Part shown: positions 1-64,000 of the stretch, one piece after another
Layout of the letters: each line of letters starts with the position of its first letter
Position numbering within the stretch: the first letter of the stretch is position 1
Source: Alphaproteobacteria bacterium
GTDB lineage: Bacteria; Pseudomonadota; Alphaproteobacteria; UBA6615
Assembly (NCBI GenBank): GCA_965261975.1
Contig: CBDHEC010000010.1
Coordinates: forward strand, 25,030-89,029
Length of the DNA stretch: 64,000 nucleotides
Direction of reading: 5' to 3'
Made by a program: the position numbers and the translations under genes
The notes under the pieces: generated by a model
The model's input: the letters and a program-made list of their open reading frames with translations, nothing else
The model's database searches: none
Told to the model about the DNA's origin: nothing

Positions 1-355
1 AACCCGTGACATCGGCGGGATGCATCGTCGGCCAGTATTCCAACTCGCACGGGATCGTGCGCGTGAATTCAACCGCGCGATGCTGTGCCTGGGGGGTGAA
101 GGTGATGATCAGGTCCACAGAATCGTCGGGCAGGTCGTCGAAGCTCTTGGCCTGATGCGCGGAGATATCGAGGCCGATCTCCTGCATCGCGGCAACGGCG
201 AACGGATCGGCCTCTTCCCCGTTCGGGCGTACTCCGGCGCTGTCGACATAAACCCGGTGCCCCACCAGGTGTTTCATGATCGCCTCGGCCATGACCGACC
301 GGATGGTGTTGCGATCGCATGCAAACAAGACGCTTCCTGGCAGGCCTTCGGTCAT
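1..355 (-). CDS. Low-molecular-weight phosphatase / ArsC-like protein (3' end runs off the window)
   Basis: Manual translation from ATG at 355: MTEGLPGSVLFACDRNTIRSVMAEA...VDSAG, with the CxxNxxRS P-loop. Not in the ORF track. Usual neighbour of UPF0262/hisD. Confidence 0.85.
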   Translation of the reverse strand, partial: MTEGLPGSVLFACDRNTIRSVMAEAIMKHLVGHRVYVDSAGVRPNGEEADPFAVAAMQEIGLDISAHQAKSFDDLPDDSVDLIITFTPQAQHRAVEFTRTIPCELEYWPTMHPADVTG

Positions 356-357
356 GG

Positions 358-849
358 TCAGGCCCGGATATGCAGCGCGCAGATCAGCGTGAACAGCCGC
401 CGCGAGGTGTCGTGATCGATGGTGATACGGCCGTCCAACAATTCGCGCAGCTGGTCCGAGCCTTCATTGTGCAGGCCGCGGCGACCCATATCGAGCGCCT
501 CGATCTGCGCGGGAGACGAAGACCGGATCGCTTCGTAGTAGCTTTCGCAGACCGTGAAATAGTCCTTGATGACCTTGCGGAACGGGGTCATCGGCAGCGA
601 CAGCGCGCCGACAGCCATCCCGGATTCACTCGTGATGTCGAATTGAAGCTGGCGGCCCTGGGTCCGCAGCACCAGAACGAATGGCCCGCCGGGCCCATCG
701 CCGAAGCAAGCCTGATCGGGTGCGAAAACATTGGCCTCGATCAGGTCATAGATCGCGACCTCGATTTCGCGTTCCACATCCGGATGGAACCGCACGACAC
801 CGGGATTATCGATCTCGACCCGCGCGATCCTGTTATCGGATTCACCCAT
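358..849 (-). CDS. UPF0262 family protein
   Basis: VEREIEVAIYDLIEAN and IEALDMGRRGLHNEGS motifs; downstream of hisD. Confidence 0.9.
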   Translation of the reverse strand: MGESDNRIARVEIDNPGVVRFHPDVEREIEVAIYDLIEANVFAPDQACFGDGPGGPFVLVLRTQGRQLQFDITSESGMAVGALSLPMTPFRKVIKDYFTVCESYYEAIRSSSPAQIEALDMGRRGLHNEGSDQLRELLDGRITIDHDTSRRLFTLICALHIRA

Positions 850-867
850 GGCAGATCCGGCGCCGGC

Positions 868-2187
868 TCAGTCGTCGTCTGTTCGGGGGTCTGGGTCGCC
901 CGTGAGCCGCACCTCGACCGCCCGCGCATGGGCCTCGAGCCCCTCGGCGCGCGCAAGCGTCATCGCCGGGCCGGCGAGCGCGCGAAAGCTCTCCTCATTG
1001 GCCTGGAACATCGAGCTGCGTTTCATGAAATCGAGCACGCCGAGGCCCGACGAAAACCGTGCCGTACGCGCCGTGGGCAACACATGGTTCGGCCCCGCCA
1101 GATAGTCACCCAGCACTTCGGGTGCATAGGCGCCGAGGAATATCGACCCGGCGTTGCGAATCTCGCTCTCCAGCGCTTCCGCGCGCGGTCCGATCAGCTC
1201 CAGATGCTCCGGTGCCATGCGGTCGATCAACGCCACCGCGTCGGCCAGGTCAGGCAAAAGGATCGTCGCGCCGAAGGTCGTCCAGCTCTCCCCCGCGATC
1301 TCATGGCGCGGCAACTCGGGAATCTGGCGCAGGACTTCCGCCTCCACGGCGTCGGCGAACGCGGCGTCGTCGGTCATCAGCACCGATTGGGCGCTCGTAT
1401 CATGTTCGGCCTGGCTCAGGAGATCGGCCGCGACCCAAGCGGGGTTCGCGGACGCCTCCGCGACCACCAGAATCTCCGACGGGCCGGCAATCATGTCGAT
1501 CCCCACGACACCGAAGACCTGCCGCTTGGCCTCGGCCACATAGGCGTTACCGGGCCCGACGATCTTGTCGACGGGCGCGATACTGTCCGTGCCATAGGCC
1601 AGGGCGGCGACGGCCTGGGCGCCGCCCACGCGATATATTTCATCGACACCGGCGATGTCGGCTGCGGCCAGCACCAGCGGGTTCAAGACCCCGTCCGGCG
1701 ACGGCACGACCATGACGATGCGTTCGACCCCGGCAACGTGCGCAGGCACGGCGTTCATCAAAACGGAAGATGGATAGGCCGCCGTCCCGCCGGGTACATA
1801 AAGCCCCGCCGCGGCGACCGGGCGCCAGCGGCTGACGAGCCTGACCCCCAGATCGTCGACATAGTCGAAATCACCAGATCGCTGGTTCTCATGGTAGGCG
1901 ACGATGCGGGCGCGCGCCGTCTCAAGGGCCGCGAGCGCGTCGGCATCACAAGCCGCCCGCGCCGCCGCGATCTCGTCGGCGGTGACACGCAAACCGTCTG
2001 CGGAAAGGCGCAGGCGATCGAACTTCTCGGTCAGCGCCAGGAGTGCGGCATCGCCCTCCGCCTTCACCCGGGCGATGATGGCCTCGACATCGCCGCGCAC
2101 ATCGACCCCGGCCTCGCGCCGCTCGGCCAGCAAGGCGGCAAACGACGTGTCGAAATCCGGTCGCGCGGCGTCCAGCCTACGCGACAT
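868..2187 (-). CDS. hisD: Histidinol dehydrogenase
   Basis: [36 protein letters not shown] and GPNHVLPT motifs; start moved to MSRRLD at 2187. Confidence 0.97.
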
Positions 2188-2854
2188 CTCGGGCTTCCTG
2201 CGCGGCATCGCGGAACCGGTCGATCCAGCCCGTCATCTCCGTCGCGCGGGTCTTCAGGGCCGCACGGTTGACCACGAGGCGCGAACTGATCTCCGCGATC
2301 GTCTCGATCTCCACCAGCCCGTTGGCTTTGAGGGTGGAGCCGGTCGAGACCAGGTCGACGATGCGCCGGCACAGGCCGAGCGACGGGGCCAGCTCGATGG
2401 CACCATTCAGCTTGATGCATTCGGCCTGAACGCCACGCCGGGCAAAGTAATCCTGGGTCATGTTCGGATATTTGGTGGCCACGCGCACATGGCTCCAGCG
2501 CGCCGGATCGTCCACCGCGACGACGGATTGCGGCGCGGCCACGGCCAGTCGGCACGCGCCGATGCCAAGATCGATCGGCGCGTAGAGTTCGGGATAGTCG
2601 AACTCCATGATCACGTCGCTGCCGGCGACACCGAAATACGCCGCTCCGAATGCCACGAAGGTTGCCACATCGAAGGCACGCACACGAATGATGTCCACGC
2701 CCGGCACCGAGGTCTCGAACCGCAGCAGGCGCGACTTGGGATCATGGAACGCAGGCTCGGGCTCGATGCCCACATGCTCGAGCAACGGCATCACTTCACC
2801 CAGGATTCGGCCTTTCGGCAGGGCAAGAATAAGCTTCTCGGTCTTTGTCGCCAC
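2177..2854 (-). CDS. hisG: ATP phosphoribosyltransferase (short form)
   Basis: [28 protein letters not shown] motifs. Confidence 0.96.
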
Positions 2855-2929
2855 GTCACACCTTCCAGGGACCGCAACTCGATGCTACCCGGCGCCACAA
2901 GCGCACGGCTTGCGACAACGAGGCGGCTT

Positions 2930-3385
2930 TTATTGGTCCGCGTGCTCGGGCCGCCACTGGGTCGGCCACGCTTCGCCGAAATCCTCCAGATGACAGAGGA
3001 GTCCGGTCGTTTGCAGCCGAATAGCCGTATCTCCGGAGAAGGTCAATTGTACCGTGGGTCCATCTCCGCCGGCTTCGAGCTCGCAGGAGATGGCGAGGAG
3101 ATTCAAAAACCTGCCCCGCGCGGTGAAATCGATGCCGCGGCGCTTGACGTCAATTACGTTCGAGAAGGTGACGCCGGAGTTGATTCGCTCGGCATGTTCG
3201 CCAGGGCCGGATGCGTCGACAGCTTCCCATTTGAACCGGTTGGCCACAAACACGAAACGTCGCTCATCGGGTTCGAAGGCAATGTCACCGATGGGCAGGA
3301 TCGCGTCCTGCAGCGCCCCGGAGACAACCGCCAGGTCCTTTTCATCCGTGGCGGCAAGCTTCAGCGGGGATGCTGCGGCGGACAT
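2930..3385 (-). CDS. DUF2948 family protein
   Basis: LKLAATDEKDLAVVSGALQDA and NRFKWE; typical position after murA. Confidence 0.85.
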   Translation of the reverse strand: MSAAASPLKLAATDEKDLAVVSGALQDAILPIGDIAFEPDERRFVFVANRFKWEAVDASGPGEHAERINSGVTFSNVIDVKRRGIDFTARGRFLNLLAISCELEAGGDGPTVQLTFSGDTAIRLQTTGLLCHLEDFGEAWPTQWRPEHADQ

Positions 3386-4674
3386 CAATCGTCCTCGACC
3401 CGCTCGACATCGGCCCCGACAAGCCGGAGTTTCTCCTCGAGGCGCTCATAGCCGCGATCGAGATGATAGATCCGCCGAACCTCGGTGACACCGTCGGCGA
3501 CGAGCCCTGCGACCACCAACGACGCGCTGGCCCGCAGATCAGACGCCATCACCGGTGCACCGTTGAGCTGGTCGACCCCGCGCACGACCGCCGTGTTGCC
3601 TTGAATGGTGATGTCCGCACCCATCCGCTGCAGCTCCGGCACATGCATGAAACGATTCTCGAAGATCGTCTCGGTGATGACGGAGGCCCCGTTCGCGGTC
3701 GTCATCAGGGCCAGGAACTGCGCCTGCAGGTCGGTGGGAAACCCGGGATAGGGATCGGTTTCGACGTCCACGGCCAGCAAATCGCTGTCCGCACGGCTGA
3801 CGAAGACGCCGCCATCACGCGCCTCGATGGTTGTACCGGTCTTGCGCAGCTGCGCGGCCGCGGCCTCGATATGGTCGAGCCGCGCCCCTTCAAGCTGCAC
3901 CGTGCCGCCGGTGATTGCGGCGGCCATGGCATAGGTCCCTGCCTCGATCCGGTCGGGCATGATCGAATGTTCGGCCCCGTGCAGGCGATCGACGCCCTGG
4001 ACCGTAAGGGTCGCGGTGCCGACCCCGTCAATCTTCGCGCCCATCGCGATCAGACATTCGCACAGATCGGTGATTTCCGGCTCGCGCGCGGCGTTCTCGA
4101 AAATCGTCTCGCCGGTCGCCAGGCATGCAGCGAGAAGCAGGTTTTCTGTCGCGCCCACCGAGACCTTCGGGAACACATAACGCGCACCGCGCAGCCCCTT
4201 GGGCGCACTGGCGCGGATGTAGCCGGCCTCGACCTCGATCTCCGCCCCCAGCGCCTCCAGCCCCGACAGGTGGATATCGACAGGCCGGGTCCCGATGGCG
4301 CAACCGCCCGGAAGGGACACGGTCGCCACGCCTTCGCGGGCCACGATCGGCCCGAGCACGAGCACCGAGGCGCGCATACGGCGCACCAGGTCGTAGGGTG
4401 CGGTGGTGCTCGTAATCTTCCCGGCCTTGAGCGACATGACCCGGCCCACATGGCCACCATTGTCGGCATGCCCTTCCAGCGACACGAGCGCTCCGTGCTG
4501 CCCCAGAAGGTTCGCCATTGTGGTGATGTCGGCAAGGTGCGGCACGTTCGACAAGACGAGTGCTTCGTCAGTCAGCAAGCTCGCAGCCATCAGTGGCAGT
4601 GCCGCGTTCTTGGCGCCGCCAATACGAATGACACCGTTCAGCGTCTGGCCACCCCGGATCCTGATTTTGTCCAT
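3385..4674 (-). CDS. murA: UDP-N-acetylglucosamine 1-carboxyvinyltransferase
   Basis: [37 protein letters not shown] and HLDRGYE motifs. Confidence 0.98.
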
Positions 4675-4769
4675 CGTGTTTCGTTACCGGCTGTGGTTGC
4701 GGGAGGATTGCCGAATAGTCGGTGAATGCGGCAATTGCGTGTCGTCGACGGGAAAACAGCCCGCCATCA

Positions 4770-5324
4770 TCAGAGTTTGGGTACCGTGATGCCGCGCTGA
4801 TGCATGTATTTACCCTTGCGGTCCGCATAGGACACTTCCGGTTCACCCTCACCCTTGAGGAACAGGAACTGGCACGCACCCTCGTTGGCATAAATCTTCG
4901 CCGGCAGCGGTGTGGTGTTGGAAAACTCCAGGGTCACATGACCCTCCCATTCCGGCTCCAGCGGCGTCACGTTCACGATAATGCCGCAGCGCGCATAGGT
5001 GGACTTGCCGAGGCAAATCACCAGGGTGTCGCGGGGAATGCGGAAATACTCGACCGTGCGGGCCAGCGCGAAGGAGTTCGGCGGGATGATGCAGACATCG
5101 GTCTCACGGTCCACGAAGCTCTCTTCGTTGAAATTCTTCGGATCGACCGTGGCCGAATGAACGTTGGTGAAGATCTTGAACTCGCCCGACACACGCGCGT
5201 CATACCCGTAGGACGACAAGCCATAGGAAATGACCCCCTCGCGCGTCTGCGCATCGACGAACGGCTCAATCATGCCGCTTTCCTGAGACATCTGGCGGAT
5301 CCAGCTATCGGGCATGATCGGCAT
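4770..5324 (-). CDS. dcd: dCTP deaminase
   Basis: [29 protein letters not shown]; start MPIMPD at 5324 gives 184 aa. Confidence 0.96.
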
Positions 5325-5464
5325 GCAATAAACCCCCAAGGACAAGCAACGGACTCGACGGCCACCCGCCAAGACCCGGTCTCGCCTTGTAACCGATGGC
5401 CGAAGGCCTCTCAAGCATGCCCGGTGGATAACAAATTCACATTTAATTTCAGCATGTTACCAGT

Positions 5465-5632
5465 CTATTCGTCGTCGGGACCGGTTCCGGAGTCGGGTGT
5501 TAGCGAATTGCGCTCCCGGCGCTGGGCATTGCGCTTGCGCAGGTTCTCGCGCAACGCCGCCGCCTGACGGGCCTCGCGGGCGCGTTCGCTCTCGGTCTGT
5601 CCGGTCTTATTCGGGGTCTTCTTGTCGGTCAT
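5465..5632 (-). CDS. Small basic hypothetical protein (55 aa)
   Basis: Manual translation MTDKKTPNKTGQTESERAREARQAAALRENLRKRNAQRRERN...; AALRENLRKR resembles the small ORF often found upstream of murA in Alphaproteobacteria. Confidence 0.65.
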   Translation of the reverse strand: MTDKKTPNKTGQTESERAREARQAAALRENLRKRNAQRRERNSLTPDSGTGPDDE

Positions 5633-5644
5633 TCGTCGGCGCGC

Positions 5645-6034
5645 CTATTTGCTGTGGGACGCGACGACTTCAATCTCGACCTTCCAGTTCGGCGCCGCCA
5701 GCGCCGGCACCATCACCAGGGTGGACGCCGCCGCATGGCCTTCCATCCAGCTGTCGCGAATATCGCGAAAGCCGCCGACGTCGCCCGCGTCTGTCAGATA
5801 GGCATTGAGGCGCACGAGATCGGACATCTGCATATCCATGGCCGTAAGCGCAGCCTTGATATTGCGAAACACCTGATCGCACTGACCGGCGAAATCATCC
5901 GGGCAATTGCCTTCGGTATCGATGCCGACCTGGCCCGAGAGGAACACCAGCCGCGTGCCCTCGGGCACCTCGACGATGTGGCTGTAATTGCTCGCCGGTG
6001 CGGGCAACGTATCGGGGTTCACGAGATTGAGCAT
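5645..6034 (-). CDS. RidA/YjgF family protein
   Basis: YSHIVEV, VFLSGQVG, WKVEIEVVA; start MLNLVNP after GGAGG. Confidence 0.9.
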   Translation of the reverse strand: MLNLVNPDTLPAPASNYSHIVEVPEGTRLVFLSGQVGIDTEGNCPDDFAGQCDQVFRNIKAALTAMDMQMSDLVRLNAYLTDAGDVGGFRDIRDSWMEGHAAASTLVMVPALAAPNWKVEIEVVASHSK

Positions 6035-6063
6035 GACGGCCCTCCGTTGGGTAAAAGGCGCAG

Positions 6064-6501
6064 TTACTCGGCCAGCGTGTCGAAGGCGGTCTTGGCCGCC
6101 TCCGGCGCGAGATCGAGTGCCGCGCAAATCTGATCGATGATCTTGTGCTCGTCCGCACTGTCGCGCCCGTCGGCGAGGCTCATGGCGACGCTGATCCGCA
6201 GCAACAGGTCGGCCGCGCCCTCTTTCTTGGTGCCCGCCTTGATGGTCTTCAGCATCCGGTCGAGACCGGCATCGCCATCGTCCGCCAGCACCGCCACATG
6301 TTCATCGAACGCATCGACGACCTCATGGGGATCGAACAGGCGCAGCTCCGACAGGCTCTCGACCACGGCGTCGAGGCGCGCGCGCTCGGAAAAGCTCACC
6401 TCGCCATCCGACGTGGCAACCAGCGCGCAGGCGGCAGCAACGGCCTCGAGAAAGGGCCGCTGGCGGTGGCGCTGAAGTTCCTTGCGAAAACGGTCGAACA
6501 A
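6064..6501 (-). CDS. TerB family protein
   Basis: AACALVATSDGEVSFSE and ADG...DE...ICAALDL; probable TTG start after GAGG. Confidence 0.8.
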   Translation of the reverse strand: MFDRFRKELQRHRQRPFLEAVAAACALVATSDGEVSFSERARLDAVVESLSELRLFDPHEVVDAFDEHVAVLADDGDAGLDRMLKTIKAGTKKEGAADLLLRISVAMSLADGRDSADEHKIIDQICAALDLAPEAAKTAFDTLAE

Positions 6502-6628
6502 AGCGGTTGCCTCAATGGGATAGCAATCGGGCAGCGGCGGATTTTTGCACGCCACGTTTCGCGCGCCAACCATGGCCTTGCTGCGCGCGAATACCCGTGG
6601 CATAACCCGCGCGCTTTTCGAACATTGT

Positions 6629-6703
6629 GCCGCCGTAGCTCAGGGGTAGAGCGCACCATTGGTAATGGTGAGGTCGAGTGTTCAATTCACTCCGGCGGCA
6701 CCA
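6629..6703 (+). tRNA. tRNA-Thr(GGT)
   Basis: Acceptor GCCGCCG/CGGCGGC, anticodon stem CACCA/TGGTG with loop TTGGTAA, T-arm GAGTG-TTCAATT-CACTC, encoded CCA. Confidence 0.97.
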
Positions 6704-6720
6704 TCGAAACTCCCGCAAAC

Positions 6721-8451
6721 TCAGAAAATCTCCGGCTCCGGGATGAGCTCTCCGGCGTGCAGGAAGTCGAAGTCGCAGCCCCGGTTCGCCTGGGTGACAT
6801 GTTCCGCATACATGGAGACGTAGCCGCGCTCGGGGATCCGCTTGCGCGGCGTCCAGTCGGCCCGGCGTTGGGCGAGTTCTTCGGCGCTCACATCCAGATC
6901 GATTTTGCGGCCTTCCACATCCAGCGTGATCATGTCGCCGTCGCGCACCAACGCCAGCGGCCCGCCCACATGGGCCTCCGGCGCGACATGCAACACGCAG
7001 GTCCCGTAGCTGGTGCCGGACATGCGGGCGTCCGAAATGCGCACCATGTCGCGCACGCCCGCCTCGAGCAGCTTCTTCGGGATCGGCAGCTGGCCCCATT
7101 CGGGCATGCCCGGCGCACCCACGGGGCCCGCGTTCTGGAGCACCAGTACCGAATCCGCCGTCACATCCAGGTCCGGATCATCGATGCGCGCGTCGAGATC
7201 GGCGCGGTCGACGAACACGACCGCGGGGCCGGTATGTTTCAGCAATGAGGGGTCCGCAGCGGTCTGTTTGATGACCGCGCCGTCGGGGGCGAGCGTGCCG
7301 GTCAGCACGACCGTCCCGCCGTCGGGCCCGAGCGGGTTGTCCCGGCGGCGGATGACGTCGTCATTGTGGAGCGGCGCCTCGGCCCAGGATTCACCAAGCG
7401 GCCGGCCCGAGACGGTGTTCGCGCTGCCATCAAGCAGGTCGCCCAGCTCACGCATCAAGGCACGCAGCCCGCCCGCATAATAGAAATCCTCCATCAGGTA
7501 TTCGCCCGACGGACGGATGTTGGCAAGCCAGGGCGTGCGCCGGGAGATTTCATCGAAGCGCGACAGCGGGAGATCGACATGCGCGCGGCCCGCCATCGCG
7601 ACCAGGTGGATGATCGCGTTCGTCGAGCCGCCGATGGCCATGTCGACCGTGATCGCGTTGTCGAATGACGCCGCGGTGAGAATCTTGTCGGGCGTCAGGT
7701 CTTCCCAGACCATATCGACGATGCGCCGCCCGGTGGCGGCCGCCATCACGCCGTGATTCGAATCCGGCGCCGGGATCGACGATGCGCCCGGCAGGGTGAG
7801 GCCGAGCGCCTCGGTGATCGACATCATGGTGGCCGCGGTGCCCATGGTCATGCAGGTGCCCGACGAACGCGACGCGCCCGCCAGCACCTCGTCCACCACG
7901 GAGGCGTCCACGTTCCCGGCGCGATACTCGGCGTAATATTTCCAGTGGTCGGTGCCGCTGCCCAGGGTCTCGCCGTTCCAGAAGCCGCGCAGCATCGTGC
8001 CCGCCGGCATATAGATCAGCGGCACACCGGCCGATACAGCCCCCATGATCAGCGCGGGCGTGGTCTTGTCGCAGCCGCCCATCAGCACCACGCCGTCGAC
8101 GGGGTAGGAGCGGATGAGCTCTTCTGCCTCCATCGCCAGCAGGTTGCGATAGAGCATGGTGGTCGGCTTCATCAGGATCTCGCCCAGCGTAATCGCCGAC
8201 ATCTCGACGGGAAAACCGCCGGCCTGGAGCACCCCGCGCTTGATCTGCTCGGCGCGTTCGGGGAAATGGCCGTGACAGGTGTTGAGGTCGGACCAGGTGT
8301 TGACGATGCCGATGACCGGCTTGCCGTCGAAGTCATCCGGGCTGAAGCCCAGCTGGCGCAAACGCCCGCGATGGCTGAAGGCGCGCATGGTCTCGCCATC
8401 GAGCCAGCGCCGGCTGCGGAGTTGATCGGGAGTAATTCTGGTATCGGTCAT
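6721..8451 (-). CDS. IlvD/Edd family dehydratase (sugar-acid / L-arabinonate dehydratase-like)
   Basis: NTCHGH, GGCDKTTP, GTCMTMGTA, GGSTNA, SDARMSGT motifs. Confidence 0.92.
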   Translation of the reverse strand: MTDTRITPDQLRSRRWLDGETMRAFSHRGRLRQLGFSPDDFDGKPVIGIVNTWSDLNTCHGHFPERAEQIKRGVLQAGGFPVEMSAITLGEILMKPTTMLYRNLLAMEAEELIRSYPVDGVVLMGGCDKTTPALIMGAVSAGVPLIYMPAGTMLRGFWNGETLGSGTDHWKYYAEYRAGNVDASVVDEVLAGASRSSGTCMTMGTAATMMSITEALGLTLPGASSIPAPDSNHGVMAAATGRRIVDMVWEDLTPDKILTAASFDNAITVDMAIGGSTNAIIHLVAMAGRAHVDLPLSRFDEISRRTPWLANIRPSGEYLMEDFYYAGGLRALMRELGDLLDGSANTVSGRPLGESWAEAPLHNDDVIRRRDNPLGPDGGTVVLTGTLAPDGAVIKQTAADPSLLKHTGPAVVFVDRADLDARIDDPDLDVTADSVLVLQNAGPVGAPGMPEWGQLPIPKKLLEAGVRDMVRISDARMSGTSYGTCVLHVAPEAHVGGPLALVRDGDMITLDVEGRKIDLDVSAEELAQRRADWTPRKRIPERGYVSMYAEHVTQANRGCDFDFLHAGELIPEPEIF

Positions 8452-8547
8452 GACGAACCCGCGACGAACGGCCCGGTGCGGCCGCCCCTATTCAGTAGCA
8501 AAAGCGAATTCGCGAGTCCCCGCGAAAGGTGAAAGTGCCGCCGGCGC

Positions 8548-9027
8548 TCAACCGGCCAGCCAGAGCCGGACCTCCGCCTCACGGCGGCGAACCAGCCCGG
8601 CCAGCATGCGACCCCGCGCGAATACCCAGCGGCGGAACTGGTCCGGCGCATTCCCATATTCGCCCCTGTTAATGACCCTGCGCAGGGTCGACGCCATGAG
8701 GTTGCCCGAACCGCAGTTGAAGGCGAAATCGATCAACGCGGCTTCCTGTTCCACGGAAAGCGGCACGTCGATCAAACGGTCAACCGAGCCCGCCGCCCGG
8801 GACATATCTTTCATCAGCAATCGAAATGCCGCGTCCCGGTCGGACAACGGCGCCCATCGGGCCAAGTCCGCGTTCGGTTCACGAGACAGAAGATGCCCAT
8901 AGCCAATGGTCGGGTAGCCAACCGGGTCATGATAGGGCTCGAGCGAAAGACCCTCGAAACTCTCGGCCAGAAATGCGGCCTCCGCGAGGGCGGGGTGGCT
9001 CCCGGCATCTCTGGGACCATCGGTCAT
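8548..9027 (-). CDS. Phage-type lysozyme / endolysin (GH24)
   Basis: Intact E-x8-D-x5-T triad (FEGLSLEPYHDPVGYPTIGYGH), FAFNCG, GLVRRREAE; ATGA overlap with the upstream gene. Confidence 0.93.
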   Translation of the reverse strand: MTDGPRDAGSHPALAEAAFLAESFEGLSLEPYHDPVGYPTIGYGHLLSREPNADLARWAPLSDRDAAFRLLMKDMSRAAGSVDRLIDVPLSVEQEAALIDFAFNCGSGNLMASTLRRVINRGEYGNAPDQFRRWVFARGRMLAGLVRRREAEVRLWLAG

Positions 9028-9566
9028 ACGCTGTTGTTCGCCCGCCGGCGGACCCGGTCACCGAACCAGAAGCCAAGAATGACGAATAAAATATCTTGGT
9101 CGAACGCGGTGTAAAAACCGTTCGTCGTGAACACTTCCAACGCCCGGGCCGTGAGCGAATTTGCCGTGTCCTTCGTCCCGAAAATCAGCTGGAACTGTCC
9201 CGCCTTGTGCAGCCCGTAGAGACCAAACACCCAATATGAAACGGTCGGCCGTACCGCCGAGATCAACCAGTCCAGTGCGGCAAACGACATGAATGCCAGG
9301 TTGAATGACCAGCGCCAGACATGATCCTGGTTCGCCGCCGCTTCGAGCAGTTTCACGCCATAGGATTGCCGCGATCGTCGCGCGGAACGCCGGTCAGCGA
9401 GCGCGAACTCGACCTCGAGCTGTTCGAGGCGATAGGCGTGATTCTTTTCTGCCAGCTCTGCCTGCAGGCGCAGCATCTGCGTTTCCTGCCTATGGTCGAT
9501 CCACTGTTTTCCGATACCGAACAGGTCCGGCACGAAAGGCGCGAGAAATCCCAAGATGGCGAGCAT
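9024..9566 (-). CDS. Putative holin (resembles the 3TM GTA-release holin family)
   Basis: Amphipathic N-terminus, coiled coil, VRP motif before a TM helix, C-terminal ILGFWFGDR plus basic tail; GGAGG RBS; coupled to the lysozyme. Confidence 0.7.
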   Translation of the reverse strand: MLAILGFLAPFVPDLFGIGKQWIDHRQETQMLRLQAELAEKNHAYRLEQLEVEFALADRRSARRSRQSYGVKLLEAAANQDHVWRWSFNLAFMSFAALDWLISAVRPTVSYWVFGLYGLHKAGQFQLIFGTKDTANSLTARALEVFTTNGFYTAFDQDILFVILGFWFGDRVRRRANNSV

Positions 9567-9697
9567 TTTTATCCTCCCGACGTCGTGCGCAGTCGCACGC
9601 ATCGGGCGGTGTGCACGGCGCGTTCATCGATGATGGGAACAAAAACAGGAGGAAAGTATTCGAACCGGATATGTGGGTAAAACTTGAAGTGCAGCCG
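9567..9697 (-). promoter_or_regulatory. Holin leader: shared motif CGGCTGCACTTCA, CATCATC-N7-GCGCC element and hairpin over the RBS
   Basis: Plus-strand TGAAGTGCAGCCG at 9685-9697 is identical to 60292-60304; hairpin CCCGA..CGTGCG-CAGT-CGCACG..TCGGG at 9576-9606. Confidence 0.6.
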
Positions 9698-9816
9698 GAC
9701 CGATCGAACGCCGTGCCCGCTCAATCTTTGGCCAAGTTTGACATGTCCCTCTCCGACCAAACATCGTACAACCGGCTTGCTTCCTTCAGCCCGCCTTAAC
9801 CCTTTCCCCTGGGCCC

Positions 9817-11124
9817 ATGTCCACCAGCGAAACCCCACCACCGCGCAGCGAACTTGCCGGCGCACGCGCGTTTCGGCACCGCGATTTCCGATACTTCTGG
9901 GCCACCCGCGTTGCGGGCATCCTGGCGACGGAAATGCTAGTGACCACCGTGGGCTGGCAGGTCTATCGCCTGACATCGAGCGAGCTCAATCTCGGCCTGA
10001 TCGGGTTCGCCCAATTCGCGCCCTTCGCGCTTCTGTTCCTGGTTTCCGGCGTGGCCGCCGACCGCCTGCCACGCATGCGCATCATCTTCGGTTGCGTGGC
10101 CCTGCAGACGGTGTGTGCAGCTGCCCTGCTGTGGGGGACATGGTCCGGGGCCATCGACTTTCGAATAATTCTCGCGATTCTGGTGCTGTTCGGCGTGGCG
10201 CGCGCTTTCCAGGCGCCGGCACAGATGGCGATCGTGCCGAACCTGGTGCCCAAGGACGACCTCGCCAACGCCATCGCCTGGTCGGCCACCGGCTTCCAGA
10301 TGGCGCGTATTATCGGCCCGACGATTTCGGGTCTGCTCATCGCCTTTGGGGCCGCGCGCGGTCAGGACGAGTTCTTCGTCTATGTGCTTTCGGTTTCGGT
10401 GTTCGTGCTGGCGACCATCCTCGCGGGCATGGTCCGCAAGCCGGTGCAGATCGTCAGCTCCGCGCCCATCACCATCGCCAACATCCTCGGCGGGTTCAAA
10501 TTCATCGCCTCGCGGCAGGTGATCTTCGGGGCCATCGGCCTCGACCTGTTCGCGGTGCTGTTCGGTGGCGCCATCGCCCTGTTGCCGGTCTATGCCAAGG
10601 ATATCCTCGATGTGGGGGCCGACGGGTTCGGGCTGCTCCGTTCGGCCTTCACGCTGGGATCGTTCATCGGCGCGCTGTACATGACCCAGCACCCGGTGAC
10701 CCGACGCGCCGGCGTGAAGCTATTGTCGGCCGTGGGCGTGTTCGGGCTCGGCGTCATCGTGTTCGGCGTGTCGGAGATCTTCTGGCTCTCGGCCGTGGCG
10801 CTGATCGTGATGGGCCTCGCGGATTCCGTCAGCGTGTTCGTGCGCCAGAACCTGGTGCAGATCATCACACCCGACGAGATGCGCGGCCGGGTCAGCGCCG
10901 TGACGGCCGTCTTCATCGGCGCATCGAACGAGTTGGGCGAATTTGAATCCGGCGTGACGGCCCACTGGTGGGGCACGGTACCCGCCGTCGTCGTCGGCGG
11001 CGCGGCGACGGTCACGGTCGCGGTCAGCTTCGCCTGGCTATTCCCCAAGCTACGCCAGGTGGATTCACTGGAGCCCGACGAGCTGATCCGGAAGTATCGC
11101 GACGCGCCACCGCGGCGGGGCTAA
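9817..11124 (+). CDS. MFS transporter (DHA3/EntS-like)
   Basis: About 12 TM segments, GVAADRLPR, LDLFAVLFGGA, RGRVSAV. Confidence 0.92.
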   Translation: MSTSETPPPRSELAGARAFRHRDFRYFWATRVAGILATEMLVTTVGWQVYRLTSSELNLGLIGFAQFAPFALLFLVSGVAADRLPRMRIIFGCVALQTVCAAALLWGTWSGAIDFRIILAILVLFGVARAFQAPAQMAIVPNLVPKDDLANAIAWSATGFQMARIIGPTISGLLIAFGAARGQDEFFVYVLSVSVFVLATILAGMVRKPVQIVSSAPITIANILGGFKFIASRQVIFGAIGLDLFAVLFGGAIALLPVYAKDILDVGADGFGLLRSAFTLGSFIGALYMTQHPVTRRAGVKLLSAVGVFGLGVIVFGVSEIFWLSAVALIVMGLADSVSVFVRQNLVQIITPDEMRGRVSAVTAVFIGASNELGEFESGVTAHWWGTVPAVVVGGAATVTVAVSFAWLFPKLRQVDSLEPDELIRKYRDAPPRRG

Positions 11125-11133
11125 CCGAGCGGG

Positions 11134-11559
11134 CTAATCGATCACCGCGATCGCGTTGACCTCGAGGATGCAGCGCGGGTCGGTTGCGAGGCGCACGATC
11201 TGAACGGTCGTCGTCGCCGGCTTGGCATCCACGAAATACTCGGCCCAGACCTTGTTGAGGATATCCTGGTCCTCCATGTCGGTCAGGAAACGGTCGGCGG
11301 TGACGATGTCGTCGAAGGTCGCGCCCACGGCATCGAGGCCCTTCTTCAGGTTTTCCAGCACCGCGCGGGCCTGCCCGTCCATGTCGTCGGGCATGTCGGC
11401 GAACTCTTCCGGCACATGGGGATGGCTGTGATAGACGGGCGCTGCCGTGACTCCGGCCAGATAAACCGTGGTGCCGCCGGTCACCTTGATCGCCGGCGCA
11501 TAGGGCATCCAGATGTCGGGGGCGTCGGGCCAGTGACAATGTTCGATTTTCTTCGCCAT
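11134..11559 (-). CDS. RidA/YjgF family protein
   Basis: YAPAIKV, VYLAG, ILEVNAIAV; start MAKK after GGAGG. Confidence 0.85.
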   Translation of the reverse strand: MAKKIEHCHWPDAPDIWMPYAPAIKVTGGTTVYLAGVTAAPVYHSHPHVPEEFADMPDDMDGQARAVLENLKKGLDAVGATFDDIVTADRFLTDMEDQDILNKVWAEYFVDAKPATTTVQIVRLATDPRCILEVNAIAVID

Positions 11560-11696
11560 GCTTTCCTCCCAGAATGTGAGACCGCCTGCGCGCATCTGTT
11601 TTGCGGATCGCGAACCGATCTTTAGGCTGCCATGTTACGCAACTGACCACCGGTGTGGATAGCCGTTTCAACCTGACGTCATTTTGGACCCCGCCG

Positions 11697-13214
11697 ATGC
11701 TTCCCATCGACACACTCTACCGCGGCCGCCAGATCAACCCCGACGGGATCGCGCTCGAGGACGACACGACCCAGCTGACCTACCGCGAGCTGGTCGCGCG
11801 GGTCGAGGCGCTCGCCGCCGCGTTGCAGGAACGCCTGCCGACGCCACAGGCCAAGGTCGGCGCGTGCGGGTTCAACAACCTGCAGCATGTGATCGCAATC
11901 CTCGCGACCCACCTGGCGGGTCATATCTGGGTGGCCGTGAACCCGCGCTCGGGCAAGACGGAGAACACCGCCCTCATGGATCTCGTCGAGCCGGACCTGA
12001 TGATCGCCGACGACGCCGCACGCGACGCGTTCGACATTGGAGATACGCCATTCGTCGTCGCCGAGCCGGACGGCCGGTCGCATGCCAACGACACCGTCGA
12101 CGGGTTGATCGATGCGTATCGCGGCAAGCAGCCCGAACGCCATCTGCTCGACCCGAATACTGATCTGCAGGCAATCAAGTTCACCGGCGGCTCCACCGGC
12201 CTGCCCAAGGCGGTGATGCAACCCTACCGGACCGGCACCACCCTGATCGGCACCGTCCTGTCGGTGTTCGGCCTGAACGCCGACGATATCCAGGTGGCTG
12301 CGGCGCCGGTCAGCCACGCCGCATTCATCCTGATGCTGCCGATCTTCGCCACGGGCGGGCGCAACATCGTCCTGCCGGCGCCGGACCCGGATCGCATCCT
12401 GCATTCCTTTGAACAGCGCGGGGTAAGCACCATCTTCATGCCCCCGACCATGATCTACAAGACGATGGCCGACCCGGATATCGGGAAGCGGACATTTCCC
12501 AAGTTGCGCCACCTGATCTACGGCGCCGCCCCCATGCCGCCGGAAAAGGTGCGTGAGGCCCAGCAGGTTTTCCCCCACGCGCTCGAGACCCTGTACGGCC
12601 AGACCGAGGCCTCCTCGGTCTGCACCACCATGTCGGCCGCCGAGCTGGAGCAGGACGCCAACAACGGCTCGGTCGGCCGCGCCACGCCCCTGATGCGGGT
12701 CGAGATCATGGACCCCGATGGCAACATCCTGCCGCCCGGCGAAACCGGCGAGGTGGTCGTGCGCGGCGGCCTGACCATGACCGGCTACTACAAGAACCCC
12801 GAGGCGACCGAAAATGCCTTCCGCGACGGCTGGTTGCTGACCGGCGACGGCGGCCTGATCGACGAGCGTGGCTACCTGTTCCTGAAGGACCGGCTGCGCG
12901 ACGTCATCATCTCGGGCGGGTTCAACGTCTATCCAACGGATGTCGAGGGTGCGCTGGTCAAACACCCCGATGTCTATGAATGCGTCGTGTTTGGTACGGC
13001 GGACGACCATTGGGGCGAACGGGTGGAAGCGGCCGTTCAACTGCGCGACGGCGCGACGGCCAGCGCCGACGACATCATCACCCACGCCAAGGACCAGCTT
13101 GGCTCCGTGAAGGCGCCCAAGGCGGTGCATCTGGTCGAGGACCTGCCGCGCAGCGCCGTGGGCAAGGTGCTCCGCCGCGAAGTACGCGAACGTTTTTCAC
13201 CGCCGCCCAACTAA
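11697..13214 (+). CDS. Acyl-CoA synthetase / AMP-binding ligase
   Basis: FTGGSTGLPKAV P-loop, YGQTE, TGD, SGGFNVYP, PRSAVGKV. Confidence 0.92.
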   Translation: MLPIDTLYRGRQINPDGIALEDDTTQLTYRELVARVEALAAALQERLPTPQAKVGACGFNNLQHVIAILATHLAGHIWVAVNPRSGKTENTALMDLVEPDLMIADDAARDAFDIGDTPFVVAEPDGRSHANDTVDGLIDAYRGKQPERHLLDPNTDLQAIKFTGGSTGLPKAVMQPYRTGTTLIGTVLSVFGLNADDIQVAAAPVSHAAFILMLPIFATGGRNIVLPAPDPDRILHSFEQRGVSTIFMPPTMIYKTMADPDIGKRTFPKLRHLIYGAAPMPPEKVREAQQVFPHALETLYGQTEASSVCTTMSAAELEQDANNGSVGRATPLMRVEIMDPDGNILPPGETGEVVVRGGLTMTGYYKNPEATENAFRDGWLLTGDGGLIDERGYLFLKDRLRDVIISGGFNVYPTDVEGALVKHPDVYECVVFGTADDHWGERVEAAVQLRDGATASADDIITHAKDQLGSVKAPKAVHLVEDLPRSAVGKVLRREVRERFSPPPN

Positions 13215-13256
13215 ACGGGATTGGCGTCCGGCCACACTCATCGTAGAAAAGCAGCC

Positions 13257-14435
13257 ATGCAAATCACCGATATCCGCGAAACCGCGATCCCCCTTAACTC
13301 GAACCTGCGCAACGCGGTGTTCGATTTCAGCCAGATGACAACCTCCATCGTCGCCGTAATCACCGACGTCATCCGCGATGGAAAACCCGTGGTCGGCTAT
13401 GCCTTCAACTCCACCGGTCGCTATGCCTGCGGGGCGCAGATGCGGTCCCGCTTCATCCCGCGGATCATGGACTCGGACCCGGACAGCCTGATCGACGAGG
13501 CGCGCAACAATCTCGACCCCGAGGCCATCCTGGCCGCGATGATGCAGGGCGAGAAACCCGGCGGACATTCCGACCGATCCGTGGGCATCGGTACGATCGA
13601 AGTCGCCGTGTGGGACGCAATCGCGAAGATCGAGGAGAAACCTGCCTATCAATCCATCGCCGACCGCTACAATCCCGGCGGCGCGAAACCCGACATGTTC
13701 GTCTATGTGGGCGGCGGCTGGTACGCACCGGGCAAGGGCATTCCCGAGCTGCTGGACGAGATGCGCGGCTATCTCGACATGGGCTACACCCAGCTCAAGA
13801 TGAAGGTGGGCGGCGCGTCCGTCGCCGAAGACATCGAGCGGCTCGAAGCCGTGCTGAATCTGGTCGGTAATGACGGCTGGAACCTGGCCGTGGACGCCAA
13901 TTGCGGCCTGACGGACGATGAAGCCCGCGCCTACGCAAAAGCATTATCGCCCTACAAACTGCGCTGGTACGAAGAGCCGACCGACCCGCTCGACTTCGCG
14001 CTCATGGCCGAACTCGCGGATATTTATGAGCCGCCGCTGGCCACCGGTGAGAACCTGTTTTCGCAACAGGACATGCAGAATCTCGTGACCTTCGGCGGCA
14101 TGCGCCAGAATCACGACGTCCTGCAGATCGACCCGCCGCAAAGCTACGGCGTGGTCGCCGTCGCGCGCACGGTCAACATGCTGAACGCCCGGGGCTGGGC
14201 GGCCGGGAACTCGGTCATGCCCCATGGCGGCAACCAGATGTCGCTGCACATCGCCGCCGGCTTGGGCATGCTGCTGTGCGAATCCTACCCCAACACCTTC
14301 GGAATGTTCTCCGGCTTCGCGGATGATGCGGAAATTATCGACGGCTACCTCAAGCTCGACCCGGACCGGCCAGGGATCGGCTTCGAGGCCCAGGCCGACC
14401 TCTATAAGGTGATGTCGGAACTTTCCGCAGGCTAG
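13257..14435 (+). CDS. Mandelate racemase family enolase, D-tartrate dehydratase (TarD)-like
   Basis: N-terminus RNAVFDFSQMTTSIVAVITDVIRDGKPVVGYAFNSTGRY is TarD-like; KMKVGG, DAN, EEP, GEN, PHGG. Confidence 0.85.
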   Translation: MQITDIRETAIPLNSNLRNAVFDFSQMTTSIVAVITDVIRDGKPVVGYAFNSTGRYACGAQMRSRFIPRIMDSDPDSLIDEARNNLDPEAILAAMMQGEKPGGHSDRSVGIGTIEVAVWDAIAKIEEKPAYQSIADRYNPGGAKPDMFVYVGGGWYAPGKGIPELLDEMRGYLDMGYTQLKMKVGGASVAEDIERLEAVLNLVGNDGWNLAVDANCGLTDDEARAYAKALSPYKLRWYEEPTDPLDFALMAELADIYEPPLATGENLFSQQDMQNLVTFGGMRQNHDVLQIDPPQSYGVVAVARTVNMLNARGWAAGNSVMPHGGNQMSLHIAAGLGMLLCESYPNTFGMFSGFADDAEIIDGYLKLDPDRPGIGFEAQADLYKVMSELSAG

Positions 14436-14492
14436 TTCCATAACAACCACGGGGCGCCAGACCCCGATGCAAATTCCAGGGAGTGCTAAGCC

Positions 14493-15671
14493 ATGATGTT
14501 CGAATATTTCCCCGACAATTATCCATGGTCGATGGCCGCCGTTATGGCCATCAACGCCGGCGCCGTGCTGTCGGAAGTCGATGAGGCCCTGAAACCGCTC
14601 AAGCCCATGGCGGCGGCAAACGACGATGCCGCCAATGATGCCTGGCACAAACAGTGGATGATGCTCGGTGAACGCAGCGAACGCCTCGCCGACGAGGACG
14701 ACGCGGCCGGGCGCCGGATCAGCGCCAGCGCCAAGTATCTGCGCGCGGCGGTGTATTTCATGACCGCCGAGCGCATGTGCAAATCCGAAGCACCGATCCG
14801 GATCGAGACCTACAAACACATGCTCGACGTCTTCCGCAAAGGCGTGGAGCGCCAGGACGGGCCGGCCGAGTGGGTCGAGGTGCCCTATTCGCACAATGGC
14901 GAGGACACGACGCTACCCGCACTGTTCTATCCCGCCGACGCGGACGCCGTGACCGGTGACGGCCCGCCGCCCTGCATCATTCATTTCGACGGCCTGGATG
15001 TGATGAAGGAGTTTCTCTACCTGGCCGGGGTCGCACGCGCCTATGCCGCGCGCGGCATCTCGACCCTGCTGATCGACCATCCCGGCGTCGGCGAGGCGTT
15101 GCGCCTGCGCGGCCTGAAGCTGTTTCCCGAAACCGAGGTGCCGGCCGGTGCCGCCATGGATTATCTCGAAACGCGCGGCGACGTGGACTCGGACCGGGTC
15201 GGCATGGCCGGCATCAGCCTGGGCGGTTACTACGTGCCGCGCGCGGCGGGTTTCGAGCATCGCCTGAAATGCGCGATCGCCTGGGGGGCGATTAACGACT
15301 ACGGCAAGATCACCCGCGGCCGCCTGGACGGAACCGGCACCAAATTGTCTGTTTCGCACTGGGAAGAGCACATGAACTGGGTGTTCGGCACCAACTCGGC
15401 CGAAGAGATTCTCGAAGTCGTGGATCGTATGAACCTCGCCGAAGCCGTCCCCAACATCGAGTGCCCGCTGCTGGTGGTGCATGGCGAAGGAGACCGGCAG
15501 ATTCCGCTGGAAATGGCGCAAAAGACCATCCGCGAGGCCGTCAAAAGCCCACGGGCAGAGCTCAAGGTGTTCACCCCGGACGACGGCGGCATCGAGCATT
15601 GCCAGGTCGATCACGGTGCGCTGGCCGTTGAATATATGGCCGATTGGGCGGCCGACGTGCTGGGCTCGTGA
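14493..15671 (+). CDS. Alpha/beta hydrolase, 2,6-dihydroxypseudooxynicotine hydrolase-like
   Basis: DGLDVMKE, GISLGG nucleophile elbow, HGEGD, EHCQ. Confidence 0.85.
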   Translation: MMFEYFPDNYPWSMAAVMAINAGAVLSEVDEALKPLKPMAAANDDAANDAWHKQWMMLGERSERLADEDDAAGRRISASAKYLRAAVYFMTAERMCKSEAPIRIETYKHMLDVFRKGVERQDGPAEWVEVPYSHNGEDTTLPALFYPADADAVTGDGPPPCIIHFDGLDVMKEFLYLAGVARAYAARGISTLLIDHPGVGEALRLRGLKLFPETEVPAGAAMDYLETRGDVDSDRVGMAGISLGGYYVPRAAGFEHRLKCAIAWGAINDYGKITRGRLDGTGTKLSVSHWEEHMNWVFGTNSAEEILEVVDRMNLAEAVPNIECPLLVVHGEGDRQIPLEMAQKTIREAVKSPRAELKVFTPDDGGIEHCQVDHGALAVEYMADWAADVLGS

Positions 15672-15690
15672 AGGCGATGATTCAGAGCAA

Positions 15691-15719
15691 TTGACTCAAT
15701 CAAACGCTTGATTGAATAT
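15691..15719 (+). promoter_or_regulatory. Sigma70-like promoter with a perfect inverted-repeat operator (probable TetR autoregulatory site)
   Basis: TTGACT (15691) -17 bp- GAATAT; TCAATCAA-ACGC-TTGATTGA at 15696-15715. Confidence 0.7.
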
Positions 15720-15759
15720 TCTTCCCGATCGTCCGGTCAACGGACGGCAGGGAGGAACA

Positions 15760-16464
15760 GTGACGGCACTTCCAATCGAAGATGCTGGTATTGCCCCGGG
15801 GCCAAGGGGCGAAGCCACGCGCCAACGGATACTCGACGCAGCCGAACGGTTGTTCTCCGAGCACGGTATCAATGGTGTGTCCCTGCGCACGATCACGGCA
15901 GAGGCCGGCGCCAACTCAGCCGCCGCCAATTATCATTTTGGATCCAAGAAAGGCCTGCTCGACGCGGTGTTCGAGCGACATGCGACCGGCATGGCCGAGG
16001 AACGCGCGAAGCTGCTTGCGGATTGTCGCGATGCGCCGGGCCGCCCGCCGCTCATGGAGCAGATCATATCGGCGTTTCTCGAGCCGGGCATGCGCGGCGA
16101 ACATGGTGGCGCGACCTTCGCGCGCCTGCGCGGACGCATGTTGGCGGAGAGCAGCGATCAGACCCGTGAGCTCTATGCGCTTCATTTGAATGATTCGACC
16201 GGGCGGTTCCTGGATGCGATCGGCGCGGCGCTGCCTGCTTTGCCGGCGCATGACCTGCACTGGCGCTTCCACATGATGCTCGGCGCTATGGTCTACACCC
16301 TTGCAAATCCCGGCCGCATTCAAATTCTGACCGAGGGTGCGTGTGACCCCTCGGACCCCGATCAAGCATTGGACTATCTGGTCCCGATGCTCGCCCAAAT
16401 ATTCTCCGGCCCACCAATCGCAGATGCGGTGAATCCGGTGGAAATGCTGCGAACTGTCAACTAG
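15760..16464 (+). CDS. TetR/AcrR family regulator (PsrA-like)
   Basis: TRQRILDAAERLFSEHG...NYHFGSK HTH; LHWRFHMMLGA; GTG start after GGAGG. Confidence 0.92.
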   Translation: MTALPIEDAGIAPGPRGEATRQRILDAAERLFSEHGINGVSLRTITAEAGANSAAANYHFGSKKGLLDAVFERHATGMAEERAKLLADCRDAPGRPPLMEQIISAFLEPGMRGEHGGATFARLRGRMLAESSDQTRELYALHLNDSTGRFLDAIGAALPALPAHDLHWRFHMMLGAMVYTLANPGRIQILTEGACDPSDPDQALDYLVPMLAQIFSGPPIADAVNPVEMLRTVN

Positions 16465-16496
16465 CCCAAACGATACGTCAGAAGGAAAACACGACG

Positions 16497-17480
16497 ATGG
16501 CAAACCCGAACAGCGATATGCGCGTCACCCACGATCTGCTCGAGGAATACGCACAGAAGTACAAGAACTGGGGAAAATGGGGAGATGATGACGAAATCGG
16601 AACGCTGAATCATACTTCCGAAGCAGACGTCGTCGGCGCCGCCCAACTCGTCAAGAAGGGCAAGGTCATGTCCATGGGCCTTAACTACGATCAGTACGGC
16701 CCACAGGGTGCCAAAACACCCTACCCCCAGATGGGCCGGTTCAACCCGATACACATGATGTTGCGCACGGGCACTGACGCCTATTCCGGCGTGCTCGATC
16801 ATCGCGGCATTCGCGGCGCGGACGACATGGTGATGATGCCGCTCCAGTGCGGCACCCAGTGGGACGGCCTCGGCCATGTCTTCTACAAGGACTTCATGTG
16901 GAACGGCTATGACTGCCGCGAGGTCACGACGGCGGGTGCCCAGAAAGCCGGCATCGAGAAAACCAAGTCCCGAATGACCGGCCGCGGCGTATTCCTCGAC
17001 ATGGCACGGGTCAAGGGCGTCGAATGCCTGGAGGACGGCTACCCGATCACTTGCGACGACCTGGACGAAGCCTGCGAAAAGCAAGGCGTCGAGGTGCGCG
17101 AAGGCGACTTCGTGGTTCTGCGTACGGGAATGATGGAACGTTGCCTGGACGAGGGCAGCTGGGACGGATACTGCGGTGGCGATGCGCCAGGCCTCGCGTT
17201 CGAGACCATCGACTGGATCTCGAAGAAAGGAATCGCCGCCTACGCGTCGGACACGTGGGGCAACGAAGTACGCCCGTGTGAAACCGACGAGAACATCAAT
17301 CAGCCCTGGCACTGGATCGTCATTCCGATCATGGGCCTAACCATGGGCGAGATTTTCTATCTCAAGGACATCGCCGACGACTGCGAAGAGGACAAGGTCT
17401 ACGAGTTCATGTTTGTTGCCCCCGCCCTGCCGATTACCGGTGCGGTGGGTTCGCCGGTCAATCCGCTGGCAATTAAATAA
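16497..17480 (+). CDS. Cyclase family (kynurenine formamidase-like) metal-dependent hydrolase
   Basis: NWGKWGDDDEIGTLN, GTQWDGLGH, VLRTG, GAVGSPVNPLAIK. Confidence 0.9.
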   Translation: MANPNSDMRVTHDLLEEYAQKYKNWGKWGDDDEIGTLNHTSEADVVGAAQLVKKGKVMSMGLNYDQYGPQGAKTPYPQMGRFNPIHMMLRTGTDAYSGVLDHRGIRGADDMVMMPLQCGTQWDGLGHVFYKDFMWNGYDCREVTTAGAQKAGIEKTKSRMTGRGVFLDMARVKGVECLEDGYPITCDDLDEACEKQGVEVREGDFVVLRTGMMERCLDEGSWDGYCGGDAPGLAFETIDWISKKGIAAYASDTWGNEVRPCETDENINQPWHWIVIPIMGLTMGEIFYLKDIADDCEEDKVYEFMFVAPALPITGAVGSPVNPLAIK

Positions 17481-17659
17481 CGGGACGCAAGAGTAAATTT
17501 ATCTGTCCCAAGTCCACCGTACCGGTAGGATGGTCTGCAACAACGGACCGGAAATGCAGGTCACGGATGTTTGTGAGGGTTGGCCTTGACCCGTTCCAGG
17601 GCCAACCGCAGAGTTAATCCAAGGACGGGGGAGCGCTCAACGTCTCTAGGGAGGATCAA

Positions 17660-18853
17660 ATGCGCAAAACACTTCTAGCAACCACCAGCCTGGCTATGGG
17701 CATGGTACTGGCCATCGGATCGGCTGCCGCCGGCCCGGTCGGCGACACCGTCGAAGAATCCAAGGAAAACGCGAAAGTCGTCCTCGACTGGCTCGAGGGC
17801 GAAGCACCGAGCTACGGCACAAACAACGTGTCCTATGATGGCCCGGTCATCGAGTTCCGCTCGACCAGCCACATTCCGGCCGTCGCGGGTCTGGCCAAGA
17901 TGCAGATCAAGGGTTTCAACAACCTTGAGAAGATGTCGGGCGGCAAGATCAAGGTCTCGACCACCTGGTCCCAGTCGGTCCACGGCGTTCGCGAAGGCCG
18001 CAAGGCGGTCCGTACCGGTCTGTCCGATCAGGCACCTTGCTTCTCGCTCTACACGGCACGCGACTACAAAGTGGTTGGCGGACTGGGACTGCCGTTCCTG
18101 TTCAACAACTCGCATGAAGCCGTCGCCACGGCGGAGGCTCTCTATCCGAAATATCTGAAGGATGAGTTCGAGCGCTTCAAGGTCAAGATCATGCGCGAGG
18201 CGCATACCGGACCGTACCATCTGTACAACAACAAGCCGGTTCGCACGCTTGCCGACGTTCAGGGCATGAAGGTTCGTGCCGGTGGTGGTACGCACGCACA
18301 GATCATCGGTGCGCTGGGTGCGACCCAGGTGTCCATGCCAGGTGCTTCGGCCTACACGGCCGTGCAGCGTGGCACGCTCGACGCGATCCACTTCAACGAC
18401 GCCGCGGCGCTGATCTTCAAGCTCCACGAAGTCTCGAAGTACCGCACGGAGAACGGCTTCAACGTGCTGACGATCGAATACTGCATGTCCGCCGATTGGT
18501 TCGACGATCTGCCGGCTGACCTGCAGGTTGTCGTCAACAACTGGGGCCGCCAGATGGCGATCGCCGAGGCCGTCGCCTTCTACGATTATGGCGGTCTGGT
18601 CAACACCAAGAAGATGGAAGGTATGGGCCTCGAGTCCATCGACATGGGCCAAGCCGAGCTCGACAAGTGGAAAGCCGCCGTCGCGGGTGTCGAGGCAGCC
18701 TGGGTTGCGGATGCCGAGAAGAAGGGCGTTCCGGCCAAGGCCATGATGGCTGACATTCGCACCAATGCCGCGAAGTTTGCTGGCATGTCCATGAACGAGA
18801 TCATGAATCAGGCGATTCACAATCCCGTCCAAGGCATGTACGACATGAAGTAA
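17660..18853 (+). CDS. dctP: TRAP transporter substrate-binding protein DctP
   Basis: Signal peptide, LGLPFLF, DVQGMKVR, YTAVQRGTLDA, LPADLQ. Confidence 0.9.
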   Translation: MRKTLLATTSLAMGMVLAIGSAAAGPVGDTVEESKENAKVVLDWLEGEAPSYGTNNVSYDGPVIEFRSTSHIPAVAGLAKMQIKGFNNLEKMSGGKIKVSTTWSQSVHGVREGRKAVRTGLSDQAPCFSLYTARDYKVVGGLGLPFLFNNSHEAVATAEALYPKYLKDEFERFKVKIMREAHTGPYHLYNNKPVRTLADVQGMKVRAGGGTHAQIIGALGATQVSMPGASAYTAVQRGTLDAIHFNDAAALIFKLHEVSKYRTENGFNVLTIEYCMSADWFDDLPADLQVVVNNWGRQMAIAEAVAFYDYGGLVNTKKMEGMGLESIDMGQAELDKWKAAVAGVEAAWVADAEKKGVPAKAMMADIRTNAAKFAGMSMNEIMNQAIHNPVQGMYDMK

Positions 18854-18863
18854 CGGAGGTTTC

Positions 18864-18891
18864 GTCCGGCCGGCGCCCGCGCCGGCCGGAC
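18864..18891 (+). other. Strong stem-loop after dctP (probably mRNA-stabilising or a partial terminator)
   Basis: GTCCGGCCGGCG-CCCG-CGCCGGCCGGAC, perfect 12-bp stem, no U-tail. Confidence 0.6.
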
Positions 18892-18912
18892 ACCTTCTGA
18901 AAGGCTCCTACG

Positions 18913-19434
18913 ATGGATAAAGTCGAAAAAGCGTTCCTGTTCATTTCCAGAAATCTCGACAAACTCGGCGGGCTCATTGTCCTGCCCGCGATTTCACTGA
19001 TCGTGATCATCGATGTGTTCAAACGCTATGCGCTGAACGATCCCTGGATCTGGAGCCTTGAGTTCAACGAGTGGATGCTGCTGCTGATTTTTGCGTTCGC
19101 CATTCCTGAGTGCACCCGCCAAAACGGCCATGTGCGCATGGAGCTGTTGATCTCCAATCTTCCCAAACGCAGCCAGGAGGCGATGGACGTCGTCTATATC
19201 CTGTGCGCGATTACCCTTTTCTATCTCCTGGGCCACCATGCCTGGGAAGAGTTCCTGTTCGACTATGAACTGGGGCGTATCACCGAATTCGTTCGCTTGC
19301 CCATCTGGGGCCACCATCTGGCGATCTTCGGCATGTGCGTCATCCTGATCATCTATTACGTGCTGAGGCTTGTCGCCACGATCTTCAATTTCGGAGAGTT
19401 TACGCGGACCGAATCCGTCGGGCTGGAGGAATAG
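18913..19434 (+). CDS. dctQ: TRAP transporter small permease DctQ
   Basis: 4 TM segments, DVFKRY, GHVRMELL. Confidence 0.9.
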   Translation: MDKVEKAFLFISRNLDKLGGLIVLPAISLIVIIDVFKRYALNDPWIWSLEFNEWMLLLIFAFAIPECTRQNGHVRMELLISNLPKRSQEAMDVVYILCAITLFYLLGHHAWEEFLFDYELGRITEFVRLPIWGHHLAIFGMCVILIIYYVLRLVATIFNFGEFTRTESVGLEE

Positions 19435-19437
19435 ACG

Positions 19438-20853
19438 ATGACCAGATCCATTAATTTCCCTGCGCTGAGCGTGCTCGTAGTCATCCTGCTCGCCGCCGCC
19501 CTCTTCAGCGCCACGGGTTCGCTTGAGACCCTCAAGTCGGTCGACAAGAGCGTCATCGGCCTGATTGCCTTCGGGGCCATGATGATTCTGATCGTGCTCG
19601 GCGTCCCCATCGGTTTCGCGATGCTGGCAACGGCCGTGGCCGGTTTCTTCGTCGTCGGGCGATCGAATTTCGCCGAAACACAGCTATCGATCACCTTCAT
19701 CGAGCAGGGGACGAGCTTCGTATTCGTGGCGGTGCCCCTCTATTTCATGATGGGACAGCTCGTCCAGCGAACGAATATCGCCTACGACCTCTATGAGTGC
19801 GTCTATCGCTGGCTGGGCCGCTTGCCCGGCGGCCTGGCGATCTCGTCGGTCGTCGCCTGTGGCGGTTTCGGTGCGGTGTCCGGCGGCAGTGTCACCGCGG
19901 TCGCGACCATGGCCCCGATGTGTATCCCGGCGATGCGTCGCTACAATTATGACGATTCACTGGCGACCGGCAGCGTGAGTGCCGCCGGCACGCTGGGCAT
20001 CCTCATCCCGCCGAGCATCATCATGATCGGCTACGGCATCCTGACCGAAACCTCGATCGGCGCGCTGTTCATCGCCGGCATCATTCCCGGCGTCCTGATG
20101 ACCATCGGTTACTCGGCCACCATCGCGATCAAATGCATGATCAACCCTGAATTGGGACCGGTGGGCGAAAAATACACCATGGGTGAGAAGATCCGGTCGT
20201 TAACGAAAGTGACGCCGATCTTCCTGACATTCATCATCGTGATCGGCGGCATCTACACCGGCATCTTCACGCCGACCGAGGCCGCCGGTGTCGGCGTGTT
20301 CGCGCTGATCGGCATCGCCCTGTTCATGCGGCGCCTGAATCTCACCAACTTCAAGGAATCCCTGCTCAAATCCATGCACACCTCGGCGATGATCTTCGTG
20401 ATCATCATCGGCGGTCACATGATGGGCAAATTCGTGGTTCTCACCGGCCTGACCACGGGCGTCGTGGACTGGATCACGGCGGCCCAGTTCTCGCCGCTGA
20501 TGGTCATGTTGATGATCAGCCTGCTGTTCATCGTGCTCGGCATGGTGCTGGATGTCTGGGGCATGTTGATCCTGACCATCCCGTTCACGATGCCGATCAT
20601 CCTGGACCTGGGCTACAGCCCGGTCTGGTACGGCGTCTATGCGGTGATCATGGCCGAGCTGGCGCTGATCACACCGCCGGTCGGGATCAATGTCTATGTG
20701 ATGGCGAAGATGGCACCCGACGTGCCGTTGATTAAGATTTTCAAGGGTGTCGCACCCTTCTTCATCTTCACGCTGATCCTCGTCGCGCTGATCACCCTGT
20801 TCCCCGAGATCGTGCTGTTCCTGCCGCGCACCGCGGGCATGGGCGTCTTCTGA
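19438..20853 (+). CDS. dctM: TRAP transporter large permease DctM
   Basis: AVPLYFMMG, GTLGILIPPS, FTPTEAA, ITPPVG. Confidence 0.93.
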   Translation: MTRSINFPALSVLVVILLAAALFSATGSLETLKSVDKSVIGLIAFGAMMILIVLGVPIGFAMLATAVAGFFVVGRSNFAETQLSITFIEQGTSFVFVAVPLYFMMGQLVQRTNIAYDLYECVYRWLGRLPGGLAISSVVACGGFGAVSGGSVTAVATMAPMCIPAMRRYNYDDSLATGSVSAAGTLGILIPPSIIMIGYGILTETSIGALFIAGIIPGVLMTIGYSATIAIKCMINPELGPVGEKYTMGEKIRSLTKVTPIFLTFIIVIGGIYTGIFTPTEAAGVGVFALIGIALFMRRLNLTNFKESLLKSMHTSAMIFVIIIGGHMMGKFVVLTGLTTGVVDWITAAQFSPLMVMLMISLLFIVLGMVLDVWGMLILTIPFTMPIILDLGYSPVWYGVYAVIMAELALITPPVGINVYVMAKMAPDVPLIKIFKGVAPFFIFTLILVALITLFPEIVLFLPRTAGMGVF

Positions 20854-20881
20854 TCGGGTCGGGTTTAGGCGACTTCAGAAA

Positions 20882-21484
20882 CTAGCGAAGCGCGCGGCGT
20901 TTCGGGTCCGGGGCAGCCTCCGGACCCGCATCTGCGTTTGCAGGAATCGGCGCCGTCAGTCTGGGCAACGGTGTCACTGTCGGTTCGGGTGCTGCCGAAC
21001 CGCGCATATCATCCTCGACCGGAATCTGGCGGCGGCGGCGATCCGGGCCTGTGAACGATTTGGTCCGAACGAATGGACGCGGGTTGGCCAATAAACTGTT
21101 CAGCCGCGCGCCCACGCCCTTGACCGTCACCGGCTTGGCCAGAAATTCGGTCACACCGGCGTCACGTGCGGCCTCGACATGGTGCTTTTCCGAGTATCCG
21201 GTAATCATGAGAACCGGGATCCGCGTTGCCGGATGGGTCGGATCATCGCGCAGCATACGGGTGAATTCGAGACCGTTGATCGGCTCCATCATCATGTCGG
21301 TGATGATAACGTCGGGAATCATCAGCTTGCTGTCATTCAGCGCCGTTACACCGTTGCTGGCTTCATGCACCTGGGCGACAGAAAGCGCCTCCAGAATGCT
21401 GCGCAGCAAGCGGCGCATATGATCGTTATCGTCAACGATCATCACCACGAGACCCGACATATCAGTGCCGTTCAGATTGGTCAC
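20882..21484 (-). CDS. Response regulator (CheY-like receiver with GPDRRR tail)
   Basis: IVDD, IITD, ITG, AKP, FTGPDRRR; probable GTG start at 21484. Confidence 0.88.
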   Translation of the reverse strand: MTNLNGTDMSGLVVMIVDDNDHMRRLLRSILEALSVAQVHEASNGVTALNDSKLMIPDVIITDMMMEPINGLEFTRMLRDDPTHPATRIPVLMITGYSEKHHVEAARDAGVTEFLAKPVTVKGVGARLNSLLANPRPFVRTKSFTGPDRRRRQIPVEDDMRGSAAPEPTVTPLPRLTAPIPANADAGPEAAPDPKRRALR

Positions 21485-21663
21485 AAGCTTCCCCGGTATT
21501 TGAACTCTGGTATCTGGTGAACAGATGCGCGTAAAAATATCCAACTACCGCTAAACTAGTGGTTGTTTGGTTAACAAAAGCTTTCGGAACACAGATTGTG
21601 CCGCGCGCACCCAGCCCGGCCCAAAACGCCGTATCTCCGAAGCACCGATGGAAGGAAACAGAC

Positions 21664-22017
21664 ATGAGCGACAGCGTCGACATCTATCACAACCCCCGTT
21701 GCAGCAAATCGCGGGCGACCCTGGAACTCCTGGAGTCGCGGGGAATTGAGGTTTCGGTCATCGAATATCTGAAAGAACCGCCGGACGATATCGAACTGCG
21801 CCAGTTGCTCGACCTGCTGGGCATGTCCGCACGCGAACTCCTGCGAACCGGCGAAGCGGCATACAAGGAACTCAACCTCGCCGATCCATCGAAAACCGAA
21901 GACGAGATCATCGCGGCGATCCTCGAACACCCGATCCTGATGGAACGACCGATCGTGACGACAAACAGCAAGGCGCGCCTCGGCCGCCCGCCCGAAGCGG
22001 TCCTGGAAATTCTCTAG
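21664..22017 (+). CDS. arsC: Glutaredoxin-dependent arsenate reductase family protein
   Basis: IYHNPRCSKSR, LMERPIV, GRPPE. Confidence 0.9.
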   Translation: MSDSVDIYHNPRCSKSRATLELLESRGIEVSVIEYLKEPPDDIELRQLLDLLGMSARELLRTGEAAYKELNLADPSKTEDEIIAAILEHPILMERPIVTTNSKARLGRPPEAVLEIL

Positions 22018-22024
22018 CCTTCCG

Positions 22025-23395
22025 GTGGCAACCCAGCGTCCGATCTCCTATGCGGCCGGGCCGGGGCATACCCGGTCTTTCCGGGATTCTGCTCGGGCGT
22101 TCCGTGACGGGGCAGAGACGCCGCGCGACTATCTCGAACGATTTATCGATCGGATCGAGAGTGCCGAAGATACGGTTCGTGCCTTCGTTACTTTGACCAT
22201 CGACAGTGCACGTGTGGCGGCGGACGCCGCCACACAGCGCTACCGAGACGGAAGCCCTTTGTCGGAAATCGACGGACTGCCGCTGGGGCTCAAGGACATC
22301 ATTCACACCGCCGATGTCCCTACCCAGGCCGGCAGCTCGATCTACGAGGGCTGGATTCCGGAACGCGATTCCCCGGTCACCGCCGCGCTGAAGCGCGCCG
22401 GCGCCACCATCGTCGGTAAAACGGCGACAACCGAGTTCGCGTATGGCGCCGTCACACCGGCCACCAATCCCTATGATCCCAAGCGCACACCCGGCACCTC
22501 ATCCAGCGGCTCCGCCGCCGCGGTGGGCGACGGGATGCTGCCGGCGGCGATCGGCACTCAACTAATGTCCTCGGTCATGCGACCGGCGAGTTATTGTGCC
22601 CATGTGGGTGTGAAACCGACCTATGGCGCGATCCGCCAGGACGCGATCCATCCCTTCTCACCATCTGGCGAACATGTCGGGGTCCATGCACATGCGCTGG
22701 AGGATGCCTGGCATATCCTGAAAATTCTGGCCACGGAGGCGGGGCCCGTCCCGGGCTCGCGCGGCCTCACCGGGCCGGCGGAGCTCCCCGCGAAACGTGC
22801 CCCCAAACGGCTGATGCGCATGTACACGCCCGGCTGGGAGTTAGCCGAGCCGGAAGTGCGCGCTGCCCTTGAGGACGCACTGGCCAGATTGTCGGATGCC
22901 GGCGTCGACATCGTCGAGCCCGGCAGTGCGCCCGCACTGCAGGCCGTCGAGGACGATTTCGCACGTGCCGACGCGTGCATCGCCGAAGTTGCGGCCTTCG
23001 AGATGCGGTGGCCGTTTTTCGAGTATGAGCGTGAAGGACACCGGTTCCATGCGAGGATTGTGCGCCTGCTGGAACGCGCCCACGAGATCACGCTCGACGA
23101 CTACAACGCCGCCCTCGACTGGAAGAACGCGTTCCGGGAGCGATACATGGCAAGCGCACAGGACATCGACGGGGTTATCGGCCTGACGGCCCCCGAAGTG
23201 GCACCGCTGGGGCTCGAGAATCTCGGCAATCCCCTTATGTGTTCGCCGGCGTCGTGCATGGGAGCCCCGGCGATTACGTTGCCCGCATTGTCTGCGGACG
23301 GGCTGCCGCTCGGCCTGCAACTGATTGGCTATCACAACGAGGATGCAGATCTCTTCGCGATGGCCAACTGGATCGACGATGCCCTTTCGCGCTAG
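22025..23395 (+). CDS. Amidase (AS family)
   Basis: GLKDII, GKTATTEFA, TPGTSSSGSAAAV, GLPLGLQL. Confidence 0.9.
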   Translation: MATQRPISYAAGPGHTRSFRDSARAFRDGAETPRDYLERFIDRIESAEDTVRAFVTLTIDSARVAADAATQRYRDGSPLSEIDGLPLGLKDIIHTADVPTQAGSSIYEGWIPERDSPVTAALKRAGATIVGKTATTEFAYGAVTPATNPYDPKRTPGTSSSGSAAAVGDGMLPAAIGTQLMSSVMRPASYCAHVGVKPTYGAIRQDAIHPFSPSGEHVGVHAHALEDAWHILKILATEAGPVPGSRGLTGPAELPAKRAPKRLMRMYTPGWELAEPEVRAALEDALARLSDAGVDIVEPGSAPALQAVEDDFARADACIAEVAAFEMRWPFFEYEREGHRFHARIVRLLERAHEITLDDYNAALDWKNAFRERYMASAQDIDGVIGLTAPEVAPLGLENLGNPLMCSPASCMGAPAITLPALSADGLPLGLQLIGYHNEDADLFAMANWIDDALSR

Positions 23396-23410
23396 GTCGA
23401 GGTCCGGTCG

Positions 23411-24385
23411 ATGAGAATCTGTATCGTTGGCGCCGGCGCGATCGGCGGTATTCTGGCCGCCCGGCTTGCGCAAGCCGGGCATGACGTCACGGCCATCGCG
23501 CGCGGTGCGCACCTGCAGGCCATGCAGGCAAATGGCCTCACCCTCAAATGGGCAGATGAGCAATTCACGGTCGACATAAACGCCACTGCCGAACCCGCCG
23601 ACCTGGAGCCCCAGGATTATGTCATCCTGACACTCAAGGCACCCGCCCTTCCCGGTATCGCCACCTCGCTGGCCCCTCTCCTCGGACCGGAAACGGTCAT
23701 TGTCACGGCAATGAACGGGGTTCCGTGGTGGTTTTGCCAGGCGCTTTCAGGGCCGCTGGCGGGCCGCTCACTGTCGTCCACCGACCCGAACGGAATCCTG
23801 GAGGAGACGCTGACCCGGGAACCCCTGCTCGGATGCGTGGTGCACGCCGGCGCCTCGCTCCCGGAACCGGGGGTGGTGGACCATGCCGCCGGCGATCTTT
23901 TTCTTGTCGGCGACGCCAGCCGTCGCATGACGGCATCGGCCGCCGCGTTGGCCGATGCGATCTCCGGTGCAAGGCTCGACGGACGCGCCACCGACGACAT
24001 TCACAGCGAAATCTGGATGAAGTTGATCGGCAATATGGGCATGGGGCCAATTTGCGCACTCACCGGGGCAACCCTCGCGGGCCTCGCGGGTGACGCGGAT
24101 GTCCGGCCGATCGCGGCGGCAATGATGCAGGAAGCCTCCGATGTCGGTGAAGCCCTCGGCCTGCCGATGAACACGAGCGTGGAGGCAAGGATCGACCGCG
24201 GCGCCGAGCTGGGCGAGTTCAAACCCTCCATCCTCCAGGACCTCGAACGCGGACGGCCAATGGAAATCGATACGATGGTGACCGTTGTTTCGGAGATGGG
24301 TGAAATCGCGGACATTCCCACGCCAAACATCGACACGGTCCTCGCCCTGCTGCGCGGGCGCGCACGACGCGCCGGCCTCTACTGA
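23411..24385 (+). CDS. 2-dehydropantoate 2-reductase family oxidoreductase
   Basis: GAGAIG, AMNGVPWW, WMKLIGN, SILQDLERGRPME. Confidence 0.9.
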   Translation: MRICIVGAGAIGGILAARLAQAGHDVTAIARGAHLQAMQANGLTLKWADEQFTVDINATAEPADLEPQDYVILTLKAPALPGIATSLAPLLGPETVIVTAMNGVPWWFCQALSGPLAGRSLSSTDPNGILEETLTREPLLGCVVHAGASLPEPGVVDHAAGDLFLVGDASRRMTASAAALADAISGARLDGRATDDIHSEIWMKLIGNMGMGPICALTGATLAGLAGDADVRPIAAAMMQEASDVGEALGLPMNTSVEARIDRGAELGEFKPSILQDLERGRPMEIDTMVTVVSEMGEIADIPTPNIDTVLALLRGRARRAGLY

Positions 24386-24393
24386 TCACGCGC

Positions 24394-25587
24394 ATGGTGC
24401 TGCGTAGATCCTCCCTCGCGGTCCTGTTCGCGATGATGTTCTCGAGCCAGCTTGCGCTGACGATATTCCTGCCCGCCGTACCGGACATCGCGCGGGACCT
24501 GGAGACCACGCTCGGCCGCACCCAGCTGATTATCCCGGCCTATCTGATTGCTTTCGCCTTCATGCAGCTCATCGTCGGCCCGCTTTCCGACCGTTTCGGG
24601 CGACGACCGGTCATCATGGGCGGGGTCGCGCTCTTCATGCTGGCCAGCCTTGCCTGTGCATTCGCGACGGATATCTGGCAGCTACTCGGCGCGCGGTTCT
24701 TCCAGGCGGCGGGCGCATGCGCCTCCATCGTCGTCGGCCGTGCGACGGTCCGCGATACGAATGAAGGCAAGGCAACCGCGCAGGCCATGTCCTATGTGGC
24801 GATCTCACTGGGGGTCGGGCCGGCGATCGCGCCACTGATCGGTGCGGAGCTCGTGGAAACCTTCAACTGGCGCGCGACATTTCTGGCCACCGCGCTGGCA
24901 AGCGGTCTTTCTCTCCTCGTGGCGATCCCCATATTGCGCGAGACCCTTCCCGAGACCGCCCGGGAACGCATCGATATCGTCCAGCTCTTCCGCGGCTATC
25001 TGGCATTGTTCAGGCGCGCCGGTTTCATGGGCTACAGCCTGACCATCTCTTTCCAGAGCGCGATCTTCCAGGTCTTCATGACCGCGGCGCCGATCGTGCT
25101 GATCATTCAACTCGGCGTGACACCGAAACTGTTCGGCCTGTATCTGATGATCATACCCATCGCCTTCATCACCGGTAGCTACGTATCGGGAAGGCTGGTT
25201 CGGATCCTGCCGGTCGATCTGATCGTCGGCGCCGGGAGCAGCCTGGGTGTCCTGGGAGGCCTGATGCAGGTCGGTCTGGCCCTGTCGGGTCAGGCGACGC
25301 CGGACCTGATCATCGCGGCCATTTTGGTCTCGAACTTCGGCACTGGCCTCGTGTTGGCGAACTGCTACGCCCAGGCGCTGAACACGGTACCGCCATCCTT
25401 CGCCGGTGCGGCGTCGGCGATGGGCGGCTTCCTGCATATGGGCTGGGCGTTCGTCATGTCCCTGATCGTGGCACACCTGCCCCACACCCTGTCCCTGCAA
25501 ATGGGGATGGCACAACTGGCCACGACCCTCTTGAGCCTGACCGTGTTCCTGCTGGTCGTCAGGGCCTACGCACGTCGCGGCGGATAG
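24394..25587 (+). CDS. Bcr/CflA family MFS efflux transporter
   Basis: IFLPAVP, GPLSDRFGRRP, NWRATF. Confidence 0.9.
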   Translation: MVLRRSSLAVLFAMMFSSQLALTIFLPAVPDIARDLETTLGRTQLIIPAYLIAFAFMQLIVGPLSDRFGRRPVIMGGVALFMLASLACAFATDIWQLLGARFFQAAGACASIVVGRATVRDTNEGKATAQAMSYVAISLGVGPAIAPLIGAELVETFNWRATFLATALASGLSLLVAIPILRETLPETARERIDIVQLFRGYLALFRRAGFMGYSLTISFQSAIFQVFMTAAPIVLIIQLGVTPKLFGLYLMIIPIAFITGSYVSGRLVRILPVDLIVGAGSSLGVLGGLMQVGLALSGQATPDLIIAAILVSNFGTGLVLANCYAQALNTVPPSFAGAASAMGGFLHMGWAFVMSLIVAHLPHTLSLQMGMAQLATTLLSLTVFLLVVRAYARRGG

Positions 25588-25609
25588 CGCCTGGCGCATT
25601 CACCCCGGG

Positions 25610-26038
25610 TCAAACTTGTGCCGTCAGGCCCGCAGCCTCGATACCCGCCACCGCGCAGGCCTCGTCATTGTCCGAACTGTCGCCGGTCACGCCGACCGCA
25701 CCCGCAACATTGCCGTCCGCATCGCGGATCAACACGCCGCCGGCCACCGGAATCACCCGGCCGCCCGACGCAACGGCGACCGCGTTGCCGAAATGCTCGC
25801 GGGTCAGGAAATCCGTCTCGTTGGCGCGCGACGAACGGCCGATCGCCAGCCCGCCCCATGCCTTGCCGAAGGCGATCTCGAACCGCATGATTCCGCTCTT
25901 GTCCTCGCGCTGCATGGCAACAGGATGTCCGCCGTCGTCGAGCACCACGATGGTCAGCGGGCCGATATCCAGTTCCCGTCCCTTGGCCTGGCCGGCCGCA
26001 ATGATCGTGTTCGCCTGTTCCAGTGTCACCTTCGCCAT
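25610..26038 (-). CDS. GlcG/HbpS family heme-binding protein
   Basis: VVLDDGGH, IAFGKA, GGVLI, GAVGVTG, DE. Confidence 0.9.
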   Translation of the reverse strand: MAKVTLEQANTIIAAGQAKGRELDIGPLTIVVLDDGGHPVAMQREDKSGIMRFEIAFGKAWGGLAIGRSSRANETDFLTREHFGNAVAVASGGRVIPVAGGVLIRDADGNVAGAVGVTGDSSDNDEACAVAGIEAAGLTAQV

Positions 26039-26146
26039 AGTCTTGCTCCCCAACGGAATGTTCGTGTTCAGAATGTTGGGCGCAGACTAACCGCCGGTCC
26101 CGCTGAAAACCAGTGTGGAACCGGGGGATATTTTGGCATTCAGGCC

Positions 26147-27184
26147 CTATTCGGCAGCTTCGGATTTTCCTTTCTGGTGGGTGTATGTGCTGGCCAGATA
26201 GTCGGCAAAGAAATCGCCATAGCGGATCGGTTCATAGCGAGCGGGGTTGTCGGGACCGACGCATCCCTCGACTGGATCGATGACGTCATCGAGATCGGGG
26301 TTGAAGAAGAAAGCCAGCGAGTACCGGTCCTCAGTCGTCGCTGTGGTCACGCGATGAGGTGTCGCGACAAAGCGATCATTCGACCAACGCCGTAGCATAT
26401 TGCCCGAATTCACGATCACGCCCTGCGCCATCGGCGGATGGTCGATCCATTCTTCATCGGGGGTCTTGATCTGAAGTCCCGGCTGGTTGCTCTGCGGCAG
26501 CATGGTGATGAAACCGGCATCCGTATGAGACGAGGCACCGAACTGATCATCGCGAAGCGCACCAACTGCAGGATACTTGACCATCCGGACCACGATTGTC
26601 GGATCCTTGAAATAGCCATCGAAAAAATCATCGGGCATATCCATCGCGCGCGCGTAGACCGGAAGCATCCGATAACCGAGCTCAGACATCATGGCGTGAT
26701 AAGCCAACTGCGATTCCCGGAATCCCGGTGCGTGGGCCTCTTCGGGCCATTGGTTGAGCCCGCGAAAACGCTCGCCGGACAGGACCTTGGGGTCGTCGGG
26801 TGAGCGTTCCTGATAATAGGTCAGGTTCTCCGAGGCGTCGCGTTTCAGCCCTTTCGTGCTGTCGACCGCATGGGCTTCATTGAAGGTGAAGTTCATCGGG
26901 ACATAGCCGATCTGATGCTCGTTGACCCGCATCTCCAATTTTTCTTCCAGCGGCAGATCATGAAATTGCCGTGCACCGGCAAAACCATTTTCGATCACCG
27001 ACCAGTCAAGCCCGTGATTGACCCACATCATGAACCCGACCCGCTCCAGCGCATCACGCACCTGGGCCGCCAGGGTATCCAGCGCGCCCGCTTCGCCGGC
27101 GAGATAGGGGCCGACATCCAGAATGGGAAATTCGTCTTCGGTGGCTACACGGTAGGGGCGCTCGGTGGATGGTGTCGTGGTCAT
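26147..27184 (-). CDS. Isopenicillin N synthase family Fe(II)/2OG dioxygenase
   Basis: HTD...H iron ligands and RYS motif; start MTTTPS after AGGAG. Confidence 0.9.
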   Translation of the reverse strand: MTTTPSTERPYRVATEDEFPILDVGPYLAGEAGALDTLAAQVRDALERVGFMMWVNHGLDWSVIENGFAGARQFHDLPLEEKLEMRVNEHQIGYVPMNFTFNEAHAVDSTKGLKRDASENLTYYQERSPDDPKVLSGERFRGLNQWPEEAHAPGFRESQLAYHAMMSELGYRMLPVYARAMDMPDDFFDGYFKDPTIVVRMVKYPAVGALRDDQFGASSHTDAGFITMLPQSNQPGLQIKTPDEEWIDHPPMAQGVIVNSGNMLRRWSNDRFVATPHRVTTATTEDRYSLAFFFNPDLDDVIDPVEGCVGPDNPARYEPIRYGDFFADYLASTYTHQKGKSEAAE

Positions 27185-27385
27185 GGTGAAACTCCTGCTG
27201 GCGGTTCGGCGCGGGACGGAAAGTTTCGCGAAGCCTTTCCCATTGCCGACAGATCGACAAGTTTTGGAAATGGCCCGTCTCACCGGCTAAGACTCGTACC
27301 AGACCAACCTGAAGTCGGTGCGCGACTGTGCCAAAGGGAACAATGGTAACGTCACCCCGATAAACCCGAGGCGGAGGAGAAGTGA

Positions 27386-28282
27386 ATGAGCAAGACAGTC
27401 GGAGTTGTGGGACTAGGCGCGATGGGATCCGCCATGGCGATCATGCTCGTAAAGGGCGGCTTCGAGGTTGTCGGATTCGATGTCCGTGACGCCGCGCTCG
27501 ATGAGCTCGAGGAAAATGGAGGCCGCCGGGCCGAGAGCCCGCGCGACGTGGCGGAACAAGCCGATGTGGTCCTCCTGTCGCTGCCGACGATCGAGGCGTT
27601 CCAGGCGGTGATATCGGGTCAGGGCAGCGTCACCTCGGCGGGGCGCGAAGGCCTTGTCCTGATTGACACTTGCACCCTCCCGATCGAGGTGAAGGCCGAA
27701 GGCGCACGGATCGCCGCAGATTCCGGCATGACGCTGATCGACGGCACCGTGAGCGGCAACCGGGACATGATCCTCGCCAAGACCCTCACCGCCTATATGA
27801 GCGGCGATCAGGCCGCCTACGAGGCCAATACGGATATTCTCTCGGCTTTCACACGGAAGCACAGCTTCGTCGGCACGTTTGGCAACGCGAGCAAGATCAA
27901 GTTCGTGATCAACCACCTGGTATGCGTGATGACGGCGGCAAACGCCGAAGCGATGGCGATGGGTCTCAAGGCCGGGCTGCAGGCGGAAGATGTGTTCGAC
28001 CTGGTGAAGGACAGCGCGGCAAACTCGGTCCTCTGGGAAATTCGAGGCCCGATGATGGTCAGCGAGGACTACACCAGCTCGCGCGGGAATTTCGGCATGG
28101 CGTCCAAGGACGGGCCGGTCATCGGTGCCTTTGCACAGGAGATGAACTACCCTGCACCCCTGTTTCAAACCGCGCTGCAGATGCACCAGGCCGCCGTCGG
28201 ATTGGGCATGTACGACATCGATACGGCGGCATTGTGCAAGATGTATGAGACACTTTCCGGCACCGAACGCGAGACGAGTTGA
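27386..28282 (+). CDS. 3-hydroxyisobutyrate dehydrogenase family oxidoreductase
   Basis: GVVGLGAMG, DGTVSG, KFVIN, KD. Confidence 0.9.
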   Translation: MSKTVGVVGLGAMGSAMAIMLVKGGFEVVGFDVRDAALDELEENGGRRAESPRDVAEQADVVLLSLPTIEAFQAVISGQGSVTSAGREGLVLIDTCTLPIEVKAEGARIAADSGMTLIDGTVSGNRDMILAKTLTAYMSGDQAAYEANTDILSAFTRKHSFVGTFGNASKIKFVINHLVCVMTAANAEAMAMGLKAGLQAEDVFDLVKDSAANSVLWEIRGPMMVSEDYTSSRGNFGMASKDGPVIGAFAQEMNYPAPLFQTALQMHQAAVGLGMYDIDTAALCKMYETLSGTERETS

Positions 28283-28302
28283 ACGCTTCCAGGGGAATTC
28301 AG

Positions 28303-29172
28303 ATGGGCGACATTGTGTATCTCGACTATGACGCGGACACGCTGTTCGCCGAATACAACAATCGTGGAAAAGTACCGGACTATGAGGCGTTCATCGCCGA
28401 TTTCGAGACACGCAGCGATCAGCTTCGTGCCGACGCGACCAACGGACGGATCGACCTCACCTACGGCGACGGACCTCGGGACCGCTTCGATTTATTCCTG
28501 CCGGATATCCCAAACCCGCCGCTTCATGTGTTCATCCATGGCGGTTACTGGCAATGGAACGACAAGGAGAGCTACGCATTCCTGGCCCGGCCCTTCCTTG
28601 ACGCGGGTATCGCCTTCGCCAGCCTTGAATACTCGCTTTGCCCCGACGTCACGCTTGCCGAACTGGTCGACCAGGTGAGGCGGGGGATCGCGCATATCTG
28701 GAAGAACGGCTCCGCGCTCGGTTATGACCGGGACAGGATTCAGGTCAGCGGCCATTCGGCTGGCGGGCATCTCGCCGGCGTGGCGCTCACCACCGACTGG
28801 TCGGCATTTGATGGCGCCCTGCCAGCAGATGTCGTGAAAAGCGCGATGCCGATCAGCGGCATTTTCGATCTTGAGCCGATCCGTCACACGCCGATCGGCG
28901 ATCCGTTGGGCCTCGACGCGGTCAGTGCCGCGGCTCTCAGCCCGATGTTCGCGCTGCCTCGCACCAAGGCAAACACGGTCGTCGCACTCGGCTCTCACGA
29001 GGGCCGCGAGTTCCACCGCCAGGCTGAGGCATTCGCCGTTAACTGCCGTAACCACGGCACCAACGCCACGATCGCAAGCGTGCATGGCGCCAATCATTTC
29101 AGCGTGCTTGAGGCTCTGGCGACCGGCGACGGCCAGTTGTTCGGTCTGGCGCGCGAAATGCTGTCGAAATAG
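28303..29172 (+). CDS. Arylformamidase-like alpha/beta hydrolase
   Basis: FIHGGYWQ, GHSAGG, ISGIFDL, NHF. Confidence 0.88.
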   Translation: MGDIVYLDYDADTLFAEYNNRGKVPDYEAFIADFETRSDQLRADATNGRIDLTYGDGPRDRFDLFLPDIPNPPLHVFIHGGYWQWNDKESYAFLARPFLDAGIAFASLEYSLCPDVTLAELVDQVRRGIAHIWKNGSALGYDRDRIQVSGHSAGGHLAGVALTTDWSAFDGALPADVVKSAMPISGIFDLEPIRHTPIGDPLGLDAVSAAALSPMFALPRTKANTVVALGSHEGREFHRQAEAFAVNCRNHGTNATIASVHGANHFSVLEALATGDGQLFGLAREMLSK

Positions 29173-29225
29173 GCGCGACTTCGCTTGTCGCGACGCGGCG
29201 GCCGGGGTCAAAATCCCGATCCTTC

Positions 29226-30212
29226 ATGACTGAACACAAACTGGTTCCGGGCGTGGTTCCCACAACCGAAAATCCCAACACCGAACGGGCCGATGCCTGG
29301 CAGCGCGTTTCCGTGGTCGCCGTCACCCACCACAGCCGCGCGGTCATCGAAAATTGCCTGGCCGGTATTGGTGACGGGGCAGAGGTTATCGTTGTCGACA
29401 ATGCCAGCGACGACGGCACACCGGAACTGGTGCGTCGCATGTTGCCGCATGCCGACATTGAAGAAAACGCCATCGGTGTCGGCTACGGCGCCGGCGCCAA
29501 CCAGGGCCTCGCAAAGGTCACACGCGAGTTCGCACTGCTCGCCAATCCCGATTCGAAGGTCGACACCGCAGCGCTGGAACGGCTGCTCGATGCCGCCGAT
29601 ACCTATCCGGACGCCGCACTTCTCGCGCCGTGCGTGTTCGACGATTCGGGCTTGTATGAACCGGCGCACGATGCCGAATTGTTCCAACGCCATTTGCTGC
29701 CGTCGCGCACAGGCGAAGCGCCCCCCGACGGACCATGCTGTGCTGAGTATCTTTCAGGCGCCGTGGTTTTGCTCCGCATGGCGTCATTCCATAACATCGG
29801 ACCATTCGACGACGCCATCTTTCTGTATTACGAAGACGATGATTTCTGTATGCGCATTCGACAGAAGGGGTTCAGCGCCATTCTGGTGCCGGGCGCACTG
29901 GTTAATCACGGCGGTGGTGGCTCGGTACGCCCAAGCGCGCATTACCGATGGGAGAAGTATTGGCACATGGCCTGGTCACGGCTTTATCTTGAGCAGAAGT
30001 ATCATGGCGGGGCGGCATGCGCCGCGGTCGCCTGGCCGAACCTGCTTCGCTACACATTGAAAACGCTCGGGAACACGCTGACGCTCCGCCGCGCGCAGGC
30101 ATGGCGTGACCTGGCCCGTCTGTTCGGGACAGCCGGATATCTGCTCCACATCCCGGCATCGCGAACGGTAAGCCGCGCCAGGCCTTCCCAGCCCGATACA
30201 GAGAACCGATGA
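29226..30212 (+). CDS. Glycosyltransferase family 2
   Basis: VVDNASDD, NPD, FLYYEDDD. Confidence 0.9.
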   Translation: MTEHKLVPGVVPTTENPNTERADAWQRVSVVAVTHHSRAVIENCLAGIGDGAEVIVVDNASDDGTPELVRRMLPHADIEENAIGVGYGAGANQGLAKVTREFALLANPDSKVDTAALERLLDAADTYPDAALLAPCVFDDSGLYEPAHDAELFQRHLLPSRTGEAPPDGPCCAEYLSGAVVLLRMASFHNIGPFDDAIFLYYEDDDFCMRIRQKGFSAILVPGALVNHGGGGSVRPSAHYRWEKYWHMAWSRLYLEQKYHGGAACAAVAWPNLLRYTLKTLGNTLTLRRAQAWRDLARLFGTAGYLLHIPASRTVSRARPSQPDTENR

Positions 30213-31297
30213 GCAATCCCGATCAGGAATTCTGGCGCGGACGACGCGTCCTCGTGACAGGCCATACCGGCTTCAAGGGCGCATGGCTGAGCGCATGGCT
30301 GGAAATGCTGGGTGCGGAAGTGCACGGGTTTGCCCTTGCTCCGGAACCAGGCGCAAACCTGTTTCGTGATCTGGGTGACTGGACTTATCTCACCTCCATG
30401 ACCGGCGATATCCGCGATCGGGAAGCCGTGGAAATCGCCTGCGCGGCCGCCAACCCGGACATCGTCATTCACCTTGCCGCACAGTCGTTGGTACGCCGCG
30501 CCCACCGGGATCCGTTGGGCACATACGCCACCAACGTCCAGGGAACCGGAAATCTGCTGGAGAAGCTCGATGCCTGCACCGGGCTACGCGCGATCCTGGT
30601 CGTCACCAGCGACAAGTGTTACCGCAACGACAACAGCGGGCGCCCGTTCGTGGAATCCGACCCGCTGGGCGGCAGCGAACCCTACAGCGCCTCGAAGGCG
30701 GCGCAGGAAACGCTGAGTGCCGGCTGGCGCAAGGGAATCCTCGAGAACCGCGACCGCGCACCGCGCCTCGCCACCGCGCGGGCCGGCAATGTCATTGGTG
30801 GCGGCGATTGGTCGGAGGACCGAATACTGCCCGACCTCTTCCGGGCCATCGACGCCGGTCAGGCGCTCGAGGTTCGCAACCCGGATGCAACGCGCCCCTG
30901 GCAACATGTCCTCGATGTGCTGGCGGGTTACATGCGTTACGTCGAGGCCATGGTCCGCAACGAAGATGCGACGCTGCCCAGCGCCCTCAATTTCGGACCC
31001 GATACAGAGACAGCACAGCCCGTGCGCTGGGTTCTGGAACAGGTGATCGAAACGGCGCGCACCGAGGGTGTTCAGGTGGAAGACTGGCAGCACACGCCGC
31101 AGGACGGGCCGGTGGAGGCCAGGAACCTGGCGCTCGACGCGTCGCTCTCGGCGGCCACATTGGATTGGCACCCACATTTGTCCCAGGCGGATGCCGCCGA
31201 GTGGACGGCGCGCTGGCACGCGCAAGCCCTGCAGGGCAAATCGCCGCGCGACCTCGTCGAAGGGCAAATCAGCGCCTATCAGGAACTGGCGACATGA
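30209..31297 (+). CDS. rfbG: CDP-glucose 4,6-dehydratase
   Basis: TGHTGFKGAWL, HLAAQSLV, TSDKCY, YSASK, RAGNVIGGGDW, RPWQHV. Confidence 0.94.
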   Translation: MSNPDQEFWRGRRVLVTGHTGFKGAWLSAWLEMLGAEVHGFALAPEPGANLFRDLGDWTYLTSMTGDIRDREAVEIACAAANPDIVIHLAAQSLVRRAHRDPLGTYATNVQGTGNLLEKLDACTGLRAILVVTSDKCYRNDNSGRPFVESDPLGGSEPYSASKAAQETLSAGWRKGILENRDRAPRLATARAGNVIGGGDWSEDRILPDLFRAIDAGQALEVRNPDATRPWQHVLDVLAGYMRYVEAMVRNEDATLPSALNFGPDTETAQPVRWVLEQVIETARTEGVQVEDWQHTPQDGPVEARNLALDASLSAATLDWHPHLSQADAAEWTARWHAQALQGKSPRDLVEGQISAYQELAT

Positions 31298-32541
31298 GCG
31301 CGCGCAGCGAAACACATCCCGCGTGCCGATTCTGTGGCGAGCCCCTGCGGACCAGCTTCGCCAATCTGGGTGAAACACCGCTGGCAAACAGCTATCTCGA
31401 CAACGCCGACCCGGGCACGGCGGACCCCCGGTACCCGCTCCACGCGCGCGTGTGTGACAGTTGCCTGCTCGTCCAGGCGGAAGACGTCGTGCCGGCCGAA
31501 GAAATTTTCTCCGACTACGCCTACTTCTCGTCCTTCTCGACGAGCTGGGTCGCGCATGCGCAAGCCTATACGAAGATGGCGCAAAAACGCTTCGGGCTGG
31601 GTCCGTCGAGTTCGGTCATCGAGGTCGCCAGCAATGATGGCTACCTGCTGCAGCATTTCGTCAAGGCAGGCATACCTGTCCTCGGGATCGAGCCCGCCGC
31701 CAATGTCGCCAAGGCCGCCGAAGCAAACGGCGTACCGACATTGGCCGCGTTCTTCGGTCTCGATCTCGCCAGAACCCTGCGGGACAAGGGAACCAAAGCG
31801 GACCTGTTACTCGGCAACAACGTGCTGGCCCATGTTCCCGATCTCAACGATTTCGTTGCCGGTCTCGCGCATCTGTTATCGGATGATGGCGTGCTGACGA
31901 TGGAATTTCCCCATCTGGCACGGCTGATCGAGGACGCGCAGTTCGATACGGTCTACCACGAGCATTTCTCGTATTTCTCACTGCTCGTCGTCGAGAAGAT
32001 ATTCGCCCGCCACGGGCTGCGACTGTTCGATGTCGAAGAACTGCCGACCCATGGCGGGAGCTTGCGGATTTTTGCATCACTGATGGCCGGCACCGCACGC
32101 CCGGAAGAGCCCGGGCTCGCGAAAGTCCGACGCGACGAGGTCGCAATGGGGCTCGACAAGATCGAGAGCTACGCCGGGTTCCAGGCCCGCATTGAGGCCA
32201 TTCGCGACGGCCTCCTGGCGTTTCTTGCCAAGTCGCGCGCCGAGGGCAAAACCGTCGTCGCCTACGGCGCCGCCGCCAAGGGGAACACGCTGCTCAATTA
32301 CTGCGGCGTAGACGATTCCCGGATCGACTATGTGGCCGATGTCAGCGACCAGAAGCAGGGCAAATTTCTGCCGGGCAGCCGTATCCCGATCGTGCCGCCC
32401 GAGCGAATACGCGACACGAAGCCGGACTATGTGCTGATATTGCCCTGGAATCTCAAACGCGAGATCACGACCGCCCACGACGACATCGCGGAATGGGGCG
32501 GTCGGTTCGTTGTCGCCGTACCGGAGCTGACCATCTTGTGA
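31294..32541 (+). CDS. NDP-hexose C3-methyltransferase
   Basis: N-terminal CxxC...CxxC Zn site, EVASNDG, YHEH, YGAAAKG, LPWN; true start 31294 inside the longer track ORF. Confidence 0.9.
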   Translation: MSARSETHPACRFCGEPLRTSFANLGETPLANSYLDNADPGTADPRYPLHARVCDSCLLVQAEDVVPAEEIFSDYAYFSSFSTSWVAHAQAYTKMAQKRFGLGPSSSVIEVASNDGYLLQHFVKAGIPVLGIEPAANVAKAAEANGVPTLAAFFGLDLARTLRDKGTKADLLLGNNVLAHVPDLNDFVAGLAHLLSDDGVLTMEFPHLARLIEDAQFDTVYHEHFSYFSLLVVEKIFARHGLRLFDVEELPTHGGSLRIFASLMAGTARPEEPGLAKVRRDEVAMGLDKIESYAGFQARIEAIRDGLLAFLAKSRAEGKTVVAYGAAAKGNTLLNYCGVDDSRIDYVADVSDQKQGKFLPGSRIPIVPPERIRDTKPDYVLILPWNLKREITTAHDDIAEWGGRFVVAVPELTIL

Positions 32542-33077
32542 TGAAGTTGATGCCCACGGATATCGCCGGCGTCTTCGAAGTCGCGACAGCGCCCATTGCC
32601 GATACGCGCGGCGACTTCGCGCGAAGCTATTGCGCCGACGAGTTTCGATCGGCCGGCATTAACTTCGACGTTGTCCAGATCAATATTTCGCGCAATCACC
32701 TGCGGGGCACGCTGCGGGGCATGCATTACCAGGCGGAACCGATACCCGACCCCAAACTGGTCCGCTGCACGCGCGGACGCATCTTCGATGTTGCCGTAGA
32801 CCTTCGACCCCAGTCGAGCACCTTCTGTCATTGGACCAGCGCCGAACTGACCGCCGATGGCCAGAACGCCATGTTCGTGCCATCCGGATGCGCGCACGGC
32901 TTTCTGACACTCGAGGACGATTGCGAGATCGAGTATCTGATGGGTGCGGCATATGTCGCGGATCTGGCGCGCGGTGTGCGTTGGGACGACCCGGCCTTTG
33001 CCATCGATTGGCCAGATGCACCGACGCTGATGTCCGACCGCGACGCGGCGTTCCGCGATTTTTCTGCCGAGATATAG
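32541..33077 (+). CDS. rfbC: NDP-4-keto-6-deoxyhexose 3,5-epimerase (RmlC-like)
   Basis: [29 protein letters not shown]. Confidence 0.9.
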
Positions 33078-33078
33078 A

Positions 33079-33669
33079 ATGGGCGGCATCAGCTACACTC
33101 TCCGCCGCCTGTTCGGCGCCCCGGCCCGCAAGAGCCAGCTTCCCGGCTACATCACCATCGGACGTGGCACCTACGGCCTCGATCGGAACAGCTTTGCAGG
33201 CCTGTCCCCCGACTGCCCGGTGACCGTCGGAAACTACTGTTCCGTCGGCCCCGATGTGATGGTGCTGTGCAAGACCGACCACCGGACTGATCGACCCGCA
33301 ACCTACCCCGTTCGCAGCCTGCTGACGGGCAGCGGTACCAACATGGATGCGATCACACGTGGCCCCATCAGCATCGGGCACGATGTGTGGATCGGCGCAC
33401 GGGCCGTCATCCTCAGCGGGGTGACGATCGGGAACGGCGCCATCATTGGTGCCGGCGCCGTGGTTGCACGTGACATCGAACCCTATTCGATCAATGTCGG
33501 TGTTCCGGCCAAGAAAGTACGCGATCGGTTCGAGGCAACACAGATATCCGCACTCGAAGCCATCGCATGGTGGAACTGGCCGGAATCGAAAATCGCCGAG
33601 TCCGCCGAACTTTTCGACGCGAGCATCGACGACTTTCTCGCCCGCGCGCCGCGAGCCGGCGATGCCTGA
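33079..33669 (+). CDS. CatB-related hexapeptide O-acetyltransferase
   Basis: [33 protein letters not shown]. Confidence 0.88.
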
Positions 33670-34579
33670 TCTGCGCACCGCGCCCCGGTTCAGATCTGCA
33701 CTGGTCACCGGCGCGACGGGGTTTCTCGGATCTCATCTGGCAAACCGTCTGTCCGACTCAGGCGTTGCGGTGACCGTTGTGACGCGTCCGTCAAGCGATC
33801 CGGCGCGTATTGCCCAAATGCCGGACACCATCGAGATCCACACCGCGACAGGCACCGGCGACGATCTCATCGCCTGCCTCGAACAGGCCAGGCCCGATGT
33901 CGTGTTCCATCTCGGGGCCCGTTATGTCGCTGCGCATAAGCCCGGGGATATTGCGGGTCTGATCGATGATAACGTGATCTTCACGGCCCACCTCTGCGAA
34001 GCCCTGACGATGGCCGGGGTCCGCTCGTTGGTCACGGCCGGCACCGGATGGCAGAATGCGGGGAGCGCACCGGGCGACCCGACACCGACACCCAACACAC
34101 TTTACGCGGCGAGCAAGCAGGCGGCGGACGATATCATCGACTACTACGTCAGTTCGTCGGAATTGAATGCACTCACGCTCAAGATCTACGACAGCTACGG
34201 CCCCCGGGACCCGCGGCGCAAGTTCCTGTCGGTGCTGCGCGAGGCTGCGGAAAACGGAGAGGCAATAGACGCGACACCGGGCGATCAATTGCTCCACATG
34301 GTGCATGTCGATGACCTGAACGACGGTTTTGTCCATGCCGGCAATCTTCTGCTATCGGGGGATATTCGAGGACGCGCCAGTCACACCCTGCCGTCTGCAA
34401 AGAGCGTCACGCTGCGTGAACTGGCCGAAACGTGGATGTCGGCGAACGATCGTCATGTCGAGATCCACTGGGGTCGCAGACCCCATCGTGACGGCGAAGT
34501 CATGGTCCCGTGGGACGGCGCCCCCCTGCCCGGCTGGTCACCTCGGATCGATCTGAAAACCGGCCTGAAAGGCTGCTAA
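33662..34579 (+). CDS. NAD-dependent epimerase/reductase (CDP-sugar 4-reductase-like)
   Basis: [19 protein letters not shown]; start MPDL at 33662. Confidence 0.87.
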
Positions 34580-34601
34580 CCCGTCGTTCCCACCTGCGTG
34601 G

Positions 34602-35351
34602 CTAGCCAAAGATATCCGGCAAGCCGCCAGAGAGAAAACGCCTGGGCGCATACCCGAAATCCTTGCTCGCCGCACCCTCATCGAACGCCAAATCCTGGTT
34701 CATCCGATACGCGACGTCCGCGCTCAACTCACTGCCGGGCACAACCGCCCAGGCCGACAAGTCGTCATTCCCGCAGGACGGGAGATGGCCGGCCAGCAGC
34801 TGCGCTTCCCATCCGGATCGAACGAGATTGGGGTGTACCGCTTTCGCGACATCCGGCCGTTCGAGCGTAACCTTGGCATGGGCGACAATGCGGTCGCAGC
34901 GGGCGAGCAGAACATCGGACAACCGCATGCCCAGGCCCGTGTCGCCCGCCCAACCACGTGCGATCAGAATGTCGATCGTGGATACGCCGCCGTCGGTCGC
35001 ACCCGAACCATCCAGCAGGACGAGTTGGTCAAAATGTCCTGCCGAACCTTCGATGCCGCGCCAGTCCGTTGTCGCGCCCTGGGCATCGAGCGGAAACGAA
35101 TCGACAATGACCAACGGGTCGGAACTCTGATCAAGGTCGAGTTTCGGCGCGTTCAAATTCTCGCTCAGGTCATCGGGTCGATCCGGCGCGTTCTCGGGTG
35201 ACGTACTGTCGGGCGCAGTCGCGTCCGGCGCGATCCGGCTTGTTTTATCCGGCTTTGGGACATTGCTCTGCTGTTCGTTCGAGAACATGACAAAGAGGAC
35301 GCCCAGACCAAGGATCAGCCCGATCACAAATATCCATCGATAGACGCGCAT
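34602..35351 (-). CDS. Membrane-anchored hypothetical protein, apparently chimeric (epimerase-like C-terminal tail)
   Basis: N-terminal TM; GWA...RPDVA...SGW domain; last ~45 aa RMNQDLAFD...KDFGYAPRRF look like the end of an extended SDR. Confidence 0.6.
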   Translation of the reverse strand: MRVYRWIFVIGLILGLGVLFVMFSNEQQSNVPKPDKTSRIAPDATAPDSTSPENAPDRPDDLSENLNAPKLDLDQSSDPLVIVDSFPLDAQGATTDWRGIEGSAGHFDQLVLLDGSGATDGGVSTIDILIARGWAGDTGLGMRLSDVLLARCDRIVAHAKVTLERPDVAKAVHPNLVRSGWEAQLLAGHLPSCGNDDLSAWAVVPGSELSADVAYRMNQDLAFDEGAASKDFGYAPRRFLSGGLPDIFG

Positions 35352-35565
35352 CTGAGTCTCGTCACCAAACGACGGGGTGGAGTTCGAACATTGCCTGTAG
35401 GGACAATAGTAGCTTCGATTGATCTAGCGCGCCCCGCCCATCGAGGACAAGGGGACATCGGTTTCGGCAACAAAAAGCCCCCGGTGAACGTCACGGGTCC
35501 GTCACATGCGCGCTTTTGTTTGAGACCGGGAGAAGCGGACCGACGATTACGGGTCCCCGCCCGCC

Positions 35566-35841
35566 CTATCGATCATCATTTACTGGCGGCGGCGGGCCCT
35601 GGAAACCAACGAGCCGGTTTCCCGCGCCATCAAGCGGCGCATGATAGCAATCGGCGTTGCCAATCGTGTCGTAGCAATAGACGGGGACCACAATCAGGGG
35701 CGCCTCGTCTTCAAGCCAACCAGCCTCGAGCACCTGGTCGAAGGTGGGCATGTATTCGTGCCACGGATTCTCGCAAGCAGACAGCAGAAATGCCGCGCCC
35801 AACAAAGCGCCTGCCCGCCATCTCTTGCCGATCGTTTCCAT
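35566..35841 (-). CDS. Small lipoprotein
   Basis: Basic N-terminus, hydrophobic core, LSAC lipobox, YCYDTIGNADCY motif. Confidence 0.7.
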   Translation of the reverse strand: METIGKRWRAGALLGAAFLLSACENPWHEYMPTFDQVLEAGWLEDEAPLIVVPVYCYDTIGNADCYHAPLDGAGNRLVGFQGPPPPVNDDR

Positions 35842-35923
35842 GGGCCCAACCTCAGTTGGGCGCAACTTTACCGCCGGCGGGTTAAGAGAGGATTTATCCG
35901 CCGTGAGCCGGAAAGTGCGGACT

Positions 35924-36925
35924 TCAGGCGTTGACGTCGATCACCGTGCGGCCGCGCACATCGCCGGCCAGGATCGACTTTGCCAGACCCGGCACGTCAC
36001 CCAGCGGTGCCACGCTGGTCAAGGCATCCAGCTTGTCCAGCGGCAGGTCCTTGGCAATCCGCTGCCAGATACGCTCGCGATGTTCTTTCGGCTGCATGAC
36101 GGAATCGATGCCAAGGATATTCACCCCGCGCAGCAGGAACGGGAGCACCGTCGTCTCGAGATTGTTTCCGCCCGCCAGCCCGCAGGCCGCGACCGACCCG
36201 CCATATTTCATCTGCGCCAAAACGGTCGCGAGGGTCTTGCCGGCGACGGCATCGACGCAACCCGCCCAACGCTCGCGTTCGAGCGGCCTGGGCTCTGCCT
36301 CCGACAGCTCCGCGCGATCGATCACCTCGGCCGCACCCAGATCCATGAGATAGGGTTCGAGTTCCCGGCGCCCGGAAGACGTGACCACCGTGTAGCCAAG
36401 ATTGGCCAGGATCGCGATCGCGACACTGCCGACACCGCCCGCACCACCGGTGACCAGCACCTCGCCCGCGCCGGGCGTGAGGCCGTGCGCCTCCAGCGCG
36501 TCGACGCATAACATGGAGGTGAATCCGGCCGTCCCGACCGCCATGGCCTGCTGTGTCGTCAGGCCTTCGGGCAAGGGCACCAGCCAGTCGGCGCTGACAC
36601 GCGCCTTCTGGGCCAGGCCGCCCCAGTGAATCTCGCCCACGCGCCAGCCGGTCAGTACGACCCTGTCACCGGGCACGAAGGCGGGGTTGTCGGACTGCTC
36701 GACCGTCCCGGCGAAATCGATGCCCGGCACATGGGGAAACTCCCGCACAAGCCGGCCGATATTCCCGTTCACCACCAGGCCGTCCTTGTAGTTGATGGTC
36801 GAATATTCGACCGCCACCGTGACGTCACCTTCCGGCAGGGCATCGACGCCGACATCCGTGATGGACGCGGATACCTTTTCGTCTTCGCCCTGCTCAAGCA
36901 GGACGGCCTTGAAAGTCTCGCTCAT
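35924..36925 (-). CDS. acuI: YhdH/YhfP family MDR, acrylyl-CoA reductase AcuI-like
   Basis: INYKDG, PGIDFAG, GTAGFT, TGGAGGVGS, LPFLLRGV, GIDS. Confidence 0.88.
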   Translation of the reverse strand: MSETFKAVLLEQGEDEKVSASITDVGVDALPEGDVTVAVEYSTINYKDGLVVNGNIGRLVREFPHVPGIDFAGTVEQSDNPAFVPGDRVVLTGWRVGEIHWGGLAQKARVSADWLVPLPEGLTTQQAMAVGTAGFTSMLCVDALEAHGLTPGAGEVLVTGGAGGVGSVAIAILANLGYTVVTSSGRRELEPYLMDLGAAEVIDRAELSEAEPRPLERERWAGCVDAVAGKTLATVLAQMKYGGSVAACGLAGGNNLETTVLPFLLRGVNILGIDSVMQPKEHRERIWQRIAKDLPLDKLDALTSVAPLGDVPGLAKSILAGDVRGRTVIDVNA

Positions 36926-36958
36926 CTCTTCGCAATCCCGGTTCGTGGCGTCTTGGTG

Positions 36959-38119
36959 CTAACGCAGCGGCTCAAGGATCGAAACATAGCTGGAGACCGC
37001 CGACCCTCCCATGTTGAACACCGCGCCCAGATTCGGGCTGTCGAGTTGCAGATCACCGGCTGTGCCCGTGAGCTGCATGGACGCGATGGCGTGCATCGAC
37101 AGGCCGGTCGCGCCCAGCGGGTGGCCCTTGGCTTTCAGGCCGCCGGAACGGTTCACCGGCAGTTTGCCGTCGGCATAGGTCCAGCCTTCCTTGATCGCCG
37201 TCTCGCCCTGGCCCTTCTCGGTCAGGCCCATCGCCTCATAGGACAGCAGTTCGGCGCTGGTGAAGCAGTCATGGACCTCGGCGAAACCGAGGTCACCGAT
37301 CGAGATACCGGCCTCGGCAAATGCCCGGGCGAAAGCCTCGGCGGGGCCCTCGAAATCGATCACGGTCCGGCGTGACATGGGCAGATAATCCTGCACATGC
37401 TGGGCCGCGCGGAAATAGACCGCCTTGTCCATCTTCAGCGCGGTGTCGACATCGGTCAGCACGATGGCCGCAGCACCATCCGACACCAGCGAGCAATCGG
37501 TCCGCTTGAGCGGGCCGGCGACGACCGGGTTCTTCTCCGACACGTTACGGCAGAAGTCGTAGCCCAGGTCCTTCTGCAGCTGGGCGTAGGGATTGTCGCA
37601 ACCGTTCTTGTGGTTCTTGGCCGCGATCATTGCCAGCGCGTCGGACTTGTCGCCGTATTTCTGGAAATAGGCATCGGTAATCTGCCCGAAGATCTCCGCA
37701 AAGCTCGAGGCCGATTCCTCGCGCAGGTATGACGCCTTGGAGAGAATACCGCCGAGCACCTCGCCGCTCACGTCGGTCATCTTCTCCACCCCGACGCACA
37801 GGACGATGCGGCCGCGCTTGGCCGCAATGTGATTGAGCCCCTGATAGATCGCGGCCGATCCGGTCGCGCAGGCATTCTCGACATGGGTCGACGGCTTGAA
37901 ACGGAGATCCTCATGGGCCTGCAGCACGAGCGAGGCCGGGAATTCCTGGTTCACGAAGCCGCCGCCGAAGGTGCCCAGATAGATTGCATCCACATCCTTG
38001 GGCTCGACCCCGGCATCGCGCATGGCGCCCGTGGCGACGCTGACGATCATGTCCTCGATGTCGTCGTCCGCGCGTTTCCCGAATTTCAGATGGTCCCAGC
38101 CAACGATACATGCGGTCAT
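36959..38119 (-). CDS. Acetyl-CoA acetyltransferase (SCP-x-type thiolase)
   Basis: ENACATG, HDCF, GHPLGATG. Confidence 0.9.
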   Translation of the reverse strand: MTACIVGWDHLKFGKRADDDIEDMIVSVATGAMRDAGVEPKDVDAIYLGTFGGGFVNQEFPASLVLQAHEDLRFKPSTHVENACATGSAAIYQGLNHIAAKRGRIVLCVGVEKMTDVSGEVLGGILSKASYLREESASSFAEIFGQITDAYFQKYGDKSDALAMIAAKNHKNGCDNPYAQLQKDLGYDFCRNVSEKNPVVAGPLKRTDCSLVSDGAAAIVLTDVDTALKMDKAVYFRAAQHVQDYLPMSRRTVIDFEGPAEAFARAFAEAGISIGDLGFAEVHDCFTSAELLSYEAMGLTEKGQGETAIKEGWTYADGKLPVNRSGGLKAKGHPLGATGLSMHAIASMQLTGTAGDLQLDSPNLGAVFNMGGSAVSSYVSILEPLR

Positions 38120-38365
38120 GAGTGGTTCTCCTTGGTCTCGACGGGCGCCCGCGAGAGTGGACCCGTTTCATGATGGATCCGGCGAAATACGCGCCGAGAA
38201 CCTTTGGTGCGGTGCACAATTAGACAGGAAATATAGGCCCGCCAACGGCAGAAGTCAGCCAAAAGTCGGTGGCGATCCCACCCCGTGAGCAACAGGTTGA
38301 ATTGTCTGGGAAATCATGGCCCGGCGCGGTCACGCGGACGTACAACCGCGTCCCGGGTTACAGGC

Positions 38366-40141
38366 TCATGCCGCGCGGCGTCCGGTCTCGAGCGCGTCGC
38401 GCACATTCTCGCTGTCGCGGATGCCGAGCATGTGATGGGCATGCCACAGCGCATAGTACAGCAACACCCAGGCAGCAAAGCCGGGGCGCTTACCCTTCTT
38501 GGCAAAGAGCGATTCCACCGCGCGCGGTTCACACATCTCGAGGACGCCGGGCTGGTGGGCAACAAGCGGTCCGATCTCCAGGGCGCTGGCTTCCATCCAT
38601 TCGGCGACCGGCACGCTGAAGCCGCGCTTGCGTTCGAAGGGGCGCGCTTCGGGAAGAACGCCTTCGAGCCATTTCCGCAGCAACCATTTGCCGCGCCCGT
38701 CGGACACCTTGAGATGGTCCGGCAGCCGGAAGGCCACCGCAGCGACCTCCGGGTCCAGGAACGGCGTTCGTCCCTCGACCCCGTGCGACATCAGGCATCG
38801 ATCCACCTTGATCAAAAGATCATTCGGGAGCCAGTCTGCACAGTCTGCCGCCTGCGCCGACTGGAGGCGGCTATACGTCCCGGTATCGGCGGTTTGCTCG
38901 GCCGCCGCGATCCCGTCGCGCCAACCGGTCGGCGGATCGCGCAACACGCTCAAGCCATCGAAGACACCGCGCGCGCGCATGCCGCGCCCGCCGCGCCACC
39001 ATGGCCGCATGGCGCTGCGATAGCGGCCATATCCGGCAAACAGCTCGTCTCCCCCTTCACCGGTCAGAACCACTTTCAGCCCGGCCGCCTTCACCGCTTG
39101 CGCAAGAAAGTATGTCGGCACCATCGCATAGTCCGCCGTCGGGTCATCCATCGCCGCGGCAATTTTCGGCAGGTCCCGCCAGAACATATCTGCATCGATC
39201 GCCAGTTCGGTCATCTCCGCGCCCGTGATCCTGGCCAGTTCACGCGCATGTTCGCGCTCGTCGGGAACGGATGTTCCCACAAAGCCGGCGGTGAACGCCT
39301 GGACCGGCTGGCTGTTCAGCTCAGCCATCAAAGCGAGGAGCGCCGAACTGTCGACACCGCCGGACAGGAACATCCCGTAGGGCACGTCGGAACGCTGATG
39401 CACCTCGACACTGTTACGCAGCGCCGTGTCGAGAAGCTCGAGCGCGGTTTCCTCGTTCCAGTCCGCAGGGCCTTCAGACGGCAAAACGGTCCGCCGTCGG
39501 CGGGCAACCACGCGGCCGTCGCGCACGACAACCGATTCCCCCGGCAACACGCGCGTAATGGATTCAAACACCGTCTCGGCGCCGGTCGTGAACTGAAGCT
39601 GGAGCAACTCGGACAGTGCGGTTGGGTTGACCTGCGGTGTCACCATCCCGGAATCGATAAGCGCCTGCGGTTCGGATGCGAATGCAAAGCCGCGATCGGT
39701 CTGCGCGTAATAGAGCGGCTTGATCCCGAACGGGTCGCGCGCCAGCACAAGCTGGCCCTCGATCGGGTCGTAGAGCGCAATGGCGTACATGCCCCGGAGG
39801 TGATCGACAAAATCGAGGCCATACTTACGGTACAGATGCAACGGTGGTTCGCAGTCGGACCGCGTCGCGAAGGCCTCGCCATCCATCTGCGCGCGAAGCT
39901 CGACATAGTTGTAAATTTCGCCATTCGCGACCAGAACGGCCCCGCCCGGCTCATAGAGTGGCTGGGTACCGGTCTCCAGGTCGATGATGGCGAGACGGGT
40001 CTGACCCAGCGCGACATTCCGGGCCGTGTAGGCGCCATCGCCATCCGGGCCGCGATGCTGCAGGGAATCGACGAGGCGCTGCAGCACGCCCGCATCTGCG
40101 GTCGTCCCATCGGCACCCATGACACCCGCGATTCCACACAT
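38366..40141 (-). CDS. asnB: Asparagine synthase (glutamine-hydrolysing) family amidotransferase
   Basis: MCGIAG, HRGPD, NGEIYN, LSGGVDSS, TGEGGDE; in an LPS glycosyltransferase operon. Confidence 0.92.
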   Translation of the reverse strand: MCGIAGVMGADGTTADAGVLQRLVDSLQHRGPDGDGAYTARNVALGQTRLAIIDLETGTQPLYEPGGAVLVANGEIYNYVELRAQMDGEAFATRSDCEPPLHLYRKYGLDFVDHLRGMYAIALYDPIEGQLVLARDPFGIKPLYYAQTDRGFAFASEPQALIDSGMVTPQVNPTALSELLQLQFTTGAETVFESITRVLPGESVVVRDGRVVARRRRTVLPSEGPADWNEETALELLDTALRNSVEVHQRSDVPYGMFLSGGVDSSALLALMAELNSQPVQAFTAGFVGTSVPDEREHARELARITGAEMTELAIDADMFWRDLPKIAAAMDDPTADYAMVPTYFLAQAVKAAGLKVVLTGEGGDELFAGYGRYRSAMRPWWRGGRGMRARGVFDGLSVLRDPPTGWRDGIAAAEQTADTGTYSRLQSAQAADCADWLPNDLLIKVDRCLMSHGVEGRTPFLDPEVAAVAFRLPDHLKVSDGRGKWLLRKWLEGVLPEARPFERKRGFSVPVAEWMEASALEIGPLVAHQPGVLEMCEPRAVESLFAKKGKRPGFAAWVLLYYALWHAHHMLGIRDSENVRDALETGRRAA

Positions 40142-40143
40142 CG

Positions 40144-41175
40144 TCAGATAACCCGCTCGAAGAAGCTCTGATACTGCGCGACGACCGCCGCCTCCGTATA
40201 GCTCTCTTCGAAACGCCGGTGACCTTCCCGGGCAAGACGGGCGGCATTTTCCGGGTCGGCGATAAGCGCGCGGATACCGCGCGCAAGTCCGTCGGGGTCA
40301 TCCACCGGCACGATGAGGCCCGCCGCGTCATCTCCGATCAGGTTGGCAGGTCCCGCGGCCGCGGCGGCGACCAGCGGTTTCCCGGCCGCCCATGCTTCCA
40401 GGACGATATTGCCCAGAGGTTCCTGGCGTGACGGGCAGACGAAGATATCGCAGGCCTGCATCAGCGCGTCGGAATCGTCACGCCAGCCGAGGAACCTCAC
40501 GCGATCAGCCACGCCGAGTTCGGCCGCAAGCTTCGAGAGATTGGCGGCCTCCGGGCCTTCGCCCGCGATCCAGAGCCATGTCTCCGGCAGGTCCGCCAGC
40601 GCACGCAGCAGAACATCGAAAGCCTTGTTCTCGTGCAGCCGCCCCATCGCCAGCAACAAGGGAGCGTCCAGCGGCGTATCGAAGCCGATCCGGGATATCG
40701 CCGGTAATTTCGGCGGGTTCACGAAGTTCGGCAGATAGACAATCCGGTCCCGGTCAAAGCCCTGCTTGGCGATATGCTCGACAATTTCCTCGGTGTTGCC
40801 GATCAGGTAGTCGCAGTGCCGGTAATATTTGAGATCGTAGTACCCGCCGAGCCGGGCGATCAGTTTGTAGCCGTCGGGGCGCGTTGATTTTGGTGTCGCC
40901 CAGCTCGCACGGCTCATCCAGCTGAGGACAATATCGGGTTTGTAGCGCTCTATCTCACGCTGCAACGCCGGGCGCGTGCGGAAGTCCATGCGCCCGCCAA
41001 ACGGCAATTCCAGCGCCTCCACGCCACCGTTGCGCAGCGCGCGGGCGCGCGCCGAATCCCGACGAATTATCACCCGCTGTTCGACATTGGCGGCGGCAAA
41101 CGCGATCGCCAGCCGGACAAAAAACGCCTCCGCCCCACCGACTTCCGCGCCCGCCATGGCCTGGAGCAGTCGCAA
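40144..41175 (-). CDS. Glycosyltransferase family 4
   Basis: GGAE, GRLHENK, EPLGNIVLEA. Confidence 0.92.
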   Translation of the reverse strand: MRLLQAMAGAEVGGAEAFFVRLAIAFAAANVEQRVIIRRDSARARALRNGGVEALELPFGGRMDFRTRPALQREIERYKPDIVLSWMSRASWATPKSTRPDGYKLIARLGGYYDLKYYRHCDYLIGNTEEIVEHIAKQGFDRDRIVYLPNFVNPPKLPAISRIGFDTPLDAPLLLAMGRLHENKAFDVLLRALADLPETWLWIAGEGPEAANLSKLAAELGVADRVRFLGWRDDSDALMQACDIFVCPSRQEPLGNIVLEAWAAGKPLVAAAAAGPANLIGDDAAGLIVPVDDPDGLARGIRALIADPENAARLAREGHRRFEESYTEAAVVAQYQSFFERVI

Positions 41176-41177
41176 GG

Positions 41178-41960
41178 CTACTCATCCTCCAGGTGGGCTT
41201 TGAGGAAGCTGAGGATCGGATAGAGACTGGCCATCAATGCAATCAAAAACCCGTACTGGCCTTCGCGGTATCCACGCCGGGCCACATAGCATTTCCAGAA
41301 GCGCGAGAATATCCGCCGCAGATTATGTGTGAAACTGCCGATCTCGCCGGATTCGCGCAAATCGCGCGCACGCGCGCTCGTGTAGCGGTCAAGCCGCTGG
41401 ATCATGTCCGAGATATTGCGATCGACATAGTGGACCATCGGTGCCGACAAGCGACCGGACGCGCCCTTGAGTTCGAGCGCAGGATGGATTCGTTGATCGC
41501 CCCATATCTTGGCGGGGCCCAGCGCGGGGTCGTTCGCAAACAAACGCACGGTCGCACTCACCCCCCAGGCCGCGCCCCAGCCGAACTCGACCAGCCGGTC
41601 CCCGACATAATTGTGAAACGGGATGAGGAAATGTCCGTAGGGCGCATCCGCAATCGTCGCCCGGATATCCCGCGCCAGTTCGGGTGTCACGCGTTCGTCG
41701 GCATCGACCTCGAGAACCCAGTCGCCGGTGCAGATTTCAATCCCGCGGTTCCTGCGCGCACCTTCGATTTCCCACGCCCCTGCCTCGATCTTGGCGCCGT
41801 GCGCCATGGCAATCTCTTCCGAGCGATCGTCGCAGCGATCGAGCACGACGACGATCTCGTCGGCAAAGGCGAGCCCGGCCAGGCAATCGTCGAGTTGGGC
41901 CTCTTCGTTGTGCGCGACCACAAGGGCGGACAAGCGCGGCGTATGTTCCTGCAAAGTCAT
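41178..41960 (-). CDS. Glycosyltransferase family 2 (WaaE/KdtX-like)
   Basis: AHNEE, DADE, RGYREG. Confidence 0.9.
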   Translation of the reverse strand: MTLQEHTPRLSALVVAHNEEAQLDDCLAGLAFADEIVVVLDRCDDRSEEIAMAHGAKIEAGAWEIEGARRNRGIEICTGDWVLEVDADERVTPELARDIRATIADAPYGHFLIPFHNYVGDRLVEFGWGAAWGVSATVRLFANDPALGPAKIWGDQRIHPALELKGASGRLSAPMVHYVDRNISDMIQRLDRYTSARARDLRESGEIGSFTHNLRRIFSRFWKCYVARRGYREGQYGFLIALMASLYPILSFLKAHLEDE

Positions 41961-42940
41961 TCCCGGTCTTCGCCCACGCGGCGCCACAGGTTCGATGACG
42001 CCCGAACGACGGTATCAACTGACAGGCTGTCCATCAGCGTTTCCGTCGTGCGGTGATCATAACCCTTCCCGCCGACAAGCTCGGAGAATGGTTTCTCGGT
42101 CGTAACCCATGCCGCCCGCGATCCCCACGGCCCGTAGCGTTCCGGCCGGCTCGGGCCAAACAACCCCAGGGTCGGAATGCCCGCCGCGGCCGCCATATGC
42201 ATCAGGCCCGAATCATTGCCGACAAATAGCGCCGAGCGCTGCAGACAGGCAGATATCGTCGGCAGGTCCTGTGTGCCCACGAGATCGATCCGTCGTTCGG
42301 CCGGGATCGCATCGAGCACCGGCGCCGCCGCCTCTCGTTCATTCTCCGCACCCAGCACCGCGATCGAGGCATCCGGCAAGATCGCGTCGGCCGACGAACC
42401 GTCGATCCCCGTCAAACGTCCGATCGTCTCGACAAATCGCTCCGCCGGCCAGATCTTGCCCTGCCAGTTCGCGGTCGGCGCCACGGCAATAACCGGCACG
42501 TCGGCCGGCATCAATTCGGTCGCACTGGTGTGGTGCGCTTCCGCGGTCCAGAGACGCGGTATCGGCGGGTTCTCCGACAGGCCCAACGTCCTCGAAAACG
42601 CCACGACAGCATGCTCGTCCTGATGGGAGCTCGACAGGGCCACCGCGCGGCGTGACGTCAACACGGTCCAGGGAATAACCGAGCGTCGAACATCCACAAC
42701 CAGCGACCAGCGACGCCCGGCCACCTGGCACCAGAGAGAGCGCCAATGGCCGGCGCGCGGTTTCTTGTGCATCGGAATCAAACGTTCGAGGCCGGGCAGC
42801 GCCTCGAACAGGGGCGCTGCCGACGCGCCGCAGGCGACGGTGAATCGCGCGCCGGGATAGTTCCGGCTCAGGAAGTTCAGCAGACCGGACGATAGGACGG
42901 CGTCGCCAATCCGGTTGGGACCGACATAGAGAATTCGCAT
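41957..42940 (-). CDS. Glycosyltransferase family 9 (heptosyltransferase-like)
   Basis: RIGDAVL, KIWP, GNDSGLMH, LFGPS. Confidence 0.92.
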   Translation of the reverse strand: MRILYVGPNRIGDAVLSSGLLNFLSRNYPGARFTVACGASAAPLFEALPGLERLIPMHKKPRAGHWRSLWCQVAGRRWSLVVDVRRSVIPWTVLTSRRAVALSSSHQDEHAVVAFSRTLGLSENPPIPRLWTAEAHHTSATELMPADVPVIAVAPTANWQGKIWPAERFVETIGRLTGIDGSSADAILPDASIAVLGAENEREAAAPVLDAIPAERRIDLVGTQDLPTISACLQRSALFVGNDSGLMHMAAAAGIPTLGLFGPSRPERYGPWGSRAAWVTTEKPFSELVGGKGYDHRTTETLMDSLSVDTVVRASSNLWRRVGEDRE

Positions 42941-43094
42941 GACGAGGAGGCTTATACGCGCGTGCCCGGCCTCGCGCCAATTCTTGCTGCAAAAAGAATG
43001 CCCGGCGCGCCTTGCCAGAGCGATGCGACAGGCCAATTATCTATCTACCGACACAGCATACAAACGGGCTGCCGCCAGCCGTGAAAGACGCACA

Positions 43095-43973
43095 ATGACC
43101 ATCTGCTTCGTCACCTTGCCACGCGATATCATCGCGATCAGCGGCGCCGACAAACGCACATTTCTGCAGGGCCTGGTTTCCCAGGACATGGACCGAACAT
43201 CCGCCGAGATATCGGTCTACAGCGCCCTGTTGACCCCCCAGGGGAAGTATCTCCACGACTTTTTCGTCGCGCAACTCGACGACAGCCTGCTGGTCGATTG
43301 CGAAGCCGGTCGGGGTGCTGACCTGATCGAGCGTCTCTCCCGGTTCAAGCTCCGCGCCGACGTACAAATCGATCCACGTGAAGATCTCCGCGTTTTCGCT
43401 GTTCTGGGGGACGGCGCGAACGAAACCCTGGGCTTATCGACGACGCCCGGGCAAACAACCCCGGTCGCCGACGGGCTGGCCTTCACCGACCCGCGCGCAT
43501 CTGAACTGGGTTGTCGCCTGATCGGATCGCGCGCCGGGGCCCTGGAATGGTTGACGCAGGCTGCCCTGCCGGAAGCCCCTTTCGAGGCCTACGACGCGCT
43601 GCGTATTTCTCTCGAGATTCCCGACGGCAGCCGCGACATGGAAATCGAGAAATCCACCCTTCTCGAATCGAATTTCGACACGCTCAACGGCATCGATTGG
43701 GAGAAAGGCTGCTACATGGGCCAGGAGCTCACCGCCCGCACCAAGTATCGCGGCCTGGTAAAGCGCAAGCTTGCAGCGTTTCAGGCCACCCACGCCTCCC
43801 AGGTCCCGGGCGAGAATGTTCTTTTGGGAGAGCAGAAAGTCGGCGAGATACGCTCACGCAGCGGGGACCATATACTGGTCTCTGTTCGCCTCGATGCCTT
43901 GGAATCCGGGCCCGAACAGCTGACCGCCGGGGGAAACCCACTGATCTCCAACGCAGGACCTGCCGGCCATTAA
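43095..43973 (+). CDS. ygfZ: Folate-binding Fe-S cluster repair protein YgfZ
   Basis: FLQGLVSQD, LTPQGK, KGCYMGQE signature. Confidence 0.93.
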   Translation: MTICFVTLPRDIIAISGADKRTFLQGLVSQDMDRTSAEISVYSALLTPQGKYLHDFFVAQLDDSLLVDCEAGRGADLIERLSRFKLRADVQIDPREDLRVFAVLGDGANETLGLSTTPGQTTPVADGLAFTDPRASELGCRLIGSRAGALEWLTQAALPEAPFEAYDALRISLEIPDGSRDMEIEKSTLLESNFDTLNGIDWEKGCYMGQELTARTKYRGLVKRKLAAFQATHASQVPGENVLLGEQKVGEIRSRSGDHILVSVRLDALESGPEQLTAGGNPLISNAGPAGH

Positions 43974-44130
43974 TGTTCCATTAAGGAACAAATAGAACAT
44001 AATAATAATTCATTAGATCGTTTGGTAGCGTCTGATATGCTATATTTGCATAACTAACCTATTGATGCACCATAGTGTCTGTCCTATGTCTGTTGAGCAA
44101 GATGATCAACCCAAGCGTAGGAGTTACACG

Positions 44131-44286
44131 ATGAACACCCTTATTACATACGAATCGGACGTGGAAATCCTCCGCCAGGCGGAGCAGGAGCGTGGTGAGG
44201 CGATGGCGACCTTCTTCCGCTGGCTGTTCACCAAGCCCGCGCACGAAAAATCCGAATACTCCCAGGACGTCGTCGCCGCCGAATAG
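44131..44286 (+). CDS. Small protein (51 aa), RSP_7527-like
   Basis: AGGAG RBS; ILRQAEQERGEAMATFFRWLF; AT-rich upstream region and its own terminator. Confidence 0.65.
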   Translation: MNTLITYESDVEILRQAEQERGEAMATFFRWLFTKPAHEKSEYSQDVVAAE

Positions 44287-44309
44287 CGTCGACCTCGGCC
44301 GAAAACGAA

Positions 44310-44339
44310 AAAAGCCGCGCCCCATCGGGCGCGGCTTTT
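44310..44339. terminator. Bidirectional intrinsic terminator
   Basis: AAAAGCCGCGCCC-CATC-GGGCGCGGCTTTT between convergent genes. Confidence 0.85.
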
Positions 44340-44393
44340 GCATTTGAGTGATTGCGAAGAGGGTCCAGGACGCTCCCGACGACGATGGTTAAT

Positions 44394-47072
44394 CTAGCTC
44401 TCGGCTTCGACGCTGGCCTGGGCCGCCGCGAGGCGCGCAATCGGCACGCGGTACGGCGAACAGGACACATAGTCCAGGCCGGATCGGTCACAGAATTTGA
44501 CCGACGCCGGGTCGCCGCCATGCTCACCGCAAATCCCGAGCTTGATATCCGCGCGTGTCGCACGCCCGCGTTCGGCCGCGATCGACACCAGTTCCCCGAC
44601 ACCGTCCACATCGATTGAAACAAACGGGTCGACGTCGATGATGCCCTGATGCTCGTAGTCGGACAGGAAGTTCGACGCATCGTCGCGGCTGATACCGAAG
44701 GTCGTCTGGGTCAGGTCGTTGGTCCCGAAACTGAAGAACTCCGCAGATTCGGCGATCTCACCGGCACGCAACGCCGCGCGCGGCAGCTCGATCATGGTCC
44801 CGACCTGATAATCCACACGGGTGCCTGTTTCGCCGAAGACGGCGTCGGCAACCTGGTCGATGCAGACCTTGAGGATATCGATTTCCTTCCGCGTGGCCGC
44901 GAGCGGGATCATGATCTCGGGCAGAACCGTTTCGTCGGTTTCCTTCGCCACGATGACCGCGGCCTCGAAAATCGCCCGGGCCTGCATCTCGTAGATTTCC
45001 GGATAGGTAATTCCCAGACGGCAGCCACGATGCCCCAGCATCGGATTTGATTCATGCAGCTGCACCGCGCGGTCCGTCATCGCTTGCGGATCGCGTCCGG
45101 CCGCCAGCGCGACCTCGGCAATTTCCTCCTCGGACTTCGGCAGGAACTCATGCAATGGCGGGTCGAGAAGCCGGATCGTGACCGGAAGGCCCGCCATGAT
45201 CTTGAACAGTTCCACAAAATCCTGCCGCTGGAAGGGCAAGAGCTCGGCGAGTGCGGCCCGACGGCCCGCGACATCGTCGGCCAGGATCATGCGACGTACG
45301 GCCACAATCCGCTCGGGATCGAAGAACATATGCTCGGTACGGCACAACCCGATGCCCTCGGCACCAAAGTCGCGCGCCGTGCGCGCATCAACCGGCGTCT
45401 CGGCATTCGTGCGCACCTTGAGCCGCCGAATAGCGTCCGCCCAGCCCATCAGCTTGGCGAAGTCGCCCGACATTTCAGGCTCGATCGTCGGCACTTCACC
45501 GTCAATGATCTCACCCGTCGCACCATCGATCGTGATGCGGTCACCGGCCTCCAGCGTACGGTCACCGACGCGCACCTGCGCATTCGAATAGTCCACCGTG
45601 ATCCCGCCGGCGCCGGCAACACAGGGGCGGCCCATGCCCCGCGCCACGACCGCCGCGTGGCTGGTCATCCCGCCTCGGGTCGTCAAAATACCGCGCGCGG
45701 CATGCATCCCGTGGATATCTTCCGGGCTGGTTTCGATCCGCACGAGGATCACGTCTTCACCCTTCTGCGCCATGTCCTCGGCGAGATCGGCGCTGAGGAC
45801 GATGCGTCCCGATGCGGCACCCGGCGAAGCGGGGAGACCCTTGCTCAGGATCTTGCGTGGCGCGTCGGGGTCGAGCCGTGGGTGCAGCAACTGGTCCAGC
45901 TGTCCGGCCTCGACCCGCATGATCGCATCGGACTGGCTGATCAGTCCGTCATCCACCATCTCCACCGCGATCCGCACGGCCGCGGCAGCGGTCCGTTTCC
46001 CCGATCTGGTCTGCAGCATGTAGAGCTTGTTGCTCTGGACGGTGAACTCGATGTCCTGCATGTCCTTGTAATGCGCCTCGAGTGTCTCGCGCACTTCGGC
46101 GAGCTGCCCGAACACCTCCGGCATCACCTCTTCCATCGAGGGAAGGTCCGAGCCGTTGCGCTCCTTGCCCGCAATCGTCAGATGCTGGGGTGTCCGGATA
46201 CCGGCCACCACATCCTCGCCCTGCGCATTGACGAGATACTCGCCGTAGAAAATATTCTCGCCGGTCGACGGGTCGCGGGTGAAGGCGACGCCTGTCGCAC
46301 AATCATCGCCCATATTCCCGAACACCATCGCCTGCACATTCACTGCCGTGCCCCATTCGGCCGGGATATTCTGCAGCCGGCGATAGGTGATGGCGCGCTG
46401 GTTCATCCATGAACCGAACACGGCGCCGATTGCACCCCAAAGCTGCTCGCGGGGATCCTGCGGGAAGGGCGAGCCCAGTTCCCGCTCAACGATCGCCTTA
46501 TATTCCCCGACGATCGCTTGCCAATCCTCCGCCGACAGATCGGTGTCGAGGACCAGGCCACTGTCCATCTTGTGCTGGTCGAGCACTTCTTCGAACATGT
46601 AATGGTCAACGCCCAACACCACGTCGCTGTACATCTGAATGAAGCGCCGATAGCTGTCGAATGCGAAACGCGCATCGCCCGAACGTGCCGCAAGACCCGC
46701 CACGGTCGTGTCGTTCAGACCAAGGTTCAGGACGGTATCCATCATGCCCGGCATCGAGGCGCGCGCGCCCGAACGCACCGAGACAAGCAGCGGGTTTTCC
46801 GCATCACCGAACTGCGTGCCGACATCCTTCTCAATCGCCGCCAACGCCGCCTCGACCTGCGCGTCGAGGCTATCGGGATAGGTCTCGCCATTGTCGTAGT
46901 AATGGGTGCAAAGGTCGGTCGTGATCGTGAACCCCGGAGGAACGGGAAGCCCCAGATTGCACATCTCCGCCAGGTTGGCGCCCTTGCCACCCAGGAGATT
47001 CTTCATCTCCGCGCTGCCGTCCGAAGACCCGGCCGCGAAGCTATAAACCCACTTTTCCGTTGCAGCGTTCAT
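44394..47072 (-). CDS. ppdK: Pyruvate, phosphate dikinase
   Basis: GGKGANLAEM, GGMTSHAAVVARG, GTNDLTQ, CGEHGGDP. Confidence 0.98.
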   Translation of the reverse strand: MNAATEKWVYSFAAGSSDGSAEMKNLLGGKGANLAEMCNLGLPVPPGFTITTDLCTHYYDNGETYPDSLDAQVEAALAAIEKDVGTQFGDAENPLLVSVRSGARASMPGMMDTVLNLGLNDTTVAGLAARSGDARFAFDSYRRFIQMYSDVVLGVDHYMFEEVLDQHKMDSGLVLDTDLSAEDWQAIVGEYKAIVERELGSPFPQDPREQLWGAIGAVFGSWMNQRAITYRRLQNIPAEWGTAVNVQAMVFGNMGDDCATGVAFTRDPSTGENIFYGEYLVNAQGEDVVAGIRTPQHLTIAGKERNGSDLPSMEEVMPEVFGQLAEVRETLEAHYKDMQDIEFTVQSNKLYMLQTRSGKRTAAAAVRIAVEMVDDGLISQSDAIMRVEAGQLDQLLHPRLDPDAPRKILSKGLPASPGAASGRIVLSADLAEDMAQKGEDVILVRIETSPEDIHGMHAARGILTTRGGMTSHAAVVARGMGRPCVAGAGGITVDYSNAQVRVGDRTLEAGDRITIDGATGEIIDGEVPTIEPEMSGDFAKLMGWADAIRRLKVRTNAETPVDARTARDFGAEGIGLCRTEHMFFDPERIVAVRRMILADDVAGRRAALAELLPFQRQDFVELFKIMAGLPVTIRLLDPPLHEFLPKSEEEIAEVALAAGRDPQAMTDRAVQLHESNPMLGHRGCRLGITYPEIYEMQARAIFEAAVIVAKETDETVLPEIMIPLAATRKEIDILKVCIDQVADAVFGETGTRVDYQVGTMIELPRAALRAGEIAESAEFFSFGTNDLTQTTFGISRDDASNFLSDYEHQGIIDVDPFVSIDVDGVGELVSIAAERGRATRADIKLGICGEHGGDPASVKFCDRSGLDYVSCSPYRVPIARLAAAQASVEAES

Positions 47073-47082
47073 AGAACTTCCT

Positions 47083-49155
47083 TTATCCCTCGACTTTTGA
47101 GAAGTCTGCGACATTGTTCATTACCCCTTGGATGCGCGCGAGCAGGCGCAATCGATTCCCTCTGACGACAGGGTCGTCAACATTTACGGTCACCTCATCG
47201 AAGAACGCATCGATCGGCTGGCGTAATCCGGCAAGGCTTTTCATAGCGGATTCGAACGATTCGCCAGCCAACGCCGCCTCGATTTCACTTTCGGTCCGCG
47301 CCAGGACATCCCAAAGCGCGCTTTCGATCGGCTCGGAGCCGCTCAACCCGGGGTCATAGGCCGCCCCGTCATAGTCGGTGTCGTCTTTCTTCTCTTCGGC
47401 GCGAACGATGTTTGCCGCACGACGATAGGCGACCAGCAGGTTGTTACCATCGTCCGACTGCAAGAATTCGCCCAGCGCGCGCACGCGCGCAACCAGCTCG
47501 ACCAGATCCCCGTCACGCTGCTGCTCGATGACCGCCTCGATATGGTCGTGGCGCACACCTTCATCGCGCAAATGAACCTTGAGGCGATCGGCAAAGAAGG
47601 AAAGTAGATCGTCGTCGATCGCCGCATCATCACATTTGTGATGCGCCCGGGCCTCGACAAATGCCGATCGCAGGCTGAGCCGCAGCCCGTTTTCCAGCAC
47701 GATACGAATCACACCCAAGGCCGCACGGCGCAACGCAAACGGGTCCTTTGATCCGGTCGGCTTTTCGTCGACCGACCAGAAACCGATCAGGGTATCCACC
47801 TTGTCGGCCAGGGCGACGGCCGCGCTCACGGGGGCCGATGGGCAGGCATCGGACGGGCCGACCGGCGAATAATGTTCGGCAATGGCATCCGCGATCTCGG
47901 ATGGTTCGCCCTGCGCGCGCGCATAGTAACGCCCCATGGTGCCCTGCAAATCGGGGAACTCGCCGACCATGCCGCTGACCAAATCCGCCTTGGCCAGACG
48001 CGCCGCACGGGCGACCGTCTGGGAGTTGGCATCCGGGACGGCGCCGGCGAACCACATGGCCATCGCCTCGACGCGTTCGACCTTGTCGCCGATGCTGCCG
48101 AGCTTCGCGTGAAACACGATCCCGTCAAGAGACTTGCCCATCGCCTCGAGCTCGACCTTCAGGTCCTGGTCCCAGAAATACTTCGCATCCGACAGGCGCG
48201 CGCGCAGCACGCGCTCGTTTCCGGCCACGACGGCGGCGGGGTCATCGGCCTCGATGTTCGAGACGAACGCAAATGACGGCGCGATCTCGCCGCCGGTCTG
48301 TTTCAGACCGAAATACTTCTGATGCTCGCGCATGGATGAAACCAGCACTTCCGCGGGCAGCGCCATGAAGGCCGGATCGATCGATCCGATCAGAACCCGC
48401 GGCCACTCGACGAGGCCCGCGACTTCCGCGAAGAGCCCGTCATCGTCGGGCACCTCGAAACCGACATCGCCGCAAAGCCCTGCGAGCTGTTCGCGGATCG
48501 ACTGCTCGCGCGCGGCCGAGTCCACGACAACCTTGGCGTCATGCAACTGCGCCGCGTAGTCGGCGAAATCCTTGACCGCGAAAAGGCCGGGGGCATGGAA
48601 CCGATGGCCCGCCGTCTGGTCGGTGAATTCGAGCACGCCGTCGCCCGTGTCGAGCCCACCCGATAATGGTTTGCCGTCGAAGATCGCCAGCACCGCGTGG
48701 AGCGGCCGGATCCAGCGGAAACTCGACTGTGCCCAGCGCATGGATTTCGGCCACGGAATGTCATGGGCCACGGCGACGACGATCTCGGAGAGTACGTCGC
48801 GGGTCGGCCGGCCGGTTTCTTCCCAGACCGCGACATAGAAGGATCCCTTCTTGTCTTCGCGGACCTCGCATTCGTCCAGCGAGATCGCGATCGACCCGAC
48901 AAAGCCCTCGATCGCTTTCTCCGGCGCGTCCGTGCGCGGCCCCTTACGCTCGACCGAGCGGGAGGGCTGGGTTTCAGGAAGTCCGTCGACACGGATCGCC
49001 AGGCGCCGTGGCGTGGCCCGCACATCGACGGCGTCATGCTCCAGATTGTTTTCCTTCAGCGCCGCCGTCAGCAACCGCTCAAGGTCGCCCGCGGCCCGGC
49101 GCTGCATGCGCGCGGGAATTTCTTCGGATCGGAATTCGACGAGAAGCTCGGCCAT
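47083..49155 (-). CDS. glyS: Glycine--tRNA ligase beta subunit
   Basis: SEEIPA, PKSMRW, GNERVLRARL, SKDPFALRR. Confidence 0.97.
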   Translation of the reverse strand: MAELLVEFRSEEIPARMQRRAAGDLERLLTAALKENNLEHDAVDVRATPRRLAIRVDGLPETQPSRSVERKGPRTDAPEKAIEGFVGSIAISLDECEVREDKKGSFYVAVWEETGRPTRDVLSEIVVAVAHDIPWPKSMRWAQSSFRWIRPLHAVLAIFDGKPLSGGLDTGDGVLEFTDQTAGHRFHAPGLFAVKDFADYAAQLHDAKVVVDSAAREQSIREQLAGLCGDVGFEVPDDDGLFAEVAGLVEWPRVLIGSIDPAFMALPAEVLVSSMREHQKYFGLKQTGGEIAPSFAFVSNIEADDPAAVVAGNERVLRARLSDAKYFWDQDLKVELEAMGKSLDGIVFHAKLGSIGDKVERVEAMAMWFAGAVPDANSQTVARAARLAKADLVSGMVGEFPDLQGTMGRYYARAQGEPSEIADAIAEHYSPVGPSDACPSAPVSAAVALADKVDTLIGFWSVDEKPTGSKDPFALRRAALGVIRIVLENGLRLSLRSAFVEARAHHKCDDAAIDDDLLSFFADRLKVHLRDEGVRHDHIEAVIEQQRDGDLVELVARVRALGEFLQSDDGNNLLVAYRRAANIVRAEEKKDDTDYDGAAYDPGLSGSEPIESALWDVLARTESEIEAALAGESFESAMKSLAGLRQPIDAFFDEVTVNVDDPVVRGNRLRLLARIQGVMNNVADFSKVEG

Positions 49156-49160
49156 CGCGC

Positions 49161-50057
49161 TCAGCCCCCCGCCTGCGCTTGCAGCCAGATTTCACAGCAA
49201 CCCTTCGCAAGCTCCCGTACCCGCAGGATATAGGCCTGTCGCTCCGTCACCGAGATCACGCCTCGCGCATCCAGAAGATTGAACACATGGCTCGCCTTGA
49301 TGCATTGGTCATAGGCGGGCAGCGCCAGGTCCTGGGCGATCAGCGCATGGCACTCCGCCTCGGCGTCGGCGAAGTGCCGGAACAGGATGTCCGTGTTCGC
49401 ATGCTCGAAGTTGTAGGCGCTGAACTCCTGCTCGGCGCGCAGGAAGACGTCGCCATACCTGGTGCCCGCCCCGTTGAAATCGAGGTCGTAGACATTCTCG
49501 ACCCCCTGCACATACATGGCCAGCCGCTCGAGGCCGTAGGTCAGCTCGACCGCCACGGGGTCGCAGTCGAAACCGCCGACCTGCTGGAAATAGGTGAACT
49601 GGCTGACTTCCATCCCGTCACACCAGACTTCCCAGCCCAGCCCCCAAGCGCCCAGTGTCGGACTTTCCCAATCGTCTTCGACGAAGCGAATATCGTGTGA
49701 CTTGGAATCAATCCCCAGCGCAGCGAGGCTTTGCAGGTAGAGCTCCTGGCTGTCCTGCGGTGACGGCTTCAGGATGACCTGAAACTGGTAGTAATGCTGC
49801 AGCCGGTTCGGATTCTCGCCATACCGCCCATCGGTCGGCCGCCGCGACGGCTGTACGAAGGCGGCACGCCAGGGGTCCGGGCCCAGGGCGCGCAACGTCG
49901 TGGCGGGATGAAACGTCCCCGCGCCGACTTCCATATCGTAAGGCTGGAGTATGACGCAGCCATGATCGGCCCAGAACCTCTGCAGTGTGAGGATCAGGTC
50001 TTGAAAGCTGTGCGGCGATGCCGCAGAGCGAGCTGCATCGGGTTGGTTGATCGCCAT
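49161..50057 (-). CDS. glyQ: Glycine--tRNA ligase alpha subunit
   Basis: [29 protein letters not shown]. Confidence 0.98.
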
Positions 50058-50223
50058 TGTCCGGAGTAGTGCACCAAAGCCTTTAGGCGCGGGCGAAAAT
50101 AGAAGCGGTCCCCCCCTCGGTCAAGGCGCGGTCGCCGACATCCTGTGCGCAATATTCACCACTGTCGTGCCCTGAATTACCCCGCGGTCCGGCATCGGGA
50201 ATACTCGGCGCCGGATAGGCTGC

Positions 50224-50454
50224 TCAGTCGGGCTTCGCGTCCCGGTCTCGCACCACATACGTGTCTGTTTCCGCGTCATACTCGGTATCGACCGCCTCGG
50301 GCTCGGCCGGACCGGACGCCGCACCCGTGCCGCGCCCACCGTCGGTTCGGCTCCCGCCACTCGCACCACCGCGGCCAAACAGTCGGTATCCGATCATCAC
50401 CGCAGCAATGATGAGCGCCAGGACCAGCAGCTTCGAGAGCGAAAAACCAAACAT
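50224..50454 (-). CDS. Small single-TM hypothetical protein
   Basis: MFGFSLSKLLVLALIIAAV; AGGA RBS; upstream of glyQ. Confidence 0.7.
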   Translation of the reverse strand: MFGFSLSKLLVLALIIAAVMIGYRLFGRGGASGGSRTDGGRGTGAASGPAEPEAVDTEYDAETDTYVVRDRDAKPD

Positions 50455-50558
50455 CAACAGCTTCCTGAAAGTTTCCGCGGTGCGCCCGCAGGACCGACAC
50501 CAGACTTCATACCACTTGCACCGCCGGTTCCGCCAACCGCGCACAGCGGCTCATGGCG

Positions 50559-51323
50559 TCACACAGCGCGGGTCGTCGCATCGAACATCAGGCCTTGCGC
50601 ATCCTCGATGACGGCCCGGGTCGCCGGCGTGTACGCGCCGTCGGGCGCGTGCAAGACCAGCCCGGGGCACAGCGCGGTCGGCGTCCGCACGCCCACTCGC
50701 GCGGTGATGATGACGCGTTTCGCCGGGGCATTCGCATGCGGCCAGACCGGCAGCACCCTTATCTCGCCGGCAATTTCCGCGAACCCGGCGAGCAATTCCT
50801 CGAGCCGGTCGGCACGGTGGACAATCGTCAGCCGCCCCTTTGGCCGGCAGCAGGCGGCCATGAATGCAAGCCAGTCGGTGAAGGGTACGGACTCGATCGT
50901 CGCCGCCCCCACCGCATCGTCGACCGTGCGCATATCCGCGCGCTGCGGGGGCATGTAAGGCGGGTTCGAAAACACGTGATCGAACGAACCGCGCAAATGG
51001 CCCGGCGCGCCGTCGGCGACATCCATCACCTCGGCCACAACCCGGCCATCGAAATTGTTCGCCGATATATTCTCAGCCAGGCAGTCGGCCATCGCCGCGT
51101 CCCGATCGATCCCGAGGACCTCCGCATGGTGCAGTCGCGATGCGAGACATAGCGTCGCACCGCCCGCGCCGCAGCCGACATCGAGCGCGCGCTGTCCGGG
51201 CTCGAGGGTCACGGCAGCGGCGAGCAGGACGGCGTCAACCGAGACCCTGAATCCCGAGCCGGGCTGTCGTACTTCGACACGGCCGCCCAACAATCTGTCT
51301 GTAGTGTTCGCGATCGACGTCAC
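50559..51323 (-). CDS. tRNA1(Val) A37 N6-methyltransferase (TrmN6/YfiC-like)
   Basis: DAVLLAA, DVGCGAG, SNPPY. Confidence 0.88.
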   Translation of the reverse strand: MTSIANTTDRLLGGRVEVRQPGSGFRVSVDAVLLAAAVTLEPGQRALDVGCGAGGATLCLASRLHHAEVLGIDRDAAMADCLAENISANNFDGRVVAEVMDVADGAPGHLRGSFDHVFSNPPYMPPQRADMRTVDDAVGAATIESVPFTDWLAFMAACCRPKGRLTIVHRADRLEELLAGFAEIAGEIRVLPVWPHANAPAKRVIITARVGVRTPTALCPGLVLHAPDGAYTPATRAVIEDAQGLMFDATTRAV

Positions 51324-51568
51324 CCCGATACGCCTCGCGGCCTGTCGTCGGATTGCCGGGAATCAAGGAGTTCCGCACCCACGAGCAACTCCCGCGCCAT
51401 ACCATAGTCTTCATCCAGCACCATCATGCGTTTCTGGATCGCCGATATGCTGCCCTCGATGATGGCCGAATGGGTGTCGAACATGACGCACTCGATGTCG
51501 GCATCCTTCAGCAGAGCCATCGCCAGAGACAGCACCACATGGTCATTCGTCCTCAGCAATTCGCGCAA
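51320..51568 (-). CDS. DUF2007 domain protein
   Basis: RELLRTNDHVVLS...IIEGSI; TTG start; divergent from ispB. Confidence 0.85.
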   Translation of the reverse strand: MRELLRTNDHVVLSLAMALLKDADIECVMFDTHSAIIEGSISAIQKRMMVLDEDYGMARELLVGAELLDSRQSDDRPRGVSG

Positions 51569-51724
51569 TCTTCGCTCCGTCACACGGGTGTGAATTGGCG
51601 GGGCCCTTACTTGACCCCCATTTGAAACATCATATGCTCGCCGAACGCCGCTGGCGTGAACATTCTGTGCCCCGCCATCCCGGGTGCGGAGTGTCATCCG
51701 GCAAACAGAACTGGAGTAAGTATC

Positions 51725-52747
51725 GTGGCCGTTGTTGCCCGTCTGGAGGGTTCCCCGTCGAAAGGAACACCGAACGCGCTCGATAATCTGCGCGATCTTT
51801 GCGCTGCGGATTTCGCACGGGTGAACCAGATCATTGTCGATCATATGCAATCCGATGTGCCACTGATCCCCGAGCTGGCCAGCCATCTCGTTGCCGCGGG
51901 CGGCAAGCGGCTGCGCCCGCTCCTGACCCTGGCCAGCGCGCGGCTGTGCGGCTACGACGGGGACAAGCATATCGGCCTCGCGGCCGCGGTCGAATTCATC
52001 CACACCGCAACGCTCCTGCATGACGATGTGGTCGATGAATCCGACCTCCGGCGCGGGCGCGACACGGCCAACGCCGTGTGGGGCAACCAGGCCAGCGTGC
52101 TGGTCGGCGACTTCCTGTTCAGCCGGTCCTTCCGGCTCATGGTCGAAAGCGAATCCCTCAAGGTGCTCGACATTCTGGCCAACGCCAGCGCGGTGATCGC
52201 CGAGGGCGAGGTCGCACAGCTCACGACCGCCAACGACACGGCGACCACGGAGGAAGACTACCTCTACGTCATCCGATCGAAGACGGCCGCCCTGTTCGCG
52301 GCGGCCTGCCAGGTCGGCGGCCATATCGCGGACCGCAACCCCGAAGACGAAACCGCGCTCGAGCAATATGGCGCCAATCTCGGGATCGCCTTCCAGCTGG
52401 TCGACGATTATCTCGATTATTCCGCGACCGACCGGGCGTTTGGAAAAGGGGTCGGCGACGATTTCCGCGAGGGCAAGATCACCTTGCCGATCGTCCTGGC
52501 GCTGCGGCGCGGCAATGATGAAGAGCAGAAATTCTGGAAGCGCACCCTCGAAGAGCTGGACCAGAAGGAAGGCGATCTGGAACGGGCCGGGGAAATTCTC
52601 ACCGCCCATGATGCCCTGTCGGACACGCTGATTCGCGCCCGGGGCTATGCGGACACCGCGCGCGCCGCACTCGCGACGCTGCCCGACAACGCGCACCGCA
52701 CCGCGCTGGAAGACGTGGTCGATTTCTGCGTCGATCGCGCCTACTAG
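51725..52747 (+). CDS. ispB: Polyprenyl diphosphate synthase
   Basis: GGKRLRP, LLHDDVVD..RRG, FQLVDD. Confidence 0.94.
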   Translation: MAVVARLEGSPSKGTPNALDNLRDLCAADFARVNQIIVDHMQSDVPLIPELASHLVAAGGKRLRPLLTLASARLCGYDGDKHIGLAAAVEFIHTATLLHDDVVDESDLRRGRDTANAVWGNQASVLVGDFLFSRSFRLMVESESLKVLDILANASAVIAEGEVAQLTTANDTATTEEDYLYVIRSKTAALFAAACQVGGHIADRNPEDETALEQYGANLGIAFQLVDDYLDYSATDRAFGKGVGDDFREGKITLPIVLALRRGNDEEQKFWKRTLEELDQKEGDLERAGEILTAHDALSDTLIRARGYADTARAALATLPDNAHRTALEDVVDFCVDRAY

Positions 52748-52753
52748 CTCGGG

Positions 52754-53665
52754 TCAGCTTAACGCGGCCTGACGCTCGGGGAGCGTCAGAAACCCCAGCA
52801 GCACATGAAAGAAACGATGGCGGTTCACGCCAAGCGTGCCGACATGCGCCTGATCGGGCAGCACGACCATCTGCTTGTCGTCAGACCGCAGGGCCCCGAA
52901 GAATGCGACGATATCATCTTCCGTGGCGATGCCGTCATGCTCGCCGCGCAGGATGAGCACCGGGCATTCGATCAGGTCGGGATCGACAACCGGAAGGTTG
53001 GCACACATGTCCAGATAGGTGCCGGTCGGCATGGTCGTGCCGTATTCCAGCTCGGCGTCGGCGAACGCATCCGCCACGCCCTCCTCGACCAGCCCGACCC
53101 AGTCGCGGTTGAAAATCGAGTGAAAGAAGGCCCGATCGACGTCGCGGGTGGGGTGCGTCCGGAAGTGATCGAGATTCTCCCGCCGCTTCTCCAGGGTTGG
53201 TGAACCCTCGCCGGTCCACACGAACGCATCGAGCGTCAGCGAACGCACATTCCCCGGTTGGCGGGTCGCGAACAGGCCGGCCCGCAGGGCACCCGACGAA
53301 CTGCCGAAAAAATGGAACTGCTTCTGGCCCGTCTCCGCCTCGACGATCGACATCGCGGCGGCCAGGTCATCCGCCCCGCTCGCGATATCGGAGTTGCTGT
53401 CGGTGCGGTCGGAGCGGCCATAATTCTCATGGTCCATCGTCCAGACATCGAAGCCCCGTGCTGCAAACCAGTCCATCATGGAGAAGCCCGGCTTCCCGGG
53501 AACCTCGAGGTCGAACCCCGTTCGCGCGCATAGTGACGAGCCATGCACCAGGAACAGCACCGGCGCGTCAGCCGGCGCGCCGGCCTGTCGTTTGCGGAAG
53601 ACAAACAGCCGCACGTCGCTCTTCTGCGCCCAGTATTCCTGTTGCTCGATCCGGCTTTCGTTCAT
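52754..53665 (-). CDS. Alpha/beta hydrolase
   Basis: LVHGSS, DHENYG, GSSSG, GEHD, C-terminal His. Confidence 0.85.
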   Translation of the reverse strand: MNESRIEQQEYWAQKSDVRLFVFRKRQAGAPADAPVLFLVHGSSLCARTGFDLEVPGKPGFSMMDWFAARGFDVWTMDHENYGRSDRTDSNSDIASGADDLAAAMSIVEAETGQKQFHFFGSSSGALRAGLFATRQPGNVRSLTLDAFVWTGEGSPTLEKRRENLDHFRTHPTRDVDRAFFHSIFNRDWVGLVEEGVADAFADAELEYGTTMPTGTYLDMCANLPVVDPDLIECPVLILRGEHDGIATEDDIVAFFGALRSDDKQMVVLPDQAHVGTLGVNRHRFFHVLLGFLTLPERQAALS

Positions 53666-53681
53666 CGCATGTCTCGACTTT

Positions 53682-55106
53682 CTAAAGATAAGGCGAGAAC
53701 AATCTTGCCACGCCATCGCGCAGCCGCACAGCCAAGGAACGCGCCTGGATATCTTCGACTGTCAGGCGGCGGGCCTCGCCTCGTTCCGCCGCGAAGGCGT
53801 TCGACAATTCGTCCACGAAAGCCGCGTTGCAGCATTCGACATTCAGCTCGAAATTCAGCCGCAGGCTCCGGGGATCCCAGTTCGACGACCCGATGAGGGC
53901 CCACTCCCGATCCACCATGAACAGCTTGGCGTGATTGAAGGGCCGGGTTCCCAGCCAGATATTGCAACCGTCATGCAGGAGTTCATCGAGGCGCGCGCGG
54001 ACCGCCCAATCGACAAACCGGAGATTGCTGCGGGCGGGAATCAGGATGTCGATTTTCACACCCTTGATCGATGCGATGCGCAATGCCGAGACGAGGATCT
54101 CATCGGGCAAAAAATACGGTGTCTGGATAAGAATCCGCTCTCGCGCCTCGAGGATCGCGGCATGGAGAATCCATCTCGTCCGATCGATCGGCTCGTGCGG
54201 GCCGGTCGGGATCGCGCGGGCGACGACGTCGCCCCGCGAGGCGAGCGCGGGAAACCAGCGCTCACCTTCCAGGGCCTCGCCGGTCGTGAAGGTCCAGTCA
54301 TCGGCAAATGCGTCCGACAACTGGCCGACCACGGGACCGGTTATTCGAAAATGAAGGTCACGCACCGCACGCCGGGGGGTCTCGTCCAGCCGGTTGTTCT
54401 GGGAGATGTTGATGCCCCCGGTGAAGCCGGTCTCGCCATCCACCACCAGAATTTTCCGGTGGCTGCGCAGGTTGAGGTAGGGCATGCGCCAGGGCCAGAA
54501 CGAATGCATGTATCGCGCGAAAGGTATTTCGGCGCGACGCAGGGCCGCGATGATCGAGGGAAACGAATACATCTGGCCGACCCCGTCGACCAGGACCCGC
54601 ACCTCGACACCCCGCGCCCGGGCACGGTCAAGCGCCGCGACGAAGTCCAGCCCGGCGGTATCACGCTTGAAAATATAGGTCGACAGCATGACCGACCGGG
54701 TCGCGGCGTCGATCGCCCCGATCATCGCGGGATAGACTTCGTCCCCGTTGCGCAGCAGCTCGACCCGGTTGCCGTCGACTGCCCGGTTCGGCGCAAGATT
54801 GTTGATCAGCCGGTCAATGGCCGTTTCCGCGCCCGCCCGGCCGCCATTCGTATCGGTGTCACCTGCGCCGACGGTGCTGCTCGACGGCGGCCGGGTCCGC
54901 ATGGCGCGGCGGCGGATGCGGTTGATCCCGAACAGCAGATAGGCGACCGAGCCGATACCGGGTGACAGCAGAATGAGGCCGACCCAGGCGATCGCCGCGT
55001 TCTCGTTGCGCTTGTAGAGGATCACGGTGGCGGCCAGCACGATCGGAATGACACCGACAACCAGGGTCGTCGCAAACGGCCAGTAGAACGCCAACAGTTC
55101 CAGCAT
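53682..55106 (-). CDS. cls: Cardiolipin synthase
   Basis: Two HKD motifs (HRKILVVD, HAKLFMVD) and two N-terminal TMs. Confidence 0.93.
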   Translation of the reverse strand: MLELLAFYWPFATTLVVGVIPIVLAATVILYKRNENAAIAWVGLILLSPGIGSVAYLLFGINRIRRRAMRTRPPSSSTVGAGDTDTNGGRAGAETAIDRLINNLAPNRAVDGNRVELLRNGDEVYPAMIGAIDAATRSVMLSTYIFKRDTAGLDFVAALDRARARGVEVRVLVDGVGQMYSFPSIIAALRRAEIPFARYMHSFWPWRMPYLNLRSHRKILVVDGETGFTGGINISQNNRLDETPRRAVRDLHFRITGPVVGQLSDAFADDWTFTTGEALEGERWFPALASRGDVVARAIPTGPHEPIDRTRWILHAAILEARERILIQTPYFLPDEILVSALRIASIKGVKIDILIPARSNLRFVDWAVRARLDELLHDGCNIWLGTRPFNHAKLFMVDREWALIGSSNWDPRSLRLNFELNVECCNAAFVDELSNAFAAERGEARRLTVEDIQARSLAVRLRDGVARLFSPYL

Positions 55107-55209
55107 CGGTCCTTAAATTCCCGGAGCCCGGAGCTCACCTGTTTCGCGGGATGTGCAGACTGACGGTGCCGACCTGATGTTTCAAGTCCGCCCGGAAACC
55201 TCCGGGCAT

Positions 55210-55671
55210 TCAATCCGGCGGCCCGCCCTCAATCGGCGTGCGGTCTCCGTTAGCGGCGGGGCGGCGAGACGGGCTGACCACGGCGAAGATCGCATCCGCC
55301 GTCTGGCCGACCTGCTGCACGCGCGCGCGCAAATCACCCAGCTCAAGCTGCACGACATGAATCTCTTCCCGCAGCGCGTCCACCCGGTTCCACAACCGGT
55401 CTCTTTGTTCCAGCTGGAAACGGGCCGAACCGTCGATCTCCTGCGCCAGCTCGCTGGCCTGCTGCGCCACGTCGCCCCGCACCAGCCGGACCTCGTCAAA
55501 CATGAACCACCACCCGCTCACCGCGATGGCCGCGAGCGTCGCCAGGACCTTGGCAAAAACCCGCACCGTCACCGGCTGGTCCACCAGGCGCAGCGCCCCG
55601 CCGGATGCCCCGTCCGATGATCCATCCGATGCCCCGCCGCCACCCGCATTTCGTCGCTGTCCATTGTCCAT
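55210..55671 (-). CDS. Hypothetical single-TM coiled-coil protein, possibly phage-derived
   Basis: GGAGG RBS, Gly-rich N-terminus, TM (VFAKVLATLAAIAVSGWWFMF), long coiled coil. Confidence 0.65.
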   Translation of the reverse strand: MDNGQRRNAGGGGASDGSSDGASGGALRLVDQPVTVRVFAKVLATLAAIAVSGWWFMFDEVRLVRGDVAQQASELAQEIDGSARFQLEQRDRLWNRVDALREEIHVVQLELGDLRARVQQVGQTADAIFAVVSPSRRPAANGDRTPIEGGPPD

Positions 55672-55684
55672 ATGCGCGTCCTCC

Positions 55685-55717
55685 ACAAACGAAAACGGCC
55701 CCGCCGAGCGGGGCCGT
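55685..55717 (-). terminator. Intrinsic terminator directly before the RBS of the 55210-55671 gene
   Basis: Sense strand ACGGCCCCGC-TCG-GCGGGGCCGT then TTTCGTTTGT then GGAGG. Confidence 0.75.
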
Positions 55718-55738
55718 CCGTTCTCGATACTCGATCGC

Positions 55739-56437
55739 TTAATCGATGGCGAAGACGACCGAGACCTGCGCCCGCACCGTCAGCTCACCGGCCGCCACGG
55801 GCACACCTTCCGCGGCCGCCCGCGCCAGGAACTGGCGCGGTGCCGGCCCCACGCCGCCAGCGTTGATCGTCAGGATATCGCCTAGTTCGATACCTGCCGC
55901 ATCGGCGATGTTGCGCGCATTCGCCACCGCATCGCGCACGGCATTGGCCATGGCCTTCTTCTCCAGCCCGTCGCGCTCCGCGACATCGAACCTGATCCCA
56001 TGCACCTGGTTCGCGCCGGCATCGACGACCCCATCGAGGACCACCCCGAAGCCCGCGAGGTCACGCACGGTGATGTGCACATTGTTGCGCACCGTGTAGC
56101 CGATGATCTCGGGCTGCACGGGCTCGTTGTTTCGCCGCGGCCTGAATTGCGGCGAGACCGATATGTTCGTCGACTGCATGTCTCGCGCGGCCACGCCCGA
56201 GGCGCGCAGGAAATCGAACACGCCGGCCGTCTTCGTATTGTTGGCCGTCAGCGCATCGCGTGCGGTCGGCGCCGTCGTCGTCACCCCAACCGTGATGGAA
56301 ACCAGGTCCGGCGTCGCGGCGACTGTGCCGCTGCCGGAAATCGACAGGGTTCGCGGCAACGACGAATCTTCATCGGCCAGGGCTGGGCCTGTCCCGAGAA
56401 TGGACAACAGCAGCACGAACGAAAGCAACAAACGCAT
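55739..56437 (-). CDS. SIMPL (DUF541) domain protein
   Basis: Signal peptide, SGSGTVAATPD, GANQVHGIRF, VAAGELTV. Confidence 0.92.
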   Translation of the reverse strand: MRLLLSFVLLLSILGTGPALADEDSSLPRTLSISGSGTVAATPDLVSITVGVTTTAPTARDALTANNTKTAGVFDFLRASGVAARDMQSTNISVSPQFRPRRNNEPVQPEIIGYTVRNNVHITVRDLAGFGVVLDGVVDAGANQVHGIRFDVAERDGLEKKAMANAVRDAVANARNIADAAGIELGDILTINAGGVGPAPRQFLARAAAEGVPVAAGELTVRAQVSVVFAID

Positions 56438-56530
56438 GATCAAATCTCCTGACGGCCTGATTGAAAGGCGAGAGTGCCGATCAATTTTGGCGAAGCTGTG
56501 GCCGATCATGGGGATATTCGGCGACGATTG

Positions 56531-57169
56531 CTATTCGCCGAACCCCTCGATGTCATCCCCATAGGCGGCGTGGGCGAGATCGGATCGCCGGGCGACCGCC
56601 TGGCGATGTTCGGAATGGGCACGATCGAGCAACGCTGCGCGGAATTCGGGGTCGGACTCCAGGGCCGACAATTGCGCGCGCGCCTCCGCCGCCGAATGCC
56701 CGATGCGCGCTGCTTTGCCGCCGATGAACGCATCTTCACCCATCGCGCCGCCCAGCTTTGCAAATGCGCGCACCATATCCGGGTGATCGCCCAGATACTG
56801 GCCGTCGGCTAGACGCAGCTGGCGCACATCGTCCACACGGTCGCCGAAGGCCGCCACAAACGCCCGGTTGGCCAGGTCGATTCGGGCATCGAATTCCCCG
56901 CCCCATTCCCGGCGCAACCCGGTCTCTGCCGCATCAAGTGCACGTTCCCGCGCGGCGTTCGTATCCTGCCAGGCCGCCCCCTGCAGCTCGACATAACCTT
57001 CGAGCAGGGATCGTGCCTGCTCGTCCGTCAGGTCCGACGCGTGCATCCGGTCGAGCATCTGTGCCTGGAGCTCCTCGTCCCACGGCATTCCGTCCGGCCG
57101 TGCCAGCCCGTCCACATCATATCCGTCCGGTGTCTCCTGTTCTGGGCGAAGGAAATTGAACTGAGGCAT
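56531..57169 (-). CDS. Phage capsid scaffolding/assembly protein (podovirus-type)
   Basis: P..PDGY, LTDEQA, LRREWG..FD, LGDHP..VRAFAKLG..MGED, C-terminal H.EH..AV motifs recalled from BPP-1/epsilon15-like scaffolds. Confidence 0.7.
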   Translation of the reverse strand: MPQFNFLRPEQETPDGYDVDGLARPDGMPWDEELQAQMLDRMHASDLTDEQARSLLEGYVELQGAAWQDTNAARERALDAAETGLRREWGGEFDARIDLANRAFVAAFGDRVDDVRQLRLADGQYLGDHPDMVRAFAKLGGAMGEDAFIGGKAARIGHSAAEARAQLSALESDPEFRAALLDRAHSEHRQAVARRSDLAHAAYGDDIEGFGE

Positions 57170-57203
57170 TGCCCGGATGCGGCGTCGGTGCTTGGATCGG
57201 GGC

Positions 57204-57671
57204 ATGTCGTTCTGGTCGAAAACCCTGGCGCTGCTGCAGCGCATTTTCTATCCGCTCACGCACACGCCCGATCACGCACTCCAGGCCCTGCGCAACGGCA
57301 CCTTCGCGGCGTGGATCATGGTCGCGATGCACTTCCTGCTCGGCGCGGTGATTCTGATCCAGCTCTCGGGCGACCCGAGCGTGACCGGCGGCGACCGGCT
57401 CATCCCGGCCACCATCCAGCTCTTCTTCGCGCTGATTTATGTCGGCCTCGCCACGGCCAACTGGAAGGGATCCCGCACGGCGGCGATCACGATCCTGGTC
57501 CTCGTGCTTTTCGACATGTTCGTCGTCACCTCGCGCGTCCACGAGGTCGACCTGCAGGCCACCCTCCAGCGCATCCAGGCCACCGTCCTGCTGGTGCCGC
57601 TCCTGCTGTCCATCGGCGGCGTGCGGGGCGTCTTTGCCTATGCCCGCTTCGTGAAGGCCGGCGCGGTCTGA
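57204..57671 (+). CDS. Hypothetical 4-TM membrane protein
   Basis: Four hydrophobic helices; host-like codon pattern. Confidence 0.7.
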   Translation: MSFWSKTLALLQRIFYPLTHTPDHALQALRNGTFAAWIMVAMHFLLGAVILIQLSGDPSVTGGDRLIPATIQLFFALIYVGLATANWKGSRTAAITILVLVLFDMFVVTSRVHEVDLQATLQRIQATVLLVPLLLSIGGVRGVFAYARFVKAGAV

Positions 57672-57756
57672 TGCGCACACCACATCCGGGATTCAGTTTC
57701 GCAGCGGTCACGCCCCGGCCGCCACAACCCACATCACCTCTTTCGGAGACCCCATC

Positions 57757-58182
57757 ATGAATGACCACCTCATCCCCCACGCCAAGCTCACCAACGCCGG
57801 CGCGCGCAAGATCATTCGTGGCGCCGCGGCCAAGGCCGAGGAAATCGGCGTGCCCGAATGCATCGCCGTGGTCGATGACGGGGGGCACCTGCTCGCCTTC
57901 ATGCGCATGGACGGCGCCTTTGCGCTTTCCAACGACACCGCCATCGCCAAGGCCATGACGTCGGCCATCTACCGCTGCCCGACCGGGGAGATCCCCGAGG
58001 GGCCGGACATCCGCCTCGCCGTCGCCACCCAGGGCAAGCGCATCAACCTGCCCGGCGGCCTGCCGATCATCATCGACGGCAAATGCGTCGGCGGCGTCGG
58101 GGTCGGCTCGGGCACCGGCGAGGAAGACCGCATCTGCGCCAACGCCGGGCTGGCCGGCTTCGAGGGCGCGGAGACGTTCTAG
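57757..58182 (+). CDS. GlcG/HbpS family heme-binding protein
   Basis: IAVVDDGGHL, AIAKA, GGLPI, GGVGVG, ED. Confidence 0.9.
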   Translation: MNDHLIPHAKLTNAGARKIIRGAAAKAEEIGVPECIAVVDDGGHLLAFMRMDGAFALSNDTAIAKAMTSAIYRCPTGEIPEGPDIRLAVATQGKRINLPGGLPIIIDGKCVGGVGVGSGTGEEDRICANAGLAGFEGAETF

Positions 58183-58212
58183 GGACGTCGGCGCGGTCGG
58201 CCTTCACTCCCT

Positions 58213-59712
58213 TCAGGTAAACGGGTCCCAGTCCATGCCCACCGTTGCCGGGTAATCCTGCGCCGGCCCCGGCGCGCGGTAGCCCACCGCGAACATCCGG
58301 AAGGCGTCGGCCCCGTGGGAGGCCGCATCGTGGTGGGGCCGGTCGCGCCACACACCGCGCGTGTCGTCCCAGGCCCGTCGATAGCCGTCCAGGTGCCGCA
58401 GCCCCGCATCGCAACGCGCGGCGTCAAACCAGCACCCCGCCAGCGCGTTGCGCACCGCCTGGATGTCCGTGCCCAGGTCCTTCGCGCGCGGCACGGTCAC
58501 GATCGGGCGCAGACCCAGGTCTTCCAGCATGCGCCGGCGCGACAGCCCGCTGCCCAGCTCGCGCACCTCCACGTCATGGGGCAGGTAATGGCAACCATAG
58601 GTGTAGGGCCGGTCGCGCAAGGCCTGCACGTAATGCGCCAGCCCCTCCCCTTCGTTTTCGTAATAGTCGATGAAGCGATCCTCGCGCCCCGCCCGCTGAT
58701 GAAACCAGATCGCGTTCACATCGTTGATGCCCAGGTCCCAGAAGGTGCTGACCGGTAGCGCCGGGTCATGGGGCAGGCTCAAAATCCGCCCCTCGGCGCG
58801 CACCCGCGCCATCTCGCGGGCGTAGTACGCCCCGGCCACCGAGGCCGCGAACGCCTCGTCCGGGGTGGCGGGAAACTCGCGGCACATGGCGTCCCCCTGC
58901 TGGGCGGCCTTGCGGACATACCAGGCCTTCTGCGTCGGGCTGAGGCGGATGCCTGCGCTGTCCAGCTCGGCGAAATACCGCGCCAGCTTCTCGGGGACCG
59001 TCACCCCCTCGGGGGCCAGCACATAGCCCGGGTGGCGCCACCAGGGGAAGAAGTGAAACCGGAAATCCAGCGCCGTCAGCGGCGCGCCCTCGGCGGCCCG
59101 GTTGCGGGCATTCGTACAGAACTCGAAGAAGTCGCCGTCCCGGCCCTCGGCCGTCGATTCGATGAAAATATGCTGGCCCGGATGCACGGTGTTCAGCGCC
59201 CCGGCGCGGATCTCCGCCGCCTTGTCCGGGTAGCGCGCGCAGATCTTCCCGTGTTCGGAGACATGCAGATACTGGAACGTGCCCGAGCGCAGGCTGGTCC
59301 CGACCCGCAGGCTCGACCCGTTGGCGAACGCCAGCTCGCGCGCCGAATCCCCGACCGCCGGGATGGCCCGGCGCAGCGCCCGGGGCAGCTGCTGATAGGG
59401 GTAGCGCACCTTCTCCCTGAAGATGGCCTCGGCGTCGTGGAGCGTGTGGGCCAGGGTCCCGGCGGTGATGTTCGAGTTGAACAGGCACGCATCGAGGATC
59501 AGCAGCTGGATGAAGGTGGTCATGCCCAGCTGGCGCGCCTTCAGCACCAGGTTGAGGGCATGCAGATCATCGAACAAGGCCGCCTGCGCCCAGTTCATGC
59601 GGAACTTCACCCGCCGGCCGTGGGCGTCCTTGATCCAGTAGAGATTGTTGAGCCGCCAGCGGCGGTCGGAGAAACATGCCCGTGCCGTTTCGCGATCGGG
59701 GTCTCCACTCAA
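58213..59712 (-). CDS. terL: Phage terminase large subunit
   Basis: Walker A LKARQLGMTT, Walker B YLHVSE, IESTAEG, nuclease WDLG and SHGADAFR; TTGA overlap with terS. Confidence 0.92.
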   Translation of the reverse strand: MSGDPDRETARACFSDRRWRLNNLYWIKDAHGRRVKFRMNWAQAALFDDLHALNLVLKARQLGMTTFIQLLILDACLFNSNITAGTLAHTLHDAEAIFREKVRYPYQQLPRALRRAIPAVGDSARELAFANGSSLRVGTSLRSGTFQYLHVSEHGKICARYPDKAAEIRAGALNTVHPGQHIFIESTAEGRDGDFFEFCTNARNRAAEGAPLTALDFRFHFFPWWRHPGYVLAPEGVTVPEKLARYFAELDSAGIRLSPTQKAWYVRKAAQQGDAMCREFPATPDEAFAASVAGAYYAREMARVRAEGRILSLPHDPALPVSTFWDLGINDVNAIWFHQRAGREDRFIDYYENEGEGLAHYVQALRDRPYTYGCHYLPHDVEVRELGSGLSRRRMLEDLGLRPIVTVPRAKDLGTDIQAVRNALAGCWFDAARCDAGLRHLDGYRRAWDDTRGVWRDRPHHDAASHGADAFRMFAVGYRAPGPAQDYPATVGMDWDPFT

Positions 59713-60167
59713 TGCGACCGTTCCCTAACATGCGGGTTATCGCCGCCATCGATCTCGCGCAGAAGACTGCGCAGATCATCGCCGGCCTCTCTTCCGCTGC
59801 CGTCCCCATACAGGCGCGGGCGGCGCGCGCGCAGCAACAGCATCAGCATCCGGTCGGAGTATTTCCGGATCGCACCGACTTTCTGGCCCTGAAAATAGAC
59901 CGGTTCCTCATGCCCGGTGACCGCCCGGCGGATCGCCTCGTCCTCGACCGCGTCGATACCGATCTCCAGCGCCTCGTCCCAGGCCTCGGCGAACAGCGGG
60001 TCGGATTTCCGCAGCCGATACCACTTACCCCGATACACGCCCGTCGCCTGCGACGCGGCGGTGACGCTGGCCGTCTCGGCCAACATCTCGAGAAACGCCT
60101 CGCGGCGGGCCTTGTTGAGCCGGGTCGAACCATGGGGCCGGCGGCGGGGTTTCGCGTCCTGCGCCAT
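59709..60167 (-). CDS. terS: Phage terminase small subunit (HTH)
   Basis: FLEMLAETASVTAAS..GV..WY..R..DP.FAEAWDEAL; EAIRRA; YSDRMLMLLL; GGAGG RBS; coupled to terL. Confidence 0.85.
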   Translation of the reverse strand: MAQDAKPRRRPHGSTRLNKARREAFLEMLAETASVTAASQATGVYRGKWYRLRKSDPLFAEAWDEALEIGIDAVEDEAIRRAVTGHEEPVYFQGQKVGAIRKYSDRMLMLLLRARRPRLYGDGSGREAGDDLRSLLREIDGGDNPHVRERSH

Positions 60168-60199
60168 ACCGCCGCCTCCGTTCGCTCGCAATGTTTGCC

Positions 60200-60231
60200 A
60201 AAGCAAAACCCGCCGGAGGGACCCCGGCGGG
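60200..60231 (-). terminator. Intrinsic terminator inside the terS 5' leader
   Basis: Sense strand CCCGCCGG-GGTCCCT-CCGGCGGG-TTTTGCTTT, ending about 32 nt before the terS ATG. Confidence 0.75.
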
Positions 60232-60304
60232 CGCAACTTTGTGATCATGAATTTCGTGCACGCTATACCCGCGCAAGGATGAATGCAAAACTGAAGTGCA
60301 GCCG
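60232..60304 (-). promoter_or_regulatory. terS promoter region with the motif shared with the holin leader
   Basis: Sense CGGCTGCACTTCAGTTTT...GGTATAGC...CATGATCACAAAGTTGCG. Confidence 0.6.
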
Positions 60305-60322
60305 AAGGGGGAGGACTGAACC

Positions 60323-60964
60323 ATGGCCACTTTGCGCATCTGTTTTGTCGGCGACAGCATCACGGTCGGCAGCGAGGACGCCGGTTTTCTGGGCTGGCCC
60401 AGCCATCTCTGCGTCGCCGAAACCGCCCGCGGTCACGACCTGACCCTCTACAATAACGGCGTGCGCGGGGACACGAGCGAGATGATCCGGCCGCGCTGGC
60501 GCCAGGAATGCGACCCCCGCCTGCCCGATCATGTGAACGGCCGCCTCGTCTTCTCCTTCGGGGTGAACGACATGGCCGAGGAAAGCGGCACCGGCATCCG
60601 CGTCCCGGTCGAAAATTCCGTGGCCAACGCCCGCGCCATGCTCACGGAAGCACGCGACTGGCTTCCGACCCTCATGCTCGGACCGATCCCGGTCATTGAA
60701 GACATGCAGCCCTATGTTTTCCCCAACGGCATCGCCTATGATTTCAACAACAACCGCATCGCCGAGCTCAACCAGCGCTACGCGGATCTCTGCGACCAAC
60801 TCGCCATCCCCTATCTCGATCTCTTCGCCACATTGCACGGCAACGCGGCCTGGGAGACCTCACAACGAAATTGTGATGGGGTACATGTCCTGGGAGATGG
60901 TTACGCGATGATCGCCGGACTGGTCGCGGAATGGCCGGCCTGGCGCGCCTGGCTGGACGACTAG
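60323..60964 (+). CDS. SGNH/GDSL hydrolase
   Basis: GDSIT, GVRG, GVND, DGVH. Confidence 0.9.
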   Translation: MATLRICFVGDSITVGSEDAGFLGWPSHLCVAETARGHDLTLYNNGVRGDTSEMIRPRWRQECDPRLPDHVNGRLVFSFGVNDMAEESGTGIRVPVENSVANARAMLTEARDWLPTLMLGPIPVIEDMQPYVFPNGIAYDFNNNRIAELNQRYADLCDQLAIPYLDLFATLHGNAAWETSQRNCDGVHVLGDGYAMIAGLVAEWPAWRAWLDD

Positions 60965-60999
60965 ACGCAGCCCGGACACCCCGGCCTGTGGGTGGCGGC

Positions 61000-61015
61000 T
61001 TAAGGCCGCATTAAC
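61000..61015 (+). promoter_or_regulatory. Perfect CtrA box
   Basis: TTAA-GGCCGCA-TTAAC (TTAA-N7-TTAAC), 68 nt upstream of the kinase gene. Confidence 0.7.
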
Positions 61016-61083
61016 TTTCACCTCCCATTGTCGAAGATCCACACGCCACAACTGCGGCGTGTACTGACAACGGATCTGCCGCG

Positions 61084-63330
61084 ATGGGCAAACACGATCA
61101 GGTCAAACTGGGCTACGCCTCAAAGCTGACGCTTGCGGCCATGACCCTGCTTCTGCCGTTGATCGTGTTCGTCTTCATCCTCGTGGACGACCGCAACACC
61201 CAGATCGACGCGGCCTATAACGAAATCGAGGGACTCGAATATCTCGTGGAGTTCCGCCAACTGCTCGAGCTCGTGCCCCGCCATCGCGGCCTCATCCAGC
61301 TCTCCCATCGCGGCCACCAGGAGGTCGACGCTCAAATCGACGAGACCGAACAGGCAATCGATGGACAGATCGAAACGCTGCTGGAAAGGGCCGAAGCATC
61401 GGGCGATCCGTTCCGGGTGTCCCAGCCCGTTTCCGGGTTGCACGGGCTTTGGACCACCGCAAAACAGAATCGGCGCGCCCTGTCCATGGCAAGCACCCTG
61501 GAGACCGACCAAGCCATCATGCAGGAGCTGGTCGCGCTGAACCGGCACCTGGGAAACAGGTCTAACCTTGCGATCGACTCCGCGCTCGAGTCGACCCATC
61601 TGATTGATCTGATCGTCATCGAGCTGCCGCAGATGATCGCCCGGATCAGCGAGGCGCGAAGCCGCGCGCTGGACATATTCGAAGAAGGTGGCGTGCCGAC
61701 ATTGCGCGACCGCCAGCAACTGAGCGTCGATGACTGGGCGTTACAATATGCCCACGACAATCTGTTCTACGGCTTCAATGTCGCGGTCGCGGAAGACGTC
61801 GAGATCGCCCGCAATCTCAACCGCCATTTCGAAATATTCGATCGCGACACCAACAAGTTTCACGCCTTCATCGCATCGGGCGATTTCGAACGCGATCCGG
61901 TGGAGGTTTTCACTCTCGGCACATCGTCGATCCAGGCCACCTTGCGGCTCTATGACGAGATCGTGCCGGAACTTCGCCGCGTCCTCAAAAACAGGATCAG
62001 CGAGCTCCAGAACACCCGGTTCATCGCGATCGCCACCGTGATCGCCATTTCGGTGATTGCCGGTGCGTCCGGTTGGGCGCTGCTGCGCGCCCTGACCCGC
62101 CCCCTGCAGGCGGAGGTCAAGGAGCGCCGGCGCGTGCAGGCCCGGCTCCGCGATCTCGCGGCCATTGTCGAACAGGCGGAGGATTCGATCCTGACCCTCT
62201 CGCCCACGGGCGAGGTCACGAGCTGGAACAAGGGAGCGGAACGGCTCTATGGCTACAGCGCCGAGGAAGCCGTGGGTGCAAATATCAGCATCCTCTCGCC
62301 CGAGGGCTTCGAGCACGAGACCACCCAGCTGCTGAAGAAGATGATCTCGGGTGAAACCATGCCCACCCGCGAGACCATACGCGTGCGCAAGGACGGCGAG
62401 ATGGTCGACGTCTCCCTGCGGTTCTCGCTTATCCGCAACCAGAACGGTCATGTTCGCGGCGCGGCGGTGATCGCCCGCGACATCCGCGACCGGAAGAAAG
62501 CCGAAGCGGAAATCCGCAACAAGGAGGGCATGCTGCAGGCGCGCATCGACCAGCTGCGCCTGACACAGTACGAACTGCAGCAGCATCGCGATCGGCTGGA
62601 AGACAAGGTGCGCGAGCGCACGGGCGAGGTTCGCGAAAAAGCCGCCCAGCTTGAGACCGCCCTGGAAAAGGAAAAAGAGTTCAACGCCCTCCAACGCAAG
62701 TTCATCTCGATGGCGTCCCATGAGTTTCGCACGCCGCTGGTCATCATCGACGGCGCGGCACAGCGGGTGGAGCGACGGATAGACACCATCGAAACGCCGG
62801 AACTGGAAAAACGCCTTTCACGGATTCGCGGTGCGGTTTCCAGGATGCTGGGGTTGATCGAAAGCACCCTGTCCGCCTCGCGTCTCGACGAAGGCCGGGT
62901 CGCGCTGCGCCCGCAGGAGGTGGATCTGGCCGCGCTCATCCGCACGGTCTGTGAACGCCAGAGTGAACTCTCCGAGAATCTGAAAATTCGCCTCGCTCTC
63001 GACGACCTGCCCGAGCATATCGAGGGCGACCCCGCGCTACTCGACCAGGTGTTCACGAACCTCCTGTCCAACGCCGCGAAATACACGCCGGAGACACCCA
63101 AAATCTCCGTCACAGCCACCCGTCAGGTCGATGGATTTCTGGCCATTGCGATCGCGGATAACGGCATCGGGCTGAACCTCGCCGGCGAACTCGTGGAAAT
63201 GCATGGCGGTTCAATCGCGGTCGAAAGCGATGTCGGGGTGGGCACGACCTTCACGGTGCTCCTGCCTTACAACCGTCCCGGCTCCACGCATGAATTCGAT
63301 TCCCCCCACGACGCTCACGAGGCCGCCTAG
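61084..63330 (+). CDS. PAS-domain sensor histidine kinase with an apparent in-frame ATP-lid deletion
   Basis: 2 TMs, PAS (WNKGAERLYGY), SHEFRTPL, NLLSNAAKY; DNGIG runs directly into LNLAGELVEMHGG. Confidence 0.88.
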   Translation: MGKHDQVKLGYASKLTLAAMTLLLPLIVFVFILVDDRNTQIDAAYNEIEGLEYLVEFRQLLELVPRHRGLIQLSHRGHQEVDAQIDETEQAIDGQIETLLERAEASGDPFRVSQPVSGLHGLWTTAKQNRRALSMASTLETDQAIMQELVALNRHLGNRSNLAIDSALESTHLIDLIVIELPQMIARISEARSRALDIFEEGGVPTLRDRQQLSVDDWALQYAHDNLFYGFNVAVAEDVEIARNLNRHFEIFDRDTNKFHAFIASGDFERDPVEVFTLGTSSIQATLRLYDEIVPELRRVLKNRISELQNTRFIAIATVIAISVIAGASGWALLRALTRPLQAEVKERRRVQARLRDLAAIVEQAEDSILTLSPTGEVTSWNKGAERLYGYSAEEAVGANISILSPEGFEHETTQLLKKMISGETMPTRETIRVRKDGEMVDVSLRFSLIRNQNGHVRGAAVIARDIRDRKKAEAEIRNKEGMLQARIDQLRLTQYELQQHRDRLEDKVRERTGEVREKAAQLETALEKEKEFNALQRKFISMASHEFRTPLVIIDGAAQRVERRIDTIETPELEKRLSRIRGAVSRMLGLIESTLSASRLDEGRVALRPQEVDLAALIRTVCERQSELSENLKIRLALDDLPEHIEGDPALLDQVFTNLLSNAAKYTPETPKISVTATRQVDGFLAIAIADNGIGLNLAGELVEMHGGSIAVESDVGVGTTFTVLLPYNRPGSTHEFDSPHDAHEAA

Positions 63331-63352
63331 GCAGGCAACGCAGGAACCGCAC

Positions 63353-64000
63353 ATGACCAGAATCCTCTGTATCGAAGACGAAGCCGAGCTGCGCGAAGAC
63401 ATTGTCGAAGAGCTCGCGGATGCCGGTTACGAGATGATCGAGGCCGCCAACGGCCGCGAGGGATTTGACGCCATCGTCGCGCACAAACCCGATCTGGTCC
63501 TCTGCGACGTGAACATGCCCGACATGAATGGGTACGAGCTGCTGACGAAACTGCGCGAATCTTTCGAGGAATATGACAATGTACCGTTCGTATTTCTCTC
63601 GGCCCTGGCCGACCGAAAAGACATCATCACAGGCAAGAAACTCGGCGCCGACGACTATCTGACGAAACCCGTCGATTTCGAGATGCTCCTCGTGACCGTC
63701 GAATCCCGCGTCCGCCAGATCACGCGAATCAACCGGCACAAGGAAGAGCAGCTCGTCCGGCTCTACCGTGCGCTTTCCGAGTCCCGGGAAACCGGAGACG
63801 AGAGTCCGGCACCGGTCATCACCGGTGACCCCATGACCGTCGTCATCGTCGTCGACGCAGAGTTCGATCTTTCGGAAATTCGCACAGCACTGGAGAAGGG
63901 CGGGCACAGCGTCATCGAAATGAACAGCGGCAAGCAGTTTCTCGACAGCCATGAGAGCATCACGCCGGATCTGCTCATCGTGTCGTTCAACACCAGCGAT
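63353..64000 (+). CDS. Response regulator, receiver plus second receiver-like domain (runs off the window)
   Basis: Manual translation MTRILCIEDE...DLVLCDVNMP...FLSA...YLTKP; not in the ORF track. Confidence 0.9.
   Translation, partial: MTRILCIEDEAELREDIVEELADAGYEMIEAANGREGFDAIVAHKPDLVLCDVNMPDMNGYELLTKLRESFEEYDNVPFVFLSALADRKDIITGKKLGADDYLTKPVDFEMLLVTVESRVRQITRINRHKEEQLVRLYRALSESRETGDESPAPVITGDPMTVVIVVDAEFDLSEIRTALEKGGHSVIEMNSGKQFLDSHESITPDLLIVSFNTSD

Follow-up and report, generated by a model that had tools for sequence, protein, structure and literature searches.

The window analysed here, a stretch of 64,000 nucleotides from an Alphaproteobacteria bacterium (GCA_965261975.1; G000 below), probably (roughly 0.75) contains what is left at either end of an old head-tail cluster of phage origin that was inherited vertically, together with a separate small lysis cassette. 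Judged from sequence, the system would be a relic in this genome and a candidate podovirus-type gene transfer agent (GTA) in its relatives. The original prediction had described a dispersed particle system, which overstated the case, since two separate small phage-derived loci were found about 48 kb apart in an ordinary chromosome. For a GTA, the host chromosome encodes the full head, packaging, and tail gene set but no replication, integration, or lysogeny genes; GTAs are inherited vertically and package and transfer random host DNA. The G000 assembly comprises 3.03 Mb in 59 contigs and is 94.6% complete. Its relatives in the same genus, g1, include G010, G011, G002, G007, G008, G009, G001, G006, and G004, and G052 belongs to a second genus; all relatives are metagenome-assembled genomes, and the clusters there are known from genes alone.

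The small terminase subunit gene terS (59709..60167, minus strand, 152 aa) matched phrog_4044 at 1.6e-33, and its match to the Pfam family Sf6_terminase (PF20901) was weak (20.6 bits, under the 27-bit cut-off). An alternative start at 60248 was rejected, as the ATG there sits within the conserved non-coding leader and the true start, at 60167, follows a GGAGG. Two allelic types of terS occur within the genus, and the present one is about 75% identical to those of G011 and G004 and about 50% identical to those of G010, G002, and G007. The large subunit gene terL (58213..59712, minus strand, 499 aa) is intact, contains no stops, and matched phrog_2 at 2.6e-24, phrog_2472 at 8.4e-85, and phrog_26724 at 1.5e-68. 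Its product matched terminase families over the full length and kept the conserved columns of the family, with no unique change at the columns invariant in 11 other aligned TerL sequences; we take its motifs to be those of the ATPase and the nuclease. No match to TerL was obtained in Pfam or among PDB sequences. It is about 50% identical to the TerL of Hafnia phage Pocitis76 and of Sphingopyxis phage VSN-002 (93-98% coverage) and 87-91% identical to that of five genomes of the genus. The claim of an intact terS-terL pair was thus borne out, as was the location on the minus strand, for terS, terL, the lysozyme gene, and the upstream partner of the latter.

The other surviving end is a 5'-truncated gene for the scaffold-position protein p295 (56531..57244, minus strand), an open reading frame (ORF) of 237 aa that matched phrog_3742 at 1.6e-28 and phrog_458 at 5.2e-17. 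Residues 37-237 correspond to residues ~92-295 of the sister-genome protein, which has 291-295 aa; identity to residues ~87-295 of the G010, G011, and G002 proteins is 77-82%. Residues 1-36 derive from sequence antisense to the adjoining gene. What had been called a scaffold-like gene is thus a scaffold-position homologue indeed, but a truncated fusion that has lost its 5' part. Also on the minus strand are a SIMPL/DUF541 gene (55739..56509; PF04402 at 6.3e-50, phrog_36144 at 1.5e-33) and the TM/coiled-coil gene noticed earlier (55210..55686), the product of which has 158 aa, one transmembrane (TM) segment (residues 38-61), a likely coiled coil, and no Pfam or PHROG match. The SIMPL gene was present in seven of seven examined loci with p295 or its remnant, was missing in four of four without p295, and possibly belongs to one unit with p295; the TM gene has the identical distribution. 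Two host genes are embedded in the locus on the plus strand, a GlcG/HbpS-like gene (57757..58182; PF03928 at 7.7e-33), which is retained where the phage-derived genes have been lost, and a gene for a membrane protein of 164 aa with four or five hydrophobic segments (57177..57671), which also occurs in G008, G001, and G006, all without the cluster.

By blastn of the region against five sister loci, a deletion junction was placed at 57130..57132. About 11.3 kb present in G010 (positions 12175-23505 of its 40 kb stretch) are absent here, from the first small gene of the cluster to about codon 92 of p295. G000 has lost this stretch and is left with terS-terL behind a putative promoter-plus-terminator leader, and with the truncated p295. 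A Logan contig (13.9 kb, run X1) spans the junction and covers 55000-60400 with zero differences, but it is not independent support because run X1 probably represents the source data.

Profile searches of the G000 assembly with PF04860, PF12236, and PF19821 gave no match. The PF04860 control matched 4 of 14 genomes, including Caulobacter; the searches with PF12236 and PF19821 are unvalidated, as they gave no match in the control genomes either, and the absence rests mainly on tblastn. When all ORFs called in 40 kb of G010, G011, and G002 were compared with G000 by tblastn, every flanking gene was recovered at 73-98% identity and no portal, capsid, tube, or internal virion homologue was found. 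TerL was the sole match for 38 proteins of two related phages. From the head, packaging, and tail set of a GTA, G000 thus has terS and terL alone; neither the T7/HTVC010P structural module (PF12236, PF19821, tail tubular A and B) nor an RcGTA-like HK97-type head with a PF04860 portal was detected. Judging from gene content, with no portal or capsid and with the central 11.3 kb of the cluster deleted, the remaining genes would not suffice to build a particle.

The complete cluster was found at the same site in G010, G011, G002, and G052, where gene order and flanks agree; in G052, all of its ORFs are open. It starts with the leader, terS, terL, two or three opposite-strand host genes, small tail-fibre-like genes, and a variable stretch, continues with portal, capsid, a 162 aa protein, tail tubular A and B, and two internal virion proteins, and ends with a Bbp19-like protein, p295, SIMPL, and the TM protein. 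In G011, the portal matched PF12236 at 1.4e-133, the capsid PF19821 at 8e-70, and the tail tubular proteins phrog_394 and phrog_376. These four genomes thus hold the head, packaging, and tail gene set of a GTA, in which the tail fibre and the ejection set are putative. T7/HTVC010P-type portal, capsid, and tail tubular proteins at this locus in sisters also uphold the podoviral ancestry that had been proposed.

The head-tail part probably derives from a podovirus of the HTVC010P type, the pelagiphages of Pelagibacter, to which the cluster of the relatives is ~41% (portal), 45% (capsid), 36% (tail tubular A), and 36-48% (tail tubular B) identical. One internal virion protein, the Bbp19-like protein (gp06), and p295 (gp07, 31%) are also shared; in HTVC010P, gp07, the homologue of full-length p295, is located between portal and capsid, and the two gene orders are largely colinear except that the gp06-gp07 pair has moved from the portal-capsid gap to the 3' end. 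Unlike the phage, the bacterial cluster contains embedded host genes, and genes for replication, integration, or larger ejection and tail proteins were missing from the stretches read; of the whole set, the G000 window retains only terS, terL, and a portion of the gp07 homologue. The TerL of HTVC010P is of a different lineage, with just 29% identity to that of the cluster. The cluster is therefore chimeric, as its terminase comes from another lineage and is about 50% identical to siphovirus and P22-like TerLs.

Losses of the cluster recur across many lineages. Only scraps of terL with stops were found in G001, G006, and G008, and G009 has at least the C-terminal 109 residues, at a contig edge. 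In p295, the deletions of G000, G007, and G009 reach to residues ~92, 78, and 63, respectively, always within its first third, and the three genomes keep the C-terminal domain together with the SIMPL and TM genes. They are independent, since in the host-gene tree the intact G010 is a nearer relative of G000 than are G007 and G009, which carry deletions, and since the junctions differ; the genus tree built on TerL alone was poorly resolved. The common position of the ends hints at selection on the C-terminal part of p295. On the terminal branch of G000, dN/dS was 0.10 (0.07-0.15) for TerL and 0.13 (0.07-0.24) for the p295 remnant, no different from intact lineages; the branch of G007 gave 0.08 for TerL, and that of G009 gave 0.20 for the remnant. 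These values were estimated by NG86 with star or least-squares branch fitting, which is crude at a GC3 near 0.8-0.9. Because terL and the remnant show no relaxed selection, the deletion in G000 is probably recent, and the values also fit continued function after it. Thus, terS-terL, perhaps with the p295 C-terminal part, SIMPL, and the TM gene, might have been selected for another role once the virion genes were gone, for example packaging host DNA into the capsids of infecting HTVC010P-like phages or interfering with these phages. We regard this as rather unlikely. The sparing of the C-terminal two-thirds of p295 by all three deletion ends speaks for it, but the G007 remnant is frameshifted; terL has survived at least two of the independent deletions (in G000 and G007), yet it is lost or broken in the closest relative, G008, as well as in G001 and G006. 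The low branch values and the terS leader, which is fully conserved in G000, would suit such a role, whereas a truncated scaffold as constrained as terL is more simply explained by recent deletions beyond the resolution of the test, and no precedent was retrieved in the literature searched.

When 13 copies of the non-coding leader of the terS operon (60168..60322, minus strand) from 10 genomes were aligned, 43 columns were invariant. The leader contains an almost invariant box (GTGCACGAAATTCATGATCAC, 60241-60261) and, at 60208-60232, a GC-rich hairpin with a T-run, in which 90.8% of cells were paired versus 37-58% when the partners were slid; a terminator-like site with 11 pairs was called, and no Rfam match was obtained for the leader. 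A putative promoter (TTGCAT, 17 nt, TAGCGT) was read from the sequence. This layout resembles lambda pR'-tR', which is subject to Q antitermination, in that an intrinsic terminator lies within ~50 nt after the putative promoter, before the terminase genes begin, and that a near-invariant box spans the -10 region into the initial transcribed region. It differs from lambda in that the promoter hexamers are weak, with no promoter called in the leader by a strict sigma-70 scan, and that no antiterminator gene (Q-like or GafA/GafYZ/BrrG-like) was identified. From a Q-type unit, the terminator and the conserved boxes were thus observed at terS. By analogy to lambda Q, CcGTA GafZ, and BaGTA BrrG, the leader most likely represents a phage-late-type promoter, the short transcript of which would terminate unless an antiterminator acts. 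Antitermination control has been described for CcGTA (PMC11150451) and BaGTA (10.1101/2024.11.20.624540), where a promoter and then a terminator also lie ahead of the packaging genes.

The second locus holds a GH24 endolysin gene (8548..9027, minus strand, 159 aa) with a full-length match to PF00959 (4.1e-36, profile 2-125 of 125) and to phrog_7 (1.3e-41). The product has no TM segment and carries an E-8-D-5-T spacing, presumably the catalytic triad, and a terminator-like site follows the gene at 8509-8526. The stop of the partner gene (9024..9566, minus strand) overlaps the lysozyme start. This gene encodes a putative holin-like membrane protein of 180 aa with a TM-like segment at residues 11-31 of the long ORF, a match to phrog_6637 (6.4e-15), a family without known function, and only eight relatives among 5.8 billion proteins, none of them named. 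From the holin-GH24 pair first proposed, the lysozyme and the overlap held, whereas the holin is a suggestion from the single N-terminal TM segment and the phrog_6637 match. In the leader of the cassette (9567..9816, minus strand), a 13-mer (9685-9697) lies just upstream of a putative -35/-10 pair; the leader is conserved in G008, where the 13-mer differs at one position, and only the -35/-10-like parts are kept in G011. In three of eight genus genomes examined, the pair is inserted between IlvD and MFS as a separate unit of 1.2 kb, which would be self-contained, having a promoter and a terminator of its own. The cluster occurs without the lysis pair in G010 and G002, and the lysis pair occurs without the cluster in G008.

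The 13-mer, CGGCTGCACTTCA, recurs exactly upstream of terS (60292-60304), and a scan of the 3.03 Mb assembly gave no exact copies other than these two. Shuffles of the two leaders shared at least 13 bases in 3 of 3000 cases, so that the common leader motif is real. The upstream box of the terS leader that holds the 13-mer is common to the lysis cassette promoter. A common regulon is not supported, because the terminator-bearing leader box was found at terS alone in five genomes searched; the lysis pair is also not co-distributed with the cluster. Outside the two loci, a Pfam scan of 40 ORFs at 9.8-53.7 kb and of IlvD returned ordinary host genes (including GlyQ/GlyS, PPDK, a TRAP transporter, and glycosyltransferases) or no match, and in agreement with the earlier reading no integrase, repressor, replication, or tail family was among them. 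Neither the window ORFs scanned nor the G011 locus contained replication, integration, or lysogeny genes, and inheritance is vertical.

The original prediction of a working particle system in G000, with co-regulated packaging and lysis and with the portal, capsid, and tail genes elsewhere in the genome, has become very improbable. About 5% of the genome lies outside the assembly and could hold a portal or capsid gene, terS and terL are intact with low dN/dS, and the lysis pair and the 13-mer in both leaders would suit such a system. Against it, portal, capsid, tube, and internal virion genes were not found with three families and the sister proteins, an absence which the prediction itself had named as refuting; moreover, the site of the virion genes in relatives is contiguous here with a mapped deletion, the scaffold homologue is truncated, and the lysis pair is missing in two of three genus genomes with an intact cluster.

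An old vertical domestication of the cluster, of which G000 retains the two ends, is supported by the substitution rates. Pairwise dN/dS was 0.09-0.13 for TerL, 0.11-0.12 for the portal, 0.08-0.11 for the capsid, and 0.11-0.14 for tube B, and dS of the cluster was 0.34-1.0 compared to 0.35-0.96 for flanking host genes (SIMPL pairs with G007 or G002 and GlcG in G009 were dropped as out-of-register artefacts). Orthologues thus occur in two genera at a syntenic site with dN/dS near 0.1 rather than 1, the value previously associated with a decaying prophage. Neutral decay of an ordinary cryptic prophage without domestication at any level can hardly be upheld, despite patchy repeated losses (portal in 3 of 11 other g1 genomes), the terL scraps, and a truncated portal in G050, in view of dN/dS near 0.1 for all cluster genes over a dS of 0.3-1.0, open ORFs in four genomes of two genera, a capsid 91% identical between genera versus 55-72% for host flanks, and the same rearranged order with embedded host genes in both genera. 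Defective prophages were reportedly found by Bobay and colleagues in 2014 to be retained under purifying selection as domesticated cryptic prophages. These are similar in vertical inheritance, partial deletion, and low dN/dS in surviving genes; the cluster differs as a coherent head-tail-packaging set with one rearranged order in two genera, beyond scattered survivors.

With RcGTA, CcGTA, and BaGTA the cluster shares its make-up of phage-derived structural genes, the lack of replication or integration genes, vertical inheritance, and purifying selection, as known here from genes alone. RcGTA lysis genes are located apart from its structural cluster. To our knowledge, the alphaproteobacterial GTAs that have been studied well all go back to siphovirus-like phages of the HK97 type. 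Instead of their HK97-type head with protease and siphovirus tail, the cluster has a T7-type portal and tail tubular proteins. In line with the proposed distinctness from RcGTA, the portal of the relatives belongs to PF12236, and in G000, with its virion genes deleted, no PF04860 portal was found. BaGTA is chimeric as well (10.1101/2024.11.20.624540). Tentatively, and with considerable doubt, the clusters of G010, G011, G002, and G052 might be a working GTA of podovirus build, chimeric between an HTVC010P-type head-tail part and a lambdoid/P22-like terminase and switched by antitermination at the terS leader; G000 would then be a natural knock-out, in which terS-terL and the p295 C-terminal part with SIMPL are perhaps still used.

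A podovirus-type head-tail-terminase set is thus held at one chromosomal site in two genera under purifying selection. The packaging genes of G000 are orphans, and intact terminase genes are no evidence of particle production. The repeated natural deletions, G000 among them, offer ready comparisons of genomes with and without the system, and the strongly conserved promoter-terminator leader provides a handle for finding the regulator. If the cluster is a GTA, it would represent an independent domestication with a different particle design, and a GTA family unrelated to RcGTA, BaGTA, and VSH-1.

Gene calling by codon-position GC, followed by annotation with Pfam and PHROGs, places two phage-derived loci at the ends of the window. 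At its high end, the minus strand carries terS (59709–60167; phrog_4044, 1.6e-33), terL (58213–59712, 499 aa; phrog_2472, phrog_26724, and phrog_2), an open reading frame of 237 aa (56531–57244; phrog_3742 and phrog_458 'protease'), and genes for a SIMPL protein, a 158 aa protein with one transmembrane segment, and a cardiolipin synthase. A GlcG/HbpS-like gene and a gene for a 164 aa membrane protein lie on the plus strand between terL and the 237 aa frame. At the low end, a GH24 lysozyme gene (8548–9027, minus strand; PF00959, 4.1e-36) is overlapped from upstream by a frame encoding one transmembrane segment (9024–9566, minus strand; phrog_6637, unknown function). The approximately 44 kb separating the two loci consist of ordinary genes (TRAP transporter, amidase, polysaccharide synthesis, PPDK, GlyQ/GlyS, and polyprenyl synthase), and no integrase, repressor, replication, or tail families were annotated among them. 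Sequence searches of the PDB gave no match for TerL and matches at chance level only for TerS. A second HbpS-like/GlcG paralogue was found at 25610–26053 (PF03928, 1.8e-27), 32 kb from the copy adjoining terL. The polysaccharide-synthesis stretch (approximately 29200–35900 and 40100–43000) contains glycosyltransferase, epimerase, and C-methyltransferase genes, and several of its frames have a third-position GC below that of the remaining window, so that it could represent a variable island of surface-polysaccharide genes.

The original prediction had proposed that these loci form a working, dispersed particle system. Profile searches with PF04860, PF12236, and PF19821 gave no match in the genome, a result that for the last two is weak evidence alone, control genomes being without a match too. 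When the 38 proteins of Hafnia phage Pocitis76 and Sphingopyxis phage VSN-002 were compared with the genome, terL was the sole match; the TerLs of both phages are about 50% identical to that of the window. The decisive test was a tblastn search with all open reading frames from 40 kb of three sister genomes, which recovered the flanking genes at 73–98% identity and no portal, capsid, tube, or internal virion protein. With these genes not found in an assembly that is 94.6% complete, a working particle system in this genome could not be upheld.

In the relatives, the same locus holds much more. TerL was detected in 10 of the 11 other genomes of the genus, at full length and 87–91% identity in five (G007, G004, G011, G010, and G002), in G009 as a C-terminal segment lying at the edge of a contig, as fragments interrupted by stops or frame breaks in G001, G006, and G008, and as a weak match of 48 residues in G003. 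The homologue of the 237 aa frame, p295, has 291–295 aa in G010, G011, and G002 and lies 13–15 kb from terL. Between the two are found, in this order, genes for a portal (PF12236, 1.4e-133), a capsid (PF19821, 8e-70), a 162 aa protein, tail tubular proteins A (phrog_394) and B (phrog_376), two internal virion proteins, and a Bbp19-like protein. The region 5' of the portal gene contains small genes, one of which gave weak matches to tail fibres, together with a variable stretch that includes genes of host type. The flanks are those of the window, a histidine kinase and a GDSL lipase on one side and SIMPL, the transmembrane protein, and cls on the other. A second genus has the same locus with TerL 70–78% identical, and the complete chromosome of one of its members (G052) carries the whole cluster with unchanged order and open frames. 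Within the family sample, both of these genera have 3 genomes out of 11 with a portal of at least 79% identity; among these carriers, it is cut at residue 172 in G050 and split across two contigs in G043.

SIMPL and the adjacent transmembrane protein (window 55210–56509) occur in all seven loci that keep p295 or a remnant of it and are missing from all four without it (G008, G050/L058, G001, and G006). Both may be part of the phage-derived unit and not host genes, the relatives being non-independent samples. Immediately 5' of the capsid gene lies a strongly conserved non-coding element of about 110–190 nt (L044:17060–17246 in G010), which is found at the same place in G011, G002, G052, and G043 and on contigs L127, L132, and L133. 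It has several GC-rich helices, one with an insert of variable length, and gave no Rfam match in its G010 form; it may be a structured 5' UTR RNA.

Pairwise dN/dS values (NG86) are low throughout the cluster, with 0.09–0.13 for TerL, 0.11–0.12 for the portal, 0.08–0.11 for the capsid, 0.09–0.16 and 0.11–0.14 for tail tubes A and B, and 0.15–0.28 for the internal virion proteins; SIMPL pairs with G007 or G002 and GlcG in G009 were left out as out-of-register artefacts (dN above 1.7). Cluster genes have a dS of 0.34–1.0, compared with 0.35–0.96 for flanking host genes, and between the genera the capsid is 91% identical, whereas the host flanks reach 55–72%. Repeated integration or neutral decay fits poorly with the low dN/dS, the host-like dS, and the capsid identity across genera. 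The values fit long vertical inheritance of the cluster under purifying selection. The exception is terS, which occurs in two allelic types only about 50% identical, type 1 in the window's own genome, G011, and G004 and type 2 in G010, G002, G007, and the second genus. The adjacent TerL is uniformly 87–91% identical, which suggests that terS alone has evolved fast or had its allele replaced.

Regarding ancestry, the phages nearest to the portal are HTVC010P-type pelagiphages (approximately 41% identity), and HTVC010P is colinear with the bacterial cluster with one exception. In the phage, gp06 (Bbp19-like) and gp07 (p295) occupy the scaffold position between portal and capsid, whereas in the bacteria this pair has moved to the 3' end. 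IMG/VR contigs with capsids of at least 90% identity show the bacterial arrangement; on L133 (86%), a p295 homologue lies immediately before the capsid gene, and this contig with the ancestral order also carries the capsid-upstream element. The 'podoviral' and 'scaffold-like' calls made from the window alone were therefore right in ancestry, given the kinship of portal and p295 to HTVC010P and the scaffold position of gp07. However, the TerL of the window is only 29% identical to that of HTVC010P, and it matches siphoviruses and a P22-like phage best. This other affinity, set beside the portal-side kinship, marks the cluster as chimeric.

The loss in the window's own genome can be traced by comparison with G010, where homology stops at window position ~57131 and picks up 11.3 kb further on, at about codon 92 of p295. 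Codons 1–36 of the 237 aa frame come from antisense or intergenic sequence at the neighbouring gene. A Logan contig from run X1 covers 55000–60400 with zero differences and, as X1 is probably the source data, excludes only an assembler-specific error; run X2 yielded only short pieces from relatives with 90–95% likeness. Among the runs listed for the terS–terL stretch, none was of RNA. A host tree of seven flanking proteins (2,983 columns) joins the genome to G008 and then to G010, with G007 outside and G009 far away. In p295, the deletions of the window's genome, G007, and G009 end at residues ~92, 78, and 63, and x123 is retained only by G007. Since G010 is intact within this tree and the junctions differ, the three deletions are independent. 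In G008 the left junction is a different one, and terS, p295, SIMPL, and most of terL are missing as well; a deletion common to G008 and the window's genome was considered, but the left junctions are about 13 nt apart, so that sharing could not be shown. All three ends fall in the first third of p295 (homologues at window 56531–57136, L057:13113–13765 in G007, and L051:1395–2069 in G009) and none of them reaches the region that phrog_458 matches. This clustering might reflect either a hot spot of recombination or selection acting on the C-terminal domain.

No relaxation of selection is seen in the surviving genes. Terminal-branch dN/dS, with branch lengths fitted to pairwise dN and dS on a within-genus star tree, is 0.10 (0.07–0.15) for TerL of the window, compared with 0.11–0.15 in intact lineages, and 0.13 (0.07–0.24) for the truncated p295 remnant, compared with 0.13; point estimates on the TerL tree concur. 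The capsid-less scaffold fragment looks just as constrained as terL, and the simplest reading would be a deletion too recent for relaxation to show. Alternatively, the same constraint would be seen if terL and the p295 remnant were still functional.

The spacer between the GDSL gene and terS, which contains the terS leader (60168–60322, minus strand), is strikingly conserved (13 copies in 10 genomes). It contains, from first to last, a CTGCAC box, TTTTGCA, 17 nt, TAGCGT, a near-invariant box GTGCACGAAATTCA-GATCA, and a GC-rich hairpin with a T-run; terS starts at 60167, and the ATG at 60248 falls within the conserved leader. Of the hairpin's cells, 90.8% are paired, and a terminator scan classes the hairpin as terminator-like. 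It is conserved without covarying: both partners change in a single pair only, and the observed score was matched or bettered by 45 of 500 shuffles. Its structure rests on conservation and the scan. Rfam gave nothing above chance for this leader. In three second-genus genomes, the leader is doubled in tandem, about 230–550 nt apart (L058:9193–9585, L059:8924–9566, and L060:8820–9525), and the first copy in L060 precedes a small frame with a signal-peptide-like start. The layout resembles late promoters read through by antiterminators, as reported for CcGTA in PMC11150451 and proposed as general for alphaproteobacterial gene transfer agents (GTAs) in 10.1101/2024.11.20.624540. By analogy, the terS leader would be such a late promoter, with no antiterminator identified here.

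The exact 13-mer noted upstream of both loci is indeed present, with no other exact copy in the 3.03 Mb assembly. It runs across the CTGCAC box into the beginning of the −35-like element, and 13 or more shared bases between the two leaders were reached in 3 of 3000 shuffles. In the lysis leader, G008 keeps it with one mismatch and G011 has lost it, only the −35/−10-like parts aligning. The lysis and terS promoters could plausibly be linked by sharing an activator site or an origin. A wider regulon was not borne out: matches with two mismatches elsewhere were one unrelated sequence common to two genomes, and those at up to five mismatches in the own genome were scattered coding sequence. The leader box was found at the terS locus only (G010, G011, G002, G007, and G052 searched).

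The lysis pair itself forms a unit of 1.2 kb that has a leader of its own and, past the lysozyme gene, a terminator-like site. It lies between IlvD and an MFS gene in the window's genome, G011, and G008, and these neighbours are adjacent without it in G010, G002, G007, G009, and G001. Of the three genomes of the genus with an intact cluster, one thus has the pair, which is also found in two genomes that lack virion genes. An unusual number of GH24 lysozyme matches, 17 separate ones, was seen in G014 from another genus of the family, 11 of which extend over most of the query with 44–51% identity.

Taken together, the original prediction was partly confirmed: ancestry and domestication stand at the level of the clade, the working system in this genome does not. 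Literature searches, mostly at title and abstract level, found no published description of a podovirus- or T7-like GTA element. On genomic evidence, the conserved chimeric head-tail-terminase cluster of podovirus type in the relatives has the genomic attributes of a GTA, though not the functional ones, and this cluster in uncultured marine alphaproteobacteria, outside the window, is the most interesting outcome.

Follow-up and report, generated by a model that had tools for sequence, protein, structure and literature searches.

The shared word and its two leaders

Two leaders some 50 kb apart, that of a holin-like gene and that of the small terminase gene terS, contain the same 13-base word, and the question raised by this locus is whether one regulator acts through that word on both lysis and packaging. 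The window, by which we mean the whole stretch of 64,000 nucleotides that was analyzed, lies on contig C10 of its own assembly, G000 (3.03 Mb, 59 contigs, 94.6% complete). On the plus strand, TGAAGTGCAGCCG was found at 9685-9697 and at 60292-60304, and these two are its only exact occurrences in the 3,028,418 bases of the assembly; allowing up to one mismatch gave 5 sites and up to two gave 92. Both copies lie within phage-derived DNA and are sense-oriented about 120 nt 5' of the phage-derived operons found in the assembly, at 119 nt from the ATG of the holin-like gene (9566) and 125 nt from that of terS (60167), both on the minus strand. The sequence-only reading, which had reported an identical word in equal orientation at these distances, thus proved exact. 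It was also right that the distance to the divergent host genes is not kept (120 nt to the MFS start on the holin side and 19 nt to the GDSL start on the terS side) and that the leaders contain GGAT together with GTAAAAC (holin) or GCAAAAC (terS). The features concerned are the following.

8453..9805 (approximate extent), no strand assigned: inserted lysis cassette together with its 13-mer-bearing leader, delimited by comparison with cassette-free relatives
8548..9027, minus strand: endolysin (Phage_lysozyme PF00959, E 4e-36; phrog_7)
9024..9566, minus strand: gene for a holin-like membrane protein of 180 aa, starting with the ATG at 9566 (phrog_6637, function unknown)
9653..9681, minus strand: putative weak promoter of the lysis cassette, TTTACC (9676-9681), N17, TACTTT (9653-9658), proposed from reading the sequence
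9685..9697, minus strand: 13-mer copy of the holin leader (sense CGGCTGCACTTCA)
56543..57136, minus strand: 5'-truncated remnant (last 198 codons) of a phrog_3742-like virion gene, at the far edge of an ~11-kb deletion
58213..59712, minus strand: large terminase terL (phrog_2472/26724/2)
59709..60167, minus strand: small terminase terS (phrog_4044)
60208..60304, minus strand: late promoter/leader module predicted from conservation, with upstream element CTGCACTTCA, -35, -10, box, and terminator
60208-60232, minus strand: intrinsic terminator of the module, an 11-bp stem (9 GC) and a T-run
60241-60261, minus strand: invariant box of the module, GTGCACGAAATTCATGATCAC, from the alignment of copies
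60260-60265, minus strand: putative -10 of the module, TAGCGT, with a 17-nt spacer to the -35, from the conservation pattern
60283-60288, minus strand: putative -35 of the module, TTGCAT, from the conservation pattern
60292..60304, minus strand: 13-mer copy of the terS leader, at the upstream edge of its module

The terS leader module

Copies of the terS leader module were gathered via the relatives of terL (42 loci) and by pattern scans, and 23 of them, the window's included, were aligned (alignment A6). In sense, the module reads CTGCAnT, N6, TTGC, N19, TA, G.GTGCACGAAATTCA.GATCA, GCCCG...CGGGC/T, and a T-run. The TG of the element, the TTGC, the TA, 19 positions of the box, and the GCCCG are invariant in the alignment, and in CTGCAnT the two C's, the A, and the final T are each conserved in at least 90% of copies. 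The G000 module agrees with its relatives at 33 of the 33 invariant positions, and since the synonymous divergence between G000 and the related genome G011 amounts to 0.57 to 1.05, this identity indicates that the module is under constraint. The terminator stem is kept in 21 to 23 of the 23 copies, with no compensatory double changes. The distance from the element to the box is fixed, while that from the element to the GDSL gene varies among relatives from ~40 to >200 nt, so the element belongs to the terS side. Judged from this pattern, the terS leader appears to be a late promoter followed by an invariant box and, ahead of the first late gene, by an intrinsic terminator; phage late leaders under antitermination control are built in this way. 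The putative hexamers TTGCAT and TAGCGT each match the E. coli consensus at only 3 of 6 positions, which is weak, and a scan with an E. coli-type consensus found no promoter in either leader. The words GAAATT and CA(T/G)GAT, both of the NANNNT type, stand at invariant positions and would be among the first transcribed from the start site that we infer.

With up to 2 mismatches, the box was found in 9 of 61 related genomes, in one or two copies each and always at terS; we therefore rejected the idea that the module marks a wider regulon. In 29 locus records, 5 of which do not extend far enough to include terS, each copy is placed between GDSL and terS in the orientation of terS, except that in L045, from the G018 prophage, it stands directly before terS. 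A scan of metagenome contigs for the box gave 30 matches at 24 loci, of which 21 were read as true modules; the 9 that were dropped lie within unrelated sequence (L068, L069, L070, L072, L075, L079, L082, L084, and L088). No stretch with the box was found in viral contigs.

Three further observations were made on the module. A conserved inverted repeat with arms ~40 bp apart, TGCAC in the element and GTGCA in the box (A6 columns 17-21 and 56-60; window ~60296-60300 and 60257-60261), brackets the core promoter and might serve a dimer as two half-sites. Two subtypes exist, TTGCAT...TAGC and TTGCCG...TAGG. A palindrome, GGCGCC-N3-GGCGCC, with ACGGTyCG after it, stands just 5' of the module in L002, L005, L006, L046, L073, and L086 and is absent from the window; it could be the terminator of an upstream gene or an operator.

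A candidate late factor in related genomes

The intact prophage of G018 has the order cI-like S24 repressor, 192-aa ORF, module, terS, terL, portal, head, and tail, and the 192-aa ORF ends ~35 nt before the -35 of the module. Of 11 same-genus genomes, 10 contain homologues of this protein (198 aa, ~40% identical); the gene is intact, and located in the same island, in 7 of the 11 and broken or fragmentary in 3 (G001, G006, and G008). In G010 and G011 (segment records L102 and L103), the order is terL, terS, module, GDSL, HK, RR, enolase-like, panE-like, 198-aa gene, small HTH, and cI-like, so that five non-phage genes separate the module from the 198-aa gene.

A profile of the 198-aa family compared with an alignment of 23 DUF6456 domains gave an hhalign probability of 80.3% (E 1.4e-5, 123 columns; control alignment, 0.2%), and an Atlas look-alike cluster of the family is DUF6456 (score 0.92). 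The DUF6456 link comes from profile-profile comparison only: hmmscan and hmmsearch returned nothing significant, the best E of the 198-aa profile against 23 DUF6456 ORFs plus 177 decoys being 0.15. Pfam and PHROGs gave no name to the 192/198-aa protein, apart from a subthreshold DUF6416 hit (18 bits; 16 of 20 members), a PDB sequence search with the profile returned unrelated hits at E values of at least 0.077, and the structure model (mean pLDDT of 50.5) was too poor to use. With its gene next to the module in G018 and in the same island in relatives, the 192/198-aa DUF6456-like (GafA/GafZ-like) protein is the best candidate for the late factor.

Contig C10 ends at window position 64000, inside the RR gene and ~2 to 3 kb before the syntenic position of the regulator. 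The G000 contigs contain no 198-aa, small-HTH, or cI-like gene and no PF20057 (DUF6456) hit, the Caulobacter control being positive and the contig ending before the place in question; the ~90%-identical enolase-like and panE-like neighbors are absent from them too. The regulator segment of G000 is thus either unassembled or deleted. The GafA/GafY/GafZ-like factor invoked by the sequence-only reading therefore has a candidate family in the relatives and no representative in the G000 assembly.

The holin-endolysin cassette

The holin-like gene overlaps the start of the endolysin gene by 4 nt, and hydrophobic stretches are visible on reading its translation; no Pfam family matched it. The two genes form an insertion of ~1.35 kb between ilvD and the MFS gene, which are separated by about 125 to 160 nt in the cassette-free genomes G010, G007, G002, G009, and G001. 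Among 46 family genomes, the holin-like gene is present in three at one common site, intact in G000 and G011 (87% identical) and broken in G008, and no relative was found in viral or metagenome contigs. Between G000 and G011, dN/dS is 0.084 for the holin-like gene and 0.10 for the endolysin gene; both are thus under purifying selection and presumably expressed from some promoter.

The holin leader compared with the module

The two leaders have a common geometry, the 13-mer, N3, a hexamer, N17, and TAnnnT: at the holin gene the putative TTTACC-N17-TACTTT stands at the same offsets from the 13-mer as TTGCAT-N17-TAGCGT does at terS. Other parts of the module have no counterpart there. The holin site has TTAC in place of the TTGC found in 23 of 23 module copies, and in register its spacing from CTGC to this tetrad is N10, versus N9 in the modules. 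The invariant box is absent from the holin leader, as is any terminator-like site, and Rfam gave no hits in it. A profile built from 12 module copies of other genomes scored the terS leader at an E of 6.8e-33 and the holin leader at 3.5 bits (E=76), far down the list. Given this score and the lack of similarity downstream, we rejected the idea that the holin leader arose by decay from an entire module copy.

That downstream similarity was gauged on the 118- and 124-nt stretches that follow the 13-mer. Their semi-global alignment score was 4.0, dinucleotide shuffles gave a mean of 6.33 +/- 2.48, and a score at least as high was reached by 1748 of 2000 shuffles and, among real upstream segments, by 961 of 1098. 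The sequence-only reading had proposed that both leaders go on with CATnATC-N7/8-GCGCC and a hairpin. This series is present (CATCATC-N7-GCGCC in the holin leader and CATGATC-N8-GCGCC in the terS leader, with one hairpin in each), but it carries no weight, as the similarity does not rise above that of shuffles, and the hairpins differ in kind, that of terS being terminator-like with a stem and then a T-run.

Nor was the word kept in the orthologous holin leader of G011, the sole other genome with both loci intact and one in which the regulator gene is intact too. The holin leaders of G000 and G011 are identical at 134 of 272 columns, G011 retains 8 of the 13 bases of the word, which is about the background identity, and its own holin and terS leaders have no common stretch of more than 8 nt. 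The holin leader of G008 retains 12 of 13 bases, which is uninformative because that leader is nearly identical throughout. A look for the element elsewhere in genomes was also unfavorable to a shared site: allowing up to one mismatch, CTGCACTNNANTTTTGC, which spans the element plus TTGC, occurred once per genome, at terS, in five genomes, with two strays in the same five, one within an ORF and one before an unrelated gene. G000 itself has two sites of the cis-element, the second of them imperfect.

Some minor motifs were noted in the holin leader. GTGCAC occurs there as well (9611-9616), 78 nt from the CTGCAC of that leader. Searching by eye with consensus sequences, we found no convincing CtrA (TTAA-N7-TTAA), alphaproteobacterial LexA, or CcrM site, and a GTTC-N7-TTCC that matches a LexA-type repeat at 7 of 8 positions.

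A working shared site or a coincidence

We tentatively favor, with a probability of about 40%, the reading that the holin and terS leaders contain a common, working activator site. The 13-mer would then represent the upstream element of a phage late promoter and lie ~3 nt 5' of its -35. The weak promoter at terS, of the sigma-70 type (TTGCAT-N17-TAGCGT), would be flanked by CTGCAnT and followed by the transcribed box and the terminator, and terS-terL would be read only once a phage-type late factor, for which the 192/198-aa DUF6456-like protein is the best candidate, activates transcription and carries RNA polymerase past the terminator. In the G000/G008 lineage, the holin-endolysin cassette, which was inserted separately, has the same element at an equal distance from a pair of hexamers like -35 and -10 and lacks the box and the terminator. 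The same factor, or a partner of it, would bind the element and switch on both operons, antitermination being needed only at terS. We infer here the promoter hexamers, the binder of the element, and any activity of the holin leader; joint control of the packaging and lysis operons is plausible. For the terS leader, the gene order in G018, the terminator, and the DUF6456-like factor make an activator- or antiterminator-dependent late promoter of the Q or GafZ kind the most economical account. The sequence-only reading had spoken of a common activator or antiterminator-loading site. What stands of this is the terS module, which is real; the holin leader, with neither box nor terminator nor TTGC and with a profile E of 76, fits the claim poorly. 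Since the shared part lies 5' of the -35 and no terminator follows in the holin leader, a functional site would be one for an activator or for recruitment rather than for loading an antiterminator. The link between packaging and lysis through one site rests on a single match of ~20 nt, confined to the G000/G008 lineage.

The principal rival, rather unlikely in our estimate, is that the terS module is real and the holin-side word matches it by chance, with neither origin nor function in common. Among 143,380 pairs of intergenic-like segments of G000, 427 (0.30%) have a common word of at least 13 bases in either orientation, so that for the single, prespecified pair of leaders the probability of a chance match is a few per thousand (~0.15 to 0.3% a priori). 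This low figure speaks against coincidence, as do the sense orientation, the similar distances to the start codons, the placement of the word exactly on the conserved element of the module, the -35-like hexamer at equal spacing, and the phage-derived surroundings of both copies. On the other hand, the match came out of scanning very many windows. When extended, it comprises 19 columns with one gap (28.9 bits), and against the whole genome its E is ~0.8 to 1.3; it ranks only second to third among the non-self hits of either leader, and the terS leader has equal or better matches in unrelated places, such as 17/17 on C56 and 15/15 on C37. Genome-wide the match is unremarkable, and its weight therefore lies in its location and not in its strength. 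Coincidence also gains from the failure of the module profile to single out the holin leader, from the lack of likeness downstream of the word, from its loss in G011, and from the violation of the invariant TTGC. Overall, we regard the 13-mer as moderately more than chance.

An eroded island and the possibility of a relic

Shared ancestry without present function offers another account, one that we consider unlikely: promoters derived from related phages would retain an ancestral patch of late promoter, or a short patch would have been copied, and the circuit would be dead in G000. The wording of the match lends this some support. The contiguous identity takes in three flanking bases, CGG, at which module copies vary, as one would expect of a chance match or a copied patch more than of a selected site, and the holin-side variant is the form of the element found in G000, G010, L076, and L077 (CTGCACTTCAG) and not the family consensus. 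Homology, though, is undetectable beyond ~20 nt.

The state of the island is likewise divided. G000 lacks the ~11-kb portal, head, and tail block between terL and the phrog_3742-like gene (window 57136-57188), and G010 keeps it (L137 2147-13230). The block of G010 is T7-like and encodes a tail-fiber-like protein, a portal (phrog_332), a major head protein (phrog_3437), internal virion proteins, and the tail tubular proteins A and B (phrog_394 and phrog_376). A portal and a head-like ORF are present also in G002 and G011, with one stop in the G011 portal. In G008, the closest relative, the holin, terL, and the 198-aa gene are all broken, and in G011 the holin is under purifying selection without the element. 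Such erosion favors a dead circuit. Against it, G000 has intact terS, terL, holin, and endolysin genes, its module agrees with the relatives at every invariant position, and loss of the regulator cannot be concluded because contig C10 ends short of the regulator's place. The terL gene, which terS overlaps, is under purifying selection (dN/dS of 0.10 to 0.28 against 7 relatives).

The terS protein was much more diverged than the adjoining terL, with, for example, 51 to 54% versus 87 to 91% amino acid identity to G007 and G002 (window against L002, L003, L046, and L047), which suggests either mosaic replacement or fast evolution of the DNA-recognition subunit.

Other readings of the module and the word

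The terS module might instead, or in addition, be a small-RNA gene whose transcript of ~50 nt acts in trans, an idea compatible with the other readings and in our judgment distinctly unlikely. It draws on the complete promoter-to-terminator unit, which is far more conserved than its surroundings, and on the tandem copies in several genomes, one of which has no terS after it. The regular position of the copies in the 29 locus records described above, between GDSL and terS and in the orientation of terS, is against it; so are the G018 prophage, in which the module stands where a late promoter is expected, and the absence of an Rfam family match (best score for the terS leader, 14.6 bits, versus a gathering score of 49.5). 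Tandem copies, 170 to 620 nt apart, were seen in L004, L005, L006, L067, L071, L077, L078, L080, and L087; the first copy is followed by noncoding DNA or by an ORF of ~115 aa with a signal-peptide-like start (a small secreted protein), and the second is followed by terS.

It is very improbable that the word acts on MFS and GDSL, the divergent host genes, and not on the phage-like ones: each of the two divergent intergenic regions does contain it, and the GDSL start codon is 19 nt away, but the distance of the word to the divergent genes is not kept while that to the box is fixed, and cassette-free genomes have the MFS gene without this leader.

Likeness to known systems and meaning

The reading of a shared activator site resembles most closely the control of RcGTA in Rhodobacter capsulatus. 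As described there, GafA binds 75 to 125 nt 5' of the TerS start, around the -35 and -10, and, with CtrA, drives a separate lysis locus (holin/endolysin) elsewhere on the chromosome; GafA homologues are annotated as DUF6456 (PMC9638019). One DUF6456 factor acting at a terS promoter and needed for a separate lysis locus is the kind of link that the sequence-only reading proposed. The systems differ in their structural genes: PF05065, PF04860, and PF13547 (HK97 capsid, portal, and GTA_TIM) gave no hits in G000, PF05065 gave none in 4 same-genus genomes, and the structural block of the relatives is T7-like podoviral. The candidate factor, ~198 aa and remotely DUF6456-like, also differs from GafA in having no recognizable DnaA-like N-terminal domain.

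In the Caulobacter GTA, GafY is reported 5' of 9 of the 10 most induced, dispersed loci, and GafZ is loaded at one promoter via a putative element between the -35 and -10 (PMC9632790, PMC11150451) and carries RNA polymerase through terminators (PMC11150451). Activation of several promoters with antitermination at one is the split proposed here. The Caulobacter terminator follows the first gene, whereas here it lies in the leader before terS; the shared element is 5' of the -35 and not in the spacer, as that of GafZ is; and no IHF site or GafY-like partner was identified in our analysis, unlike in the Caulobacter GTA.

The Q-type systems (lambda PR'/tR', phage 21, and BrrG) offer a third parallel, BrrG of the Bartonella GTA being described as an antiterminator loaded at a promoter (bioRxiv 10.1101/2024.11.20.624540). 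In common with these, the regulator gene of G018 is directly 5' of the late promoter, NANNNT-type words follow the putative promoter, then the intrinsic terminator, then terS and the late genes, and terL is ~50% identical to that of lambdoid phages. In contrast, the 198-aa protein showed no sequence link to Q proteins (the best PDB hit, at an E of 0.077, was an unrelated protein), the promoter is weak by the E. coli consensus while PbgtA-K is described as near-consensus (bioRxiv 10.1101/2024.11.20.624540), and the Q-type leader features, the box and the terminator, are missing from the holin leader.

A broader scheme can be drawn from these likenesses, although we consider it improbable as a whole. 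The genus and a neighboring genus would carry, at a fixed chromosomal place, an element of T7-like podoviral origin that is inherited vertically and consists of the cI-like repressor, the small HTH, the GafZ-like 198-aa factor, the module, terS, terL, portal, head, and tail. This element would act as a new gene transfer agent, not of the RcGTA type, or as a phage-responsive device, switched by GafZ-like antitermination, and the lysis cassette of G000 and G008, acquired independently, would be wired into it via CTGCACTTCA. Should the shared word be a working site, the locus would add a second, independent case in which a single phage-derived factor couples packaging with lysis across distant loci, a logic known in detail so far from the RcGTA, Caulobacter, and Bartonella GTAs alone, and its backbone would be T7-like and podoviral, in uncultured marine Alphaproteobacteria. 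If the holin copy is a chance match or a relic, the finding shrinks to an ordinary eroded late promoter of a prophage. Irrespective of that copy, the terS module remains a compact cis-element that Rfam lacks; it has an obvious candidate factor, with which it would extend DUF6456/GafZ-type control beyond the classical GTAs.

A minor observation concerns G014, in which the first 60 residues of the holin-like protein have six weak matches (~29% identity) and the N-terminal part of the 198-aa protein has four, which suggests that this genome harbors multiple related phage-like elements.
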